Source: a virus. From it: a stretch of DNA of 25,331 nt. The stretch lies in the IMG/VR virus record IMGVR_UViG_3300010355_001591; one strand, written 5' to 3'. The notes below the pieces were generated by a model that searched no databases, was not told where the DNA came from, and saw nothing but the letters and a program-made list of their open reading frames with translations. The position numbers were made by a program, and so were the translations under genes. Of the stretch, positions 1-25,331 are shown one piece after another (position 1 is the first letter of the stretch; each line of letters opens with the position of its first letter).

Positions 1-127
1 AAACCTCTGATCCCATTCATCAAAATCCAATCTTTTATCCCAGCTCATTGTTATCTTATACAGTCATTTATGGATATAAAGATAACACTTTAACATCTAC
101 ACGTTACCATATCACCATAAGATAACA
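1..127 (+). repeat. Terminal direct repeat, left copy (circularity overlap)
   Basis: 1-127 is identical to 25205-25331; the integrase ORF runs through the junction. Confidence 0.97.
49..127. promoter_or_regulatory. 79-bp module bounded by the 11-bp inverted repeat TGTTATCTTAT/ATAAGATAACA, directly upstream of the integrase
   Basis: Arms at 49-59 and 117-127 are perfect reverse complements; internal GATAAC at 81-86. Confidence 0.5.
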
Positions 128-168
128 TCACCAGATTTTAAAATCTTTTATTTTTTTAAATAGATAGA

Positions 169-248
169 TATATATACCCATAAGTTCTATTAATGCTTGT
201 GAGTATATACATAAGTTTTAATAAAGCAAAACTATATATACCCATAGG
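169..248 (+). promoter_or_regulatory. Tandem TATA-like/operator repeats upstream of the early operon
   Basis: TATATATACCCATA at 169-182 and 233-246, with a partial copy TATATACATAAG at 204-215. Confidence 0.45.
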
Positions 249-257
249 TTGTAGTGT

Positions 258-295
258 AAATTGGAGGCAATAAAAATGGATGAAAAAGAAATAAA
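258..295 (+). repeat. 38-bp direct repeat (RBS plus first codons MDEKEI), copy 1
   Basis: AAATTGGAGGCAATAAAAATGGATGAAAAAGAAATAAA, identical at 948-985. Confidence 0.9.
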
Positions 296-428
296 AAGCT
301 GGGAAATGATAAATGGAATAATAGACACAATAGATTACGAAAGGATTAAGGGGATAAGAAATAAAAACCAGAATTTAGCAGACCATAAAGCAAGAATGGC
401 ATATAGAGAGATGGAAAAAATAATCTAA
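276..428 (+). CDS. Hypothetical protein, 50 aa (MDEKEIKSWEMINGII...)
   Basis: Translated by hand; GGAGG RBS; not in the ORF track. Confidence 0.7.
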   Translation: MDEKEIKSWEMINGIIDTIDYERIKGIRNKNQNLADHKARMAYREMEKII

Positions 429-475
429 CTCTCTATTATTTATTTTTAGAAAAAAAACAAAAATGGAGGTGTAAA

Positions 476-742
476 ATGAAAGCAAATGAAATAAAAACCG
501 TAAGTGAAGTCGATGGTGTTGCAGTAGAGAAAGAGGAGGTAATTGTAGATATGCAAAAAGATGGATGGGTTAATTCAGATGATGAGATCGAAATATTCGG
601 AGATGCTAAAAATCAAGAAGAAAGAGCAAACAGAATGATCGCTTTTTTAAGGAGATATCAGAGCGTTCTGCAAGATGAAACCATCGCCGAAATAGAGGGG
701 GCAGAAGCTCTCTCTATCAAACAGAGAAACACGAAGGTGTGA
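476..742 (+). CDS. Hypothetical acidic protein, 88 aa
   Basis: GGAGGTG RBS; stop overlaps the next gene. Confidence 0.75.
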   Translation: MKANEIKTVSEVDGVAVEKEEVIVDMQKDGWVNSDDEIEIFGDAKNQEERANRMIAFLRRYQSVLQDETIAEIEGAEALSIKQRNTKV

Positions 743-948
743 AAATGGACAAGATAGAACAACATTTTGAATGCGACCTTGATTGGTCACAATCTTATGC
801 CCTTTTCGAAAAATTGGGCGAGGCCATAATATTGAAAAAAATGCAGGAATTAAACGATGAAGAAAGACAAAACTTTGAAATGAGTGTCCAATTTAATATA
901 GAGTTTTACACACGATCAATCTTTGCGTGGCGACATGAGGATGATTAA
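739..948 (+). CDS. Hypothetical protein, about 69 aa (GTG start, or ATG at 745)
   Basis: AAGGTG RBS; operon position. Confidence 0.7.
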   Translation: MKMDKIEQHFECDLDWSQSYALFEKLGEAIILKKMQELNDEERQNFEMSVQFNIEFYTRSIFAWRHEDD

Positions 949-985
949 AATTGGAGGCAATAAAAATGGATGAAAAAGAAATAAA
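948..985 (+). repeat. 38-bp direct repeat, copy 2
   Basis: Identical to 258-295. Confidence 0.9.
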
Positions 986-1280
986 TATGCGGGAGGTTGA
1001 ATATTTCAGCTTCTTCGGGGCTGAGATAGCAAGTGAATATTTCAGCCAGGATGCTGGGATGCTGGAATTTTTAGGACTGTTAGACGAGGATGAAAAAGAA
1101 AGCCTTGTGCTCGATATCATGGTCAACCATGATAAAGAGACGGCACAATGGAGCATCGGAAACTGGAGGGGTGAGACGGTGCACCTATCTATGAAAACGA
1201 GCACGATCGATAACTCACGCTGGGAGGAGGACGATTATTATGGCGTGATGGAGTTCCTTAGATCGACTGGAGTGATCTAA
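966..1280 (+). CDS. Hypothetical acidic protein, 104 aa
   Basis: ATG at 966 follows GGAGG; the TTG at 951 used by the track lies within the RBS. Confidence 0.75.
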   Translation: MDEKEINMREVEYFSFFGAEIASEYFSQDAGMLEFLGLLDEDEKESLVLDIMVNHDKETAQWSIGNWRGETVHLSMKTSTIDNSRWEEDDYYGVMEFLRSTGVI

Positions 1281-1282
1281 AA

Positions 1283-1387
1283 ATGGAGTATGAGTATTGG
1301 AGTTTAGAACAAAAAATAGATCGGCTGGAGAGAAAGCTACGGGAGATCGAGACGAGATTGTTAACTTTAGAGGAGATGATAATATAA
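1283..1387 (+). CDS. Small coiled-coil protein, 34 aa (MEYEYWSLEQKIDRLERKLREIETRLLTLEEMII)
   Basis: Translated by hand; GGAGTGA RBS; heptad Leu/Ile pattern. Confidence 0.6.
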   Translation: MEYEYWSLEQKIDRLERKLREIETRLLTLEEMII

Positions 1388-1408
1388 AAATAAAAATGGA
1401 GGTTAAAA

Positions 1409-1594
1409 ATGAGAGCAATATTTGAGAATGTGAAAGAGGCAATAGCGTGCAAAGTAGATAAGTACGGGCATATCAACGGGTTTAAAACCTATGCAGGGAA
1501 ATCCTGCATAGTAATAATACTTGAGGAGGATACAAATGAGAATTGCGAACGAGATACAACGGAGACGGGTGAGAAGGATTGTAAATTTGACTAA
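1409..1594 (+). CDS. Small protein, possibly DUF2080/AbrB-like swapped-hairpin DNA binder
   Basis: GGAGGT RBS; KVDKYGHI...YAGKSCIVIILE pattern; family call is tentative. Confidence 0.5.
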   Translation: MRAIFENVKEAIACKVDKYGHINGFKTYAGKSCIVIILEEDTNENCERDTTETGEKDCKFD

Positions 1595-1895
1595 ACATGA
1601 GATCACGATCGGGAATGTAATTGTCCCTCCATCTGGCAAAGTGATTCGGTGTAAAAAGAACAAACTACTATCTGAGATTGTCGAGTATGAGGGGAAAGAG
1701 ATAGAGGTGTATGAGTATGAGTATAGAGAAGTAAAATCAATACCGGAGCGAGAGGATGGGACGATTTATCTCACGTCTTATCCTGTCGCAAAAATACTCT
1801 GCCGGGATGATATCTATTGCATGGGTGAGGTTGTCAGAGATGAGAGCGGAAGAATACTCGGTGCGATGTGCCTATCAAATTTTGAGAAGAGATGA
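1536..1895 (+). CDS. Conserved phage/CRISPR-linked family protein (NLTxH...PPSG...VRD..GRI.G); candidate Crn4-like ring nuclease
   Basis: IVNLTKHEI, VPPSGKVIR, IPEREDGTIYLTS, RDD, VVRDESGRILG; ATG at 1536 follows GAGGAGG. Confidence 0.55.
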   Translation: MRIANEIQRRRVRRIVNLTKHEITIGNVIVPPSGKVIRCKKNKLLSEIVEYEGKEIEVYEYEYREVKSIPEREDGTIYLTSYPVAKILCRDDIYCMGEVVRDESGRILGAMCLSNFEKR

Positions 1896-1905
1896 TAGGA
1901 AAAAG

Positions 1906-2061
1906 ATGAGTAATATGTTTTTATCAAAACTGCCGCCGTGTACGGCTCGGCTTGGAAAGATGCAATATGGATATGCAATTATATTTTGTGATGTGCTGTA
2001 TTCCAAAATAGATCCTGAAGAATGTTTGATATGCAAATTTAGGCAGGATGTGGAGGGGTAA
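1906..2061 (+). CDS. Small Cys-containing protein, 51 aa (C...C...CLIC), possible Zn binder
   Basis: 3' part of track ORF 1756-2061; start reassigned to ATG at 1906. Confidence 0.55.
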   Translation: MSNMFLSKLPPCTARLGKMQYGYAIIFCDVLYSKIDPEECLICKFRQDVEG

Positions 2062-2208
2062 ATGGGATATGAAATGTTAACAGCGGATGAGAAAAAATAT
2101 TATGTCAAATGTCTAAAAGAGGCAAAAAATATTGTTGGGATATCTGGCGATCCGATATCAGATGCAATATTAATATCTGCAGTATTTTTAAGGCTATCCG
2201 GCCGATGA
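2062..2208 (+). CDS. Hypothetical protein, 48 aa (MGYEMLTADEKKYYVKCLKEAK...)
   Basis: Translated by hand; GGAGGGG RBS; abuts the previous stop. Confidence 0.6.
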   Translation: MGYEMLTADEKKYYVKCLKEAKNIVGISGDPISDAILISAVFLRLSGR

Positions 2209-2327
2209 TAAATGAAGGTGGACTATAAAATGGTAGCAGCTGAATAGCCCTAAATATAATATACATTATAATATTTAAACGTTTCCTTTTTTGTTCTTTG
2301 TATGTATTTTTAACTGGGGGGTAAAAT

Positions 2328-2537
2328 ATGGTAAATAATAAAAAAAATAATGATGAGGACTCCATCGATGATATTCTCGATGATGACGAGTTCGTAAGAA
2401 TGCTCGTATATCTGTTAAAGAGGAAGGCAGGGGATATTGCAGATGAGATGCGTACCGGCAAAGTATCATCTAAAAACGGTGAGATCGTAAAAGATCTCTG
2501 TCAAATGGTTGTTGATCGGGAGAGAGGGGAGAGGTAA
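2328..2537 (+). CDS. Hypothetical protein, 69 aa, translationally coupled to the helicase
   Basis: GGGGGGT RBS; TAATG overlap at 2535-2539. Confidence 0.7.
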   Translation: MVNNKKNNDEDSIDDILDDDEFVRMLVYLLKRKAGDIADEMRTGKVSSKNGEIVKDLCQMVVDRERGER

Positions 2538-3937
2538 TGGATGAGAAAGAGCAGGCAAAAAAGATCGAGTTTTTGGATCGGATTTTGGATTATGACGGCA
2601 ACGAATATCTTGACGAGTTGTGCTTGGATGAGAAATACAGACCAGATATTGGTAAGATCCTTGCACGACTTTTTTCTATTTATAGTTTCAAAACATCAGA
2701 GGATACGGAGACGGTATATTATTTTGATGCTGGGATATATCGAGAGGCTGAGACGTTCATAAAAAACAAGATCGAGGAGATATTTCAAGAGAAGGCGACA
2801 ACGCATCTGGTTATCGAGATTATCAATCACATTAAACGAGCAACGTATGTGCCACGGGAAGAGTTCAACAAAAATAAAAACTATCTGCCTGTGAAAAATG
2901 GATTGATCAATCTTGAGACGTTTGAGATTGAGCCGTTTGATCCAGAGAAGATTTTCACCTTCAAGATAGACGTAGAGTATGATCCCACGGCTGACTGCCC
3001 CCTGTTCAAAAAAACCATATCAGAGGTGGTAGATGAAGAGGATATTCCCGTTCTTCAGGAGTTCTTCGGATACTGTTTGTATCCTGCAATGCCGACTCAT
3101 AAGTCTTTCTGGCTATACGGAGGGGGTAGAAACGGCAAATCAACGGTTGTCAATATTTTAAAATATCTGCTTGGGGATGGAAATTATGCCTCTGTACCAT
3201 TAGATCAATTATACGGGGATAACCGGTTCTCAAAGGCGAATCTGTATGGAAAGATGGCAAACATTATACCTGAACCAAACTCAAAACGAGAGATGGAGAC
3301 CACTGAGTTTAAAATGTTGACTGGTGGTGATACTGTCGATGCCGAGGTGAAAAATAAACAAAAACCAATACGGTTTGTCAACTTTGCAAAGTTCATCATA
3401 CATGGGAACAGATTTCCAACAGTAAAAGATAACACAACCGCATTCTGGGAGAGGATGCTCGTCATCAAATTTCCAAATACATTTTTAGATGACGATCCTG
3501 CAACAATAAAGGATCTCGATAAGAATATTGTTGAAGCAGGTGAGATGCCAGGAATATTAAACTGGTGCATAGACGGACTGAGGAGATTGATGAATAATAA
3601 CTTCAGATTTACGTTGAGCAAGGGTATTGAGGATATTAAACTGGAGTTTATGAAGATGTCAAACTCTGCGATGGCATTTGTCGATGAGGCATGCACACTA
3701 AAGCCTGATCTATGGATTGTAGTAGCAGATCTTTACAATCACTATAAGGATTGGTGTGAGGAGAATGGTGTTGATTCTGTATCCAAGGATAAGTTCTCTA
3801 AAACATTGGGAGATATACCACGAGTCAAATTAGATAGAAAGAGAGTAGATGGTATATTAAAGAGAGTGGCGATAGGTATAAACATAAAAGATGATAATAT
3901 CGATGATAAAGAGGATTTGGATAATTGGATATCATGA
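2537..3937 (+). CDS. D5/P4-family SF3 replicative helicase (D5_N, ATPase, C-terminal winged helix); no primase domain
   Basis: VKNGLINLET...F.PFDP (D5_N); Walker A GGGRNGKST; LYGKMANII; FKMLTGGD; AFWERMLVIKF; LYNHYKDWCEENG. Confidence 0.92.
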   Translation: MDEKEQAKKIEFLDRILDYDGNEYLDELCLDEKYRPDIGKILARLFSIYSFKTSEDTETVYYFDAGIYREAETFIKNKIEEIFQEKATTHLVIEIINHIKRATYVPREEFNKNKNYLPVKNGLINLETFEIEPFDPEKIFTFKIDVEYDPTADCPLFKKTISEVVDEEDIPVLQEFFGYCLYPAMPTHKSFWLYGGGRNGKSTVVNILKYLLGDGNYASVPLDQLYGDNRFSKANLYGKMANIIPEPNSKREMETTEFKMLTGGDTVDAEVKNKQKPIRFVNFAKFIIHGNRFPTVKDNTTAFWERMLVIKFPNTFLDDDPATIKDLDKNIVEAGEMPGILNWCIDGLRRLMNNNFRFTLSKGIEDIKLEFMKMSNSAMAFVDEACTLKPDLWIVVADLYNHYKDWCEENGVDSVSKDKFSKTLGDIPRVKLDRKRVDGILKRVAIGINIKDDNIDDKEDLDNWIS

Positions 3938-3946
3938 TTTTTTTTT
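3938..3946 (+). terminator. Oligo-T archaeal-type terminator after the helicase
   Basis: T9 run immediately after the TGA. Confidence 0.5.
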
Positions 3947-3952
3947 AACCTA

Positions 3953-4135
3953 TGACAGCTGTGACAGCTGTGACAGCTGTGACAGCGATTATATTCTCCT
4001 ATTCTATGCTTTTTCTTATATATAAAGACTTCCAACATATATATATCGTTATATATAATGTGCATACCTTTATATACATTCCCGTTTGCAGATTCCGAGT
4101 ATATAGAAGGTGTCACAGCTGTCACAGCTGTCACA
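3953..4135. repeat. Putative replication origin: 9-bp iterons forming a 25-bp perfect inverted repeat around an AT-rich spacer
   Basis: TGACAGCTG x3 plus a partial copy at 3953-3986; 3960-3984 is the exact reverse complement of 4111-4135; 126-bp TA-rich spacer; directly downstream of the helicase. Confidence 0.7.
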
Positions 4136-4215
4136 CTTTATAGTAAATAATAAAAAAGTAATAAATAATAAAAGAGTTAATATAAATATAGATCATGGAT
4201 CTCAATCAAAAGAGA

Positions 4216-4294
4216 TGTTATCATATATCTATATCATAACGATATCCATAAAAAAAGTTATCTCTCCTTGGTAAAAAATAAGAATAAGATAACA
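4216..4294. promoter_or_regulatory. Second 79-bp module with near-identical inverted arms
   Basis: TGTTATCATAT at 4216-4226 and ATAAGATAACA at 4284-4294; same span as 49-127. Confidence 0.45.
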
Positions 4295-4404
4295 AAACAA
4301 ACTACTCAGTTATAAAAACCATGTCTCAATAACAAGCTTGGCAATAAACAGGATCATCAATAAATATAACATGATTAAAATTTTTTTATACCATCATCCA
4401 TACC

Positions 4405-4896
4405 TCATCTCCCGAATATCCTGCTGAGTAACCCTCTTCCACTTTTCATCCCTTCCTCTTTTTGAGTAGGCACCGGTTCGCCACCTATCGCAGAAAGCAC
4501 CTCTTTTCTACCGTACCGGTTAGATCCAATAGACGAAAGACAAAACCCGATAATAAACTCGTCAATTTCTTTTGATCTGTTCCCGAGTGTCTTCTCTATA
4601 TCAGCATTCATCATTAGCAATACTGGCATGATAGCCCTCGAGTTCCCTTGCAGGTCTGACATTGCGATCAGCCGATGCAGGCTCTCTTCATCACCAGTGC
4701 GAGCTCTTGGTATCAACCCGTTGACGATATCCTCAATATCATCCCTAAGTCGTTCCTCTACAAGTGGTCGTCTTGCGTACGTCATCACCTCTTGCCCGTC
4801 ATCAGCATCTTTGTCTATTATCTCATCATCAATATCGTCGTCTACATCTCCGACATCATCATATTCCTGCCCATCTCTTTTTTTATTTTGAGCCAT
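4405..4896 (-). CDS. Hypothetical protein, 163 aa, with acidic N-terminus
   Basis: GAGGAGGT RBS; last gene of the minus-strand ATPase block. Confidence 0.8.
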   Translation of the reverse strand: MAQNKKRDGQEYDDVGDVDDDIDDEIIDKDADDGQEVMTYARRPLVEERLRDDIEDIVNGLIPRARTGDEESLHRLIAMSDLQGNSRAIMPVLLMMNADIEKTLGNRSKEIDEFIIGFCLSSIGSNRYGRKEVLSAIGGEPVPTQKEEGMKSGRGLLSRIFGR

Positions 4897-4914
4897 TTTA
4901 TACCTCCTCTATTT

Positions 4915-5070
4915 TTATATTGGCATCATGCACAACCCGCATAGTTCATCGACATACTTGATCAGGTCTTGCAGTGACCGATCAAAATACGATATCATCG
5001 TATTGCAATACCATTCTGGATACGATATACATATCATGCAGTCTATTATAGCACCAAACACCTCGGCCAT
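4915..5070 (-). CDS. Small Cys-rich protein, 51 aa (MAEVFGAIIDCMICISYPEWYCNTMISYFDRSLQDLIKYVDELCGLCMMPI)
   Basis: Translated by hand; fills the gap between neighbours; CxxC twice. Confidence 0.6.
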   Translation of the reverse strand: MAEVFGAIIDCMICISYPEWYCNTMISYFDRSLQDLIKYVDELCGLCMMPI

Positions 5071-5101
5071 TTTATACCATCTCTTTTGTTAGGATCCTCG
5101 C

Positions 5102-5614
5102 TCATCCAAAGAAGACGAACAGAATCAGTATCAGGACTATGACACCCATCAAAATACCCATGAAATCAACGCCTCGCTCTTGCTGGTGCATTCCACGAAT
5201 AGCATCCTCTATGATATGACTACCAACATATTTAGACACCCAAGACGGATCTATTTTTGATCCTATTTTTACATCGTTATTATTTTTGTCTTTATCTGGT
5301 GTATCCATATCCATTATACTCTTTTTGGCATCATCAATGCTTGTGTCACAATCAAAAGACATATTGAGAGCATCATTAACATACAATACTTTGCCGAGTG
5401 CATTGTCATATTCATAGATATATATATCCCGATCGTTCCAGATCAGATCCGGGGCATCTTTTCTAATAAAGAGTTTGCCACCCCACTCGAATTTATCCGT
5501 ACTAAACGGCTCGTTATCAACGCCGATCACTTCGTTATCTCTCATTATCCACGCTTGACAATACCGTTTACCTCTTCTTTTATGCTGCCATATTTGATAT
5601 GCAGAAAGCGACAT
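5102..5614 (-). CDS. C-terminally membrane-anchored protein, 170 aa (probable assembly-module component)
   Basis: C-terminal TM FMGILMGVIVLILILFVFFG; adjacent to the ATPase. Confidence 0.75.
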   Translation of the reverse strand: MSLSAYQIWQHKRRGKRYCQAWIMRDNEVIGVDNEPFSTDKFEWGGKLFIRKDAPDLIWNDRDIYIYEYDNALGKVLYVNDALNMSFDCDTSIDDAKKSIMDMDTPDKDKNNNDVKIGSKIDPSWVSKYVGSHIIEDAIRGMHQQERGVDFMGILMGVIVLILILFVFFG

Positions 5615-5617
5615 TTT

Positions 5618-5890
5618 TTATTTACCCCTCATATTTCGTATTGCCTGCCGTGCAAAAAAAACAAAGTACAGAACTCCAAGCAGGGCAACCATCACAGCAA
5701 AGATTGCATTAGTACTGAACATCATTAGCGCTATGAATATCGACGCAAATCCTAAAAATAATGCCAACAGGTTAAACCGTGTCATTGCATGTATGAACAT
5801 CACCGCTATATATATTATGAAAAAACCAACATAAGGGACAAAACTCCCTACATCAGATAAAGCCGCCTCAAAAATAGGCACGTTATCCAT
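5618..5890 (-). CDS. Small integral membrane protein, 90 aa, about 3 TM
   Basis: Three hydrophobic stretches, basic C-tail, AGGAG RBS. Confidence 0.75.
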   Translation of the reverse strand: MDNVPIFEAALSDVGSFVPYVGFFIIYIAVMFIHAMTRFNLLALFLGFASIFIALMMFSTNAIFAVMVALLGVLYFVFFARQAIRNMRGK

Positions 5891-6075
5891 TTTTTAGCTC
5901 CTTTTTATCATTTATTTTTAAAATTTAAAAATTTTAAAATTGTATAATATATATCTATTATAATAAAATATAAAGATATCCGTCAAGCAAAAAAAAATTT
6001 TCATTGTGGATATATACTGGGATTATATTGACGCAGGTAAAATGTATGGACGGACAATTCTCTTAAAGTCCTCAT

Positions 6076-7140
6076 TTATCCAATAACGGAAGTATTTTCA
6101 TTCAAATCCTTTGCCATCGTATGGCTACCATTTAATTCTCTGACTCTTAAATCTCTGATCCTATACTGCACCTGTTTAGCATGTGATAGAGCCTTTTTAA
6201 CATTCGTCTCTTTATCATTATACTTGTCTGCGATCTCTTTTATGGTCATACCGTCTATATATTCATCCGCATAAATTTGATATTTGTCTCTGTCTTTGTT
6301 CTTATCTATCTCGTCATGTTGCTCAATTTTATCGATATTTTTGCCCAGTTTATTGAACATATCCAGTTTTTTATCCTCATATTCTTTGATGATACGGTCT
6401 GATGGTTTACCCAGACGTATATCATTGATCTTTTTGTATGTTCCTGTGTTCTCATCAAATATAATCGGTCTATGCTTGTATATCTTGCCATAGTTTGGCT
6501 CTTTCTCTATGAAAAATGTTTTTAATATCGTATGCCCCCACGCCATATTGACTCCTTTTGTGATTCCTTGCACTAATGTTCTCTCTCGGAGGATCTTGTC
6601 AACTTCATAGAAAGACGGGGCAGTCAGGATGAAAAAGTTCCGTCGTGCACGTACCATGTCAAAATATTTTGTCAACCATTTAGAAAGTTTCGTCATTGAA
6701 TCCCTGCTATGGGCAAACGTCTCGACGTCATCCAATATTATTGTTTTTCTACCCTCCTCAACTCGGTCTCTCATCTCTCGGAGAGAGAAACAAACCGAGT
6801 CGACATCAAACTCGTCATCAGTGAGTATGCCTAATTTTATTGCAGAGTACGATTTACCACTTCCTGTCTGACCGTTAATCATCATCACACAGTTTAGTTT
6901 TGGCTCTGGCTGGTATATTCGTTTAACGATCCATGACACTACAGGATTGAGCACCTTCATGCCATCCCATGCAGCCAGCGGATCCATAAAATCGATATCG
7001 TCTATATTGAGCGGTCTAACATGATAATCTGTATCGGCTGACATTTTTTCTTGCTCAATATAAAAATCTCTAAAAGCCTGTCGTCTTGTTTCTATTTTAG
7101 ATGCGATGACAGGTTTTACACCATTAAAAAGTTTAACCAT
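6076..7140 (-). CDS. AAA+/P-loop ATPase of archaeal-virus type with C-terminal HTH-like extension
   Basis: Walker A GQTGSGKS; Walker B IILDD; R-x-RNFFILTAP..EVDKILR; GMTIKEIADKYN HTH-like segment; start at 7140 follows GGAGG. Confidence 0.85.
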   Translation of the reverse strand: MVKLFNGVKPVIASKIETRRQAFRDFYIEQEKMSADTDYHVRPLNIDDIDFMDPLAAWDGMKVLNPVVSWIVKRIYQPEPKLNCVMMINGQTGSGKSYSAIKLGILTDDEFDVDSVCFSLREMRDRVEEGRKTIILDDVETFAHSRDSMTKLSKWLTKYFDMVRARRNFFILTAPSFYEVDKILRERTLVQGITKGVNMAWGHTILKTFFIEKEPNYGKIYKHRPIIFDENTGTYKKINDIRLGKPSDRIIKEYEDKKLDMFNKLGKNIDKIEQHDEIDKNKDRDKYQIYADEYIDGMTIKEIADKYNDKETNVKKALSHAKQVQYRIRDLRVRELNGSHTMAKDLNENTSVIG

Positions 7141-7179
7141 TTTAACCTTATCCCTCCTTTTATCCAATTTATGATTAAC

Positions 7180-7215
7180 TTTATATATTATAAGATAACA
7201 TTTATAATATATAAA
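7180..7215. promoter_or_regulatory. Perfect 14-8-14 palindrome in the divergent promoter region (overlapping TATA boxes or recombinase site)
   Basis: TTTATATATTATAA-GATAACAT-TTATAATATATAAA. Confidence 0.6.
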
Positions 7216-7233
7216 TATCGTGGAGGTATAAAC

Positions 7234-7407
7234 ACGTCTATATTAAGAGATCTTGAACAGATAGGGAAAGCGGCAATGGGTAAAGATACCGACTCCCCAG
7301 AATCTCCCGCTCTATATTCTGAATACCTGTTTATAAAGGCAATACAAGAGAGAAAAAAAGAGAAAAAAAGAAAAAAACAACAAAATAAAAAAGATAAAAA
7401 AGAGTGA
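7234..7407 (+). CDS. Small protein with Lys-rich tail (ACG at the start position, or ATG at 7276)
   Basis: GGAGGT RBS followed by an in-frame ACG; open to TGA at 7407. Confidence 0.4.
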   Translation, partial: TSILRDLEQIGKAAMGKDTDSPESPALYSEYLFIKAIQERKKEKKRKKQQNKKDKKE

Positions 7408-7424
7408 CCATGTCGATAATAATA
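7363..7424 (+). repeat. 62-bp direct repeat, copy 1
   Basis: Identical to 7734-7795 (...GAGTGACCATGTCGATAATAATA). Confidence 0.9.
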
Positions 7425-7430
7425 TAAAGT

Positions 7431-7661
7431 ATGAGTAAACTATCTGAACGCCGCAAAGAAAGAAGAATTAAGCAACTGAAAGAAGAAGTTGCGATATGCC
7501 GAGAAGCAGGATTTACCAATAATGAGGATATAAGCAGGATTATGCTATATAGACAACTTAACTATACAGCATCACTATTGTCTGAGAATCAGTGGATTGG
7601 CATGATCATTTTGATGCTTTTAGCATTTATAGCATTTATAATAGTAGAGCTCGCTCTTTGA
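7431..7661 (+). CDS. 76-aa protein, basic N-terminus and C-terminal TM, between the 62-bp repeats
   Basis: ORF track; hydrophobic C-terminus. Confidence 0.7.
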   Translation: MSKLSERRKERRIKQLKEEVAICREAGFTNNEDISRIMLYRQLNYTASLLSENQWIGMIILMLLAFIAFIIVELAL

Positions 7662-7733
7662 TCAAACATGATATTTATATATAGTAGTAGGTAAAAACAT
7701 AATTTTTAAAATCTATGCGTTTCAGACAAAACC

Positions 7734-7795
7734 AAAAAAAGAAAAAAACAACAAAATAAAAAAGATAAAAAAGAGTGACCATGTCGATAATAATA
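7734..7795 (+). repeat. 62-bp direct repeat, copy 2
   Basis: Identical to 7363-7424. Confidence 0.9.
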
Positions 7796-7894
7796 ACGCC
7801 GATCATTGAGTATGCATTCCAGCTTGCATATCCGCTTGGCATGTCAATAGGTACGATAATCGGTGAGTTATTGCAGTCTTTGGTGAGGGGATGA
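7781..7894 (+). CDS. Hydrophobic microprotein, 37 aa (MSIIITPIIEYAFQLAYPLGMSIGTIIGELLQSLVRG)
   Basis: Translated by hand; GAGTGA RBS; tightly packed operon. Confidence 0.6.
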   Translation: MSIIITPIIEYAFQLAYPLGMSIGTIIGELLQSLVRG

Positions 7895-7901
7895 TGATCT
7901 T

Positions 7902-8045
7902 ATGGTAGGTCTTGCTATCGATCTGTTTTGTCCGTCTCCATACGCTGTTACGCTTGTTCTATACATGATACCAAACTTCATACAAGGGCTTGTGGATGGC
8001 GTCATGGGTTCTATAAGCGTTATAACCACAAGTTTAGGGAAGTGA
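7902..8045 (+). CDS. Hydrophobic microprotein, 47 aa (MVGLAIDLFCPSP...TSLGK)
   Basis: Translated by hand; GGTGAGG RBS. Confidence 0.65.
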   Translation: MVGLAIDLFCPSPYAVTLVLYMIPNFIQGLVDGVMGSISVITTSLGK

Positions 8046-8051
8046 TCTCTC

Positions 8052-8186
8052 ATGATAATTTATGAGCTGATGATAAATGCGGTTTGCACTGCGATCACAT
8101 ATCCAGTTGAGGAGCTTCTATTAACGATAGTTGACTCGGCACAGAGGGTTTTAGCAGACGTTTTTGCTGGTCTTTTTAACCGATGA
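8052..8186 (+). CDS. Amphipathic microprotein, 44 aa (MIIYELMINAVCTAITYP...)
   Basis: Translated by hand; GGAAGTGA RBS. Confidence 0.6.
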   Translation: MIIYELMINAVCTAITYPVEELLLTIVDSAQRVLADVFAGLFNR

Positions 8187-8195
8187 TGATGTTCC

Positions 8196-8366
8196 ATGAT
8201 GATCTATCAGGGATTTTGGAATTATGCATGCGATCTTATCCAGATACCTATACAAGAGACAATCAAATGGGTTTGTCTCTCTCTCATATATTTGGATTGG
8301 ATTTCATTGGTTAAAACTGGTATGGATTCTATGATAGGATATATATCTGGAATGGTGAATAAATAA
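8196..8366 (+). CDS. Amphipathic microprotein, 56 aa (MMIYQGFWNYACDLIQIP...)
   Basis: Translated by hand; TAATG overlap with the next ORF. Confidence 0.6.
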   Translation: MMIYQGFWNYACDLIQIPIQETIKWVCLSLIYLDWISLVKTGMDSMIGYISGMVNK

Positions 8367-8575
8367 TGGATTGTGTGGCGGCATGGATAGGAAACTGTGT
8401 AGGAATGGGAGATCTTGCAATAAAGACCACACTTCTTTTATGCCCATCAATAGATCCATTATGTATCGGATTGGCTTTGCGTGAGCTAATATCGCCGGTA
8501 ATACCTAGACTGAACGAGATCGCAGCATCAGTAAGAAGCATGCTAGAAGGATTAGGCGGGTTGGTGGGAGGCTAA
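8366..8575 (+). CDS. Cys/Gly-containing hydrophobic protein, 69 aa
   Basis: ORF track; GGTGA RBS; translationally coupled. Confidence 0.7.
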   Translation: MDCVAAWIGNCVGMGDLAIKTTLLLCPSIDPLCIGLALRELISPVIPRLNEIAASVRSMLEGLGGLVGG

Positions 8576-8578
8576 AAC

Positions 8579-8806
8579 ATGGATATGGTGTTTATATTAG
8601 GCGCTGGATTTGTTGGTGATGTTGCATCGATCTGTATGTCTGATATACCGCTCTGTATCAATTGGTTCGCGGCTGCATTATCACAGACGATACCAACGTT
8701 AACATCGTTTGTTGCACCTGTGTGCGGTTATGTCATAAATGTTGGGGCTAATTTTATAGTTAGCTCTGCGTCTCAGATTGTCAATATGATTCTTGGAACG
8801 GGATGA
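8579..8806 (+). CDS. Cys-containing hydrophobic protein, 75 aa
   Basis: ORF track; GGAGG RBS. Confidence 0.7.
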   Translation: MDMVFILGAGFVGDVASICMSDIPLCINWFAAALSQTIPTLTSFVAPVCGYVINVGANFIVSSASQIVNMILGTG

Positions 8807-8812
8807 TCAGTT

Positions 8813-9034
8813 ATGGAAACAATTTTAATCGTTTGGATGTATTTATTGGTGTTGTTTGTCTTGCTGCCGCTCATCATCATATTTTTAATAATGCGGGTGC
8901 TCCCATACAATATCAAACGGCTTGAAGATAAGATTGAAGATAAGACTGATGGTGTGCGTGGCGGTATCGAAAGATTTATAAACAACATTAACGATTTAAT
9001 AGAAATAGAAATAAATAATCGTAAAAAAACATAA
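8813..9034 (+). CDS. Bitopic membrane protein, 73 aa (N-terminal TM, charged helical tail)
   Basis: ORF track; hydrophobic residues 4-30. Confidence 0.75.
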   Translation: METILIVWMYLLVLFVLLPLIIIFLIMRVLPYNIKRLEDKIEDKTDGVRGGIERFINNINDLIEIEINNRKKT

Positions 9035-9094
9035 TGATGATTTAACCAACTCACCGAGCAAGGCGTCACAAAGGATTAAAAGAGGAGATAAATC

Positions 9095-12000
9095 ATGGTT
9101 GGATTTGAAGCATTCCTGCTGTTGTGCATCGTGTTTCCGGCGATGCTCTTCCTCTTTATCCTAATCCTGTTCTTATTCTTATCGGTTTTTGTGGCGGGAT
9201 CATTCTTTATCTGCGGAACGGCAGTCTGTATTTTGCTTGTAGGAGTCTCACTGATAACAGTTCTCGGTCTCGGAGGCATAGCATCCCTTGTTTGTCTCGG
9301 ATTACTGTTCTGCACCGGACTTTGCATTTTAACGGCCGGATTTTTAACCTGTTGTAGTTTACCGTGCCTACCCTGCTTCTTATGTGCCTTGCTGATACCC
9401 CTATCGTTTGTCGGGGTTGGCATCTGTTTTGCTTTTGCATTATTCGGGCTGGCTATCCCGATCGTCTGTGTATCGATCACGATACCTGCATTTTTAATAT
9501 TCATGTTCTCAATGGCAGTTTTGCCACCCCCGCTATCCTGTCTGCTTTGCGGTTGTCTGTCTGTTCTATATATAATATATCCATTTGGTCTAATTTGTGG
9601 ATCTATTGGTGGTTTAATCGGTTGCTATTTATTCTGCGGGATTGGGTGTCTGCCAGGATGCATTATAGGATGGTTATGTGGGTTATGTCTTGATTTTGTT
9701 CTTATTTGTATAATTATCGTTGGCATCTTCATGTTTATAATAGGAGTCGTCTTCTGTATCATAGGACCATTCTTCTGCATCATAGAACCATTCCTCTGTA
9801 TCATAGGATTCATCCCATGTATCATAGGAGCCTACTTCTGTATCATAGGATTCATCCCATGTATCCTCGGACCCGTCTTCTGTATCATAGGAGCCTACTT
9901 CTGTATCATCGGAGCCGTCATCTGTATCATTCCAATATCTGGTTGGATCATCGGACCCATTATGATTATCATTGGAGCCGTCATCTGTATCATCGGAGCC
10001 TACTTCTGCATCATAGAACCATTCCTCTGTATCATAGGAGTCACCCCATGTATCATCGGAGCCGTCTTCTGTATCATAGGATTCATCCCATGTATCGCAG
10101 GAGCCGTCTTCTGTATCATAGGAGCCTACTTCTGTATCATCGGAGCCGTCTTCCGTATCATCGGACCCATTATGATTATCATTGGATCAGTCCTCATCAT
10201 TATAGGCATCTCTGCCACCTCCGCCCCGTTTTTATGTATCGCTCTCCTCCTCGCCATCGCCGTCTTCATCGTAACCAACATTATCCGCCACATCATTGAA
10301 CTCGTTCTGATCTGCCTCGTCCTTATCATCGTGCCGTGCCTAACCGTGCCGATCGTGGTGTTCGGGTTCCTGGCGATGCTGGGGTTCGCCTTATGTTTGG
10401 GGCTGATACCGTGTGTAGGGTTTGCGGTTTGTATAGGATGGATCATCTGCGGGTTTATTAGCTGGATCGGGAGCTGGCTGGGAATATTTATACTTTATAT
10501 AATATACGTGGCAATAGGAGTGGTATTCTTAATTATATTTGTAATTCTTCTTATTATAGGAATAATTGCCGCTATTTGTCAGATAGTACCTTGTATTGGA
10601 ACACCTTGTTATATGTTTATTGTGGTCTTAATGTTAATAATCCTAACAGTTTTTGCCTTGTTCTATTCAGTATATGGACCGTGCATAATGATTCTTACAA
10701 GTATATTTGGGATTTTTGCTTTCCCATTCTCAATACCAATGTTATTATTTAGCATTCTCTGGTTATTAACGGCACAAACTGTTATGACCATAGTATTTGC
10801 AATGATGATCTTTCTTGGCGCATTATTTTTATCATATTCGCCACTTACGTTTTGCCCGATCATTGGATATATAATGTTTTTCATCTTCGGTATTCCTACC
10901 CTAATTGGTGCAATCATTATTCTTGGCATACTTAGTATTATTTGCATTATCATCGCTGTAATATTTGGTGCTCTAACCCTTGCATCCGCATTCTTCTGTA
11001 ACTGGCTCGGTTTCGTAATCGTCCCGATAATCATCTTCATAGAAAGCATAATCGTTCTGGTAATCCTCGTCTCGATCATCGTGCTTATATCGGCTGCGGC
11101 ACTGCTAACAGGGATAATGTTCATAGTATCGGTCGTGGCAGTATTATGCTGTATCGGAGGGCTATTTGTCTCATCGGCACTCTGCATTACGGGGATAATC
11201 GGATCGATCGCCTGTCTCATCCTATCCATAATCGGGGCGATCTGCATCGTTCTCGGATCGATCTGTTTTATAACATTTGTCTTATCTTGTATCTGTTCGC
11301 TGGTGGTCTGTTCGCCTACCTTATTTCTTGCCTTGCTTTTAACTGGAGCGATCGGTCTCGTTCTGGCGTTAGCCATCATATTCTGTTCTCTGGTTCTCGG
11401 AGTGATGTGTCTTGCCGTAGCTCCGTTAACGCTGACTGTATCAATCATAGCGTTATCTGTGGTTCTATGCGGATTGATTGCCTTGGTGCTGGCGTTATCA
11501 ATTTTATGTGCAGGGATAACCATCGTGCTGGCGTTATGTCTGGCGGCTACACTGGCGATTATTGGCGTCTTCTTATGCTTAGCCATAATTTGTTTATCTT
11601 TGACCGCATTGGTTTTATCACTTGGAATAATCGCATCAGGTCTATTGATAATGCTATTCGGATGTTGTCTATTCCCATTCGGAGGTTTAATCTGTATAAT
11701 ACTCGGATTGAGCGTGGCATGTCTCGGATTAACCGCATTGGTCTTAGCTTTAACAACGCTTTGCTTATCATCGGCAGCCTGTTTACTACTCTCGATCGGA
11801 TTCTGTCTCACCGCTCTTTGTTGCATGATGGCAACCGCCATACCGTTCTTTACGCTTGTAATAATCTGTCTCATACTAACGATTACGTTTATAGCGGGAT
11901 CGGTGCTCTGTCTTTCCCTATTGATCCTGCTGGTTAGCATAACTGGAATTGTTGCTGCCATGCTTCTCTGTCTGTTCGGATTTATTATTTTTGCTCTCGC

Positions 12001-12448
12001 ATTATCGATTCTGACTTTAGGCTGTGCTGGTTTCACCTGTCTGATGATCTCAATAGCGTTAGCATTGGCAATAACCGCCTTAATAGCAGGAATCCTCCTC
12101 CCGATCTGCCTGATTTTAACCGCCGGAGCTTGGGGGATCTTCTTTATTCTTCTTTCAATATTGATCGGGCTGGGGATAATCTTTGGAATACTTGTTATAA
12201 TAGCATTAATTTTTATCTGTATCATTTTCTTAATCCTGTTGACGCCACCAGCTCTTTTGTTAGCCATCTGTTTGGCGTTGGTTGTTGTGGCAGCATTTGC
12301 GGCCTGTATTGTGGCTGCAATAGCAGGGCTTTATATCGTAGTAACAATCGCTCAATCTCTGCTTGTGGGCGGGGGCGGCGGTTTAAGTATGCTCTGGTCG
12401 GCTTGCTTGTCGTCTGCTCAAACAATATATGCAGGGATATTCGGATAA
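9095..12448 (+). CDS. Giant, essentially uncharged Cys-rich hydrophobic protein, 1117 aa; function unknown
   Basis: 3.35-kb uninterrupted ORF with GAGGAG RBS; hand count 0 K, 2 R, 1 D, 5 E and about 90 C. Confidence 0.85.
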   Translation: MVGFEAFLLLCIVFPAMLFLFILILFLFLSVFVAGSFFICGTAVCILLVGVSLITVLGLGGIASLVCLGLLFCTGLCILTAGFLTCCSLPCLPCFLCALLIPLSFVGVGICFAFALFGLAIPIVCVSITIPAFLIFMFSMAVLPPPLSCLLCGCLSVLYIIYPFGLICGSIGGLIGCYLFCGIGCLPGCIIGWLCGLCLDFVLICIIIVGIFMFIIGVVFCIIGPFFCIIEPFLCIIGFIPCIIGAYFCIIGFIPCILGPVFCIIGAYFCIIGAVICIIPISGWIIGPIMIIIGAVICIIGAYFCIIEPFLCIIGVTPCIIGAVFCIIGFIPCIAGAVFCIIGAYFCIIGAVFRIIGPIMIIIGSVLIIIGISATSAPFLCIALLLAIAVFIVTNIIRHIIELVLICLVLIIVPCLTVPIVVFGFLAMLGFALCLGLIPCVGFAVCIGWIICGFISWIGSWLGIFILYIIYVAIGVVFLIIFVILLIIGIIAAICQIVPCIGTPCYMFIVVLMLIILTVFALFYSVYGPCIMILTSIFGIFAFPFSIPMLLFSILWLLTAQTVMTIVFAMMIFLGALFLSYSPLTFCPIIGYIMFFIFGIPTLIGAIIILGILSIICIIIAVIFGALTLASAFFCNWLGFVIVPIIIFIESIIVLVILVSIIVLISAAALLTGIMFIVSVVAVLCCIGGLFVSSALCITGIIGSIACLILSIIGAICIVLGSICFITFVLSCICSLVVCSPTLFLALLLTGAIGLVLALAIIFCSLVLGVMCLAVAPLTLTVSIIALSVVLCGLIALVLALSILCAGITIVLALCLAATLAIIGVFLCLAIICLSLTALVLSLGIIASGLLIMLFGCCLFPFGGLICIILGLSVACLGLTALVLALTTLCLSSAACLLLSIGFCLTALCCMMATAIPFFTLVIICLILTITFIAGSVLCLSLLILLVSITGIVAAMLLCLFGFIIFALALSILTLGCAGFTCLMISIALALAITALIAGILLPICLILTAGAWGIFFILLSILIGLGIIFGILVIIALIFICIIFLILLTPPALLLAICLALVVVAAFAACIVAAIAGLYIVVTIAQSLLVGGGGGLSMLWSACLSSAQTIYAGIFG
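9755..10195 (+). repeat. Degenerate 21-bp tandem repeat (about 21 units) encoding heptads CIIG(A/P/F)xx
   Basis: TGTATCAT(A/C)GGA recurs every 21 bp; units include CIIGAYF, CIIGFIP, CIIEPFL and CIIGAVF. Confidence 0.9.
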
Positions 12449-12548
12449 AACCTTGAACAATCTCCTTTTTTGAGAAAGAAAAAACGATAATATTAAATAT
12501 TTAAATAATCTATATTTCTAATATTATAATAATAGATCAGGATAAAAT

Positions 12549-12692
12549 ATGGGCTTTATATCATGGGCAACTAATTTTGTGTGTATGTTTTGGAATGGGA
12601 TAGGAGGGTTTGCCGCTCTCAATGTAATAGGAAAACATATATTTAATCTGTTCGAATATCTTGGTAATATTGTTGCTAGCATAGGGAAGTGA
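12549..12692 (+). CDS. Amphipathic microprotein, 47 aa (MGFISWATNFVCMFWNGIGG...SIGK)
   Basis: Translated by hand; follows an AT-rich promoter-like gap. Confidence 0.6.
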   Translation: MGFISWATNFVCMFWNGIGGFAALNVIGKHIFNLFEYLGNIVASIGK

Positions 12693-12699
12693 TCTGTAA

Positions 12700-13662
12700 A
12701 TGGGCATGAGAGATAAATCTCTACAGGCATCATCTATTTTTATCGTGGTATTACTCTTAATGACCATAACCGTTCCCGTGATGACAGCACCCACTGCATC
12801 TGCTACAGCATGCAACATACTCCCTCCGTGGGGGGTGGGGATAGGCTTATGTGATTTTGTTGGATGCTGCGATGTTGTATCGATCCTAAACGTCTTCAAT
12901 TGTTTCAACCTTATAAACATTCTTGGGATTGTTGCAAACTGTTTCTCTGGAGTTAATTATTCTGTAGAATGCGGCTGGAACTTTCTATCGTATTGTATCT
13001 GGCCGTGTACTCTCTTTAACTGTTTTAACGTTCTTGATATGTTTTCTGGAAGAGTAACATGTTTCAATCTGATACAGGTGATGTCTGGGATATGCAACTT
13101 TGCTAATGTAATTGATATTCTATCTGGTGCATGTATTAATCTCATGAGCGTTGTTAAACTTGGATCTGGTCTATTTCCACCGTTCATCGCATCTGGTGGC
13201 TGTCTAAATATAGGAACTGGATGTAATCCGTGCAATCCTCTTCTTCCTGTTTGTGTTAATACGGGGTTAACAGATTGCCTAAATGTGTTATTCCTGCCAC
13301 TTACTATCATAATGTCGGTAGTATCATCGATAGCACTGCCGTTTATGTCGTTGTGGGGCACTGCTTTATCCCCGGTCTTAACTGGTATGAGTTATAATGA
13401 GATGGGTGTGGCTGTTATTGGGTGTGTAGAGAATCCAATGAGCATTATACCTATGGTTACTGGATGTATTAAATCGTTTTTATATTCGATCGGATTAATA
13501 GACATACTTGGAGATCTCGGATCTATCTGTTCCGGTTGCCTTGGCTGGATACTATCAAAAATTATGGGGTTATGCCAATCTGCTGGTGTGTTAAACTGGA
13601 TTACAAATTTCATGTTTGGATCGATGGCTAAATATCTGCCTATGAACATAGGGTTTGCGTAA
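12700..13662 (+). CDS. Signal-peptide-bearing Cys-rich hydrophobic protein, 320 aa
   Basis: N-terminal h-region ending TASA; short repeats such as NCFNLINIL/NCFNVLDMF; many Cys. Confidence 0.8.
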   Translation: MGMRDKSLQASSIFIVVLLLMTITVPVMTAPTASATACNILPPWGVGIGLCDFVGCCDVVSILNVFNCFNLINILGIVANCFSGVNYSVECGWNFLSYCIWPCTLFNCFNVLDMFSGRVTCFNLIQVMSGICNFANVIDILSGACINLMSVVKLGSGLFPPFIASGGCLNIGTGCNPCNPLLPVCVNTGLTDCLNVLFLPLTIIMSVVSSIALPFMSLWGTALSPVLTGMSYNEMGVAVIGCVENPMSIIPMVTGCIKSFLYSIGLIDILGDLGSICSGCLGWILSKIMGLCQSAGVLNWITNFMFGSMAKYLPMNIGFA

Positions 13663-13664
13663 CT

Positions 13665-14426
13665 ATGGCTAAGAGAAAAATATTCATTAAGGGAGATCCT
13701 CAACGAGAGGTTAGAGGCAAGAAGTTACAGCGTGAATCGGAAGAGATGATGCGGCAGGCTCGACCGATGATGCGGTGGATGAAATATATCAAGTATTTTA
13801 TGCCACTGATGATCATTGCGTTCATATTTATGATCTTGATGTTCATCCCCGGATCTCCTGTCATGGGCTGGATGATGAAGAATATCATGGGTAACATGTT
13901 TAAAAGCGAGGCAGGGGCAGCTGATATACTAAACCCAGATTCTCCGATGTTTAAAAAAATGATGGAGAACATGGAGACAAACCCGGAATGGATGAAATCA
14001 ATGATCGAACAACATCCGGAGATGCTCGAGGGAGTGATAGATGAAAGAATGATGAAGAACATGATGAACGCCGATACGATCGAGACGATGATCACCGCAA
14101 TGCCTCCAGAAACGATGAACAAGATGATGGCTCAAATGATGAAAGATAACCCAGCAATGCTACAGGATATGATGACCGATATGATCAAGAACAACCCGCA
14201 GATGCTGCAATCGATGTTCTCAAACATGGATGAGGCTACGATGAACCAGATGTTCTCCACGATTATGAAAGACTATAACATGGTAATGACGGGTGGAGAG
14301 ATGGTGATCAAGTTGCCTCCAGATACAGCCAAACTGATAGGTCACGAGTATGTGGTGGTAGAGATCACGAGCGATATGGGCATGAAAGATATGCAGTTCT
14401 CTATGCAGAAAAAACAAAATACTTAA
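13665..14426 (+). CDS. Met-rich (about 20%) membrane-anchored helical-repeat protein, 253 aa
   Basis: TM FMPLMIIAFIFMILMFIP; repeated MMxxNP(E/A/Q)ML motifs; about 50 Met by hand count. Confidence 0.85.
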   Translation: MAKRKIFIKGDPQREVRGKKLQRESEEMMRQARPMMRWMKYIKYFMPLMIIAFIFMILMFIPGSPVMGWMMKNIMGNMFKSEAGAADILNPDSPMFKKMMENMETNPEWMKSMIEQHPEMLEGVIDERMMKNMMNADTIETMITAMPPETMNKMMAQMMKDNPAMLQDMMTDMIKNNPQMLQSMFSNMDEATMNQMFSTIMKDYNMVMTGGEMVIKLPPDTAKLIGHEYVVVEITSDMGMKDMQFSMQKKQNT

Positions 14427-14511
14427 ATATATCGTTAATGATAATATAATATTCAATCATCAAAATATATAGATTAGTTAATAAATAAAATAGATACAAT
14501 ATAGATATAAT

Positions 14512-14742
14512 ATGGACACGTTCTGTGCATTTTTGAGCTGTGCAAGCACATGGATTGGAAATATTAGCATTATTACATCGCTAATAGAGACATATCTTGG
14601 CGGAACATTATCTGCATTGGTTGGTGGTGGCTGCTCAACTATAATAGATCAGAGTATTGCATTTATCGCTCCTCCAATACAGGCATGTTTTACGACAGTT
14701 GGTTCAATAATAAGTAAAATTATCGCTGCGATAGGAGTATAA
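14512..14742 (+). CDS. Hydrophobic Cys-containing protein, 76 aa
   Basis: ORF track; follows a promoter-like AT tract. Confidence 0.7.
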   Translation: MDTFCAFLSCASTWIGNISIITSLIETYLGGTLSALVGGGCSTIIDQSIAFIAPPIQACFTTVGSIISKIIAAIGV

Positions 14743-14745
14743 AAG

Positions 14746-15195
14746 ATGGGTGCGATATTGGGCAGTATAGTAGCTGGAATGATAAGTATTATTGGAGAGT
14801 TACTTGGTGGAATGGTTGGTGCTGGGATTGGCTGTATGAAATCAACTGTGATGGACGTTGGGATACCCGGAATATTTAGTATATTTTCAACAGTAATTGG
14901 TGGTGGTGCTGGAACATTACTTGGTGGTGGTGCTGGAACATTACTTGGTGGTGGAATGGGATCTATAATAGGTATTATAGGAACAGCATTAGGAGGCATA
15001 GGAACAGCATTAGGAGGCATAGGTACAATGTTTGGGGGTATGGGATTGATTCCAAGCATTCTGGGTTTAGTTCTCGGAGGTATTGGTGGTATCGGTGGTA
15101 GTGCACTGAATTTACTTCTAAATGTATTCTCAATGATTGAACCAATAATCGGCTCAGTTGTTGCGGCACTGATTGGTCTTATACCAATCATTTAG
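14746..15195 (+). CDS. Gly-rich hydrophobic (GxxxG, glycine-zipper-like) protein, 149 aa
   Basis: AGGAG RBS; internal tandem repeats. Confidence 0.8.
   Translation: MGAILGSIVAGMISIIGELLGGMVGAGIGCMKSTVMDVGIPGIFSIFSTVIGGGAGTLLGGGAGTLLGGGMGSIIGIIGTALGGIGTALGGIGTMFGGMGLIPSILGLVLGGIGGIGGSALNLLLNVFSMIEPIIGSVVAALIGLIPII
14897..15027 (+). repeat. Two in-frame tandem duplications (24 bp x2+ and 21 bp x2+)
   Basis: TTGGTGGTGGTGCTGGAACATTAC at 14897 and 14921; ATAGGAACAGCATTAGGAGGC at 14977 and 14998. Confidence 0.9.
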
Positions 15196-15241
15196 GTATA
15201 TCATCTAAAAACATTAAAATTAAAAATAAGAGGATCTAAAA

Positions 15242-15565
15242 ATGTGCATGACAACAGGGATATGTAGTGGTCTGATAGGTATATCTTCAGCGGTTTGCTC
15301 AATATGTTTTGGTGGTATTGCATCAATACTCGGTATATTTGGGTTGTTATCAGCTTGTGGTATTGGTGTCTGCGGCGTATTTGGGTTTGGTTCTATAATG
15401 GCTTGTATGCTCGGGATTGGAGCAGTGCTTGGATTATTTGGTACAACAATCGCAATGATTCTGGGAGATTCTACAATTGCAGGCTATCTAAGCTATTTCC
15501 AAACATTTATTACACAAGGAGGGAATCTGTTTGATGCGTGCCGGATTTGTATCGCAGGGAAATAA
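15242..15565 (+). CDS. Cys/Gly-rich hydrophobic protein, 107 aa
   Basis: GAGGA RBS; ends CRICIAGK. Confidence 0.75.
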   Translation: MCMTTGICSGLIGISSAVCSICFGGIASILGIFGLLSACGIGVCGVFGFGSIMACMLGIGAVLGLFGTTIAMILGDSTIAGYLSYFQTFITQGGNLFDACRICIAGK

Positions 15566-15572
15566 ACGGTCT

Positions 15573-15719
15573 ATGGCATCACTAATTATAGATGATGCAG
15601 CGATAGCGACCGGGTATCAAGTGATCAATCTTGGTATTGTCTTATTTGGTACAACAATGAGCGAAGGCATGAAATGTATTAGTCTATTATATCGGTGGTG
15701 CTGGGGCGGAGTTGTTTAA
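15573..15719 (+). CDS. Hydrophobic microprotein, 48 aa (MASLIIDDAAIATG...RWCWGGVV)
   Basis: 3' part of track ORF 15531-15719; start reassigned to follow the previous stop. Confidence 0.55.
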   Translation: MASLIIDDAAIATGYQVINLGIVLFGTTMSEGMKCISLLYRWCWGGVV

Positions 15720-15768
15720 GCAAAAATGATAAATGAAAGATAAATTAAAAACGAGGTGATTTTAAATT

Positions 15769-15924
15769 ATGGCAGGAATTGTATTTGGGGCGTTAGGAAT
15801 GATTACCGGCAGCATTGGTGCATTGCTTGGATCATTAAGCACATGCACAATAATGATTGATAGGATTGCCGATATTGCATCAAACCTAATAGAATGTTGT
15901 TTTGTGGGTATTCCATATTATTAA
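15769..15924 (+). CDS. Hydrophobic microprotein, 51 aa (MAGIVFGALGMITG...IECCFVGIPYY)
   Basis: Translated by hand; GAGGTGA RBS. Confidence 0.7.
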   Translation: MAGIVFGALGMITGSIGALLGSLSTCTIMIDRIADIASNLIECCFVGIPYY

Positions 15925-15951
15925 TAATAATCAAAATAAGAGGATAAAATA

Positions 15952-17424
15952 ATGAGAACTAAGATAAAGACAATAGGAATCGTACTGATAATAGCGGTAT
16001 TCTGTCTGTCGGTAGCGATGCCTTTTGCTAATGTTGCTAATGGTCAGACGTTCACGCCAAACCAAAAAGCAGAGCCAAGAGTTACGGTAAACGTTCCACT
16101 GGAGAATAAAGAGCTGGGTGCTATTCAGCAGGGTGCTATCTTAATATTTGATCAGTCGGTTACAGTAAACGGTATTTATGACTCGTACGATCAGATATTT
16201 AAAGAGGTAAAGGGTGATATCAATCTAACAGGCACATCAATAGACACAAAGGGTCTCAAGACTGGTTATTATGTTGCATATACAGGAAAGACCTATGAGG
16301 TTTTCAAAATAATAGAACCGATCCCTGAGGATGCTTTTATATCGCTCATAGAGATTGATCGGGTAAGCACGATGGGAGATACGGTAAAGATAACTGGTGA
16401 GTCAAACCTTAAAAACAATCTAACGGCGGTCATAAGAGACGATCGTGGGCGTGAGTACAATATGACAGGCGTTCAGGTATCTTCTGACGGCAAGTTTGAT
16501 ATTGAGATCAACACGAAGAACCTGCAGGCGGGGAGCTATTCTGTTTTAATCTATTGCGATAATGATAAGAACATTCAGGCAGTAGCCCCTCTATTGCTCA
16601 CAGAACCACAGCTGATGCTTAATGCAGATGCAAGGACAACTGTTCAGGGAGATATAAAGATAGAAGGATCTGCGGAAGGAGCTAAGAAAGTAGAGGTGTG
16701 GCTGGTCGGCAATGGATTGGCAGGATATACTCAACTGATTGTCAAAGAGGATGGGACGTTCAGCGAGACAGTACAGCCGTTAAACTTCACGTTTTACGAC
16801 AGGAACGGCATGATCTCCCCGATCAAGCAACTGAGCAGAGGGACGTATGATGTTCTGATAGTGCATCCCGGCACGGATGGATTCTATCATTATGATGGGA
16901 CGATAGAAGGTACTGGCAAGTTGTTATCTTACCCTGACGGTATAAGCAAGTTTACGACCAACCAGTCAGTATCGAATAATTATGATATAATCAACAGGGT
17001 TAAACTAACCGTTGATCTGCCAACGATAGCAATAGACAAAGTAGAGTTATCACAGGATGGCACTCTTCTTGTCATGGGATCTACTAACATACACGATGGG
17101 CAGAAGAGGATTATCGTAATGATGAACGGCATCCAATACTTCACGGACATTCAGGGAGGCAGGTTTACGCTGATGCTCGAGGGAGTGCCTGCGGGGCAAT
17201 ATAGGATTGAGGCGTATGATATAGATAACACGGCTTACGCATCTGGTACCTTCAATGTGTCAATAGCACCACCGACTCCTGCTGTATCAGAACAAACAAC
17301 CACGGTATCACAACCACTGCCAGAGGAGGAAAAAGGTGCATTCAACATTTGGTGGATAATCATCGTTATATTAATCGTAGTAATAGCGTTTGCGGTTTAT
17401 GTATTCTTCTTTAAAAAGCAATAA
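15952..17424 (+). CDS. Secreted, C-terminally anchored Ig-like surface glycoprotein resembling Methanomicrobia S-layer-type proteins, 490 aa
   Basis: Sec signal; GDTVKITGESN, IEGSAEGAKKVEVWLVG, GTYDVLIVHP and GSTN beta-sandwich motifs; six NxS/T sequons; Pro/Thr linker, TM, KKQ. Confidence 0.7.
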   Translation: MRTKIKTIGIVLIIAVFCLSVAMPFANVANGQTFTPNQKAEPRVTVNVPLENKELGAIQQGAILIFDQSVTVNGIYDSYDQIFKEVKGDINLTGTSIDTKGLKTGYYVAYTGKTYEVFKIIEPIPEDAFISLIEIDRVSTMGDTVKITGESNLKNNLTAVIRDDRGREYNMTGVQVSSDGKFDIEINTKNLQAGSYSVLIYCDNDKNIQAVAPLLLTEPQLMLNADARTTVQGDIKIEGSAEGAKKVEVWLVGNGLAGYTQLIVKEDGTFSETVQPLNFTFYDRNGMISPIKQLSRGTYDVLIVHPGTDGFYHYDGTIEGTGKLLSYPDGISKFTTNQSVSNNYDIINRVKLTVDLPTIAIDKVELSQDGTLLVMGSTNIHDGQKRIIVMMNGIQYFTDIQGGRFTLMLEGVPAGQYRIEAYDIDNTAYASGTFNVSIAPPTPAVSEQTTTVSQPLPEEEKGAFNIWWIIIVILIVVIAFAVYVFFFKKQ

Positions 17425-17442
17425 AAAGATGAAGAAGAGAAG

Positions 17443-17604
17443 ATGACCACTACAAAAGACAAAATAATTGTTGAAAAACAAAAATGTGATTGGTGTGGGT
17501 ACGAGTGGTATCCCAGATCAACTTCTGGGTTTAATCCCGTTCAGTGCCCACGCTGTCACAAATATATTAATATTGATCTAAAAAGTCAAAAAAGTAAAAA
17601 GTAA
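17443..17604 (+). CDS. Zinc-ribbon microprotein, 53 aa
   Basis: Translated by hand: CDWCGYEWYPR...CPRC. Confidence 0.8.
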   Translation: MTTTKDKIIVEKQKCDWCGYEWYPRSTSGFNPVQCPRCHKYINIDLKSQKSKK

Positions 17605-17624
17605 ACAAGGAGATGAAAGATTAA

Positions 17625-17906
17625 ATGAGCGGAATTTTAGCTAGTATATTTTGTTGTGGATTGCCACAGGCGTGTACAACTGCCCTTATATCAAATGTTT
17701 GCGGTAACACGATAGCAAACGCATGTGGTAACTCTATTGCTGGGTTGATACCTTCACTATCAACATTCTGTACAGGCATTCTCGGATCGTGTTCTACAAT
17801 CTGTGGATCTTTGGCAGGATTGATTGGTGGAGTTCTTGGCGGAGGTAGCTCTGGCGGTGCAACAAGTGGTTTGCCTGCTGTAATGAGCCAAGCCACTGGT
17901 AAATGA
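17625..17906 (+). CDS. Cys/Gly-rich hydrophobic protein, 93 aa
   Basis: AGGAG RBS; FCCGLP; ends ATGK. Confidence 0.75.
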   Translation: MSGILASIFCCGLPQACTTALISNVCGNTIANACGNSIAGLIPSLSTFCTGILGSCSTICGSLAGLIGGVLGGGSSGGATSGLPAVMSQATGK

Positions 17907-18039
17907 ACGGTGAATCCGATAACCATCGTAAGATATGATTTTTTTATGATGGTTCATCGCTGAATATCGTTGAATATTATAATCCTAACCAAAATAATAT
18001 ATAATGGTTGTTTAATAAATATAAAGAGGTGAAATAAAA

Positions 18040-18150
18040 ATGGGTGCTTTAGCTAACACAATTTTGGGGTATGTTATAGTTCTCCAAAACGAGATATATC
18101 GGGTGATTACAAAAGGACTTCAGGGGATAAATCTCGGAGGTGGTAAGTGA
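18040..18150 (+). CDS. Microprotein, 36 aa (MGALANTILGYVIVLQNEIYRVITKGLQGINLGGGK)
   Basis: Translated by hand; GAGGTGA RBS. Confidence 0.65.
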   Translation: MGALANTILGYVIVLQNEIYRVITKGLQGINLGGGK

Positions 18151-18272
18151 TGGGAATAATTCAATTATGCTGTCCAATACCATCGGTCGCAGTATTTGAT
18201 CAATTAGTTCGGAGCGCAGGAAACATAGGAATTGGTTTGATGCAGTCCTTATCAAAACTGATTGGGTTGTAA
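18150..18272 (+). CDS. Microprotein, 40 aa (MGIIQLCCPIPSVAVF...)
   Basis: Translated by hand; TGATG overlap; GGAGGTGG RBS. Confidence 0.65.
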   Translation: MGIIQLCCPIPSVAVFDQLVRSAGNIGIGLMQSLSKLIGL

Positions 18273-18343
18273 TTACAGAGTTTTTATTTTTAAATTATTT
18301 AATTTAAACAAAATATAAAAAATTTAAAGAGGTGTATTAGAGA

Positions 18344-18571
18344 ATGGCAAAAGCATTTGACATACAAGGCATAATGTATTTAGCAATCGGATTAATCATT
18401 ACGGGTGCTCTACTTCCAGTATCTTTGAACATGTTCACAAGTGCAGATATTGATTTTACAGGATCGTTGTCTGGGCTTGAGAATCTCTGGTCGTTAATAC
18501 CCATGATGGTTGTTCTTGCAATAGCGATTGCAGTTATATATTACGCCATGGACTCTATGAGAAACCAGTAA
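18344..18571 (+). CDS. Spindle-shaped virus major capsid protein-like (SSV1 VP1/VP3, His1 type), 75 aa
   Basis: Two hydrophobic helices (LAIGLIITGALLP and LWSLIPMMVVLAIAIAVIYY) joined by a short polar linker, matching the VP1 pattern GIVLLPV...LLNLVP..IL; flanked by AT-rich promoter-like and T-rich terminator-like tracts. Confidence 0.75.
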   Translation: MAKAFDIQGIMYLAIGLIITGALLPVSLNMFTSADIDFTGSLSGLENLWSLIPMMVVLAIAIAVIYYAMDSMRNQ

Positions 18572-18621
18572 GTCCAGATAGCACAATATGATTGCAAGAC
18601 TGGTAATAGCGAATAATTTAC

Positions 18622-18640
18622 ATTATTTTTTAATTTTTTC
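18622..18640 (+). terminator. T-rich terminator-like tract after the first MCP gene
   Basis: ATTATTTTTTAATTTTTTC. Confidence 0.4.
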
Positions 18641-18681
18641 AAATTCTATATATAAAGTAAAAATAGCAAGATGCGAAGAAT

Positions 18682-18984
18682 ATGAAATTAATGAAAACAA
18701 CCAGGGATTTTATTCATGATGATAACGGGGCATTCACCCTCAAAGAGATGGTAGAGGCAATTATTGCTCTCGGAGTGGGCATCATTCTTGCTGGGATACT
18801 TTTACCGATTGCGTTTCAGATGTTTGGTGGATTGCCAGAGAATCTGGCGGTTGGACCAGATATGCAGCCGACACTATTGGCGACCATCTGGGGATACATA
18901 CCTGTTATAGTTGTTGTAATGCTCATGATCGGATTGATATTTGCTATTATCGGCTGGTTCGGCGGCGGGGAAGAAGGATCATAA
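18682..18984 (+). CDS. Second MCP paralogue with a class III (prepilin-like) leader, 100 aa
   Basis: GIILAGILLPI...IWGYIPVIVVVMLMIG parallels MCP1; leader RDFIHDDNG/AFTLKE. Confidence 0.7.
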   Translation: MKLMKTTRDFIHDDNGAFTLKEMVEAIIALGVGIILAGILLPIAFQMFGGLPENLAVGPDMQPTLLATIWGYIPVIVVVMLMIGLIFAIIGWFGGGEEGS

Positions 18985-19003
18985 CAATATAGGAGGTACA
19001 ATA

Positions 19004-19171
19004 ATGAGTAATTTTAATTTCAAATCTTTTTTAACAAACGATGACGGAATAGGCGGATTGTTAGATTCTATGATTGCGTATTGGGGTCCAGTAATGCAGG
19101 CGTGTGCTGCTGAGATGGGCATAATTATTAAAACTGTCATATTAGCAATAGGAATAACCGGAGGCAAGTAA
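19004..19171 (+). CDS. 55-aa hydrophobic protein with the same leader type (KSFLTNDDG/IGGLL)
   Basis: ATG at 19004 follows GGAGGT; ends TGGK. Confidence 0.7.
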   Translation: MSNFNFKSFLTNDDGIGGLLDSMIAYWGPVMQACAAEMGIIIKTVILAIGITGGK

Positions 19172-19172
19172 A

Positions 19173-19295
19173 ATGGCAATACCATATTTAATAATCTCGT
19201 CATGTATGCCCTCATCGCAGATGATGGTTTATCTCATTCAATCAGTATTTGGATCTCTATCTTTGTTTTTGCAACAAGTTGCATCAGCACTATGA
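19173..19295 (+). CDS. Hydrophobic microprotein, 40 aa (MAIPYLIISSCMPSSQMMVYLIQSVF...)
   Basis: Translated by hand; GGAGG RBS; no D/E/K/R. Confidence 0.6.
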   Translation: MAIPYLIISSCMPSSQMMVYLIQSVFGSLSLFLQQVASAL

Positions 19296-19329
19296 AGACT
19301 GGTATAAACATGGTAAAGATGAGGCAATT

Positions 19330-20235
19330 ATGGCAATACAAGATAATCCAGCACGAGTTAGTATTTTTTTAGTCTCTCTTCTCTTATTATTAGTGATAAC
19401 TCCCTTTTTCTCTGTCTCTCTTACTACGGCACAAGATGTTACTGTTGCTACTACAGATCAAACTACCAGTAACACTGTTATTACAAAAGATGATGCCAAG
19501 ACAGACACAACAAACACCATAACACAAACTAAAACTTTTTTTAATCAGTTGTCGGATGCTGCAAAAACAGCAGCAGACCTCTATCCAGATGTTCGGTCTG
19601 GCACATATACAACCAGACCTGCACCAGAGGATGAACAAGCCACAACAACAGATTATGCCATAAGAACCACAACGTATGGAGATGAGCCTGCTGTATATTC
19701 TCAAAAGCAGGCGAACACATCAACGTACTCTATAACTCAACCACCAGCCATGCCATCCAGCAAAACCACTGGAAGAATGACTGGGGCATATTCAGTCACT
19801 CAACCACCAGCGGTTAAGATGACACCACTAATAATGCCAACAGTAACACCCGCAACACCAATACAGCCACCACCGATAAGTGGAGGAGGACTGGGTTTAG
19901 GTGGTAATGGTAATGGACAAATTACCGGTGTGGGAGATGTGACGGGATATATAAATGAGGGTACGGGATTCATAACTGATGCCGTAAATACAGCGTTCGC
20001 TCATAAAGAGATCCTCTATATGATGGCAATCCTAATCATCGCCGCAATATTCGCACAGATCGGAGGATGGAGGATAGGAGTTATCGGATTGGTAGGCATG
20101 TTGCTTGTCTGTGCAGGAATAACAGCATCAACTGGCATAATGATCGTACCTACATACGTGATATTCGTGATTGCGATCTTTGCCGTTGCATTAGTGATTA
20201 TATCTTTTACAAGAACGATGGGCGGAGGAAGTTAG
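19330..20235 (+). CDS. Secreted Thr/Pro-rich protein with about 3 C-terminal TM helices (VP4-like spike/tail topology), 301 aa
   Basis: ATG at 19330 follows GAGG; signal peptide; YS(I/V)TQPPA x2; C-terminal TM cluster. Confidence 0.7.
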   Translation: MAIQDNPARVSIFLVSLLLLLVITPFFSVSLTTAQDVTVATTDQTTSNTVITKDDAKTDTTNTITQTKTFFNQLSDAAKTAADLYPDVRSGTYTTRPAPEDEQATTTDYAIRTTTYGDEPAVYSQKQANTSTYSITQPPAMPSSKTTGRMTGAYSVTQPPAVKMTPLIMPTVTPATPIQPPPISGGGLGLGGNGNGQITGVGDVTGYINEGTGFITDAVNTAFAHKEILYMMAILIIAAIFAQIGGWRIGVIGLVGMLLVCAGITASTGIMIVPTYVIFVIAIFAVALVIISFTRTMGGGS

Positions 20236-20236
20236 G

Positions 20237-21118
20237 ATGAGCAGGTATCTAACCAGCCTAATCATATTCGGTGCTGTTTATTTTCTTATCGTAGCCATGT
20301 TTGCCCCTGGAGTGCCTGCAGGATATAGTGATCAGATCTTTGCAGAGGCAGAACAAATATCGTCATCCAATGTTGCTAAAGATCTTCAGATCACTGTCAC
20401 CACTGAGGGCACTCCATCCAAAAGTTTATTGCCAGAAAACGTTGGCAAGTTTGAACCGTTCAACCTGTCGCATGTCCATCCTAACAATGTCCCGAGCGTG
20501 ACAGAACGTCGTGCCAATCTTCAATCTGGAGAGATGATCGCTCCTGTCAGAGACGGTCAGGTGATGTTGTATCATGAGAACATGTTCTATTCTGCCATGC
20601 CCGTTTATTTTTCAGTGCCGTTATCAGAGATACAAGGACCAATCAGAACGATCGAAGAATACAACTCGCAGTTTATAGTATTCCGTCCTGACATGAACAC
20701 GCAAGTTATTGAGACGTATTATAACCAGATGTTAGGAAGCGAGCAGATCAAATCACGAGTCGAGGCGGAACAACAGTCAGCACAATATCAGTCGCTCGGG
20801 TTGATCGAGAGGATCGGTCAGTCTGTTTCGAATATGATCGCATCGATAGGTTCACAGGTGATGAAGGTATTCGGTGATGTTATAAATCCGTTGCTATCAA
20901 TCAAATACTCGCTTACTTATGATTTTGGAATATCAGAACTATTCGGATTGGAAAGACCGTTCACGATCGGTCAGATCATCTGTTATATTTGGTCTCTTGC
21001 AGTGTTTATAGAAATATTCATGATCCTGCCCGAATCAAGCAGTACGATAGGAACTGCTTTAAAATATGTGATAGGTATAGGGATAGCCGTACCTTGGTTT
21101 ACATTCCTTGCATTCTAA
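20237..21118 (+). CDS. Membrane protein with N-terminal signal/TM and two C-terminal TMs, 293 aa (probable virion pole component)
   Basis: Topology and position directly after the VP4-like gene. Confidence 0.7.
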   Translation: MSRYLTSLIIFGAVYFLIVAMFAPGVPAGYSDQIFAEAEQISSSNVAKDLQITVTTEGTPSKSLLPENVGKFEPFNLSHVHPNNVPSVTERRANLQSGEMIAPVRDGQVMLYHENMFYSAMPVYFSVPLSEIQGPIRTIEEYNSQFIVFRPDMNTQVIETYYNQMLGSEQIKSRVEAEQQSAQYQSLGLIERIGQSVSNMIASIGSQVMKVFGDVINPLLSIKYSLTYDFGISELFGLERPFTIGQIICYIWSLAVFIEIFMILPESSSTIGTALKYVIGIGIAVPWFTFLAF

Positions 21119-21136
21119 AACACGAGATGATAAGAT

Positions 21137-21436
21137 ATGACTACAAAATATGGCTTCATGATAAAGACTGAACAAGTTGAGATGAAAGATGCTCTTAATC
21201 TGGTAGAAGACTACAAGAAAAAGCGTAAAGAACGGTTAGAGCTCATGAAGAAAGTTGAGACGAAAGCGGACAAGAACCGGCTCAAAAAATTAGCCGAGTA
21301 TGCTCGTGATCAAGGCAACCATTATGCTGCTCTTGCAAAGATCCATGCAGCCGAGATCAAACAGCTGAGAGCAATACAGAATAAAAAACCAAGAAAAAAC
21401 AGAACAAAAGTAAAGATAAATAAATGGCGGACGTGA
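21137..21436 (+). CDS. Basic coiled-coil protein, 99 aa
   Basis: K/R-rich helical sequence. Confidence 0.75.
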   Translation: MTTKYGFMIKTEQVEMKDALNLVEDYKKKRKERLELMKKVETKADKNRLKKLAEYARDQGNHYAALAKIHAAEIKQLRAIQNKKPRKNRTKVKINKWRT

Positions 21437-21441
21437 TATAA

Positions 21442-22281
21442 ATGAACCCAATTCTTTGTTATCCCGGTGGAAAGAGAGGACTAAAAAAAGAGATCTTAAA
21501 AAGAATTCCCCCGCATGACACATATATTGAGCCTTTTGTTGGTGGTGGGAGCGTCTTCTTTGCAAAGCCGAGAGCTAAAAAAGAGATTATCAATGATAAA
21601 GATAAAGATTTAATAGATTTTTACAAAGCATGCAGAAGACCTGACGTATCTTTTAAAAAGGCAAATTTACGTGCATCACGAGAACGATATGAGAAATATA
21701 AAAAAAGTAAGCCTAAAACCCCGCAATCAAAAGTAAACCGTTTCCTATACCTTAATAAACGGAGTTTTGGTGGTGTGATGAATAATGGTTATTATGCACC
21801 GTCCACGGCTAAAACGAAAGGGAAGGGAGGAGGACAGGAGGGTATTAAAAAGATCGGTAGAGAACAACAGGACCGACTTCGTGGGGTAAAGATAGAGAAC
21901 AGAGATTTTGAGAAAGTTATTAAAGATTACGATAACAAGAACGCCTTTATCTATATGGATCCACCATATTATGGAGAATCAAGAGGGCTGTATAAGCATG
22001 ATGATAGATCAGCCACACCAGAGCGTGTCTTACAGGCAGCTGCAAGAGCAAAAGGTAAATGTCTCGTCTCATATAATGATTGCCCGGAAGTAAGAAAAAT
22101 CGCTCGTAAATTAGGACTTTATATATACCAAGTGCGGACGAAGTATTCCTTGAATAGTGCAAGTAATAATAAAGATAAAACAGAGTTGTTAATAAGCAAC
22201 TATCCAATGAGGAATGGTAAACCTGTAAAAACAAAGACGGGGAGGGGGCAAACGATAAAGAGGGATATAAATGGTCACTAA
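21442..22281 (+). CDS. Dam/D12-class N6-adenine DNA methyltransferase
   Basis: YPGGKR; motif I YIEPFVGGGSVFF; IINDKD; NRDFEKVI; catalytic motif IV FIYMDPPY; LVSYND; ELLISNY. Confidence 0.93.
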   Translation: MNPILCYPGGKRGLKKEILKRIPPHDTYIEPFVGGGSVFFAKPRAKKEIINDKDKDLIDFYKACRRPDVSFKKANLRASRERYEKYKKSKPKTPQSKVNRFLYLNKRSFGGVMNNGYYAPSTAKTKGKGGGQEGIKKIGREQQDRLRGVKIENRDFEKVIKDYDNKNAFIYMDPPYYGESRGLYKHDDRSATPERVLQAAARAKGKCLVSYNDCPEVRKIARKLGLYIYQVRTKYSLNSASNNKDKTELLISNYPMRNGKPVKTKTGRGQTIKRDINGH

Positions 22282-23221
22282 AAAAAAGAATTTAAAAGAG
22301 TGGGCTCGTGTTGACTGGGCAAGAAATGCAGTATCATCACATGCAAACATGATCGATTATGGAAAAAAGGCAAAAATAATAGTCCCCGATACTCAAGATG
22401 CCTTTACGGACTGGTATTATAAAGGTGGGCATAAAAAATACGACTTCGAGGGAAAAGACCATCCGATACCTCAAGCAAAAAAAGTTGCAAACACACATTA
22501 CAAATATGCGACAGCCTCCGGTGCCCGCAACGCTGGTATTATTGCGAAACGTGCAGAAAAAATCCTGTTAAATAATTTTACCAGAAAAGAAAGAAGCCAG
22601 ATGGGAAAAATAATCTTTAGCGTTAGACCTATTGTAAAAAGTGAGGATGCAGCAGGAATGATCGAATATAGAGGAAGGGGGGATGCTTCCGTTATAACTA
22701 TTGATGATAGTTATGTTGATGATGAAGACATATTCACGCATGAATTAGTTCATGCTCGACTGTACGGAACGAATACTGAGCCAAAGGATAGAGATACCCA
22801 TGAAAAAATGACAGAACTGGAGACAGTAGGAAGGATATCTCACCCAGAGAAAAAAAAGGCAGGGTATTATCACTATCTTAAAAAAAGTTCTATAAGTATG
22901 ATAGATGCCATAAAGCACGATAGGATATTATTGACTGGTTCGATGACGAAAAGCAGGAAAGGCGATAGATTTGTTGCAGATGTACGTAAAAAATATAATG
23001 AGTCAATGATAAAAGACGCTCATTTCTCTCCAGCAGAAAAATTAGACCGATATTACCAAGTCATATTGCCTGATGGTGAAAAAATATCTATCCATCAAAG
23101 AGGCAAACCAAATGCAAAAGTCTCACTATCTAAGATTGTTCAAAATTTTAAAAAGAGGTATGGGAAAGATATCAAAGTATACGAGTGGAGAGACGGTAAG
23201 AGAGTACTATTAAGGAGGTGA
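22271..23221 (+). CDS. Basic protein with a zincin-like HExxH motif (putative metallopeptidase), 316 aa
   Basis: AAG..(n)..ITID...IFTHELVHARL...E; overlaps the MTase stop. Confidence 0.6.
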   Translation: MVTKKKNLKEWARVDWARNAVSSHANMIDYGKKAKIIVPDTQDAFTDWYYKGGHKKYDFEGKDHPIPQAKKVANTHYKYATASGARNAGIIAKRAEKILLNNFTRKERSQMGKIIFSVRPIVKSEDAAGMIEYRGRGDASVITIDDSYVDDEDIFTHELVHARLYGTNTEPKDRDTHEKMTELETVGRISHPEKKKAGYYHYLKKSSISMIDAIKHDRILLTGSMTKSRKGDRFVADVRKKYNESMIKDAHFSPAEKLDRYYQVILPDGEKISIHQRGKPNAKVSLSKIVQNFKKRYGKDIKVYEWRDGKRVLLRR

Positions 23222-23228
23222 GGTAAAA

Positions 23229-23354
23229 ATGACCGCTAAAAAAATTAAAGATCTTGGGATAAAGCGACAAAAAGGCAAGCTATATTTCGTTAAAGGCGAT
23301 CCGCTGTCGGTGTATGAGGCTGACATGTCTCGTGGCAAAAAAAGGAAAAAATAA
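23229..23354 (+). CDS. Small basic protein, 41 aa (MTAKKIKDLGIKRQKGKLYFVKGDPLSVYEADMSRGKKRKK)
   Basis: Translated by hand; GGAGGTGAGG RBS. Confidence 0.7.
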   Translation: MTAKKIKDLGIKRQKGKLYFVKGDPLSVYEADMSRGKKRKK

Positions 23355-23370
23355 TGGAAGATGATTTAAG

Positions 23371-23733
23371 ATGGCACGAAAAAAACTAACCATTCGCAGG
23401 AAAGGGTATCATAGAAAAGGGTATACACGGAAAGACGGTACTAAAGTTAGTCCAGCGTACGTGCCTCCATCTACATATAAAGCAGAAGACCGGGGAGAGT
23501 CTGGAAGAACTCCTAAAAGTAAAAAATGGTATAAACCAACGACCACGATGAACTGGTCTAAAGATATGCCTGTTGCTGAAAGAAGAAGGAACGCATTACG
23601 GGCTCATGGTGGAGATGCTCTTGCAACTGCCAGAGCGTTACAGGCACTATCAAATGTTACGACTGATCGAGAGACAAAAAGAGAGGCTGAGAAAGATGCA
23701 AAGTATTTCTTTGATCTCCATAAGAAAAAATAA
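23371..23733 (+). CDS. Highly basic protein, 120 aa; candidate DNA-condensing core protein
   Basis: RKGYHRKGYTRKDG repeat and a helical C-terminal domain (RRRNAL..HGG.AL..AR.LQAL). Confidence 0.7.
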   Translation: MARKKLTIRRKGYHRKGYTRKDGTKVSPAYVPPSTYKAEDRGESGRTPKSKKWYKPTTTMNWSKDMPVAERRRNALRAHGGDALATARALQALSNVTTDRETKREAEKDAKYFFDLHKKK

Positions 23734-23770
23734 ATAGTATTAAATATTAATAATAAGGAGTGATAATAAA

Positions 23771-24055
23771 ATGAGACATATTAGAGAGTTGTTTAAAAAC
23801 GATGATGCACTTGCAACAATAGGTTGTGGATTAGCAGGAACTCCATTGGGACTGCTCGGTCTATGTTGTGGACCACTAAACTTGTGTTTTTGTTGTTTAC
23901 CAACAATAATACCAGCATTTATCGGTGGAGGAATAGGTGCAGCAATAGGATGCGTGACTGATGCTATTGTTACAGCATGCAGCCCAATCATGGCATTGTT
24001 AGGATGTGCTGGTGGATCAACCAGCGGCAGCACAGTTCAAGCCATAAGAGTCTAA
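23771..24055 (+). CDS. Cys/Gly-rich hydrophobic protein with a class III-like leader, 94 aa
   Basis: GGAGTGA RBS; RELFKNDDA/LATIG; CCGP and CFCCLP. Confidence 0.75.
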   Translation: MRHIRELFKNDDALATIGCGLAGTPLGLLGLCCGPLNLCFCCLPTIIPAFIGGGIGAAIGCVTDAIVTACSPIMALLGCAGGSTSGSTVQAIRV

Positions 24056-24263
24056 AAGTTTTTAAACTTTTTATCTTTTTTTTAATCTTTTCTATTAAAT
24101 ACATATTAAAAAGCGTAAATAATCATCATCTAAAATTATTGTGTAATAAAACATACACGAGCCATCATTATCGATCGTTTTTGATGCCTCTATGATTCTC
24201 TATTTAGAAAAAAGCAATTAAAAAAAGTAATAAAAAAATAATAAATAGATTAAATTACAAAAA

Positions 24264-24344
24264 TTAAAAAAATGAACTTATCAGACTCATTATGATCTGG
24301 ATAGGCGACATGCACGCCTGACCAAACATGCTCATTATATCCAT
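24264..24344 (-). CDS. Microprotein, 26 aa (MDIMSMFGQACMSPIQIIMSLISSFF)
   Basis: Translated by hand; perfect GGAGGTGA RBS. Confidence 0.55.
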   Translation of the reverse strand: MDIMSMFGQACMSPIQIIMSLISSFF

Positions 24345-24375
24345 TTTATTCTTCACCTCCAAAATTATTTCATTT

Positions 24376-24504
24376 TTAACAACACAACAAAACATTCTTT
24401 AATTCTTTTAGCGGATACATTAATATTGTAGTTACGTTCTCTACAAGCACTCGTATCATTGATGTATATGCAGATAATACAGATACTGACAAAAATGCTA
24501 CCAT
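24376..24504 (-). CDS. Microprotein, 42 aa (MVAFLSVSVLSAYTSMIRVLVENVTTILMYPLKELKNVLLCC)
   Basis: Translated by hand; the same 20-bp RBS/start cassette as 24341-24360 recurs at 24501-24520. Confidence 0.6.
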   Translation of the reverse strand: MVAFLSVSVLSAYTSMIRVLVENVTTILMYPLKELKNVLLCC

Positions 24505-24505
24505 T

Positions 24506-24631
24506 TTATTCTTCACCTCCCTTTTTTTCTATTTTAACCAAGCTTCTACAGTCTGGGCATGTAGCATATACTGACTTTGCACCGGTATATTCCCATTCAT
24601 TTCCGCATTTTTTGCATTTTAGCAATACCAT
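24506..24631 (-). CDS. Zinc-ribbon microprotein, 41 aa
   Basis: Translated by hand: MVLLKCKKCGNEWEYTGAKSVYATCPDCRSLVKIEKKGGEE. Confidence 0.8.
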   Translation of the reverse strand: MVLLKCKKCGNEWEYTGAKSVYATCPDCRSLVKIEKKGGEE

Positions 24632-24691
24632 ATTTTATTTCAACCCGTATTATTATTACTATTATTAATATTATATAAACTTATTTTTTTT

Positions 24692-25252
24692 TCATTTGAT
24701 GAAATTCATCTTTATTATATCAGCCTCGTCTTCAGCAGTATAATTTTCTATCGTCTGGATGTTCGTATGCCGTATCGCTTTGGAGATCAGGTTTGTAGGC
24801 ACACCTTCACGCCCCATCTTGGCGATCCATGAATACCGAAGAGAGTGAGTGTTGATCTTGTAATATCGCATTGCAAACATCTTAACCCCATTCAATACCT
24901 TATCAAAAGAATAGTCCAGATCTAAATATTGTTTTTTCACGGCAGACGGTATCTTGATCAGGGCATCAACATCTTTGCCCTTGCTCAGTTTTTTACGTTT
25001 CCGTGCCCTTATCTTTTGTATTCTCTCATTGTTATTTTTGAAACTCAAGACCGCCTCAACAGCCTCTGATATCCTTGAACCGTTCTCTATCTGAGTCAAG
25101 AGAATTGAAGTATAAAGAAGACGGGTAAGAACTGTTGCCGGTACTGGTCTCTTTTTCAATTCGTTATACTCTTTTTCTTTGGCAAGATCTCGAAGGTCAT
25201 TCTTAAACCTCTGATCCCATTCATCAAAATCCAATCTTTTATCCCAGCTCAT
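24692..25252 (-). CDS. Compact tyrosine recombinase (integrase/resolvase), 186 aa
   Basis: Catalytic R (NGSRISEA), K (RKRK), HxxR (THSLRY), H (IRHTN) and Y (IENY). Confidence 0.88.
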   Translation of the reverse strand: MSWDKRLDFDEWDQRFKNDLRDLAKEKEYNELKKRPVPATVLTRLLYTSILLTQIENGSRISEAVEAVLSFKNNNERIQKIRARKRKKLSKGKDVDALIKIPSAVKKQYLDLDYSFDKVLNGVKMFAMRYYKINTHSLRYSWIAKMGREGVPTNLISKAIRHTNIQTIENYTAEDEADIIKMNFIK

Positions 25253-25331
25253 TGTTATCTTATACAGTCATTTATGGATATAAAGATAACACTTTAACAT
25301 CTACACGTTACCATATCACCATAAGATAACA
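25205..25331 (+). repeat. Terminal direct repeat, right copy (circularity overlap)
   Basis: Identical to 1-127. Confidence 0.97.

Follow-up and report, generated by a model that had tools for sequence, protein, structure and literature searches.

A complete genome of a probable spindle-shaped virus, presumably of alkane-degrading methanogens, rich in hydrophobic late proteins

The window studied here, i.e., the whole 25,331-nt stretch of DNA, is likely to represent a complete temperate or chronic spindle-shaped virus with a genome of 25,204 bp and major capsid proteins (MCPs) of the His1/SSV1 type, which belongs to a small and strongly mosaic lineage known only from metagenomes and probably has Ca. 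Methanoliparia as its host. In oil reservoirs, these archaea turn long-chain alkanes into methane, and no paper describing their viruses was found in the literature. It is the MCP homology that predicts the spindle morphology, the virus being known here from its genes. A sequence-only reading had noticed circularity, an MCP pair, an ATPase module, an SF3 helicase and a recombinase, and had proposed a spindle-shaped virus. All of these components were confirmed, and the proposal is supported by the homology of both MCP and ATPase to proteins of His1 and by the closure of the genome.

Genome Organization

The genome is closed, circular and complete. Its ends overlap exactly over 127 nt (100% identity), which gives the unit length of 25,204 bp, and the junction is crossed collinearly by independent contigs, namely L007 and contig C124 of the MAG G002. 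The main features are collected in Table 1.

Table 1. Features of the viral genome (TM, transmembrane segment)
Feature	Position	Strand	Remarks
Terminal overlap	1–127		Identical to 25205–25331; assembly signature of a 25,204-bp circle
Early block, small acidic soluble proteins (55–124 aa)	261–2061	+	
D5-like SF3 helicase, 466 aa	2537–3937	+	Without primase domain; Pfam and PHROG
Putative replication origin	3953–4136		Directly after helicase stop codon
ATPase operon	4405–7167	−	Gene order parallels His1 ORF16–20
51-aa protein and acidic 163-aa protein	within 4405–7167	−	ATPase operon
170-aa protein with C-terminal TM	5102–5614	−	ATPase operon
2-TM protein, 90 aa	5618–5890	−	ATPase operon
P-loop ATPase	6076–7167	−	Walker A and B motifs, C-terminal HTH
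Divergent control region	7363–7795		Two perfect 62-nt direct repeats
Four small hydrophobic proteins (56–75 aa)	8196–9034	+	Head of late operon; dN/dS 0.09–0.31
Giant hyper-hydrophobic protein, 1117 aa	9095–12448	+	ORF intact in four diverged genomes
21-nt tandem array	9674–10224	+	CIIGxxx heptads, inside giant gene
320-aa protein	12700–13662	+	Signal peptide, conserved Cys/Asn/Gly-rich domain
TM-anchored Met-rich protein	13665–14426	+	20% Met, NPxML repeats, XPC-binding/STI1-like motif
Five small Gly/Cys-rich hydrophobic proteins (76, 149, 107, 62, 51 aa)	14512–15924	+	dN/dS 0.07–0.5
490-aa surface protein	15952–17424	+	Signal peptide, Ig-like repeats, C-terminal TM anchor; homologues among cell-surface proteins in candidate host class
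53-aa zinc-ribbon protein and 93-aa Cys/Gly-rich hydrophobic protein	17443–17906	+	
MCP1, His1/SSV-type two-helix major capsid protein, 75 aa	18344–18571	+	
MCP2, MCP1 paralogue, 100 aa	18682–18984	+	Conserved N-terminal leader DDNG-AFTLKE
Two membrane-anchored proteins, 328 and 293 aa	19249–21118	+	Downstream of MCPs
Block: basic 99-aa protein, methyltransferase, HExxH protein, very basic protein, Cys-rich protein	21137–24055	+	
Dam-type N6-adenine methyltransferase	21442–22281	+	Pfam/PHROG
316-aa protein	within 21137–24055	+	HExxH motif
Very basic 120-aa protein; Cys-rich 94-aa hydrophobic protein	within 21137–24055	+	
Tyrosine integrase, 186 aa	24692–25252	−	Catalytic domain only; PF00589, phrog_9208 (E 3e-23)

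Proteins of the early block are 94–100% identical in amino acids to their counterparts in L007, and the one encoded at 1521–1895 matches phrog_30542/21731, to which no function is assigned there. The control region, with its direct repeats at 7363–7424 and 7734–7795, is kept in L004 and L006. An Rfam search of the genome gave no match, and no tRNA or att-like match was found.

The helicase was identified by matches to DUF5906, D5_N and Pox_D5 and to phrog_864 (E 9e-99), and no relative was obtained with it in a scan of IMG/VR. Behind its gene, four TGTGACAGC iterons and three inverted copies surround a TA-rich spacer of about 120 bp, an iteron/AT-rich arrangement that may serve as the replication origin. 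The integrase ORF extends into the terminal overlap and stays intact there; neither an att site nor an integrated copy of the virus was found.

Capsid Proteins and the ATPase Operon

Small spindle-shaped viruses are recognized by an MCP of about 70–100 aa consisting of two hydrophobic helices (PF25665) and by a conserved P-loop/AAA+ (DnaA-like) ATPase, and both occur in this genome. MCP1 matches PF25665 (His1_capsid) with 32.6 bits at a cut-off of 27, and MCP2, with 18.8 bits against the same cut-off, is paralogous to it (30% identity, E 3e-8). In hhalign, the MCP profile was aligned with VP21 of His1 (86.7%, E 4.4e-6). Failure of the capsid candidates to model as a helical hairpin had been named beforehand as a result that would speak against a spindle-shaped virus; the AF2 model of MCP1 is a two-helix hairpin (H7-33 and H40-73, pLDDT 70). 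The best PDB match of MCP1, both by profile and by Foldseek, is VP1 of SSV19 (7xdi_A), the E values of 0.34 / 1.6 being not significant. Foldseek searches of PDB and BFVD with the MCP model turned up no significant match, because a hairpin of two helices is too simple to score. Only chance membrane matches came from phmmer of the MCPs against PDB, and tblastn of the MCP yielded no match.

The ATPase was aligned with ORF16 of His1 (hhalign 83.7%, E 8e-6), is 28% identical over 189 aa to the "DnaA-like" protein of the Haloferax lemon-shaped virus LSV-48N, and matches phrog_5484 (E 3e-5). Its profile matched PDB weakly and with the HTH part alone, and a scan of IMG/VR with this profile found no relative.

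Hydrophobic Late Proteins

The Cys/Gly/Met-rich late proteins come from genuine genes, on which purifying selection acts. The hydrophobic late genes show dN/dS values of 0.05–0.5 and are kept in at least six related contigs, late-gene orthologues being present in L006, L007, L008, L013, L016, L017 and L030. Beyond a very small family, these proteins are without relatives in Pfam, PHROG, PDB or the Atlas. The earlier statement that roughly half of the genome encodes uncharged Cys/Gly/Met-rich proteins was correct as to the reality of these proteins and overstated their share, which is about 23–35%: proteins with less than 6% charged residues take up 5.8 kb (23% of the genome), inclusion of the remaining small hydrophobic proteins, the Met-rich protein and both MCPs raises this to about 35%, and it is the entire late block (8196–21118) that makes up about 51%.

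The giant protein has a GRAVY of 2.32 with only 8 K/R/D/E residues, 90 Cys and 106 Gly, and it is far more hydrophobic than any other protein of this genome or of LSV-48N. Its ORF is intact in four genomes (1056, 1074, 1117 and 1131 aa), across which GRAVY is 2.3–2.5, charged residues number at most 8 and Cys residues 65–104, and the antisense ORFs lying over the gene break up differently in each genome. The coding strand is settled by this integrity of the ORF over four genomes, since dN/dS (0.22 in the plus frame vs 0.30 in the antisense frame sharing its wobble positions) cannot separate the frames on its own. The copies of the 21-nt array inside the gene vary, being many here, fewer in L016 and absent from L017 and L030. 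A continuous helix with a Cys stripe, considered for the CIIG heptads, is doubtful because most of them carry Gly and often Pro too.

The family of the 320-aa protein consists of four clear cluster representatives and two weak matches among 1.84 billion; no usable ESM Atlas match was obtained for it, and AF2 with a 10-sequence alignment gave no usable model (pLDDT 31). The Met-rich protein matches PF09280 with 34.3 bits (cut-off 26.4). Gly makes up 29% of the 149-aa protein. Comparison ruled out that the small Cys/Gly-rich proteins are paralogues of the MCPs or of one another. The four small proteins at the head of the late operon have no Pfam match. The 328-aa protein, which has a Thr/Pro-rich ectodomain, and the 293-aa protein are highly mosaic among the relatives and have no Pfam or PHROG match; they are candidates for terminal or adsorption proteins.

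Host

Two MAGs of one class contain members of this lineage: G002 holds a 2.9-kb contig 95–99% identical to this genome, and G006 a diverged relative of 14.6 kb. The class comprises five genomes of five species, all with McrA. The presence of canonical and divergent alkane-type MCR in one genome, with McrA types about 41% identical, is a signature of Ca. Methanoliparia (PMC6703427), and a canonical together with a highly divergent McrA was found in three of the five genomes of the class, the second copies being 39–42% identical to the first and 83–86% identical to each other. From the mcr content and the size of the class we infer its name, Ca. Methanoliparia. Homologues of the 490-aa surface protein were detected in all five genomes of this class vs 11 of the 396 other genomes of the phylum, and its top three cellular matches all belong to the class. 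The host is thus probably this class of alkane-degrading methanogens, and the "methanogen/ANME-like" host suggested from the sequence proves sound and can be narrowed to it on the strength of the two MAGs of one mcrA-bearing class and the closest homologues of the surface protein.

Alternatively, the host may be a different archaeon with the same habitats, such as Methanosarcina, Methanothrix or a member of Methanomicrobiales, the MAG placements being binning artefacts. The MAG contigs in question are short and lack host flanks, the relative L006 was clearly mis-binned in a bacterial MAG (Porticoccaceae), and the GC content of the virus is 0.39 vs 0.40–0.49 in the sampled host loci. CRISPR spacer matching to archaeal MAGs, proposed earlier as a check, gave no match in the candidate host genomes, and no att match was found in them either. 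Yet different members of the lineage occur in two independent MAGs of one class of five species, and the best cellular homologues of the surface protein occur in all five genomes of that class, so that another host seems rather unlikely.

Short contigs can be binned together by mistake. Short matches in contig C7 of G004, considered as CRISPR spacers, were rejected as A-rich low-complexity sequence with no repeat array.

Comparison with Known Viruses

His1 (Halspiviridae, AF191796) shares with this virus the two-helix MCP (VP21), followed by signal-plus-anchor proteins, and the ATPase with C-terminal HTH (ORF16), followed by 2-TM and anchored proteins on the strand opposite to the MCP. BLAST-level similarity is confined to the MCP (E about 0.003 in a search within the His1 genome alone). 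His1, however, has a linear genome of 14.5 kb with inverted terminal repeats and a protein-primed PolB and possesses neither the giant hydrophobic protein nor the Cys/Gly-rich set, whereas the present genome is circular, has 25.2 kb and encodes an SF3 helicase, an integrase and a Dam methylase. It falls outside Halspiviridae, being circular and having no PolB in Pfam scans that took in all 40 gene models.

LSV-48N (PP151251) is similarly circular, of about 25 kb, with integrases, a methyltransferase and the "DnaA-like" ATPase, but the latter is the only detectably shared protein, the host is halophilic, the large proteins are soluble and the small hydrophobic ones are Cys-poor. Fuselloviridae (SSV1, SSV19) resemble this virus in circular dsDNA of similar size, a tyrosine integrase, a DnaA-like ATPase and paired MCP paralogues (VP1 and VP3), and differ in their Sulfolobales hosts and the lack of a hyper-hydrophobic Cys-rich module. 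Apart from LSV-48N, tblastn against phage and archaeal-virus records revealed no similarity, and none of the INPHARED phages was matched by the whole genome in megablast.

Eurekaviridae (Methanosarcina spindle-shaped virus 1, MSSV1) and Itzamnaviridae (ANME-1) are, by description, circular viruses of methane-cycling archaea with two MCP genes. The ICTV summary credits MSSV1 with a complete circular genome that carries two copies of the MCP and is not similar to those of other spindle viruses. This common outline would favour assigning the genome to a known group, with the late genes as its unannotated part. Against this, none of the 15 protein clusters (90% identity) obtained for the virus proteins includes an NCBI virus protein (the giant protein and four others are absent from the collection searched), searches with the ATPase and helicase returned no match bearing a virus name, and the host evidence favours a class other than Methanosarcina. 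Predicted hosts of the two families, Methanosarcina and ANME-1, differ by description, as do the PolB and large enzymatic arms of pletoitzamnaviruses, both absent here; PQ167755, OP880254 and OP413839 were compared by description only. Membership in a known group is, in our opinion, quite unlikely. Of the two options left by the sequence-only reading, the first, a new lineage, is favoured over an unannotated part of a known one, because the late proteins have no relatives outside a very small family. No similarity to a named virus was found, Eurekaviridae and Itzamnaviridae being set apart by description only.

Particle and Proposed Mechanism

The particle might also be pleomorphic or vesicle-like, with the many hydrophobic proteins as envelope proteins, given that membrane-like protein accounts for about one third of the coding capacity and that LSV-48N and His1, the spindle viruses examined, lack such proteins; this is very improbable, as the homology of MCP and ATPase points to His1 and Pfam/PHROG scans revealed no pleolipovirus spike or Rep homologue. 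Finally, a plasmid or a defective or satellite element carrying MCP-like genes, which would agree with the short integrase, the helicase-plus-integrase backbone common in archaeal plasmids and the fact that no particle has been seen, is scarcely credible in view of two MCPs, an ATPase operon and surface proteins that purifying selection has conserved in at least six relatives.

For a spindle-shaped virus of the His1 type, the helicase would load at the iteron origin, with primase and polymerase supplied by the host, and the integrase would permit lysogeny. The MCPs may enter the host membrane as hairpins and form the spindle shell, and the 1117-aa protein, together with the small Cys/Gly-rich ones, could be co-assembled hydrophobic components of the virion or of its assembly site, for which the membrane-anchored Met-rich STI1-like protein might act as a holdase. 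Adsorption would be the task of the 490-aa surface protein, of presumed host origin, together with the mosaic proteins of 328 and 293 aa. It is a speculation, and an unlikely one, that the giant protein and the Cys/Gly-rich mini-proteins form a new virion or assembly structure serviced by the virus-encoded holdase, in what would be the first lineage of viruses linked to alkane-degrading methanogens; such a structure could be a covalently linkable, lipid-like protein phase extending or lining the hydrophobic MCP lattice.

Conclusions

In practical terms, standard gene callers place antisense ORFs over the giant gene, which thereby escapes protein databases. The closed genome and a plausible host link provide a handle on the viruses of Ca. 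Methanoliparia and may also yield a genetic tool. As the late module shows, nearly charge-free proteins can occupy a third of the genome in spindle-shaped viruses. One of these proteins is conserved and has about 1100 residues, and the ways in which such hydrophobic proteins are made, inserted and used are relevant to the construction of membrane-like capsids by spindle viruses.

Genome structure and enzymes

The first 127 nucleotides of the window are repeated exactly at 25205-25331, as is usual where a circular contig has been assembled. The integrase ORF begins within this overlap and is unbroken, and two independent contigs are collinear over the junction: the related metagenome contig L007 carries, in order, a homologue of 261-428, the integrase and homologues of 23771-24055 and 23371-23733, and C124, a contig of the archaeal metagenome-assembled genome (MAG) G002, matches 24522-25331 plus 2-295 with no break. 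Thus, the genome is circular, as had been proposed from the sequence alone, and one unit measures 25,204 bp. Forty gene models were taken from the window ORF list, and Pfam scans of all of them revealed no PolB, terminase, HK97 or jelly-roll capsid protein.

Main features of the viral genome
Feature	Position	Strand	Characteristics
D5-like SF3 helicase	2537-3937	+	DUF5906, D5_N, Pox_D5; phrog_864 E 9e-99
Putative origin	3953-4136	.	four TGTGACAGC iterons, ~120-bp TA-rich spacer, three inverted iterons
ATPase operon	4405-7167	-	first gene: 363-aa P-loop ATPase, C-terminal HTH
Giant protein, 1117 aa	9095-12448	+	GRAVY 2.32, 0 Lys, 8 K/R/D/E, 90 Cys, 106 Gly
21-nt array encoding CIIGxxx heptads	9674-10224	+	in giant gene; shorter in L016, absent from L017 and L030 (related contigs)
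320-aa protein	12700-13662	+	signal peptide; conserved Cys/Asn/Gly-rich domain
MCP1, 75 aa	18344-18571	+	Pfam His1_capsid, 32.6 bits (cut-off 27)
MCP2	18682-18984	+	MCP1 paralogue, 30% identity, E 3e-8
Tyrosine integrase, 186 aa	24692-25252	-	PF00589, phrog_9208

The helicase lacks a primase domain, in contrast to many of its longer homologues. The iteron and TA-rich element that begins straight after its stop codon is, from its sequence, a plausible origin. A Dam methylase predicted by Pfam and PHROG, together with the integrase, rounds off the recognisable enzyme set. Inverted motifs of the TGTTATC...GATAACA type lie at 49-127 and 4216-4294, on either side of the early block, and an early protein (1521-1895, 124 aa) has matches to two PHROG families without an assigned function, phrog_30542 (E 2e-11) and phrog_21731. 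The HELVH (HExxH) motif in the product of 22271-23221, a soluble protein of 316 aa without Pfam or PHROG matches, hints at a possible metalloprotease that might mature late proteins.

Capsid proteins and ATPase operon

The joint profile of the two major capsid proteins (MCPs) covers both helices of VP21, the MCP of the halspivirus His1 (86.7%, E 4.4e-6), and the AF2 model is a two-helix hairpin (pLDDT 70). SSV19 VP1 (7xdi_A) was the first PDB fold match and the second PDB profile match, neither being significant (E 1.6 and 0.34). The MCP2 leader DDNG-AFTLKEMVEA is conserved (NEDA-AFTIKEMVEA in L007 and the related contig L013) and is similar to a class III (prepilin) signal with Glu at +5; NDD(G/A) leaders are also present in two more late proteins, at 19004-19171 and 23771-24055. 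Pfam found no N_methyl domain, and the PDB pilin match had an E value of only 0.6.

Pfam and PHROG matches of the 363-aa ATPase are weak (VapE-like, DnaA-like), and a 'DnaA-like' protein of the lemon-shaped Haloferax virus LSV-48N is 28% identical to it. A profile built from six members of its family aligns with His1 ORF16 (hhalign 83.7%, E 8e-6) in the region of Walker A and B, and the order of the operon parallels His1 ORF16-20, since in both an ATPase with an HTH is followed by a 2-TM protein and anchored proteins on the strand opposite to the MCP. The control region from which the ATPase and late operons diverge contains two perfect 62-nt A-rich direct repeats (7363-7424 and 7734-7795), whose sequence is kept upstream of the ATPase in two related contigs, L004 and L006.

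The circularity, MCP pair, ATPase, SF3 helicase and recombinase noticed in the sequence-only reading are therefore all present, and its interpretation as a spindle virus is supported by the His1_capsid and VP21 matches of the MCP and by the ORF16 match of the ATPase. These are both of the sequence-testable hallmarks of His1/SSV-type spindle viruses, and the virus is considered to work like them.

Nearly charge-free late proteins

The giant ORF remains unbroken in four genomes (1056, 1074, 1117 and 1131 aa; GRAVY 2.3-2.5) and its dN/dS in the plus frame is 0.2-0.4, while the break points of the long antisense ORFs lying over it differ from genome to genome. Public gene calls place three to four antisense genes atop the giant ORF (9095-12448 in the window, 1331-4270 in L016 and 485-3544 in L017); because these are annotated instead, the giant protein, which was not found in the protein collection searched, is missing from databases and beyond the reach of protein searches. 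It is conserved in the N-terminal ~150 aa and the C-terminal ~470 aa, with a divergent middle. Judged by its distribution among relatives, the heptad array expanded recently and is dispensable. Gly is present in most heptads and Pro in many, which makes a continuous helix unlikely for this stretch.

The nearly charge-free late ORFs are real genes: the related contigs L006, L007, L008, L013, L016 and L017, as well as L030, a more distant one, carry orthologues, and dN/dS values of the late genes are 0.05-0.5. Genes for proteins in which charged residues make up less than 6% account for 5.8 kb (23% of the genome); with the MCPs, the Met-rich protein and the remaining small hydrophobic proteins the share rises to ~35%. 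The earlier estimate of half the genome was thus generous and fits only the entire late block (8196-21118). Pfam gave no match for the small Cys/Gly-rich proteins, and comparison ruled them out as MCP paralogues.

When 1.84 billion representatives were searched exhaustively with a profile, only six proteins of the 320-aa family were recovered, four of them clear. One of the six (P0283, 387 aa) is encoded at 10001-11164 of L031, a Logan contig (SRR28876185) that looks cellular: it encodes FtsZ, RNase H and an aminotransferase, and its GC is an even 0.54. P0283 combines the Cys-rich domain of the virus, at 61% identity to aa 31-213 of the 320-aa protein, with a Leu/Cys hyper-hydrophobic tail. 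It may be encoded by a host gene homologous to the viral one or by a domesticated gene of viral origin.

The Met-rich protein (253 aa, 20% Met, N-terminal TM segment) scores above the Pfam cut-off for the XPC-binding domain and weakly matches RAD23 chains. The XPC-binding fold is related to Met-rich STI1 domains, which hold hydrophobic clients, and we therefore infer a role as a holdase. The hydrophobic late module may provide virion or assembly components that would be serviced by this holdase.

Relatives and probable host

The lineage was seen solely as metagenome contigs (JGI, ENA, Logan). The 90% clusters of window proteins included no NCBI virus proteins, and no named viruses were among the ATPase or helicase homologues. 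Gene identity differs sharply from one relative to another: 20237-21118 is 97% identical to L013 and 56-57% to L016 and L008, and in L006 the ATPase is 49% identical and the adjoining late genes 90-100%, which indicates frequent recombination within the lineage. Sharp mosaicism extends across 20237-23221 in comparison with L007, L008, L013 and L016.

The MAG G002 (GCA_013329575.1, TPA, labelled 'Halobacteria archaeon') includes a 2.9-kb contig 95-99% identical to the window and encodes McrA. Its family, order and class comprise the same five genomes of 1.2-1.8 Mb. Another MAG of this class, G006, contains a 14.6-kb contig of a diverged viral relative (late genes ~50% aa identity) whose giant ORF is 1131 aa long and whose MCP is truncated. 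A second contig of G006 (C91, 1279-1614) encodes a partial homologue of the 320-aa protein, so this MAG may contain either a single virus in two pieces or two related viruses.

A canonical McrA is encoded in each of the five genomes. Its identity to McrA proteins outside its own lineage does not exceed 74%, and the closest named ones are those of Methanocella and Methanomicrobiales (70-72%). Three have a second McrA, 39-42% identical to the first, the second copies being 83-86% identical among themselves. The same figures were reported for Ca. Methanoliparia (PMC6703427), and on this McrA content we infer that the class is Methanoliparia, a name assigned by no tool. For the 490-aa surface protein of the virus, all five genomes encode a cellular homologue (E 1e-17 to 2.5e-39), as do only 11 of 396 other sampled genomes of the phylum; the best three cellular matches belong to the class. 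The link of the virus to this class is probable rather than proven, since no CRISPR spacer, tRNA or att match to the candidate host was found and one relative, the 5.8-kb fragment L006 (CAYWXW010000171.1), lies in a MAG labelled uncultured Porticoccaceae bacterium, almost certainly by a binning error. No paper on viruses of Methanoliparia was found in the literature searched.

Placement and conclusions

Being circular and without PolB, the virus differs from Halspiviridae and is not a halspivirus. Among the phage-collection records, fuselloviruses included, only the LSV-48N ATPase showed BLAST-level similarity. Eurekaviridae (Methanosarcina spindle-shaped virus 1), with a circular genome and two MCPs, and Itzamnaviridae share the outline of the window, both being compared by description only.

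It may be concluded that the virus probably represents a new lineage within a known type, the outline shared with Eurekaviridae and Itzamnaviridae being the main risk to its novelty. Its probable host is a group without described viruses in the literature searched, and the conserved module of nearly charge-free proteins is an unusual feature of the lineage.

Follow-up and report, generated by a model that had tools for sequence, protein, structure and literature searches.

Our study describes a full-length homologue of Crn4, a family also catalogued as Unk_01, encoded by a complete circular spindle-shaped archaeal virus. The gene lies at 1536-1895 on the plus strand of the window, by which we mean the whole stretch of 25,331 nucleotides held as virus record IMGVR_UViG_3300010355_001591. 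Crn4 (formerly Unk01), first described in December 2025, is a homodimeric, metal-independent ring nuclease with a previously unseen fold that, by the published account, has no counterpart in the PDB (Chi et al., Nat Commun 2025, PMC12830947). Since the Crn4 family destroys the cyclic-oligoadenylate (cOA) alarm signal of type III CRISPR systems, the viral copy is most likely an anti-CRISPR. We give a probability of about 0.7 to the reading in which the protein would be an active ring nuclease that cuts cA4 and/or cA3 in a hairpin-arm dimer and so acts against type III CRISPR; three rival readings, weighed below, are less supported. Earlier work has already covered the Crn4 family, including its fold and mechanism and its occurrence on phages and plasmids; the new elements here are the carrier, a spindle-shaped virus whose likely host is an Mcr-bearing archaeon, and a variant of the protein at residues K20 and Y82.

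The original prediction had placed a protein-coding gene at 1536-1895, and we found it to be real. The crn4b-like open reading frame (P0001) runs from an ATG at 1536 to a stop codon at 1893-1895 and encodes 119 amino acids; a Shine-Dalgarno-like GAGGAGG, read directly at 1522-1528 on the same strand, stands 7 nt before the start. The same ATG is also called in two near-identical strains, and the nearest relative (P0008) likewise carries an N-terminal lead-in of about 10 residues. An ORF of 61 aa (1409-1594) with a GGAGG site of its own overlaps the start of crn4 over 59 nt, in a different frame, an arrangement that is also called in the L001 strain. As some phage Crn4 proteins have an N-terminal extension of 60-80 aa, this ORF was considered as a detached extension. 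That reading was rejected, since BLASTP of all the early small ORFs against 28 long homologues gave no match below E 0.04. No Pfam domain was found in ten long Crn4 homologues (204-329 aa).

The match to Crn4 at the sequence level is far beyond chance, with E values from 1e-8 to 1e-29 in comparisons with solved Crn4 proteins. The PADLOC model PDLC01138 Unk_01, labelled there as 'unknown small protein sometimes fused to CARF', matched at E 2.8e-12, with residues 14-116 of the protein covering positions 2-101 of the 103 in the profile. A phmmer search of PDB sequences recovered Crn4b (9r7b) at E 1.2e-8 over residues 13-117, and a profile built from 97 relatives recovered Crn4b at 8.9e-29, Crn4a (9sma) at 2.1e-20 and the Crn4a H15A entry (9qs9) at 2.3e-18, and nothing in the PDB besides Crn4 entries. 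Pfam and NCBIfam held no model for the protein, Pfam giving only a sub-threshold match to DUF6070, while two PHROGs without an assigned function, 30542 and 21731, matched through their C-terminal parts. Crn4b outscored Crn4a in the phmmer, profile, Foldseek and VIA comparisons. The alignment with Crn4b needs no gap and that with Crn4a shows a 12-residue insertion on the Crn4a side, in the hairpin, so that the protein is a Crn4b-type member.

A HMMER search of 1.84 billion cluster representatives returned 1189 relatives at E<=1e-3, and an alignment of 97 of them was used for all conservation counts. Columns N17, R90 and D92 are invariant among these 97 sequences, L18, T19, H21, R38, P70, S81, R101, G105 and G109 are conserved in at least 90%, and all of these columns are kept in the viral protein. 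The motifs listed in the original prediction are indeed present: N-L-T-K-H is N17-L-T-K-H21, P-x4-G-x2-Y-x2-S-x2-VA is P70-x4-G75-x2-Y78-x2-S81-x2-V84-A85, R-D-D is R90-D-D92 and VRD-x2-GRI-x-G is V100-R-D-x2-G105-R-I-x-G109. One of them had been given with a wrong spacing, as PPSG-x2-R; the motif itself occurs (P31-P-S-G, then R38), with three residues rather than two before the arginine. Because the motif positions correspond to invariant columns or to those conserved in at least 90% of the relatives, the motifs constitute the family signature.

The catalytic residues can be placed within this signature. In the characterised enzymes the essential residues, contributed by different subunits, are H15 and R112 of Crn4a and H17 and R103 of Crn4b; the substitutions H15A and R112A each abolish the activity of Crn4a, and T13 is conserved (PMC12830947). 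In the viral protein, H21 aligns with the catalytic histidine of both, and its column holds His in 96 of the 97 relatives. T19, equivalent to Crn4a T13, is Thr in 95, and R101, which sits in the VRD motif and is equivalent to Crn4a R112 and Crn4b R103, is Arg in 93 and Lys in the other four. The codons for T19-K20-H21 (ACT AAA CAT) are at 1590-1598 and that for R101 (AGA) is at 1836-1838, both on the plus strand, as located by alignment to 9r7b (and to 9sma, with column counts, for the former).

Two positions depart from the known enzymes, and we count both against the preferred explanation, although both columns vary within the family. The original prediction had remarked on a Lys in place of the usual Pro before the histidine, and the counts agree, with Pro in 82 of the 97 relatives and Lys in 4, all of these belonging to the viral protein's own cluster. 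Tyr82 stands where Crn4a and Crn4b have Arg after the conserved Ser; in Crn4a this residue, R92, stacks on adenine (PMC12830947). The residue-82 column is variable across the 97 relatives (R 21, A 17, L 16, Y 8) and is therefore not a family-defining position. The rarity of the pre-His Lys, together with the weak cleavage of poly-A RNA by Crn4a (PMC12830947), leaves some room for a protein that, through its Lys-for-Pro loop, would hold cOA as a sponge without cleaving it or would act on a different substrate, A-rich RNA 3' ends for instance. We regard this as very improbable, since the catalytic His and Arg and the remaining conserved columns are intact, G, N, M, R and S also occur before the His in other members of the family, and the nearest relative outside the cluster (59% identity) has Gly there.

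The predicted structure points in the same direction as the sequence in favouring an active ring nuclease. An AlphaFold2 model of the monomer, made on the family alignment (pLDDT 93.5, pTM 0.81), is predicted to have a two-stranded hairpin (39-51/54-66), short paired strands and one short helix (82-88), that is the Crn4 fold of paired beta strands, short helix and extended beta-hairpin arm. A Foldseek comparison with Crn4 had been proposed along with the original prediction. Against the PDB it gave seven significant matches, all of them Crn4 chains (E 9.5e-10 to 2.4e-6, TM 0.61-0.70), while the next match had E 0.6. VIA-align placed Crn4b first (Z 13.3, 108 residues, rmsd 3.6 A) and Crn4a after it (Z 12.3 and 11.8), with no non-Crn4 chain at Z>=2. 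The proposed assignment to Crn4 was borne out by the HMM match, by the profile against solved Crn4a and Crn4b, by the predicted fold and by the catalytic His and Arg. The long hairpin is solvent-exposed in the monomer model, which is consistent with an arm-exchanged dimer.

A mechanism can be proposed by analogy with the characterised enzymes. The protein would pair with itself as a homodimer, each subunit wrapping the other with its long beta-hairpin arm (residues 39-66), and the cavity at the dimer interface would hold a cyclic oligoadenylate, cA4 and/or cA3 being the most likely. There, H21 of one subunit, as general acid, and R101 of its partner would cut the ring without metal, giving linear 2',3'-cyclic phosphate products of the A2>P type. 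Expression during infection would thus clear away the second messenger that the Cas10 cyclase of the host makes, leaving CARF effectors, among them the RNase Csm6, inactive, a logic like that of AcrIII-1 with an unrelated fold.

The replicon that carries the gene could be defined as well. Bases 1-127 of the window are identical to 25205-25331 by script comparison of its ends, an exact terminal repeat of 127 bp representing assembly overlap; the genome is therefore circular, with 25,204 bp. It encodes a 75-aa major capsid protein of the His1 type (18344-18571, plus strand; Pfam PF25665 His1_capsid, E 8e-8, 32.6 bits against a cut-off of 27) and a D5-type primase-helicase (2537-3937, plus strand; Pfam DUF5906, D5_N and Pox_D5). 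Other recognisable genes are a VapE/DnaA-like protein, a Dam methylase and an integrase-like fragment, and most proteins of the genome fall in no known family. In the ORF list, crn4 is inside a co-directional block of small genes (276-3937, plus strand) that ends in the primase-helicase; the small genes from 276 to 2537 are closely packed and crn4 is upstream of the primase-helicase. From this position, the gene may be expressed early, as the original prediction had assumed. No close DNA relative was found among 50,697 phage records, where the sole protein match, at 37% identity, came from a tailed virus assigned to Methanofastidiosa. The homologue there, 140 aa long (BK063668.1, 3914-4336, from mangrove sediment), has no annotation beyond phrog_30542, and it shows that our virus is not alone among archaeal viruses in carrying a Crn4-like gene.

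As a rule, spindle-shaped viruses of archaea do not lyse their hosts, a property that speaks for a different purpose of the enzyme. A temperate or chronic virus might use it to temper the cOA response of its host so that the infected cell survives, much as ring nucleases of cells do, and the integrase-like gene would agree with such a carrier state, as would the resetting of signalling by cellular Crn4 (PMC12830947). Mechanistically the enzyme would be the same and only the selective rationale would differ, and the sequence does not tell the two readings apart; we consider the carrier-state role improbable, and retain the anti-CRISPR role of an active ring nuclease as the preferred one.

Comparison of strains indicates how the gene behaves in its neighbourhood. 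We found crn4 at 97-99% identity across three strains whose flanks are deleted or swapped: a JGI contig (L001) keeps it with 97% protein identity and about 99% DNA identity, and contig DUJX01000016.1 (L004) with about 98% DNA identity. Directly 3' of crn4, at about 1884-2226, both strains diverge from the window, and in L004 the stretch 296-947, with three small genes, is missing. As the flanks differ among strains while crn4 is kept, the gene is retained and its neighbours come and go. The variable spot at 1884-2226 is deleted or replaced in L004, and L001 has another gene there, of 116 aa; the window shows at this spot a likely 51-aa Cys-rich ORF (ATG 1906 to 2061) and a 48-aa ORF (2062-2208). 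An exact direct repeat of 38 nt at 258-295 and 948-985 heads two different genes and comprises the ribosome-binding site GGAGG, the start codon ATG and the opening codons, which read M-D-E-K-E-I; the N-terminus of the primase-helicase (ATG 2537) is likewise M-D-E-K-E. The loss in L004 of the stretch between the two repeats is as expected from recombination between them.

The L004 contig also provides a clue to the host. It is a purely viral contig of 2.9 kb that was binned in the MAG 'Halobacteria archaeon UBA8915', which encodes McrA within the 1.2 Mb covered. Sampled loci of this MAG have 36% GC, close to the 39% of the virus. A related MAG (G004) contains a 14.6-kb contig of a related spindle virus that is syntenic with the structural module of our virus at 31-54% protein identity, and homologues of a 1117-aa hydrophobic protein, of the two genes after it, of an S-layer-like protein and of the capsid protein are seen on it. 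An Mcr-bearing archaeon is thus the likely host, a proposal drawn from binning that occurred twice, in MAGs related to each other. The virus genome gave no hint of the host through a tRNA or an att site.

The original prediction had suggested a check of the host for type III CRISPR, and the candidate MAG has a full type III-A locus, the link between virus and MAG being by binning, with no spacer match. The locus is on a single 9.8-kb contig (L006) and encodes Cas10/Csm1 (597 bits), Csm2, Csm3, Csm4, Csm5, Csm6, Cas6b, Cas1 and Cas2. The GGDD cyclase and HD motifs of Cas10 are intact, and Csm6 has CARF, 6H and HEPN domains and keeps the R-x6-H motif of HEPN. Inverted leader-like copies of about 130 bp, at 1-146 and 9600-9745 of this contig, flank the type III-A cas operon, and both contig ends break within what seems to be a CRISPR repeat, its end being ...ATTGAAAC; this pattern suggests a divergent pair of arrays that the assembly left out. 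BLAST of the whole window against the MAG returned the viral contig and short AT-rich chance matches only, with no spacer. The repeat deduced from the contig end is present in the MAG a single time and, as a 24-mer, is absent from the metagenome collection; an 18-mer of its 3' end led to 80 loci with many arrays, and no spacer in them matches the virus (best 24 nt at 92%). A 48-nt match in another relative MAG, considered as a CRISPR array, was discarded as low-complexity sequence. Cas10/Csm1 matches over the cut-off were present in G004 and, in total, in 5 of the 21 genomes of its group; no Crn4 homologue was found in G004, nor in the 61 genomes searched, except on the viral contig binned in UBA8915.

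The effector in this locus bears on the substrate. Enzymes of the Csm6 class are often activated by cA6. Crn4a cleaves cA3, cA4 and cA6, and Crn4b cleaves cA3 and cA4 and not cA6 (PMC12830947). The lack of cA6 cleavage in the characterised Crn4b, set against an effector of the candidate host that is a Csm6, is counted against our preferred explanation.

The setting of cellular relatives leaves room for a target outside CRISPR. A 114-aa Crn4 homologue, 47% identical to the viral protein (P0013, on contigs L051-L053), has a chromosomal setting. It follows an ABC transporter operon and lies between MNT/HEPN toxin-antitoxin pairs; no cas genes were found within 8 kb. With 1189 clusters and such a setting, the Crn4 family is wider than the CRISPR- or MGE-linked set described before (PMC12830947), and some members may have no part in CRISPR signalling. 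An active ring nuclease aimed chiefly at a non-CRISPR cOA pathway, for example a cA3-signalling system of the CBASS type, would be in line with this chromosomal relative, the closest one examined, which is not beside a CRISPR locus, and with the cleavage of cA3 by both Crn4a and Crn4b, in the description of which the idea that viral copies might counter CBASS is brought up (PMC12830947). However, Crn4a leaves the CBASS signal cAAG uncut (PMC12830947), and the candidate host has a complete type III-A system with intact cyclase motif and Csm6, so we judge a chiefly non-CRISPR target to be quite unlikely. An active ring nuclease directed against type III CRISPR is therefore kept as the preferred reading.

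Viral copies of Crn4 are candidate anti-CRISPRs. Crn4b homologues were reported in 11 of 28,137 phage genomes and in 10 plasmids and 'may function as anti-CRISPRs', and Crn4a relieves type III immunity in E. coli (PMC12830947). Our finding adds to the Crn4 family a virus type and a host domain that are new to it, and leaves the view of how the family works unchanged. As crn4 is part of a complete, very poorly annotated genome, one anonymous gene gains a confident function, and the gene is also a host clue, in that a cOA-signalling type III CRISPR system is to be expected in the host. Furthermore, K20 and Y82 provide a natural variant that may be useful for the study of substrate specificity in Crn4. 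A tempting, although rather unlikely, reading is that spindle-shaped viruses whose hosts are Mcr-bearing archaea, methanogenic or alkane-oxidising ones, would have in this gene their first candidate anti-CRISPR, with the K20/Y82 variant of the active-site loop marking a Crn4b lineage tuned to the Csm6 signal of its host, for example by a gain of cA6 cleavage.

Among known systems, AcrIII-1 (Crn2, DUF1874) has the same expected role, the disabling of type III CRISPR through cOA cleavage. It is a small dimeric metal-independent viral enzyme with a His general acid, specific for cA4 and common in archaeal viruses. It differs from the viral protein in its unrelated fold and sequence; Pfam gave no DUF1874 match for the viral protein and no DUF1874 structure appeared among the structural matches. 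Crn4a from Actinomyces procaprae (WP_136192672; 9sma, 9qs9) is homologous over the full length, with T13, H15 and R112 corresponding to T19, H21 and R101. Its hairpin is longer by about 10-12 residues, an insertion that the viral protein does not have, and Crn4a is associated with Csm6-2/CorA in type III-D loci and has cA6 as a further substrate. The closest counterpart is Crn4b from Hyphomicrobiales (MBK8772583; 9r7b), which belongs to a like length class (about 128 aa versus 119 in the viral protein) and has the same fold at 28-29% identity. Both proteins share the series NLT-x-H ... S ... R-x-D ... VRD-x2-G-x-I-x-G, have the catalytic His and Arg equally placed and are without the hairpin insertion of the Crn4a type. 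The viral protein differs from Crn4b in the Lys for Pro before the catalytic His, in Tyr82 for Arg and in its carrier, which is a spindle-shaped archaeal virus here and a bacterial CRISPR locus, a phage or a plasmid in the case of Crn4b.

Follow-up and report, generated by a model that had tools for sequence, protein, structure and literature searches.

The small ORFs clustered around the capsid genes of this virus are genuine genes: they are under selection, linked in an operon, orphan, and compositionally distinct. Their coordinates are listed in Table 1, and ORFs are referred to by the first coordinate given there, with (-) indicating the minus strand.

Table 1. Features of the array and its surroundings. 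SD, Shine-Dalgarno sequence; SW, Smith-Waterman; TM, transmembrane. Relatives are given by their L numbers; codon positions list the changes at each position.
Coordinates	Strand	Feature	Basis	Further observations
4915..5070	-	51-aa ORF, two CxxC pairs	early region	
7781..7894	+	37-aa hydrophobic peptide	first gene behind 62-nt promoter-like repeat	identical copy in L001; ortholog L006 307-420 (SW z 10.6); best of six frames in codon model
7902..8045	+	47-aa peptide, N-terminal L-F-C-P-x-P motif, core gene	dN/dS 0.12 vs L001	ortholog L006 422 (SW z 17.7)
8052..8186	+	44-aa peptide, paralog of 8196	dN/dS 0.25	z ~6 to paralog; L006 718 (z 6.7)
8196..8366	+	56-aa peptide, paralog of 8052	dN/dS 0.19 vs L001 3313	
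8366..8575	+	69-aa peptide, 4 Cys	orthologs L001 3511 (z 10.7), L006 973 (z 6.3)	SD GGTGA; start overlaps 8196 stop
8579..8806	+	75-aa TM-type peptide, 3 Cys	SD GGAGG	weak matches to L006 1212 (z 4.5) and L001 3737/3991 (z 5.4-6.5)
8813..9034	+	73-aa protein, N-terminal TM helix and charged helical tail	ortholog L006 1400 (z 15.9)	absent from the original list
9095..14426	+	accessory module inside the array	comparison with relatives	
12549..12692	+	47-aa peptide	ORF intact in L024 (89% nt)	11 synonymous, 14 non-synonymous changes; codon positions 9, 4, 12; constraint judged moderate
14512..14742	+	76-aa peptide, 4 Cys, variable cassette, paralog of 19004	comparison with L025	vs L025: 17 synonymous, 3 non-synonymous; codon positions 2, 1, 17
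14746..15195	+	149-aa glycine-zipper-like protein, 29% Gly	strain comparison	24- and 21-nt strain indels in frame; codon positions 9, 4, 16; codon score 0.39 (best); positional analog L006 7607 / L019 3449, dN/dS 0.31
15242..15565	+	107-aa protein, 9 Cys, 21 Gly	synonymous SNPs	4/4 SNPs synonymous in L004; codon positions 5, 0, 6 vs L025; single 95%-identical cluster, 7 contigs
15573..15719	+	48-aa peptide (62 aa if TTG 15531)	ORF kept in L025/L026	codon positions 12, 2, 13 vs L025/L026
15769..15924	+	51-aa peptide, C-terminal CC	SD GAGGTGAT	11 synonymous, 4 non-synonymous; codon positions 1, 3, 11
17625..17906	+	93-aa Cys/Gly-rich protein, conserved C-C-G-[LM]-P motif, core gene	dN/dS 0.27-0.31	six Cys positions kept in three full-length orthologs; + frame outscores antisense frame
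18040..18150	+	36-aa peptide, core gene	dN/dS 0.12-0.19	78-86% identity to L001 and L002 copies
18150..18272	+	40-aa peptide, L-C-C-P-I-P motif	dN/dS 0.05-0.18	ortholog L006 14333 (z 14.7)
18344..18571 and 18682..18984	+	two capsid-protein paralogs	Pfam His1_capsid PF25665	
19004..19171	+	55-aa peptide, N-terminal leader as in capsid paralog 2	ortholog L001 8781 (z 15)	
19173..19295	+	40-aa peptide, zero charged residues	SD GGAGG	97.5% identity in L002; 2/2 SNPs synonymous in L004
23771..24055	+	94-aa protein, 9 Cys, leader shared with 19004, CC/CFCC motifs	dN/dS 0.18 vs L001 13393	
24264..24395	-	43-aa hydrophobic peptide, integrase strand	ortholog L006 10439 (z 7.9)	L001 match partial
24376..24516	-	46-aa ORF, unsupported	codon score 0.19	

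The virus and its genome

The stretch of DNA that was analyzed (25,331 nt, referred to as the window) has a GC content of 39% and contains 235 ORFs of at least 30 aa. Its ends overlap by 127 nt, so the genome is circular, and it is complete with ~25.2 kb. By its gene content, the window is the genome of a spindle-shaped archaeal virus with a capsid protein of the His1/SSV type. Capsid paralog 18344 matches PF25665 (E=8e-8; 32.6 bits vs a cut-off of 27), and the match of paralog 2 (18682) is below threshold (E=1.7e-3). Domain searches of the ORFs also identified a D5-type primase-helicase, a Dam methylase and an integrase. The virus is linked to Methanoliparia-like archaea of oil and sludge habitats. 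A literature search did not retrieve any publication describing this virus group.

Reality and conservation of the small genes

All 17 ORFs that had been predicted between 7781 and 19295 are present, as are 23771 and 24264(-). For four ORFs, start codons upstream of the annotated ones are possible (GTG at 7775, TTG at 15531, GTG at 18147 and TTG at 18941). The array genes are tightly packed on the plus strand, co-directional with both capsid genes, and the coding density of plus-strand genes is 94% over 7431-24055. The original prediction had attributed their own translation signals to most of these ORFs, and an SD match of at least 5 nt was found for 19 of the 34 late genes (3.9 +/- 1.9 at random positions). 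The G-K-stop end of 12549 contains the SD of 12700; a search upstream of 15573 did not reveal an SD.

Conservation was checked in relatives from independent metagenomes, and a coding-type pattern was found for all of these ORFs, 23771 and 24264(-) included, with the exception of 8579. Eight small ORFs have dN/dS values of 0.05-0.31. In the cassette ORFs (see below), compared with relatives that are 89-93% identical, third-position or synonymous changes dominate and indels stay in frame. Positional analogs in the L006/L019 clade likewise show coding-type conservation, and independent assemblies hold near-identical copies of array genes. For 7781 and 12549 there is little comparative support, and 8579 has weak matches only.

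It might be argued that a considerable fraction of the listed ORFs is noncoding, having arisen by chance in T-rich DNA or as antisense shadows. Chance ORFs of 36-47 aa are indeed expected at this GC content and with this number of ORFs in the window, 17625, 14746 and the giant gene for a 1117-aa protein have open ORFs on their antisense strand, and the codon model separates weakly (null 95th percentile 0.16, with several candidates at 0.06-0.14). However, the comparative support just described extends to every ORF in the span except 8579, and in strand tests the plus frames have higher amino acid identity than the antisense frames, with the second codon position being most conserved. We thus consider this explanation extremely improbable, and the sequence comparisons refute it for most of the listed ORFs.

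Many of these genes had been suspected to fall below gene-calling thresholds. This proved correct: of the 17 small ORFs delimited in the relative L001, 8 had been called by the JGI pipeline, the counterpart of 8196 being among those missed. At 17625 and at the 1117-aa gene, public pipelines annotated antisense ORFs instead. Contigs from RNA libraries of three studies span the entire operon, and 8579 is covered with zero differences; as contigs without a DNA control, they provide a weak hint of transcription.

Composition, motifs and membrane character

The 21 listed peptides (1304 residues) are rich in Cys (4.8%) and Gly (13.7%), as predicted, and the corresponding values for the other window proteins are 0.7% and 6.3%, with 28.5% DEKR. 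They are also near-uncharged, with net charges from -5 to +3, and the small peptides have a GRAVY of ~1. GxxxG is enriched in this set, with 43 occurrences against an expected 28.8 +/- 4.4 (P=0.001), and Gly residues also recur at i+7 more often than expected (P=0.015). CC is weakly enriched (7 observed vs 3.2, P=0.03), and no enrichment was found for CxxC (5 observed vs 3.1). Cys motifs were also described as recurring, which is limited by the fact that only about half of the peptides have at least two Cys. In the family alignments, 9 of 23 Cys columns are invariant, compared to 144 of 589 other columns. Gly-zipper-type repeats make up much of 14746, 15242, 17625 and 23771.

The designation as membrane peptides holds for part of the set. 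When both capsid proteins, 8813, 5618(-) and 7431 are added to the listed ORFs, giving 26 small candidates, a hydrophobic segment of TM length is found in 13. The remainder is not clearly transmembrane and is still hydrophobic or amphipathic.

Families, core set and variable cassette

The peptides were thought not to be alignable to each other, but some of them are: 8052 aligns with 8196, 14512 with 19004 and 23771 (hhalign 91% for 14512 with the 19004 family), and 7902 with 18150 (hhalign 34%, indicating weak paralogy with the family of 18150). An N-terminal leader (K-N-[DE]-D-A) is common to 19004, 23771 (hhalign 89%) and capsid paralog 2. Instead of the single system that had been proposed, hhalign and the relatives reveal about 15 unrelated orphan families, of which some form a conserved core and others a cassette that is swapped. 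Known families, which might have accounted for the peptides, were not matched: searches against Pfam (18 peptides scanned) and PHROGs gave no match at a significant E-value. The 17625 family, which was searched exhaustively, has only four clusters among 1.84 billion proteins. None of the 18 scanned peptides matches the capsid family PF25665, whose members are two-helix hairpins of ~75 aa, the best hhalign probability to this family being 20% among the small-peptide families of the window and its relatives. AlphaFold models are of low confidence (pLDDT 45 and 38.5, respectively, for the families of 17625 and of the 320-aa protein described below).

The core set comprises 7781, 7902, 8052/8196, 8366, 8579, 8813, 17625, 18040, 18150, 19004, 19173, 23771 and 24264(-), and is kept across diverged relatives. 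The strain-variable cassette, as delimited by comparison with relatives, consists of 12549, 14512, 14746, 15242, 15573 and 15769. In L001 and L006, this region (12549-15769) is occupied by unrelated small hydrophobic genes, and the flanks are kept. Cassette sequences are thus replaced between strains while their composition is kept (Cys 4-6.5%, Gly 10-15%, charged residues ~7%). The same applies to the non-homologous arrays as such (L001: Cys 6.5%, Gly 10.3%; L006: Cys 5.1%, Gly 14.1%).

The accessory module codes for the 1117-aa protein (near-uncharged and Cys-rich), the 12549 peptide, a 320-aa exported Cys-rich protein and a 253-aa Met-rich protein. It is found in the window, in L003/L004 and in L006, and is missing in L001. 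Plus-strand coding is indicated by an amino acid identity of 0.56 (antisense 0.41) and by the second codon position being most conserved. The family of the 320-aa protein also occurs on archaeal chromosomes.

Comparison with known systems

The original prediction held that spindle-shaped viruses usually carry only a few small hydrophobic structural proteins. This is not the case for His1 (Halspiviridae), which has eight TM-type ORFs of 32-99 aa around its capsid gene (ORF10, 13, 17, 22, 24, 25, 28 and 34). When ORFs are counted that are co-directional with the capsid gene, have at most 150 aa and contain at least one TM-length hydrophobic segment, the 8 in 14.5 kb of His1 compare to 13 in 25.2 kb of the window, where about 10 more peptides are hydrophobic without such a segment. 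His1 ORF22, a hydrophobic 32-aa peptide with 3 Cys encoded just 3' of the capsid gene, resembles 18150 and 19173. However, the His1 set has 1.0% Cys and 6.3% Gly (3.9% and 14.7% in the window set), and the His1 record annotates neither a strain-variable cassette nor a giant uncharged protein nor a shared leader. SSV1 (Fuselloviridae) encodes VP3, B78, A82 and others near its capsid genes, which are hydrophobic proteins of 54-102 aa with 2-3 TM segments. By the same count it has five in 15.5 kb, with 0.5% Cys. Similarity to His1 or SSV1 ORFs was not detected (best SW z 3.5 among 242 pairs). What is unusual relative to His1 is the Cys/Gly richness and the strain swapping, not the density of small genes. 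The array is most likely a stronger form of a feature already present in other spindle-shaped viruses.

With their GxxxG and i+7 Gly enrichment, the peptides are also reminiscent of transmembrane glycine zippers (GxxxGxxxG, PF05433). The match of 23771 to PF05433 (E=0.16, 12.3 bits) is far under the cut-off of 24.2 bits, and the likeness is one of packing principle, not of family membership.

Possible functions

We favor, with somewhat better than even confidence, the view that these are membrane-embedded or membrane-associated proteins of the morphogenetic (late) operon, being minor parts of the virion or of its assembly. Since the genes sit in the capsid-protein operon, it is plausible that their products function in the membrane or in the virion. 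The peptides would insert into the host membrane, as does the hydrophobic capsid protein, and helices may pack against each other via small residues (Gly, Cys, Ala, Ser) on GxxxG faces. They could then become minor constituents of the virion, or organize a membrane patch for budding. Membrane insertion, a role of Cys and presence in the virion are inferred, the last of these only from gene position and the shared leader. The best candidates for virion parts would be 18150, 19004 and 23771; in four genomes (window, L001, L002 and L006), a gene of the 18150 family immediately precedes the capsid gene. For the variable cassette, a function at the host envelope is probable, be it adsorption, exclusion or evasion of recognition by the host. 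Counting against this explanation, half of the peptides have no clear TM-length segment, and the cassette turns over fast, as would fit host-interaction factors that do not have to be packaged.

Such factors could be non-structural and remain unpackaged, being made in the infected or lysogenic cell for superinfection exclusion, receptor masking, viroporin- or holin-like egress, or anti-defence. The replacement of the cassette between kept flanks is typical of host-interaction genes, and the archaeal homologs of the neighboring 320-aa exported protein suggest envelope mimicry or modification. However, the genes are located inside the capsid operon and do not adjoin the integrase or early genes, core members are as strongly conserved as the capsid proteins, and the leader of 19004 and 23771 is that of capsid paralog 2. 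Holins usually have one to three TM domains with a charged cytoplasmic tail at the C-terminus, and their genes adjoin that of a lytic enzyme. The array peptides do not have such tails, a TM domain with a charged tail being found only in 8813 among the small ORFs. The large ORFs of the window revealed no lytic enzyme domain, and holin HMMs from Pfam and PHROGs gave no match, holins being too diverse for exclusion by HMM. Overall, we consider it rather unlikely that the peptides are non-structural factors. Secreted membrane-active peptides (archaeocin- or bacteriocin-like) or RiPP precursors that kill competitors are highly improbable, even though the peptides are small, hydrophobic, Gly/Cys-rich and encoded in an array. 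Gly-rich microcins and Cys-rich hydrophobic halocins may be loosely similar in composition. The proposed bacteriocin-like battery would come without an array-wide leader, exporter, immunity gene or cationic charge: a double-glycine cleavage motif was not seen by eye, the large ORFs of the window contain neither an exporter nor a peptidase domain (C39 included), an immunity gene and a modifying enzyme are also missing from the window, and net charges are neutral to slightly negative. The lack of Pfam and PHROG matches also argues against it. An identity as class II bacteriocins or microcins, in which a conserved leader ends in GG, GA or GS and a C39-peptidase ABC exporter is dedicated to the peptide, was rejected, as the sole shared leader ends with D-D-A/G and is also found on a capsid paralog. 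An array of RiPP precursors was likewise rejected: the families are unrelated over their full length, rather than having a leader and a variable core, and the window has no modifying enzyme. A LuxE-like gene is encoded elsewhere in L006.

Finally, we speculate, as a long shot, that the Cys/Gly peptides and the 1117-aa protein form a lipid-like hydrophobic layer that consists only of protein and is locked by thiol, persulfide or metal-sulfide bonds. This layer would belong to the virion or the assembly site, with the conserved cysteines of the CC, C-C-P and C-C-G-L-P motifs forming the bridges. If so, selection on composition rather than sequence would explain the free swapping between strains, and sulfur bridges would suit sulfidic, anoxic oil habitats.

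Outlying minus-strand ORFs

Two ORFs that had been assigned to the array were removed from it. No homolog of 24376(-) was found in the relatives, and its codon score is low. The other, 4915(-), has a net charge of -5 and lacks a TM-length segment. It is identical in L001, hence uninformative, and with its CxxC pairs it is likely to be a small zinc protein encoded in the early region.

The virus genome

The window carries a perfect 127-nt direct repeat at its ends, an assembly overlap that closes it to a circle; the genome size is thus about 25,204 bp. Plus-strand genes make up 94% of the sequence from 7431 to 24055. A D5-type primase-helicase, a Dam methylase, an SSV-type integrase and two capsid paralogs are encoded (see table). 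No close DNA relative was found among 50,697 phage records, nor was the capsid protein matched in these by tblastn, and a literature search returned no paper on this virus group. Near-identical sequence occurs in runs X1-X20. These metagenomes stem from 13 studies and cover activated sludge, soil, oil fields, crude oil, wastewater, marine sites and microbial mats. An exact 62-nt A-rich direct repeat, also kept in the relative L001, resembles a duplicated promoter or leader. Copy one lies 5' of gene 7431, and copy two holds the start of 7781; the same ATG in copy one opens a mere 5-codon mini-ORF.

Features of the window and of related sequences
Feature	Sequence	Coordinates	Strand	Remark
Terminal direct repeat	window	1-127 = 25205-25331		127 nt, perfect
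D5-type primase-helicase	window	2537-3937
A-rich direct repeat	window	7363-7424; 7734-7795		62 nt, exact
1117-aa protein	window	9095-12448	+
1131-aa protein	L006	1699-5094	+
Tandem repeat in 1117-aa gene	window	9674-10224		17 units of 21 nt
12549	window			cassette; syn/non-syn 11/14; codon positions [9,4,12]; vs closer strains
320-aa family	window	12700-13662
320-aa family	L009	9980-10870
320-aa family	L010	3188-4057
320-aa family	L013	4967-5404
IS-truncated 320-aa copy with transposase gene	L013	4967-6446		Methanolliviera MAG
14512	window			cassette; 17/3; [2,1,17]
14746	window			cassette; 14/15; [9,4,16]
14746 deletions	window	14897-14920; 14977-14997		vs L024
14746 deletions	window	14932-14955; 15007-15027		vs L025/L026
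15242	window			cassette; 6/5; [5,0,6]
15573	window			cassette; 14/13; [12,2,13]
15769	window			cassette; 11/4; [1,3,11]
Zinc-ribbon protein	window	17443-17604		CxxC...CxxC
Zinc-ribbon tandem duplicate	L001	7194-7445		one ORF
Capsid paralog, first	window	18344-18571	+	Pfam His1_capsid, above threshold, E=8e-8, 32.6 bits
Capsid paralog 2	window	18682-18984	+	Pfam His1_capsid, below threshold, E=1.7e-3
Leader sites	window	18682-18741; 19004-19048; 23771-23809
Leader site	L006	14447-14500
Dam methylase	window	21442-22281
Basic 41-aa protein	window	23229-23354
SSV-type integrase	window	24692-25252	-	PHROG integrase, E=2.7e-23
LuxE-like gene	L006	12414-13781		PF04443

Coding evidence for the small genes

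The small genes are real, under selection and SD-coupled, and they are located in the capsid operon. Every small ORF listed in the original prediction exists at its position, and the proposed dN/dS analysis across relatives was carried out. The relatives come from independent metagenomes: L001 is a 20.7-kb syntenic genome and L002 an 8-kb fragment, L003 and L004 are copies of 10283-19789 (99.5-99.8% identical), L024, L025 and L026 are 89-93% identical to the window, and L006 and L019 form a far more diverged clade, with L006 binned with a Candidatus Methanolliviera MAG. Against L001 or L002, dN/dS is 0.05-0.31 for seven core ORFs (7902, 0.12; 8052, 0.25; 8196, 0.19; 17625, 0.27-0.31; 18040, 0.12-0.19; 18150, 0.05-0.18; 23771, 0.18), and 0.25 for a 293-aa control in the same comparison. 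Orthologs of 7781, 7902, 8052, 8366, 8813, 17625, 18150 and 24264 are found in L006 (Smith-Waterman z 6.3-17.7), and 8579 has a weak match there (z 4.5). Substitutions in the cassette ORFs against closer strains are listed in the table. SNPs are synonymous throughout for 15242 in L004 (4/4) and for 19173 (2/2). The ORF of 12549 is unbroken in L024, with only moderate constraint. Three related strains lack 24 and 21 nt, in frame, within the Gly-rich repeats of 14746, the number of which varies between strains. 24376(-) has no support as a gene. An SD-like site stands before 19 of the 34 late genes, compared to 3.9 +/- 1.9 at random positions.

It had been expected that many of these genes escape gene callers. 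This applies to about half of the genes in one relative, which public pipelines overlooked. A further warning for annotation is that antisense ORFs were called opposite two hydrophobic genes, 17625 and the 1117-aa gene; at the latter locus, a public MAG annotation has four antisense genes (152, 80, 266 and 531 aa). These ORFs are artefacts: amino acid identity is higher in the plus frame both for 17625 (0.66 vs 0.51) and for the 1117-aa gene (0.56 vs 0.41), and only in the plus frames does the second codon position show the highest conservation. Such comparative tests were preferred because a codon-usage model, which was dropped as a strand test, discriminates weakly and favours the antisense frame for very hydrophobic genes.

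A read-through fusion of 7902, 8052 and 8196, which share one frame with TGA between them, was rejected: the three do not keep this frame relation in L001, and every one is preceded by an SD of its own. A functional signal in the C-terminal G-K was also rejected, as this is mostly the SD of the next gene within the stop region (GGG AAG TGA TC); an identical 11-mer with this sequence ends both 7902 and 12549. This account does not cover the G-K end of 17625, behind which no gene follows directly.

Contigs that span the late operon, its blocks of small ORFs included, come from RNA libraries of three studies (oil field, crude oil, activated sludge), and some of them match the window without a difference. 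The libraries contain several strains with many variant positions. Being assembled and coming without a DNA control, the contigs are no more than a hint of transcription. The stretch 10135-16371, uncovered in RNA run X18, was given no weight.

Composition and membrane character

The products have a helix-packing Gly periodicity and conserved Cys. The 21 listed peptides contain 4.8% Cys and 13.7% Gly, with net charges from -5 to +3, while the remaining window proteins contain 0.7% Cys, 6.3% Gly and 28.5% charged residues. Of the recurring motifs that had been proposed, GxxxG occurs more often than in within-peptide shuffles (43 vs 28.8 +/- 4.4, P=0.001), CC is weakly enriched (7 vs 3.2 expected, P=0.03) and CxxC is not. 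Spacing of i+7 is also enriched, which together with GxxxG places Gly on one helix face. Invariance is more frequent among Cys columns (9 of 23) than among other columns (144 of 589). A TM-length segment by a strict test (19-residue window, mean Kyte-Doolittle >= 1.6) is present in 13 of 26 small candidates, so the proposed label "membrane peptide" is safe for about half; the others are hydrophobic or amphipathic. The AlphaFold2 model of the 17625 family is helical, at low confidence (pLDDT 45.4). 4915(-), with two CxxC pairs and a net charge of -5, resembles the small zinc proteins that archaeal viruses often encode. A small zinc-ribbon protein is encoded between a 490-aa surface protein and 17625, and it is a tandem duplicate inside one ORF in L001 and L002.

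Relationships among the peptides and to known proteins

Kinship was assessed by Smith-Waterman comparison against shuffles and by hhalign between 28 family alignments. These yielded few links, so the array comprises about 15 unrelated families rather than one expanded family. The peptides had been described as not alignable to each other by eye; the links obtained join 8052 and 8196, 14512 and 19004 (hhalign 91%), 19004 and 23771 (89%, via an N-terminal leader ending K-N-[DE]-D-A), 19173 and 24264 (49%), and 7902 and 18150 (34%, L-[FC]-C-P-x-P start). Three proteins have the leader M-[RK]-x-I-[KR]-E-[LM]-[FL]-K-N-D-D-A or -K-D: the capsid protein of L006, 23771 and the ortholog of 19004 in L001. 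In the window, 19004 and capsid paralog 2 retain only its end (D-D-x-G); paralog 2 of L001 has K-N-E-D-A. This leader may serve as a shared signal for processing or targeting.

As predicted, the peptides do not map to known unrelated families in Pfam or PHROG: 20 were scanned, without a significant match. The 17625 profile retrieved 4 clusters among 1.84 billion proteins, and 15242 a single cluster (95% identical). No match was obtained in IMG/VR with the 1117-aa protein, 14746 or the 293-aa alignment, nor in GTDB genomes with the latter, and the ESM Atlas gave no usable match to 14746 and 23771. By the same TM criterion, the spindle-shaped viruses His1 and SSV1 have 8 small TM-type ORFs in 14.5 kb (Cys 1.0%) and 5 in 15.5 kb (Cys 0.5%), respectively, none of which resembles a window peptide. 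His1 ORF22, directly downstream of the His1 capsid gene, is a 32-aa, 3-Cys peptide. The small-TM gene class has precedent; its composition, number and swapping in the present virus are new.

A conserved core beside a swapped cassette

Nucleotide identity between L001 and the window is 92-99% in the early/replication half and 66-72% in the late half, and the middle block is replaced. Such strong mosaicism implies recent recombination between diverged lineages. L001 lacks 8813, the 1117-aa, 320-aa and 253-aa genes and the entire cassette; their place is taken by eight different small genes for Cys-rich hydrophobic products. L006 and L019 retain the large genes, yet their cassette is different; it is under purifying selection (dN/dS 0.18-0.31 in three of four tested ORFs, 0.48 in the fourth). 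Neither L001 nor L006 has counterparts of the window cassette. The composition is upheld across the arrays (L001: Cys 6.5%, Gly 10.3%; L006: Cys 5.1%, Gly 14.1%). The virus group is a natural experiment, in which a conserved core stands beside a cassette with swapped sequences but the same odd composition. A LuxE-like acyl-protein synthetase gene is present in L006 and absent from the window.

Charged residues make up 0.7% and Cys 8-9% of the 1117-aa protein (1131 aa in L006); its plus strand is conserved, with 56% amino acid identity across the C-terminal part. Tandem 21-nt units occur within its gene. The exported, Cys-rich 320-aa protein is the only one with cellular relatives. The family is well conserved, with motifs such as N-Y-S-V-E-C-G-W-N-F and T-G-C-N-P-C-N, but the viral protein has no Pfam match, and the AlphaFold2 model is of low confidence (pLDDT 38.5). 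Relatives are encoded in Euryarchaeota archaeon UBA287 and further contigs, beside ribosomal-protein and FtsZ genes; the copy in a Methanolliviera MAG is IS-truncated (145 aa) and adjoins a DDE transposase gene (DUF772 / DDE_Tnp_1). These occurrences point to alkane-degrading Methanoliparia-like archaea as probable hosts. In two contigs, the 320-aa homolog is directly followed by 46-aa, 72/76-aa and 898/1331-aa hydrophobic ORFs. The 46-aa ORF was rejected as a relative of the 8052 family (hhalign probability 0.1%), as was the 1331-aa protein as a relative of the viral 1117-aa protein (no similarity).

Possible roles

Capsids of spindle-shaped viruses are built from membrane-derived hydrophobic proteins, and minor components shape, close and target the particles. 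We propose that the small peptides would enter the host membrane, as the capsid protein does, and would then be built into the particle or set up the site from which it buds. The best virion candidates are 18150, whose nearest downstream neighbour in four genomes is the capsid gene, and 19004 and 23771, which share the leader with a capsid paralog. The turnover of the cassette fits an action at the host surface. The peptides had alternatively been considered bacteriocin-like. Such a role, as bacteriocin or RiPP precursors, is disfavoured: a leader common to the array is missing, as are exporter, immunity gene and modifying enzyme, and so is positive charge. As to the Cys in the proposed particle components, locking by disulfides is questionable where the habitat is sulfidic, and metal or persulfide bridging is conceivable. 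Should these Cys turn out to form crosslinks or to bind metals, virions would be stabilised in reducing habitats by a new means.

A 41-aa highly basic protein is under very strong constraint (dN/dS 0.02-0.03) and is encoded upstream of a 120-aa basic protein. Both may function in genome packaging or DNA binding.

Follow-up and report, generated by a model that had tools for sequence, protein, structure and literature searches.

The major capsid proteins (MCPs) of spindle-shaped archaeal viruses consist of helices only and are strongly hydrophobic; packed helix against helix through hydrophobic contacts, they form a wall that has no conventional bilayer (PMC9351363). The capsid of SSV19 consists of hydrophobic alpha-hairpins whose packing and sliding rely on hydrophobic contacts; its strands begin at hydrophobic helices of a tail protein, and lipids occupy hydrophobic clefts (PMC9351363). 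The window, i.e. the whole stretch of 25,331 nucleotides analysed here, is a complete circular genome of 25.2 kb, its circularity being deduced from a 127-bp terminal direct repeat. It belongs to a lineage of spindle-shaped archaeal viruses of the His1/SSV type that is new and occurs in metagenomes of oil fields, crude oil and digesters. The assignment is based on the circular genome, the archaeal setting and an MCP that scores above the gathering threshold of PF25665 (E 8e-8, 32.6 bits for a cutoff of 27). A paralogue of this MCP, which resembles it, matches the same family with an E value of 1.7e-3. The genome codes also for a tyrosine integrase and a D5-type primase-helicase. One relative sits in the bin of a Ca. 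Methanolliviera MAG, and the probable host of the virus is Ca. Methanoliparia. This host group is important for methanogenic oil degradation.

A single same-strand block, taken as the late or structural block, unites the giant gene with the two MCP genes, numerous small hydrophobic ORFs and the gene of an anchored Ig-like protein of 490 aa (Table 1). The giant gene has 1117 codons followed by a stop, occupies 13% of the genome and codes for a protein of about 115 kDa. Its residues, tallied by script, include no K, 2 R, 1 D, 5 E and 1 H together with 90 C, 229 I, 194 L, 106 G, 103 A and 42 P; the original prediction, made by hand count (0 K, 2 R, 1 D, 5 E, 1 H and ~90 Cys), was exact. Charged residues represent 0.8% of the protein and cysteine 8%. 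The final charged residue is E650, the only partly conserved acidic residue of the giant, and the last 467 aa are consequently devoid of charge, where roughly 450 aa had been announced. The GRAVY value is +2.32 and none of the 11-residue windows is hydrophilic, the Kyte-Doolittle minimum (+0.45) being located in a Gly run of the carboxyl terminus at ~aa 1097. The giant has no water-exposed segment, save a tail of ~20 residues at its carboxyl terminus, and its depletion of charged residues leaves it without a positive-inside signal; normal Sec insertion looked implausible for such a chain in the original prediction. At codon position 2, A accounts for 2.7% and T for 56.5%, whereas the composition of position 3 is ordinary. 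Mononucleotide shuffling of the region yields longest open frames of ~120 codons on average and of 225 at maximum; a frame of 1117 codons is far beyond chance.

Table 1. Features of the giant gene and of its surroundings in the window (coordinates in nucleotides of the window).
Feature	Coordinates	Strand	Basis
73-aa protein, one TM segment and a charged helix	8813..9034	+	conserved, syntenic in L003
Shine-Dalgarno-like GAGGAG, 7 nt 5' of the ATG	9082..9087	+	read in the sequence
Giant gene (P0001): 1117-aa charge-poor, Cys-rich hydrophobic protein	9095..12448	+	ORF, six-frame omega, homologues with open frame
Conserved N-terminal module, aa ~76-160, motifs LPCLPCF and VLPPPLSCLLC	9320..9574	+	alignment to relatives
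Hypervariable expandable middle, aa ~190-700	9662..11194	+	alignment to relatives
Tandem array of 21 nt (7 aa), ~20 copies, units CIIGAVF, CIIGFIP, CIIEPFL	9736..10165	+	TRF
Antisense 534-aa shadow ORF (P0058), not a gene	10663..12267	-	omega; annotated in public gene calls
Conserved C-terminal module, aa ~712-1050, motifs SCICSLVVCSPTLFL and TGIV.A.LLCLFGF	11228..12244	+	BLASTP, alignment
C-terminal motif Q-[ST]-x-x-V-G-[AG]-G-G and short tail, least hydrophobic part	12353..12445	+	alignment, hydropathy
47-aa peptide, then 320-aa secreted Cys/Asn-rich protein	12549..13662	+	downstream of the giant gene
Membrane-anchored protein, ~20% Met, STI1/XPC-binding-like repeat domain	13665..14426	+	PF09280
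Two His1/SSV1-type two-helix MCP genes	18344-18571, 18682-18984	+	PF25665 His1_capsid

Relatives of the giant were fetched using the downstream 320-aa gene as a handle, the window being the one complete genome of the comparison set. Seven diverged relatives at 44-90% identity were recovered. Three are complete, with 784 (L023), about 975 and 1131 aa; the partial ones span 450-1039 aa. All have GRAVY values of 2.3-2.5 and at most 13 charged residues. A single open frame is kept in homologues L003, L011, L012, L013, L014, L018, L021 and L023. The ribosome binding site is identical in L011 and has purine-rich equivalents in L003 and L012, and similar AGAGGA/GGAGG sites are present 5' of other genes in the block. 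Block aa 112-151 of the N-terminal module has 75-85% identity to L003, L012 and L023, and the C-terminal module has 52% identity to L003 (BLASTP, E 3e-80). The C-terminal glycine-containing motif is kept in the window, L003, L012, L013, L014 and L023. The length spread among the complete relatives arises via the expandable middle, which is mostly missing or unalignable in L023 and L012 and is swapped for other sequence in relatives (joints at 10444-10992 in the strain comparison). The 7-aa tandem array, which locally aligns Cys and Gly along a single face of the helix, is limited to the window's own lineage, and its copy-number variants between strains keep the frame.

The plus-strand ORF is a genuine, conserved and selected protein-coding gene. 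Its omega is the lowest of the six frames, with 0.135-0.16 in the C-terminal module, ~0.32 for the whole protein and an overall range of 0.14-0.33, and its codons diverge in the order pos3>pos1>pos2. A copy from another assembly, 99.4% identical, differs by 25 substitutions and no indels. Among the strain indels listed, those located in the ORF preserve the frame by a length divisible by 3 nt or by compensation, in contrast to those of the 3' spacer. Polymorphisms breaking the frame and a lack of purifying selection had been named beforehand as signs against the protein: none of the former was found, the listed indels keeping the plus frame, and omega values well below 1 reveal purifying selection. 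Selection holds charges out of the giant and cysteines in. Only 3-11 of 168-528 amino acid differences are gains of a charged residue while 28-88 are expected (P 4e-10 to 1e-30), a deficit of ~10-20-fold. Among the common residues cysteine is the best conserved, with 22 of 32 invariant across four lineages in the C-terminal module against 37% of residues overall (Fisher P 2e-4); Pro (5/7) and Gly (17/35) are also among the best-conserved classes. A 1.3-kb scaffold (L022) carries the first ~200 codons and then diverges into a stop; it represents a disrupted copy or a chimera produced in assembly. Contigs from RNA libraries of three studies contain the stretch and provide weak support; strand, ends and level are not readable from them, and DNA carry-over is possible.

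That the stretch codes for no such protein, its open frame merely reflecting a composition rich in T, or the true gene being the antisense ORF, is already disfavoured and hardly credible. Stored gene calls are indeed antisense in L001, L003, L004, L011-L014 and L023, and the correlation of synonymous codon usage with the rest of the genome is weak (r 0.40 for the sense and 0.50 for the antisense frame), a measure that does not discriminate between the two frames. Omega of the antisense frame (0.24-0.26) is nevertheless 1.6-1.8 times higher than the 0.14-0.16 of the plus frame, which the listed indels preserve. In each relative the antisense frame is interrupted at other spots, while the plus frame is unbroken over 2.4-3.4 kb. 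The openness of the antisense frame is an arithmetic outcome of the 2.7% A at position 2: codon position 1 of the shadow ORF faces the A-poor position 2 of the plus frame, so that few stops occur.

The giant is a type of protein without known relatives. An exhaustive HMMER search of 1.84 billion representative proteins retrieved fragments only (P0018, P0021, P0032) besides spurious matches to the heptad array, and a word-indexed protein search with the giant gave no near-full-length match. Its presence in protein databases is limited to fragments, as stored annotations have the shadow ORF of the opposite strand in its place. No match to the giant was found in Pfam, PHROGs and the ESM Atlas, and neither P0001 nor its L003 homologue hits a Pfam family even at E<=10. 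Megablast and tblastn searches of GenBank phage and archaeal-virus records gave no match for the genome, the C-terminal module or the MCP. IMG/VR searched with the giant, its 320-aa neighbour, a 293-aa protein, the C-terminal module alignment and the MCP yielded no relatives, although low-complexity masking by tblastn may hide the giant. A 1331-aa hydrophobic protein from cellular locus L008 was rejected as a relative, its BLASTP comparison with the viral giants being not significant. Literature searches on Methanoliparia viruses and their capsid protein, on Cys-rich hydrophobic proteins of spindle viruses and on the most hydrophobic protein provided nothing relevant. The giant is neither transporter nor enzyme: it lacks polar loops, has only two K+R in total and matches no Pfam, PHROG or ESM Atlas entry, and the standard transporter fold with polar loops that was envisaged as the contrary outcome was not found. 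Neither is it an MCP of the His1/SSV1 type, as it has no match to PF25665 and its BLASTP comparison with the two MCPs of the window gives E>=0.03.

The AF2 model of the 320-aa secreted protein downstream has a pLDDT of 36.8, too low for a fold search, as is that of the C-terminal module of the giant (53.5). The Met-rich protein matches PF09280 in three stretches (34.3 bits for a cutoff of 26.4) and is conserved in L003 and L023, the L003 homologue being sub-threshold for this family (22.3 bits). Its basic amino terminus precedes the transmembrane segment, from which the Met-rich domain is predicted to face outward; this suggests that the domain lies outside the cell. The STI1/XPC-binding-like protein is a possible candidate for the handling of hydrophobic clients.

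The spindle-virus setting with its hydrophobic capsid wall makes a structural or scaffold role in the hydrophobic phase the most plausible one. The giant may be a structural protein of the virion or of the assembly site, with hydrophobic helices embedded in the membrane and in the hydrophobic capsid wall, a reading that is favoured here but held tentatively. The AF2 model of the C-terminal module, of low confidence (pLDDT 53.5), is all-helical with helices of 20-80 residues and breaks at Pro/Gly/Ser motifs, which correspond largely to invariant columns of the alignment. The protein would be made at the membrane, remain in a hydrophobic phase for its entire life and fold as a stack of ~35-50 hydrophobic helices joined by turns of 2-5 Pro/Gly/Ser/Thr/Cys residues. 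Invariant Cys, Gly and Pro of the N- and C-terminal modules would provide specific helix packing, and the expandable middle would contribute hydrophobic bulk. Co-assembly with the two-helix capsid protein and with the numerous small peptides without charge that the block encodes could give the giant a part in the structure or morphogenesis of the hydrophobic wall, e.g. as a nucleating, capping or cleft-filling piece.

The same extreme hydrophobicity would suit a protein that is not packaged and acts in the host membrane as a charge-free helical raft for budding or egress, superinfection exclusion or a permeability change. Its plastic middle with strain-specific repeat expansion would fit too, plastic regions that expand by repeats being common in proteins under host-interaction pressure. 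Assembly and budding of SSV-type viruses at the membrane, as reported in work referenced by PMC9351363, point in the same direction. The gene lies, however, in the capsid-gene block, away from the early and replication genes, and the strong conservation of the modules with their 22 invariant Cys suggests a defined assembly; the host-membrane role is rated as unlikely. Processing of a polyprotein precursor into small hydrophobic peptides similar to those of its neighbours is less likely still. The ~20 small uncharged Cys/Gly-rich ORFs that surround the giant gene, the Gly-rich C-terminal motifs shared by the giant and many of them, and the HExxH motif of a 316-aa neighbour (22271-23221) would agree with such processing. 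BLASTP reveals, on the other hand, neither significant internal repeats nor a resemblance to any of the neighbouring peptides, the spacing of the conserved Pro/Gly motifs is irregular, lengths differ by whole regions rather than by units, and Pfam and PHROG profile searches detect no protease family.

The original prediction saw the giant either as a ruler or scaffold inside the capsid wall or as a precursor cut into peptides. A structural or scaffold role stands as the most plausible reading, while a single continuous helix of 168 nm finds no support. Measurement or scaffolding of the capsid by one unbroken, hydrophobic helix or coiled coil of ~170 nm would be in line with the predicted all-helical nature of the giant, with the local alignment of Cys and Gly in the 7-residue array and with the different lengths of the relatives, as ruler proteins vary in length between relatives. 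It is very improbable in view of the 42 Pro and 106 Gly, residues conserved above average, and of the breaks of the low-confidence AF2 model at Pro/Gly/Ser motifs. In a Fourier analysis, Cys, Gly and the small residues gave no peak above the shuffled null, and outside the array no lineage has a significant 3.5- or 7-residue periodicity or a long-range heptad pattern; the array itself is polymorphic and present in one lineage only, and no PHROG or Pfam tape-measure protein is matched. A bolder version of the structural reading, unlikely as it stands, lets the giant define a novel protein class: a covalent 'protein lipid', 800-1100 residues long and without any part exposed to water. With the ~20 uncharged peptides as partners, it would make up a capsid wall that is free of lipid and wettable by oil, allowing the virus to reach hosts on oil droplets; Ca. 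Methanoliparia live on crude-oil droplets. Conserved cysteines would then be inter-helix contacts of the wall or contacts linked to metal or lipid.

The giant reveals that a protein of ~115 kDa in which charged or polar segments are essentially absent can evolve and persist under purifying selection. It challenges assumptions on membrane protein biogenesis, namely the positive-inside rule and the need for loops, and provides a natural test case for how such a chain is handled by Sec/YidC-type machinery or by a viral alternative. It points also to an unexplored construction of the hydrophobic wall in spindle-shaped virions. In the assemblies examined, stored gene calls annotate antisense shadow ORFs, a systematic blind spot, and standard tryptic proteomics could not detect a protein with two trypsin sites (R354 and R398). 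If the 'protein lipid' reading were true, such proteins would for these two causes be invisible to metagenomics and proteomics.

Several known systems share part of these features. Phage tape-measure proteins are, like the giant, long, helical, variable in length and encoded in the structural module, but they are largely soluble and charged with a few hydrophobic segments. The c subunit of ATP synthase and other proteolipids have the same lipid-like solubility, minimal-loop helical hairpins and packing through small residues; in contrast to the ~115-kDa giant they have ~8-16 kDa, polar residues in their loops and a functional carboxylate that is conserved. The MCPs His1 VP21 and SSV1-SSV19 VP1 belong to the same kind of virus, and their counterparts are encoded here 6 kb downstream of the giant gene. 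The MCPs of the window have 70-100 aa, two helices, a GRAVY of ~1.0, 9-14% of charged residues and no Cys, whereas the giant is 11-15 times longer, with a GRAVY of 2.3, 0.8% of charged residues, a high Cys content and no detectable sequence similarity to them. To our knowledge nothing like the giant in size or composition is on record. The hydrophobic elements of fuselloviruses differ from it in being parts of large glycosylated soluble tail proteins, or lipids. The role proposed for the giant is the one played in SSV19 by the three-helix bundle of VP4 and by the GDGT lipids of the clefts between tail and capsid, elements that nucleate the MCP strands or fill hydrophobic gaps of the capsid wall.

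The giant gene, ORF 9095..12448 (+), codes for a protein of 0 Lys, 2 Arg, 1 Asp, 5 Glu, 1 His, 90 Cys, 229 Ile, 194 Leu, 106 Gly, 103 Ala, 96 Phe and 89 Val by scripted count, identical to the hand count of the original prediction. Charged positions are E5, D200, E231, E308, R354, R398, H399, E402 and E650, the last one leaving the C-terminal 467 residues uncharged. The GRAVY is +2.32 and the lowest hydropathy of any 11-residue window is +0.45, found in the C-terminal Gly run. To our knowledge, there is no known protein of similar length near GRAVY 2.3 with <1.5% charged residues. With no Lys and two Arg the product would escape tryptic proteomics. At codon position 2, T makes up 56.5% and A 2.7%, against an ordinary composition at position 3, showing that the ORF is triplet-structured beyond mere T-richness. 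When the region is shuffled, open frames average ~120 codons and never exceed 225, versus 1117 in the ORF. Codons ending in C (ATC, GTC, GCC, TTC, ACC) are also preferred in this gene to a greater extent than elsewhere in the genome.

Features of the giant gene, its product and the surrounding genome
Feature	Position	Strand	Description
Terminal direct repeat	1-127 and 25205-25331		exact, 127 bp
Shine-Dalgarno-like GAGGAG	7 nt upstream of giant ATG	+	similar sites before other genes of the block
Giant gene	9095-12448	+	ATG start, 1117 codons
21-nt (7-aa) tandem array	9736-10165	+	within the giant gene
N-module	aa ~76-160		conserved; LPCLPCF and PPP motifs
Middle region	aa ~190-700		hypervariable, expandable
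C-module	aa ~712-1050		conserved
C-terminal motif			Q-[ST]-x-x-V-G-[AG]-G-G, then ~20-residue tail
Antisense shadow ORF, P0058	10663..12267	-	534 aa; stored gene call in public records
320-aa neighbor	12700-13662	+	signal peptide; strongly conserved domain rich in Cys and Asn (motifs NYSVECGWNF, TGCNPCN)
Met-rich neighbor	13665-14426	+	membrane-anchored, ~20% Met; kept in L003 and L023
316-aa basic protein	22271-23221	+	HExxH motif (HELVH); no Pfam or PHROG match

An indexed protein search gave no near-full-length match to the giant protein, and exhaustive HMMER against 1.84 billion representative proteins recovered no true match beyond three fragments of 45-211 aa. Further HMMER matches were spurious, hitting the repeat array. 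Relatives were fetched using the downstream 320-aa protein and the antisense protein P0058 as handles. Four loci (L001, L018, L019, L020) carry near-identical copies (99.4-99.8% identity), and diverged relatives (L021, L014, L011, L023, L003/L004, L012, L013) range from 90% down to 44% amino-acid identity. The hydrophobic frame is uninterrupted in every diverged relative recovered, and purine-rich equivalents of the GAGGAG site are kept. Complete relatives have 784 aa (L023), ~975 aa (L012) and 1131 aa (L003) while partial ones reach 450-1039 aa; their GRAVY is 2.3-2.5, none exceeds 13 charged residues, and Cys counts run from 31 to 117, or from 76 to 117 among copies at least 784 aa long. The 1.3-kb scaffold L022 (2-655, +) holds the first ~200 homologue codons followed by a stop and unrelated sequence; the scaffold is a disrupted copy or else an assembly chimera.

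The giant family is effectively missing from protein databases because stored gene calls take the antisense strand. Shadow ORFs of 152-699 aa are called "hypothetical proteins" in the window, L003 (1614-4946, -), L011, L012, L013, L014 and L023, and the sense gene is missed or, in L023, only its last 102 codons are called. Sense position 2, depleted in A, lies opposite antisense position 1, so that stops, which begin with T, are nearly absent and the antisense frame stays open. The antisense calls are thus a systematic annotation artefact of A-depletion at codon position 2. Unlike the sense frame, the antisense ORFs of relatives are interrupted at differing places.

Codon divergence follows the order position 3 > position 1 > position 2, and the sense frame has an omega (Nei-Gojobori) of 0.135-0.16 over the C-terminal module and ~0.32 for the whole protein. 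None of the other five frames scores as low; the shadow frame, whose third positions coincide with those of the sense frame, has 0.24-0.26. A copy from another assembly, 99.4% identical, differs by 25 substitutions and 0 indels. In contigs from four public runs compared with window 8300-13700, the indels listed within the ORF are multiples of 3 nt or compensated pairs and repeat-array length variants are in frame; those in the 3' spacer after the ORF are out of frame. Neither frame-breaking variants nor a lack of purifying selection, either of which would refute the original prediction by its own terms, was found. That the locus is not a gene is exceedingly improbable given the lowest omega of the six frames and the frame kept in relatives. 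The giant is a gene, with conservation and selection on its composition.

Comparison of the window with each relative shows that 3-11 of 168-528 amino-acid differences lead to K/R/D/E/H, versus 28-88 expected from the mutational neighborhood of the codons (P 4e-10 to 1e-30). Selection acts on the lack of charge itself. Cys is the best-conserved abundant residue: over four lineages with at most 54% shared identity, 22/32 are invariant in the C-module compared to 37% of positions overall (Fisher P 2e-4), followed by Pro (5/7) and Gly (17/35). The tail after the Gly motif is the sole polar part in more diverged relatives. The 7-aa array occurs in no lineage but the window's own, where its copy number differs from strain to strain. 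L012 (- strand, ~310-3306) has its own ~100-aa internal duplication of GCC-L-L-P-x-G-G-L-I-C units, showing that even the C-module tolerates added helices.

AF2 prediction of the C-module with a 7-sequence alignment, of low confidence (pLDDT 53.5), gives only helices, of 20-80 residues, broken at CSPT, APLT, PFGG, AIP, SITG, GCAG, TPP and the Gly run; the majority of these motifs contain alignment columns in which Pro, Gly or Cys is invariant. The giant protein matched no Pfam or PHROGs family profile and no Atlas cluster. Profile matching thus gives it no place among His1/SSV1-type major capsid proteins (MCPs), tape-measure proteins or known membrane folds.

The terminal direct repeat shows that the genome is circular and that the window covers all of its 25,204 bp. 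Among its products are a D5-type primase-helicase, an AAA ATPase, a Dam methylase, a tyrosine integrase and two capsid proteins of two helices each. One of the capsid proteins scores against PF25665 His1_capsid above the gathering threshold, and the window is accordingly assigned to the spindle-shaped archaeal viruses. The 316-aa basic protein is a candidate metalloprotease or ImmA-like regulator. The giant gene shares a long same-strand block (~7.4 to 21 kb) with the MCP genes, the gene for an anchored 490-aa Ig-like protein and numerous small ORFs, uncharged and rich in Cys/Gly. The order 73-aa TM protein, giant, 47-aa protein, 320-aa protein and Met-rich protein is kept in L003 and L023. 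L003 was assigned to a Ca. Methanolliviera MAG, and the GC of the two agrees (39-41%). Public runs with the giant stretch are metagenomes of activated sludge or digesters, oil fields, crude oil, wastewater, soil and marine sites, RNA libraries included; no relatives of the virus lineage were found in the IMG/VR set scanned or in GenBank phage records.

The Met-rich neighbor scores 34.3 bits (cutoff 26.4) against PF09280, the STI1-like XPC-binding domain, and weakly resembles a ubiquilin domain. In eukaryotic chaperones, hydrophobic helices are bound by domains of the STI1-like type. The Met-rich protein could handle such helices or bind soft metals, but its basic N-terminus and single TM suggest that the Met-rich domain faces the cell exterior. 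Within its gene, 23 changes relative to L001/L002 cluster in ~170 nt (13757-13929), nearly all synonymous, suggesting a recombination patch between strains. The 320-aa neighbor (AF2 pLDDT 36.8) has homologues in ~54%-GC archaeal chromosomes (Euryarchaeota UBA287 and relatives; L006, L008, L009, L010), between FtsZ/C11-peptidase genes and a ribosomal-protein operon. At the same locus L008 (9980-15297) codes a 1331-aa protein (GRAVY 1.33) featuring a ~250-aa nearly uncharged Gly/Ile/Leu stretch and a similar Gly-rich C-terminus; its sequence is not significantly similar to that of the viral giant.

The giant protein might act unpackaged in the host membrane, in remodeling or exclusion, which we consider unlikely. 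Its processing as a peptide precursor is less probable still: BLASTP reveals no internal repeats, the protein has no similarity to the neighboring peptides, and Pfam/PHROG profile searches of the window identified no protease. The continuous ruler helix of the original prediction is very improbable, since Cys, Gly and small residues show no significant period of 3.5 or 7 residues outside the array in any giant lineage and the low-confidence AF2 model breaks the C-module into separate helices.

We tentatively favor, short of an even chance, a structural element of the virion or its assembly site confined to the hydrophobic phase, its location, topology and role being proposed by analogy. The chain would stay in this phase throughout as ~35-50 helices linked by minimal turns. 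Its terminal modules would pack via conserved Cys, Gly and Pro, the tolerant middle region would supply hydrophobic mass, and the protein would co-assemble with the MCP and small peptides of the block. The SSV19 capsid is built of hydrophobic alpha-hairpin MCPs that contact each other and slide via hydrophobic interactions, its strands begin at a hydrophobic helical bundle of a tail protein, and its hydrophobic clefts are filled by lipids (PMC9351363).

Follow-up and report, generated by a model that had tools for sequence, protein, structure and literature searches.

The window analysed here is the whole stretch of 25,331 nt; with a 127-bp terminal overlap it represents the 25.2-kb circular genome of a complete spindle-shaped archaeal virus. 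The four genes described in this paragraph lie on the plus strand. The canonical, leaderless major capsid protein of the His1/SSV type (75 aa) is encoded at 18344..18571 and matches Pfam His1_capsid with 32.6 bits (cut-off 27). At 18682..18984 lies the gene for the 100-aa precursor of a capsid-protein paralogue, which reaches only 18.8 bits with the same profile; all 11 members of its family match His1_capsid weakly. Profile comparison with the canonical capsid family (hhalign, 97.4%, E 1.2e-11) identifies it as a true paralogue of the protein at 18344. Its AF2 model is a two-helix hairpin (helices 20-47 and 65-96), in which the leader forms a low-confidence coil. Directly downstream of the capsid genes a 55-aa small membrane protein is encoded (19004..19171), and a Cys/Gly-rich hydrophobic protein of 94 aa is found at 23771..24055. 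Strong Shine-Dalgarno sequences just upstream of these two genes (AGGAGG at 18991-18996 and AGGAG at 23756-23760) make their starts credible. Neither protein is a member of the His1/SSV-type major capsid family. A PDB profile search returned only chance membrane matches.

An earlier note, made from the letters of the sequence, had reported a common prepilin-like leader on the proteins at 18682, 19004 and 23771. The three N-termini were found exactly as it had quoted them, and its view that one leader consensus heads otherwise unrelated proteins was borne out: past the leader they gave a BLASTP E value of 0.82 or no alignment. All three share a layout in which a basic stretch is followed by [FL]xx[DN][DE]x[GA] and then by a hydrophobic part. 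The predicted leaders are aa 1-16 of the paralogue (MKLMKTTRDFIHDDNG, 18682..18729, with the predicted cut after G16 and before AFTLKE), aa 1-15 of the 55-aa protein (MSNFNFKSFLTNDDG, 19004-19048, mature part from IGGLL) and aa 1-13 of the Cys-rich protein (MRHIRELFKNDDA, 23771-23809, mature part from LATIGCG). They are thus 16, 15 and 13 residues long, and all contain K/R. The residue at -1 is G, G and A, respectively; the orthologues examined all have G or A there. The proteins at 19004 and 23771 have D at both -2 and -3, while in the paralogue D occupies -3 and -4 and the residue at -2 is the uncharged N.

Archaeal class III sites require G, A or S as the -1 residue, together with a charge of either sign at -2 and usually also at -3 (PMC4371748, PMC10117864). 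The predicted cut is followed by a hydrophobic segment in all three proteins. This segment begins no more than 5 residues after the cut for the paralogue, 6 for the Cys-rich protein and 18 for the 55-aa protein, a looser fit than in pilins. It counts against a class III reading that in two of the three the hydrophobic domain starts later than +1. Charged residues (K, E and E) are found among the first nine mature positions of the paralogue, and the first strong hydrophobic stretch of the 55-aa protein is aa 33-54. The Gly at +3 that is typical of archaellins is present, among the three, only in the 55-aa protein. Two other types of processing were considered and rejected: a double-glycine bacteriocin-type leader, -2 being D and not G, and a rhomboid-type cut, on grounds of topology.

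A loose regular expression for the motif would be expected to match 0.6 times in the 171 six-frame ORFs of the 25,331-nt stretch, and the probability of three or more matches is about 0.02. Taken from this genome alone the case is a modest one; its weight comes from conservation. ORF 19202-19372 (MYALIADDG...) also matched the expression and was rejected as a fourth carrier, as it is not conserved in relatives; the conserved tiny ORF at that locus is 19173-19295, in a different frame. Separately, ORF 15573 (MASLIIDDAA/IATGY, the slash marking the cut position here and below) was noted as a further candidate carrier.

Lack of conservation in homologues was among the results that the earlier note had named as refuting its reading; the motif proved to be conserved in them. 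All ten homologues of the paralogue keep the leader, as [LF][LI]x[DN][DE]x[GA] before AFTL[KNQ]EM; their residue at -2 is N, T, V, D, E, R, S or K, and F18, T19 and E22 are invariant, echoing the FTGLE start of archaellins. Syntenic orthologues of the 19004 protein in L001-L005, L007 and L008 all have a leader ending in [DE]D[DS]?[AG]. The leader of the 23771 protein is identical in L001, L002, P0019 and P0020, and in P0020 this identity covers 13 of 13 residues in a protein only 54% identical overall, the mature part having diverged. Across related metagenomic viruses the leader occurs on four protein families. In L001-L004 a near-identical 13-aa leader heads two unrelated proteins, with four base differences, three of them synonymous. 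These alignments establish that the motif exists, that it is conserved and that it has moved as a module from one protein to another.

The canonical capsid proteins differ in this respect among relatives. Those of this genome, L001 and L002 begin bare at the predicted cut, and in alignments the start of the 18344 protein, MAKAFD, coincides with the predicted mature end of the paralogue; orthologues in L003, L006, L007 and L008 have a leader of 13-17 aa. On these comparisons the leader is dispensable for the capsid fold, because orthologous capsid proteins occur both with it and bare at the cut. The suggestion that the leaders serve capsid maturation is accordingly narrowed: the paralogue and two small proteins carry one, but the main capsid protein of this virus (18344-18571) does not. 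That this protein manages without one is a point against the class III reading.

Could the extension simply be retained, as a conserved cytoplasmic tag for topology, for recruitment of SRP or a viral chaperone, or for contact with DNA or a virion protein? The leader is more constrained than the mature part, which any binding function would explain as well, and the Arg-rich N-terminal region of SSV19 VP1 has been suggested to contact DNA (PMC9351363). We nevertheless consider retention unlikely, given that orthologous capsid proteins function with or without the leader, that unrelated proteins exchange one and the same leader, that the small residue at -1 is invariant, a cleavage signature, and that the homologous extension in SSV1 was found by experiment to be removed (PMC5748691).

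The closest cellular model for the leaders proved to be the pre-archaellins (ArlB/FlaB, PF01917; mature start FTGLEAAIVLIAF), which are cut by ArlK/FlaK. For comparison, 133 unique leaders were read from archaellin genes in metagenomes, gathered by a DNA pattern scan. All six of the reference genes tested were PF01917 (E 1e-35 to 1e-38), and the mature 5TFY chain begins at the cut assigned in these leaders. Position counts in the set were A69/G58 at -1, D48/E32/N22 at -2, E56/D53 at -3 and N55 at -4, with K/R at -5 and L/F/I at -6 and -7; MMKLFKNEDA and MKRVIRNEDA are examples. Among about 128 real pre-archaellin leaders, 22 share the N that the paralogue has at -2. The viral leaders resemble these in length (about 10-16 aa), in the basic first half, in the hydrophobic helix after the cut and in the series L/F/I at -7/-6, K/R at -5, N at -4, E/D at -3, D/E/N at -2 and A/G at -1, and the paralogue retains F, T and E of the FTxxE start. 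They differ in their carriers, which take the form of a two-helix hairpin or of a tiny peptide rich in Cys and Gly, in the absence of the +3 Gly from most of the viral proteins and in a hydrophobic stretch that does not always run from +1.

A score matrix was built from 126 pre-archaellin leaders only, with 169 background ORFs as the null. At the predicted cut the 23771 and 19004 proteins scored 15.6 and 15.0 bits, against a maximum of 8.5 and a median of -5.6 bits in the null ORFs (n=169). Two of the three leader proteins are therefore clearly above the background of the matrix, and the 18682 paralogue reaches only 5.0 bits; its L001 orthologue, MKLIKNEDA, scored 19.5 bits at the predicted cut. 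Capsid leaders of the more distant L007 and L008 (RDAGA/Q, KDVSA/Q) gave 0-4.6 bits; these values, like the low score of the paralogue leader of this virus and its N at -2, count against the assignment. The comparison demonstrates a position-by-position match to real pre-archaellin leaders. The pattern that the earlier note had likened to pilin leaders has its nearest cellular counterpart in pre-archaellins, with K-N-[ED]-[DEN]-[AG] before FTGLE; likewise, the FTLxE start is indeed found on the paralogue, but is archaellin-like rather than pilin-like.

Searches for archaellin and pilin domains (PF01917, PF07790) were negative up to E 0.1 with the three proteins and up to E 1 with 11 homologues of the paralogue. 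By these searches the three proteins are not pilins or archaellins, and the likeness is limited to the leader and the first residues. A viral precedent for such leaders is found in the pleolipovirus SNJ2, whose PilA1 and PilA2 have class III leaders processed by the host PibD (PMC12426801). The SNJ2 leader, MDLKALKPKLVGSDNERA/VSPVIG, has the same succession of a basic part, a hydrophobic pair, an acidic box and A. The SNJ2 proteins, however, are captured genuine pilins (PF07790) that form host pili and that the virus can do without, whereas the carriers described here are of capsid type or small proteins of the virion module that have no pilin domain.

That archaeal viruses use or encode parts of type IV filaments (PMC12426801, PMC7217056), together with the great similarity of the leaders to those of archaellins, might suggest that the carriers are decoys, not virion components, which occupy the host peptidase or the machinery of archaellum assembly and thereby prevent motility or superinfection. 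This we regard as highly improbable: one carrier is clearly a paralogue of the capsid protein, every relative has the 55-aa gene fixed directly after the capsid genes, no carrier has an archaellin or pilin domain, and the same type of site is present on SSV1 VP1, a proven virion protein.

The N-terminal extension of SSV1 VP1 is removed before E66 by a protease that has been unidentified since the 1980s, and the start codon of the gene is uncertain (PMC5748691). The mapped site reads LTKG/EATNIG and is followed by a hydrophobic helix; compared with the class III rule in sequence terms, this cut obeys it. Six other fuselloviruses, which have [KR][KR][GA]/E and in some cases leaders of only 11-16 aa, fit the same pattern, and so does the Halorubrum virus BLv25, whose capsid protein reads DTRG/QAG. 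The VP1 leader of SSV2 has 14 aa. In the present virus as in SSV1, a two-helix capsid protein is made with an N-terminal extension; a conserved patch lies just ahead of the cut, the -1 residue is small, and a paralogue that lacks the leader (VP3 in SSV1) begins at the cut. Fusellovirus VP3 paralogues begin at this position. The two viruses differ in that the sites of Sulfolobales viruses are basic ([KR][KR][GA]/E) and those described here acidic (N-D-D-[AG]), and in that the leader is there on the main capsid protein and here on the paralogue; sequence similarity between them is remote.

A survey of spindle-virus capsid N-termini, which the earlier note had proposed, was made with a core-only capsid profile. 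[KRDE][GA] was found at the junction in 37 of 62 leader-bearing distant homologues vs 19.5 +/- 3.6 in shuffles, and with a wider junction span a site was present in 48 of 62 vs 27.1 in shuffles; on the other side, 14-25 of the 62 have no such site. The annotated leaders of SSV1 and ASV1, at about 65 aa, are also far above the normal length of class III leaders and speak against the assignment, subject in SSV1 to the uncertain start codon.

Removal of the leader appears plausible whatever the enzyme, since leaderless paralogues begin at the predicted cut. Another membrane protease of the host, or autocatalysis, might therefore perform it, the likeness to class III leaders being convergent or reflecting shared targeting only; the missing name of the SSV1 protease leaves room for this, and so does the variable -2 residue in the paralogue family. 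We judge it rather improbable. The match to pre-archaellins spans -7 to -1 and not -1 alone, and cleavage at the cytoplasmic face, immediately ahead of a membrane helix, is how A24 peptidases are known to work. The type of site tracks the host lineage (Sulfolobales viruses have basic sites, the haloarchaeal virus D-x-R-G and this one N-E-D-A), which points to an enzyme that reads the leaders of those hosts. No viral protease was detected: the earlier note had seen no prepilin peptidase in the genome, and indeed none of the 30 ORFs tested, including all of at least 250 aa, of this complete genome has a Pfam peptidase match.

Overall, the most probable explanation, and one we hold to be fairly likely, is that all three proteins begin with a class III signal peptide of pre-archaellin type, predicted to be cut by an A24 peptidase of the host; a host prepilin-type peptidase probably trims them. 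Sequence-level tests support this core of the earlier note's reading; beyond it, the subunits might be held in the membrane until released, or the proteins might interfere with host pili. The basic first half would keep the N-terminus cytoplasmic while the hydrophobic part enters the membrane. A host aspartic peptidase of the A24 family (ArlK/FlaK/PibD) would then cut on the cytoplasmic face, after the G/A that ends the N-[DE]-[DEN] box, and the mature N-termini would line the inside of the virion. Both termini of the SSV19 capsid protein face the capsid interior (PMC9351363), in agreement with a cytoplasmic cut. Having no peptidase of its own, the virus would copy the leader of its host's archaellins. 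The cleavage, the identity of the enzyme and the membrane topology are inferences in this account.

To our knowledge, no archaea-specific type of virus is more widespread than the spindle-shaped viruses, and we know of no account of the path that takes their membrane-like capsid proteins from insertion through maturation to assembly. Outside the subscription journals, our literature search found no paper linking the processing of spindle-virus capsid proteins to PibD. A wider proposition, to which we give even chances, is that spindle-shaped archaeal viruses in general depend on the host PibD/ArlK/FlaK for maturation, SSV1 VP1 included, and that their leaders co-evolve with the archaellin or pilin leaders of the host lineage; the peptidase would then be a host factor needed after entry. 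If the proposed processing is correct, the maturation enzyme of SSV1 VP1 has a concrete candidate in the host prepilin-type peptidase, and the known substrates of A24 peptidases, so far pilins, archaellins and binding proteins, would come to include proteins of the virion. For Sulfolobus, Haloferax and Methanococcus, both knockouts and in vitro assays are available; a Sulfolobus pibD disruption strain is among them, and an entry block has been reported (PMC7217056).

The type of capsid leader could then also serve as a host-lineage marker for uncultured spindle viruses. Here it would indicate an archaeon with FTGLE-type archaellins, presumably a methanogen or a relative. Scans of genome contigs with the paralogue and with the 490-aa surface protein found no provirus, relatives were absent from IMG/VR and, by DNA or by three proteins, from INPHARED, and the 25,331-nt stretch contains no tRNA. 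A search of the Atlas gave a weak lead to Methanobacteriota as the host.

The N-termini of three proteins of the window, a 100-aa capsid-protein paralogue (18682), a 55-aa small protein (19004) and a Cys-rich 94-aa protein (23771), had been described in the earlier note as class III (prepilin-type) leaders on otherwise unrelated proteins, one of them related to the capsid protein. The three quoted sequences read as described, and the mature parts of the proteins are indeed mutually unrelated. The 18682 protein is a real capsid-protein paralogue (hhalign 97.4%; helix hairpin in AF2), and strong ribosome-binding sites precede the 19004 and 23771 genes. Within the window taken alone the motif was only mildly improbable, one chance ORF matching it too. 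Two of the three proteins have a hydrophobic stretch that starts somewhat beyond +1. It is conservation, not window statistics, that decides whether the motif is real. The pattern [LF][LI]x[DN][DE]x[GA] recurs in every one of the paralogue's ten homologues, followed by an invariant AFTLxEM, and the leader of the Cys-rich protein is identical at 13 of 13 positions in a homologue with only 54% overall identity. The motif is thus real and conserved.

In four related metagenomic loci (L001-L004) a near-identical leader, MRHI[KR]ELFKNDDA, begins the small protein as well as the Cys-rich one; in L001 the two copies show four base differences, of which three are synonymous. The canonical capsid protein carries a leader in L003 and L006-L008 and is bare in the window, L001 and L002, starting there no more than two residues from the predicted cut. 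Because it moves between proteins and is missing from a working orthologue, the leader behaves like a removable signal. Since the main capsid protein of the window genome is leaderless, the leader may have a role in regulating rather than enabling assembly. A possible fourth carrier, MASLIIDDAA/IATGYQVINLGIVLF (15573-15719; slash, predicted cut), has neither a basic residue nor a clear ribosome-binding site. Between the 55-aa gene and a 328-aa gene lies a tiny hydrophobic ORF of 40 aa (19173-19295), conserved in L001, L003 and L005 (MGLFLPSSQNVVYCVQ...), which is probably a genuine micro-gene belonging to the virion module.

Archaeal class III signal peptides have G, A or S at -1 and charged residues, acidic or basic, at -2/-3, before a hydrophobic domain (PMC4371748, PMC10117864). 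Of the window proteins, two follow this rule (D-D-G and D-D-A), and the paralogue has N at -2, as do about one-sixth of real archaellin leaders. The first 18 residues of SNJ2 virus pilins are missing from the assembled pilus (PMC12426801); the leader, MDLKALKPKLVGSDNERA/VSPVIG, shares its layout with 101 related haloarchaeal pilin leaders. An archaellin set was obtained by a metagenome pattern scan for the conserved start FTGLEAAIVLIAF, which returned 120 loci; all six tested were PF01917 archaellins, and the mature chain in PDB 5TFY starts exactly at the cut assigned. The 133 unique leaders are mostly 10 aa long (e.g. MMKLFKNEDA, MRMIKLFKNEDA, MKRVIRNEDA and MMKRIITNDDG). From 126 of these a score matrix covering positions -8 to -1 was derived and applied at the predicted cut. 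It gave 15.6 bits for the Cys-rich protein (23771), 15.0 for the 55-aa protein (19004) and 19.5 for the L001 paralogue, against a maximum of 8.5 and a median of -5.6 among 169 six-frame ORFs of the window. The window paralogue (18682) scored 5.0 bits and is therefore not above background by its leader alone; its invariant F, T and E echo the archaellin start FTGLE. Leaders of more distant relatives scored low. No pilin or archaellin domain was matched in the viral leader-bearing proteins; from archaellins they borrow the leader only.

A capsid profile without leaders, run against 1.84 billion representative proteins, found 106 homologues, of which 62 extend N-terminally of the profile start by 8 residues or more. 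Among these 62, [KRDE][GA] ended between -4 and +5 relative to the profile start in 37 (19.5 +/- 3.6 in shuffles), and in 48 when a wider span was allowed (27.1 in shuffles). Position -2 is mostly R or K, with D/N enriched at -3 and -4; between one quarter and two fifths of leader-bearing homologues have no clear site. One distant homologue, P0046, has a bacterial-type pilin junction, ...SQAG/FSIIELAVG, with F at +1 and E at +5. Four others (P0024, P0047, P0058 and P0074) each join two capsid-type hairpins in tandem; in such fusions a class III-like site (for example SKRG/E or DDRG/E) stands ahead of the second hairpin, as if the precursor were cut internally.

In SSV1 (L010, 12567-13001), VP1 is cleaved ahead of Glu66 by a protease yet to be named, at a site whose five preceding residues are essential (PMC5748691) and which reads LTKG/EATNIGVLLGLFIFIL. 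All sampled fusellovirus VP1 precursors (ASV1, SSV2, SSV8, SSV19, SMF1 and Kamchatka SSV) have [KR][KR][GA]/E before a hydrophobic helix, with basic leaders of only 11-16 aa in SSV2, SSV8, SSV19 and Kamchatka SSV. The VP3 paralogues of these viruses start at the cut position. For SMF1 VP1 the annotated start codon seems wrong, since the in-frame upstream sequence contains RKLRKG/EGSTNIG. The capsid protein of Halorubrum virus BLv25 has DTRG/QAG, and His1 VP21 is leaderless. The site type thus follows host lineage: Sulfolobales viruses have basic sites, the haloarchaeal virus D-x-R-G and the window N-[DE]-D-[AG]. This argues for a host enzyme. Both VP1 termini face the capsid interior in SSV19 (PMC9351363), consistent with cleavage on the cytoplasmic face. 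No recognisable peptidase was found by Pfam among the 30 window ORFs tested, every ORF of at least 250 aa included.

Matrix scores, conservation, modularity and capsid homologues support the class III reading as far as sequence reaches; from it we infer cleavage, its enzyme (a host A24 aspartic prepilin peptidase of the PibD/FlaK/ArlK family) and the host of the window. Class III signal peptides and SSV1 VP1 processing are already known, and so is the cleavage by host PibD of true pilins that a virus encodes (PMC12426801). Sulfolobus with disrupted pibD resists SSV9 though the virus still adsorbs; no new virus is made and the viral genome is not replicated (PMC7217056). Among the non-subscription papers searched, none proposed a prepilin-type peptidase as the capsid maturation enzyme. 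The viral proteins would be substrates of a kind new to an otherwise known system, and a long-standing question can now be put to a direct test.

Positions 1-127 of the window (25,331 bases) are an exact 127-bp copy of 25205-25331, which makes it a complete circular genome of ~25.2 kb. Among its products are a His1-type major capsid protein of 75 aa (18344-18571), scoring 32.6 bits in Pfam against a cut-off of 27, a D5-type primase-helicase (2537-3937), a D12 methyltransferase, a VapE-like protein and a small tyrosine-recombinase-like protein. A 186-aa protein (24692-25252, minus strand) matches the Phage_integrase model in its C-terminal part only; it has equal length in L001 and L002, and is therefore a short intact gene, not a split integrase. 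Searches of INPHARED and IMG/VR returned nothing similar to the window; its relatives are two syntenic JGI metagenome genomes of ~20 kb (L001 and L002) plus six short contigs (L003-L008), some contig names suggesting oil-seep or oil-polluted marine sediment. A 1117-aa ORF (9095-12448), with no Pfam match and absent from the shorter L001 and L002 by k-mer map, is almost uncharged and Cys-rich according to the first sequence-only reading.
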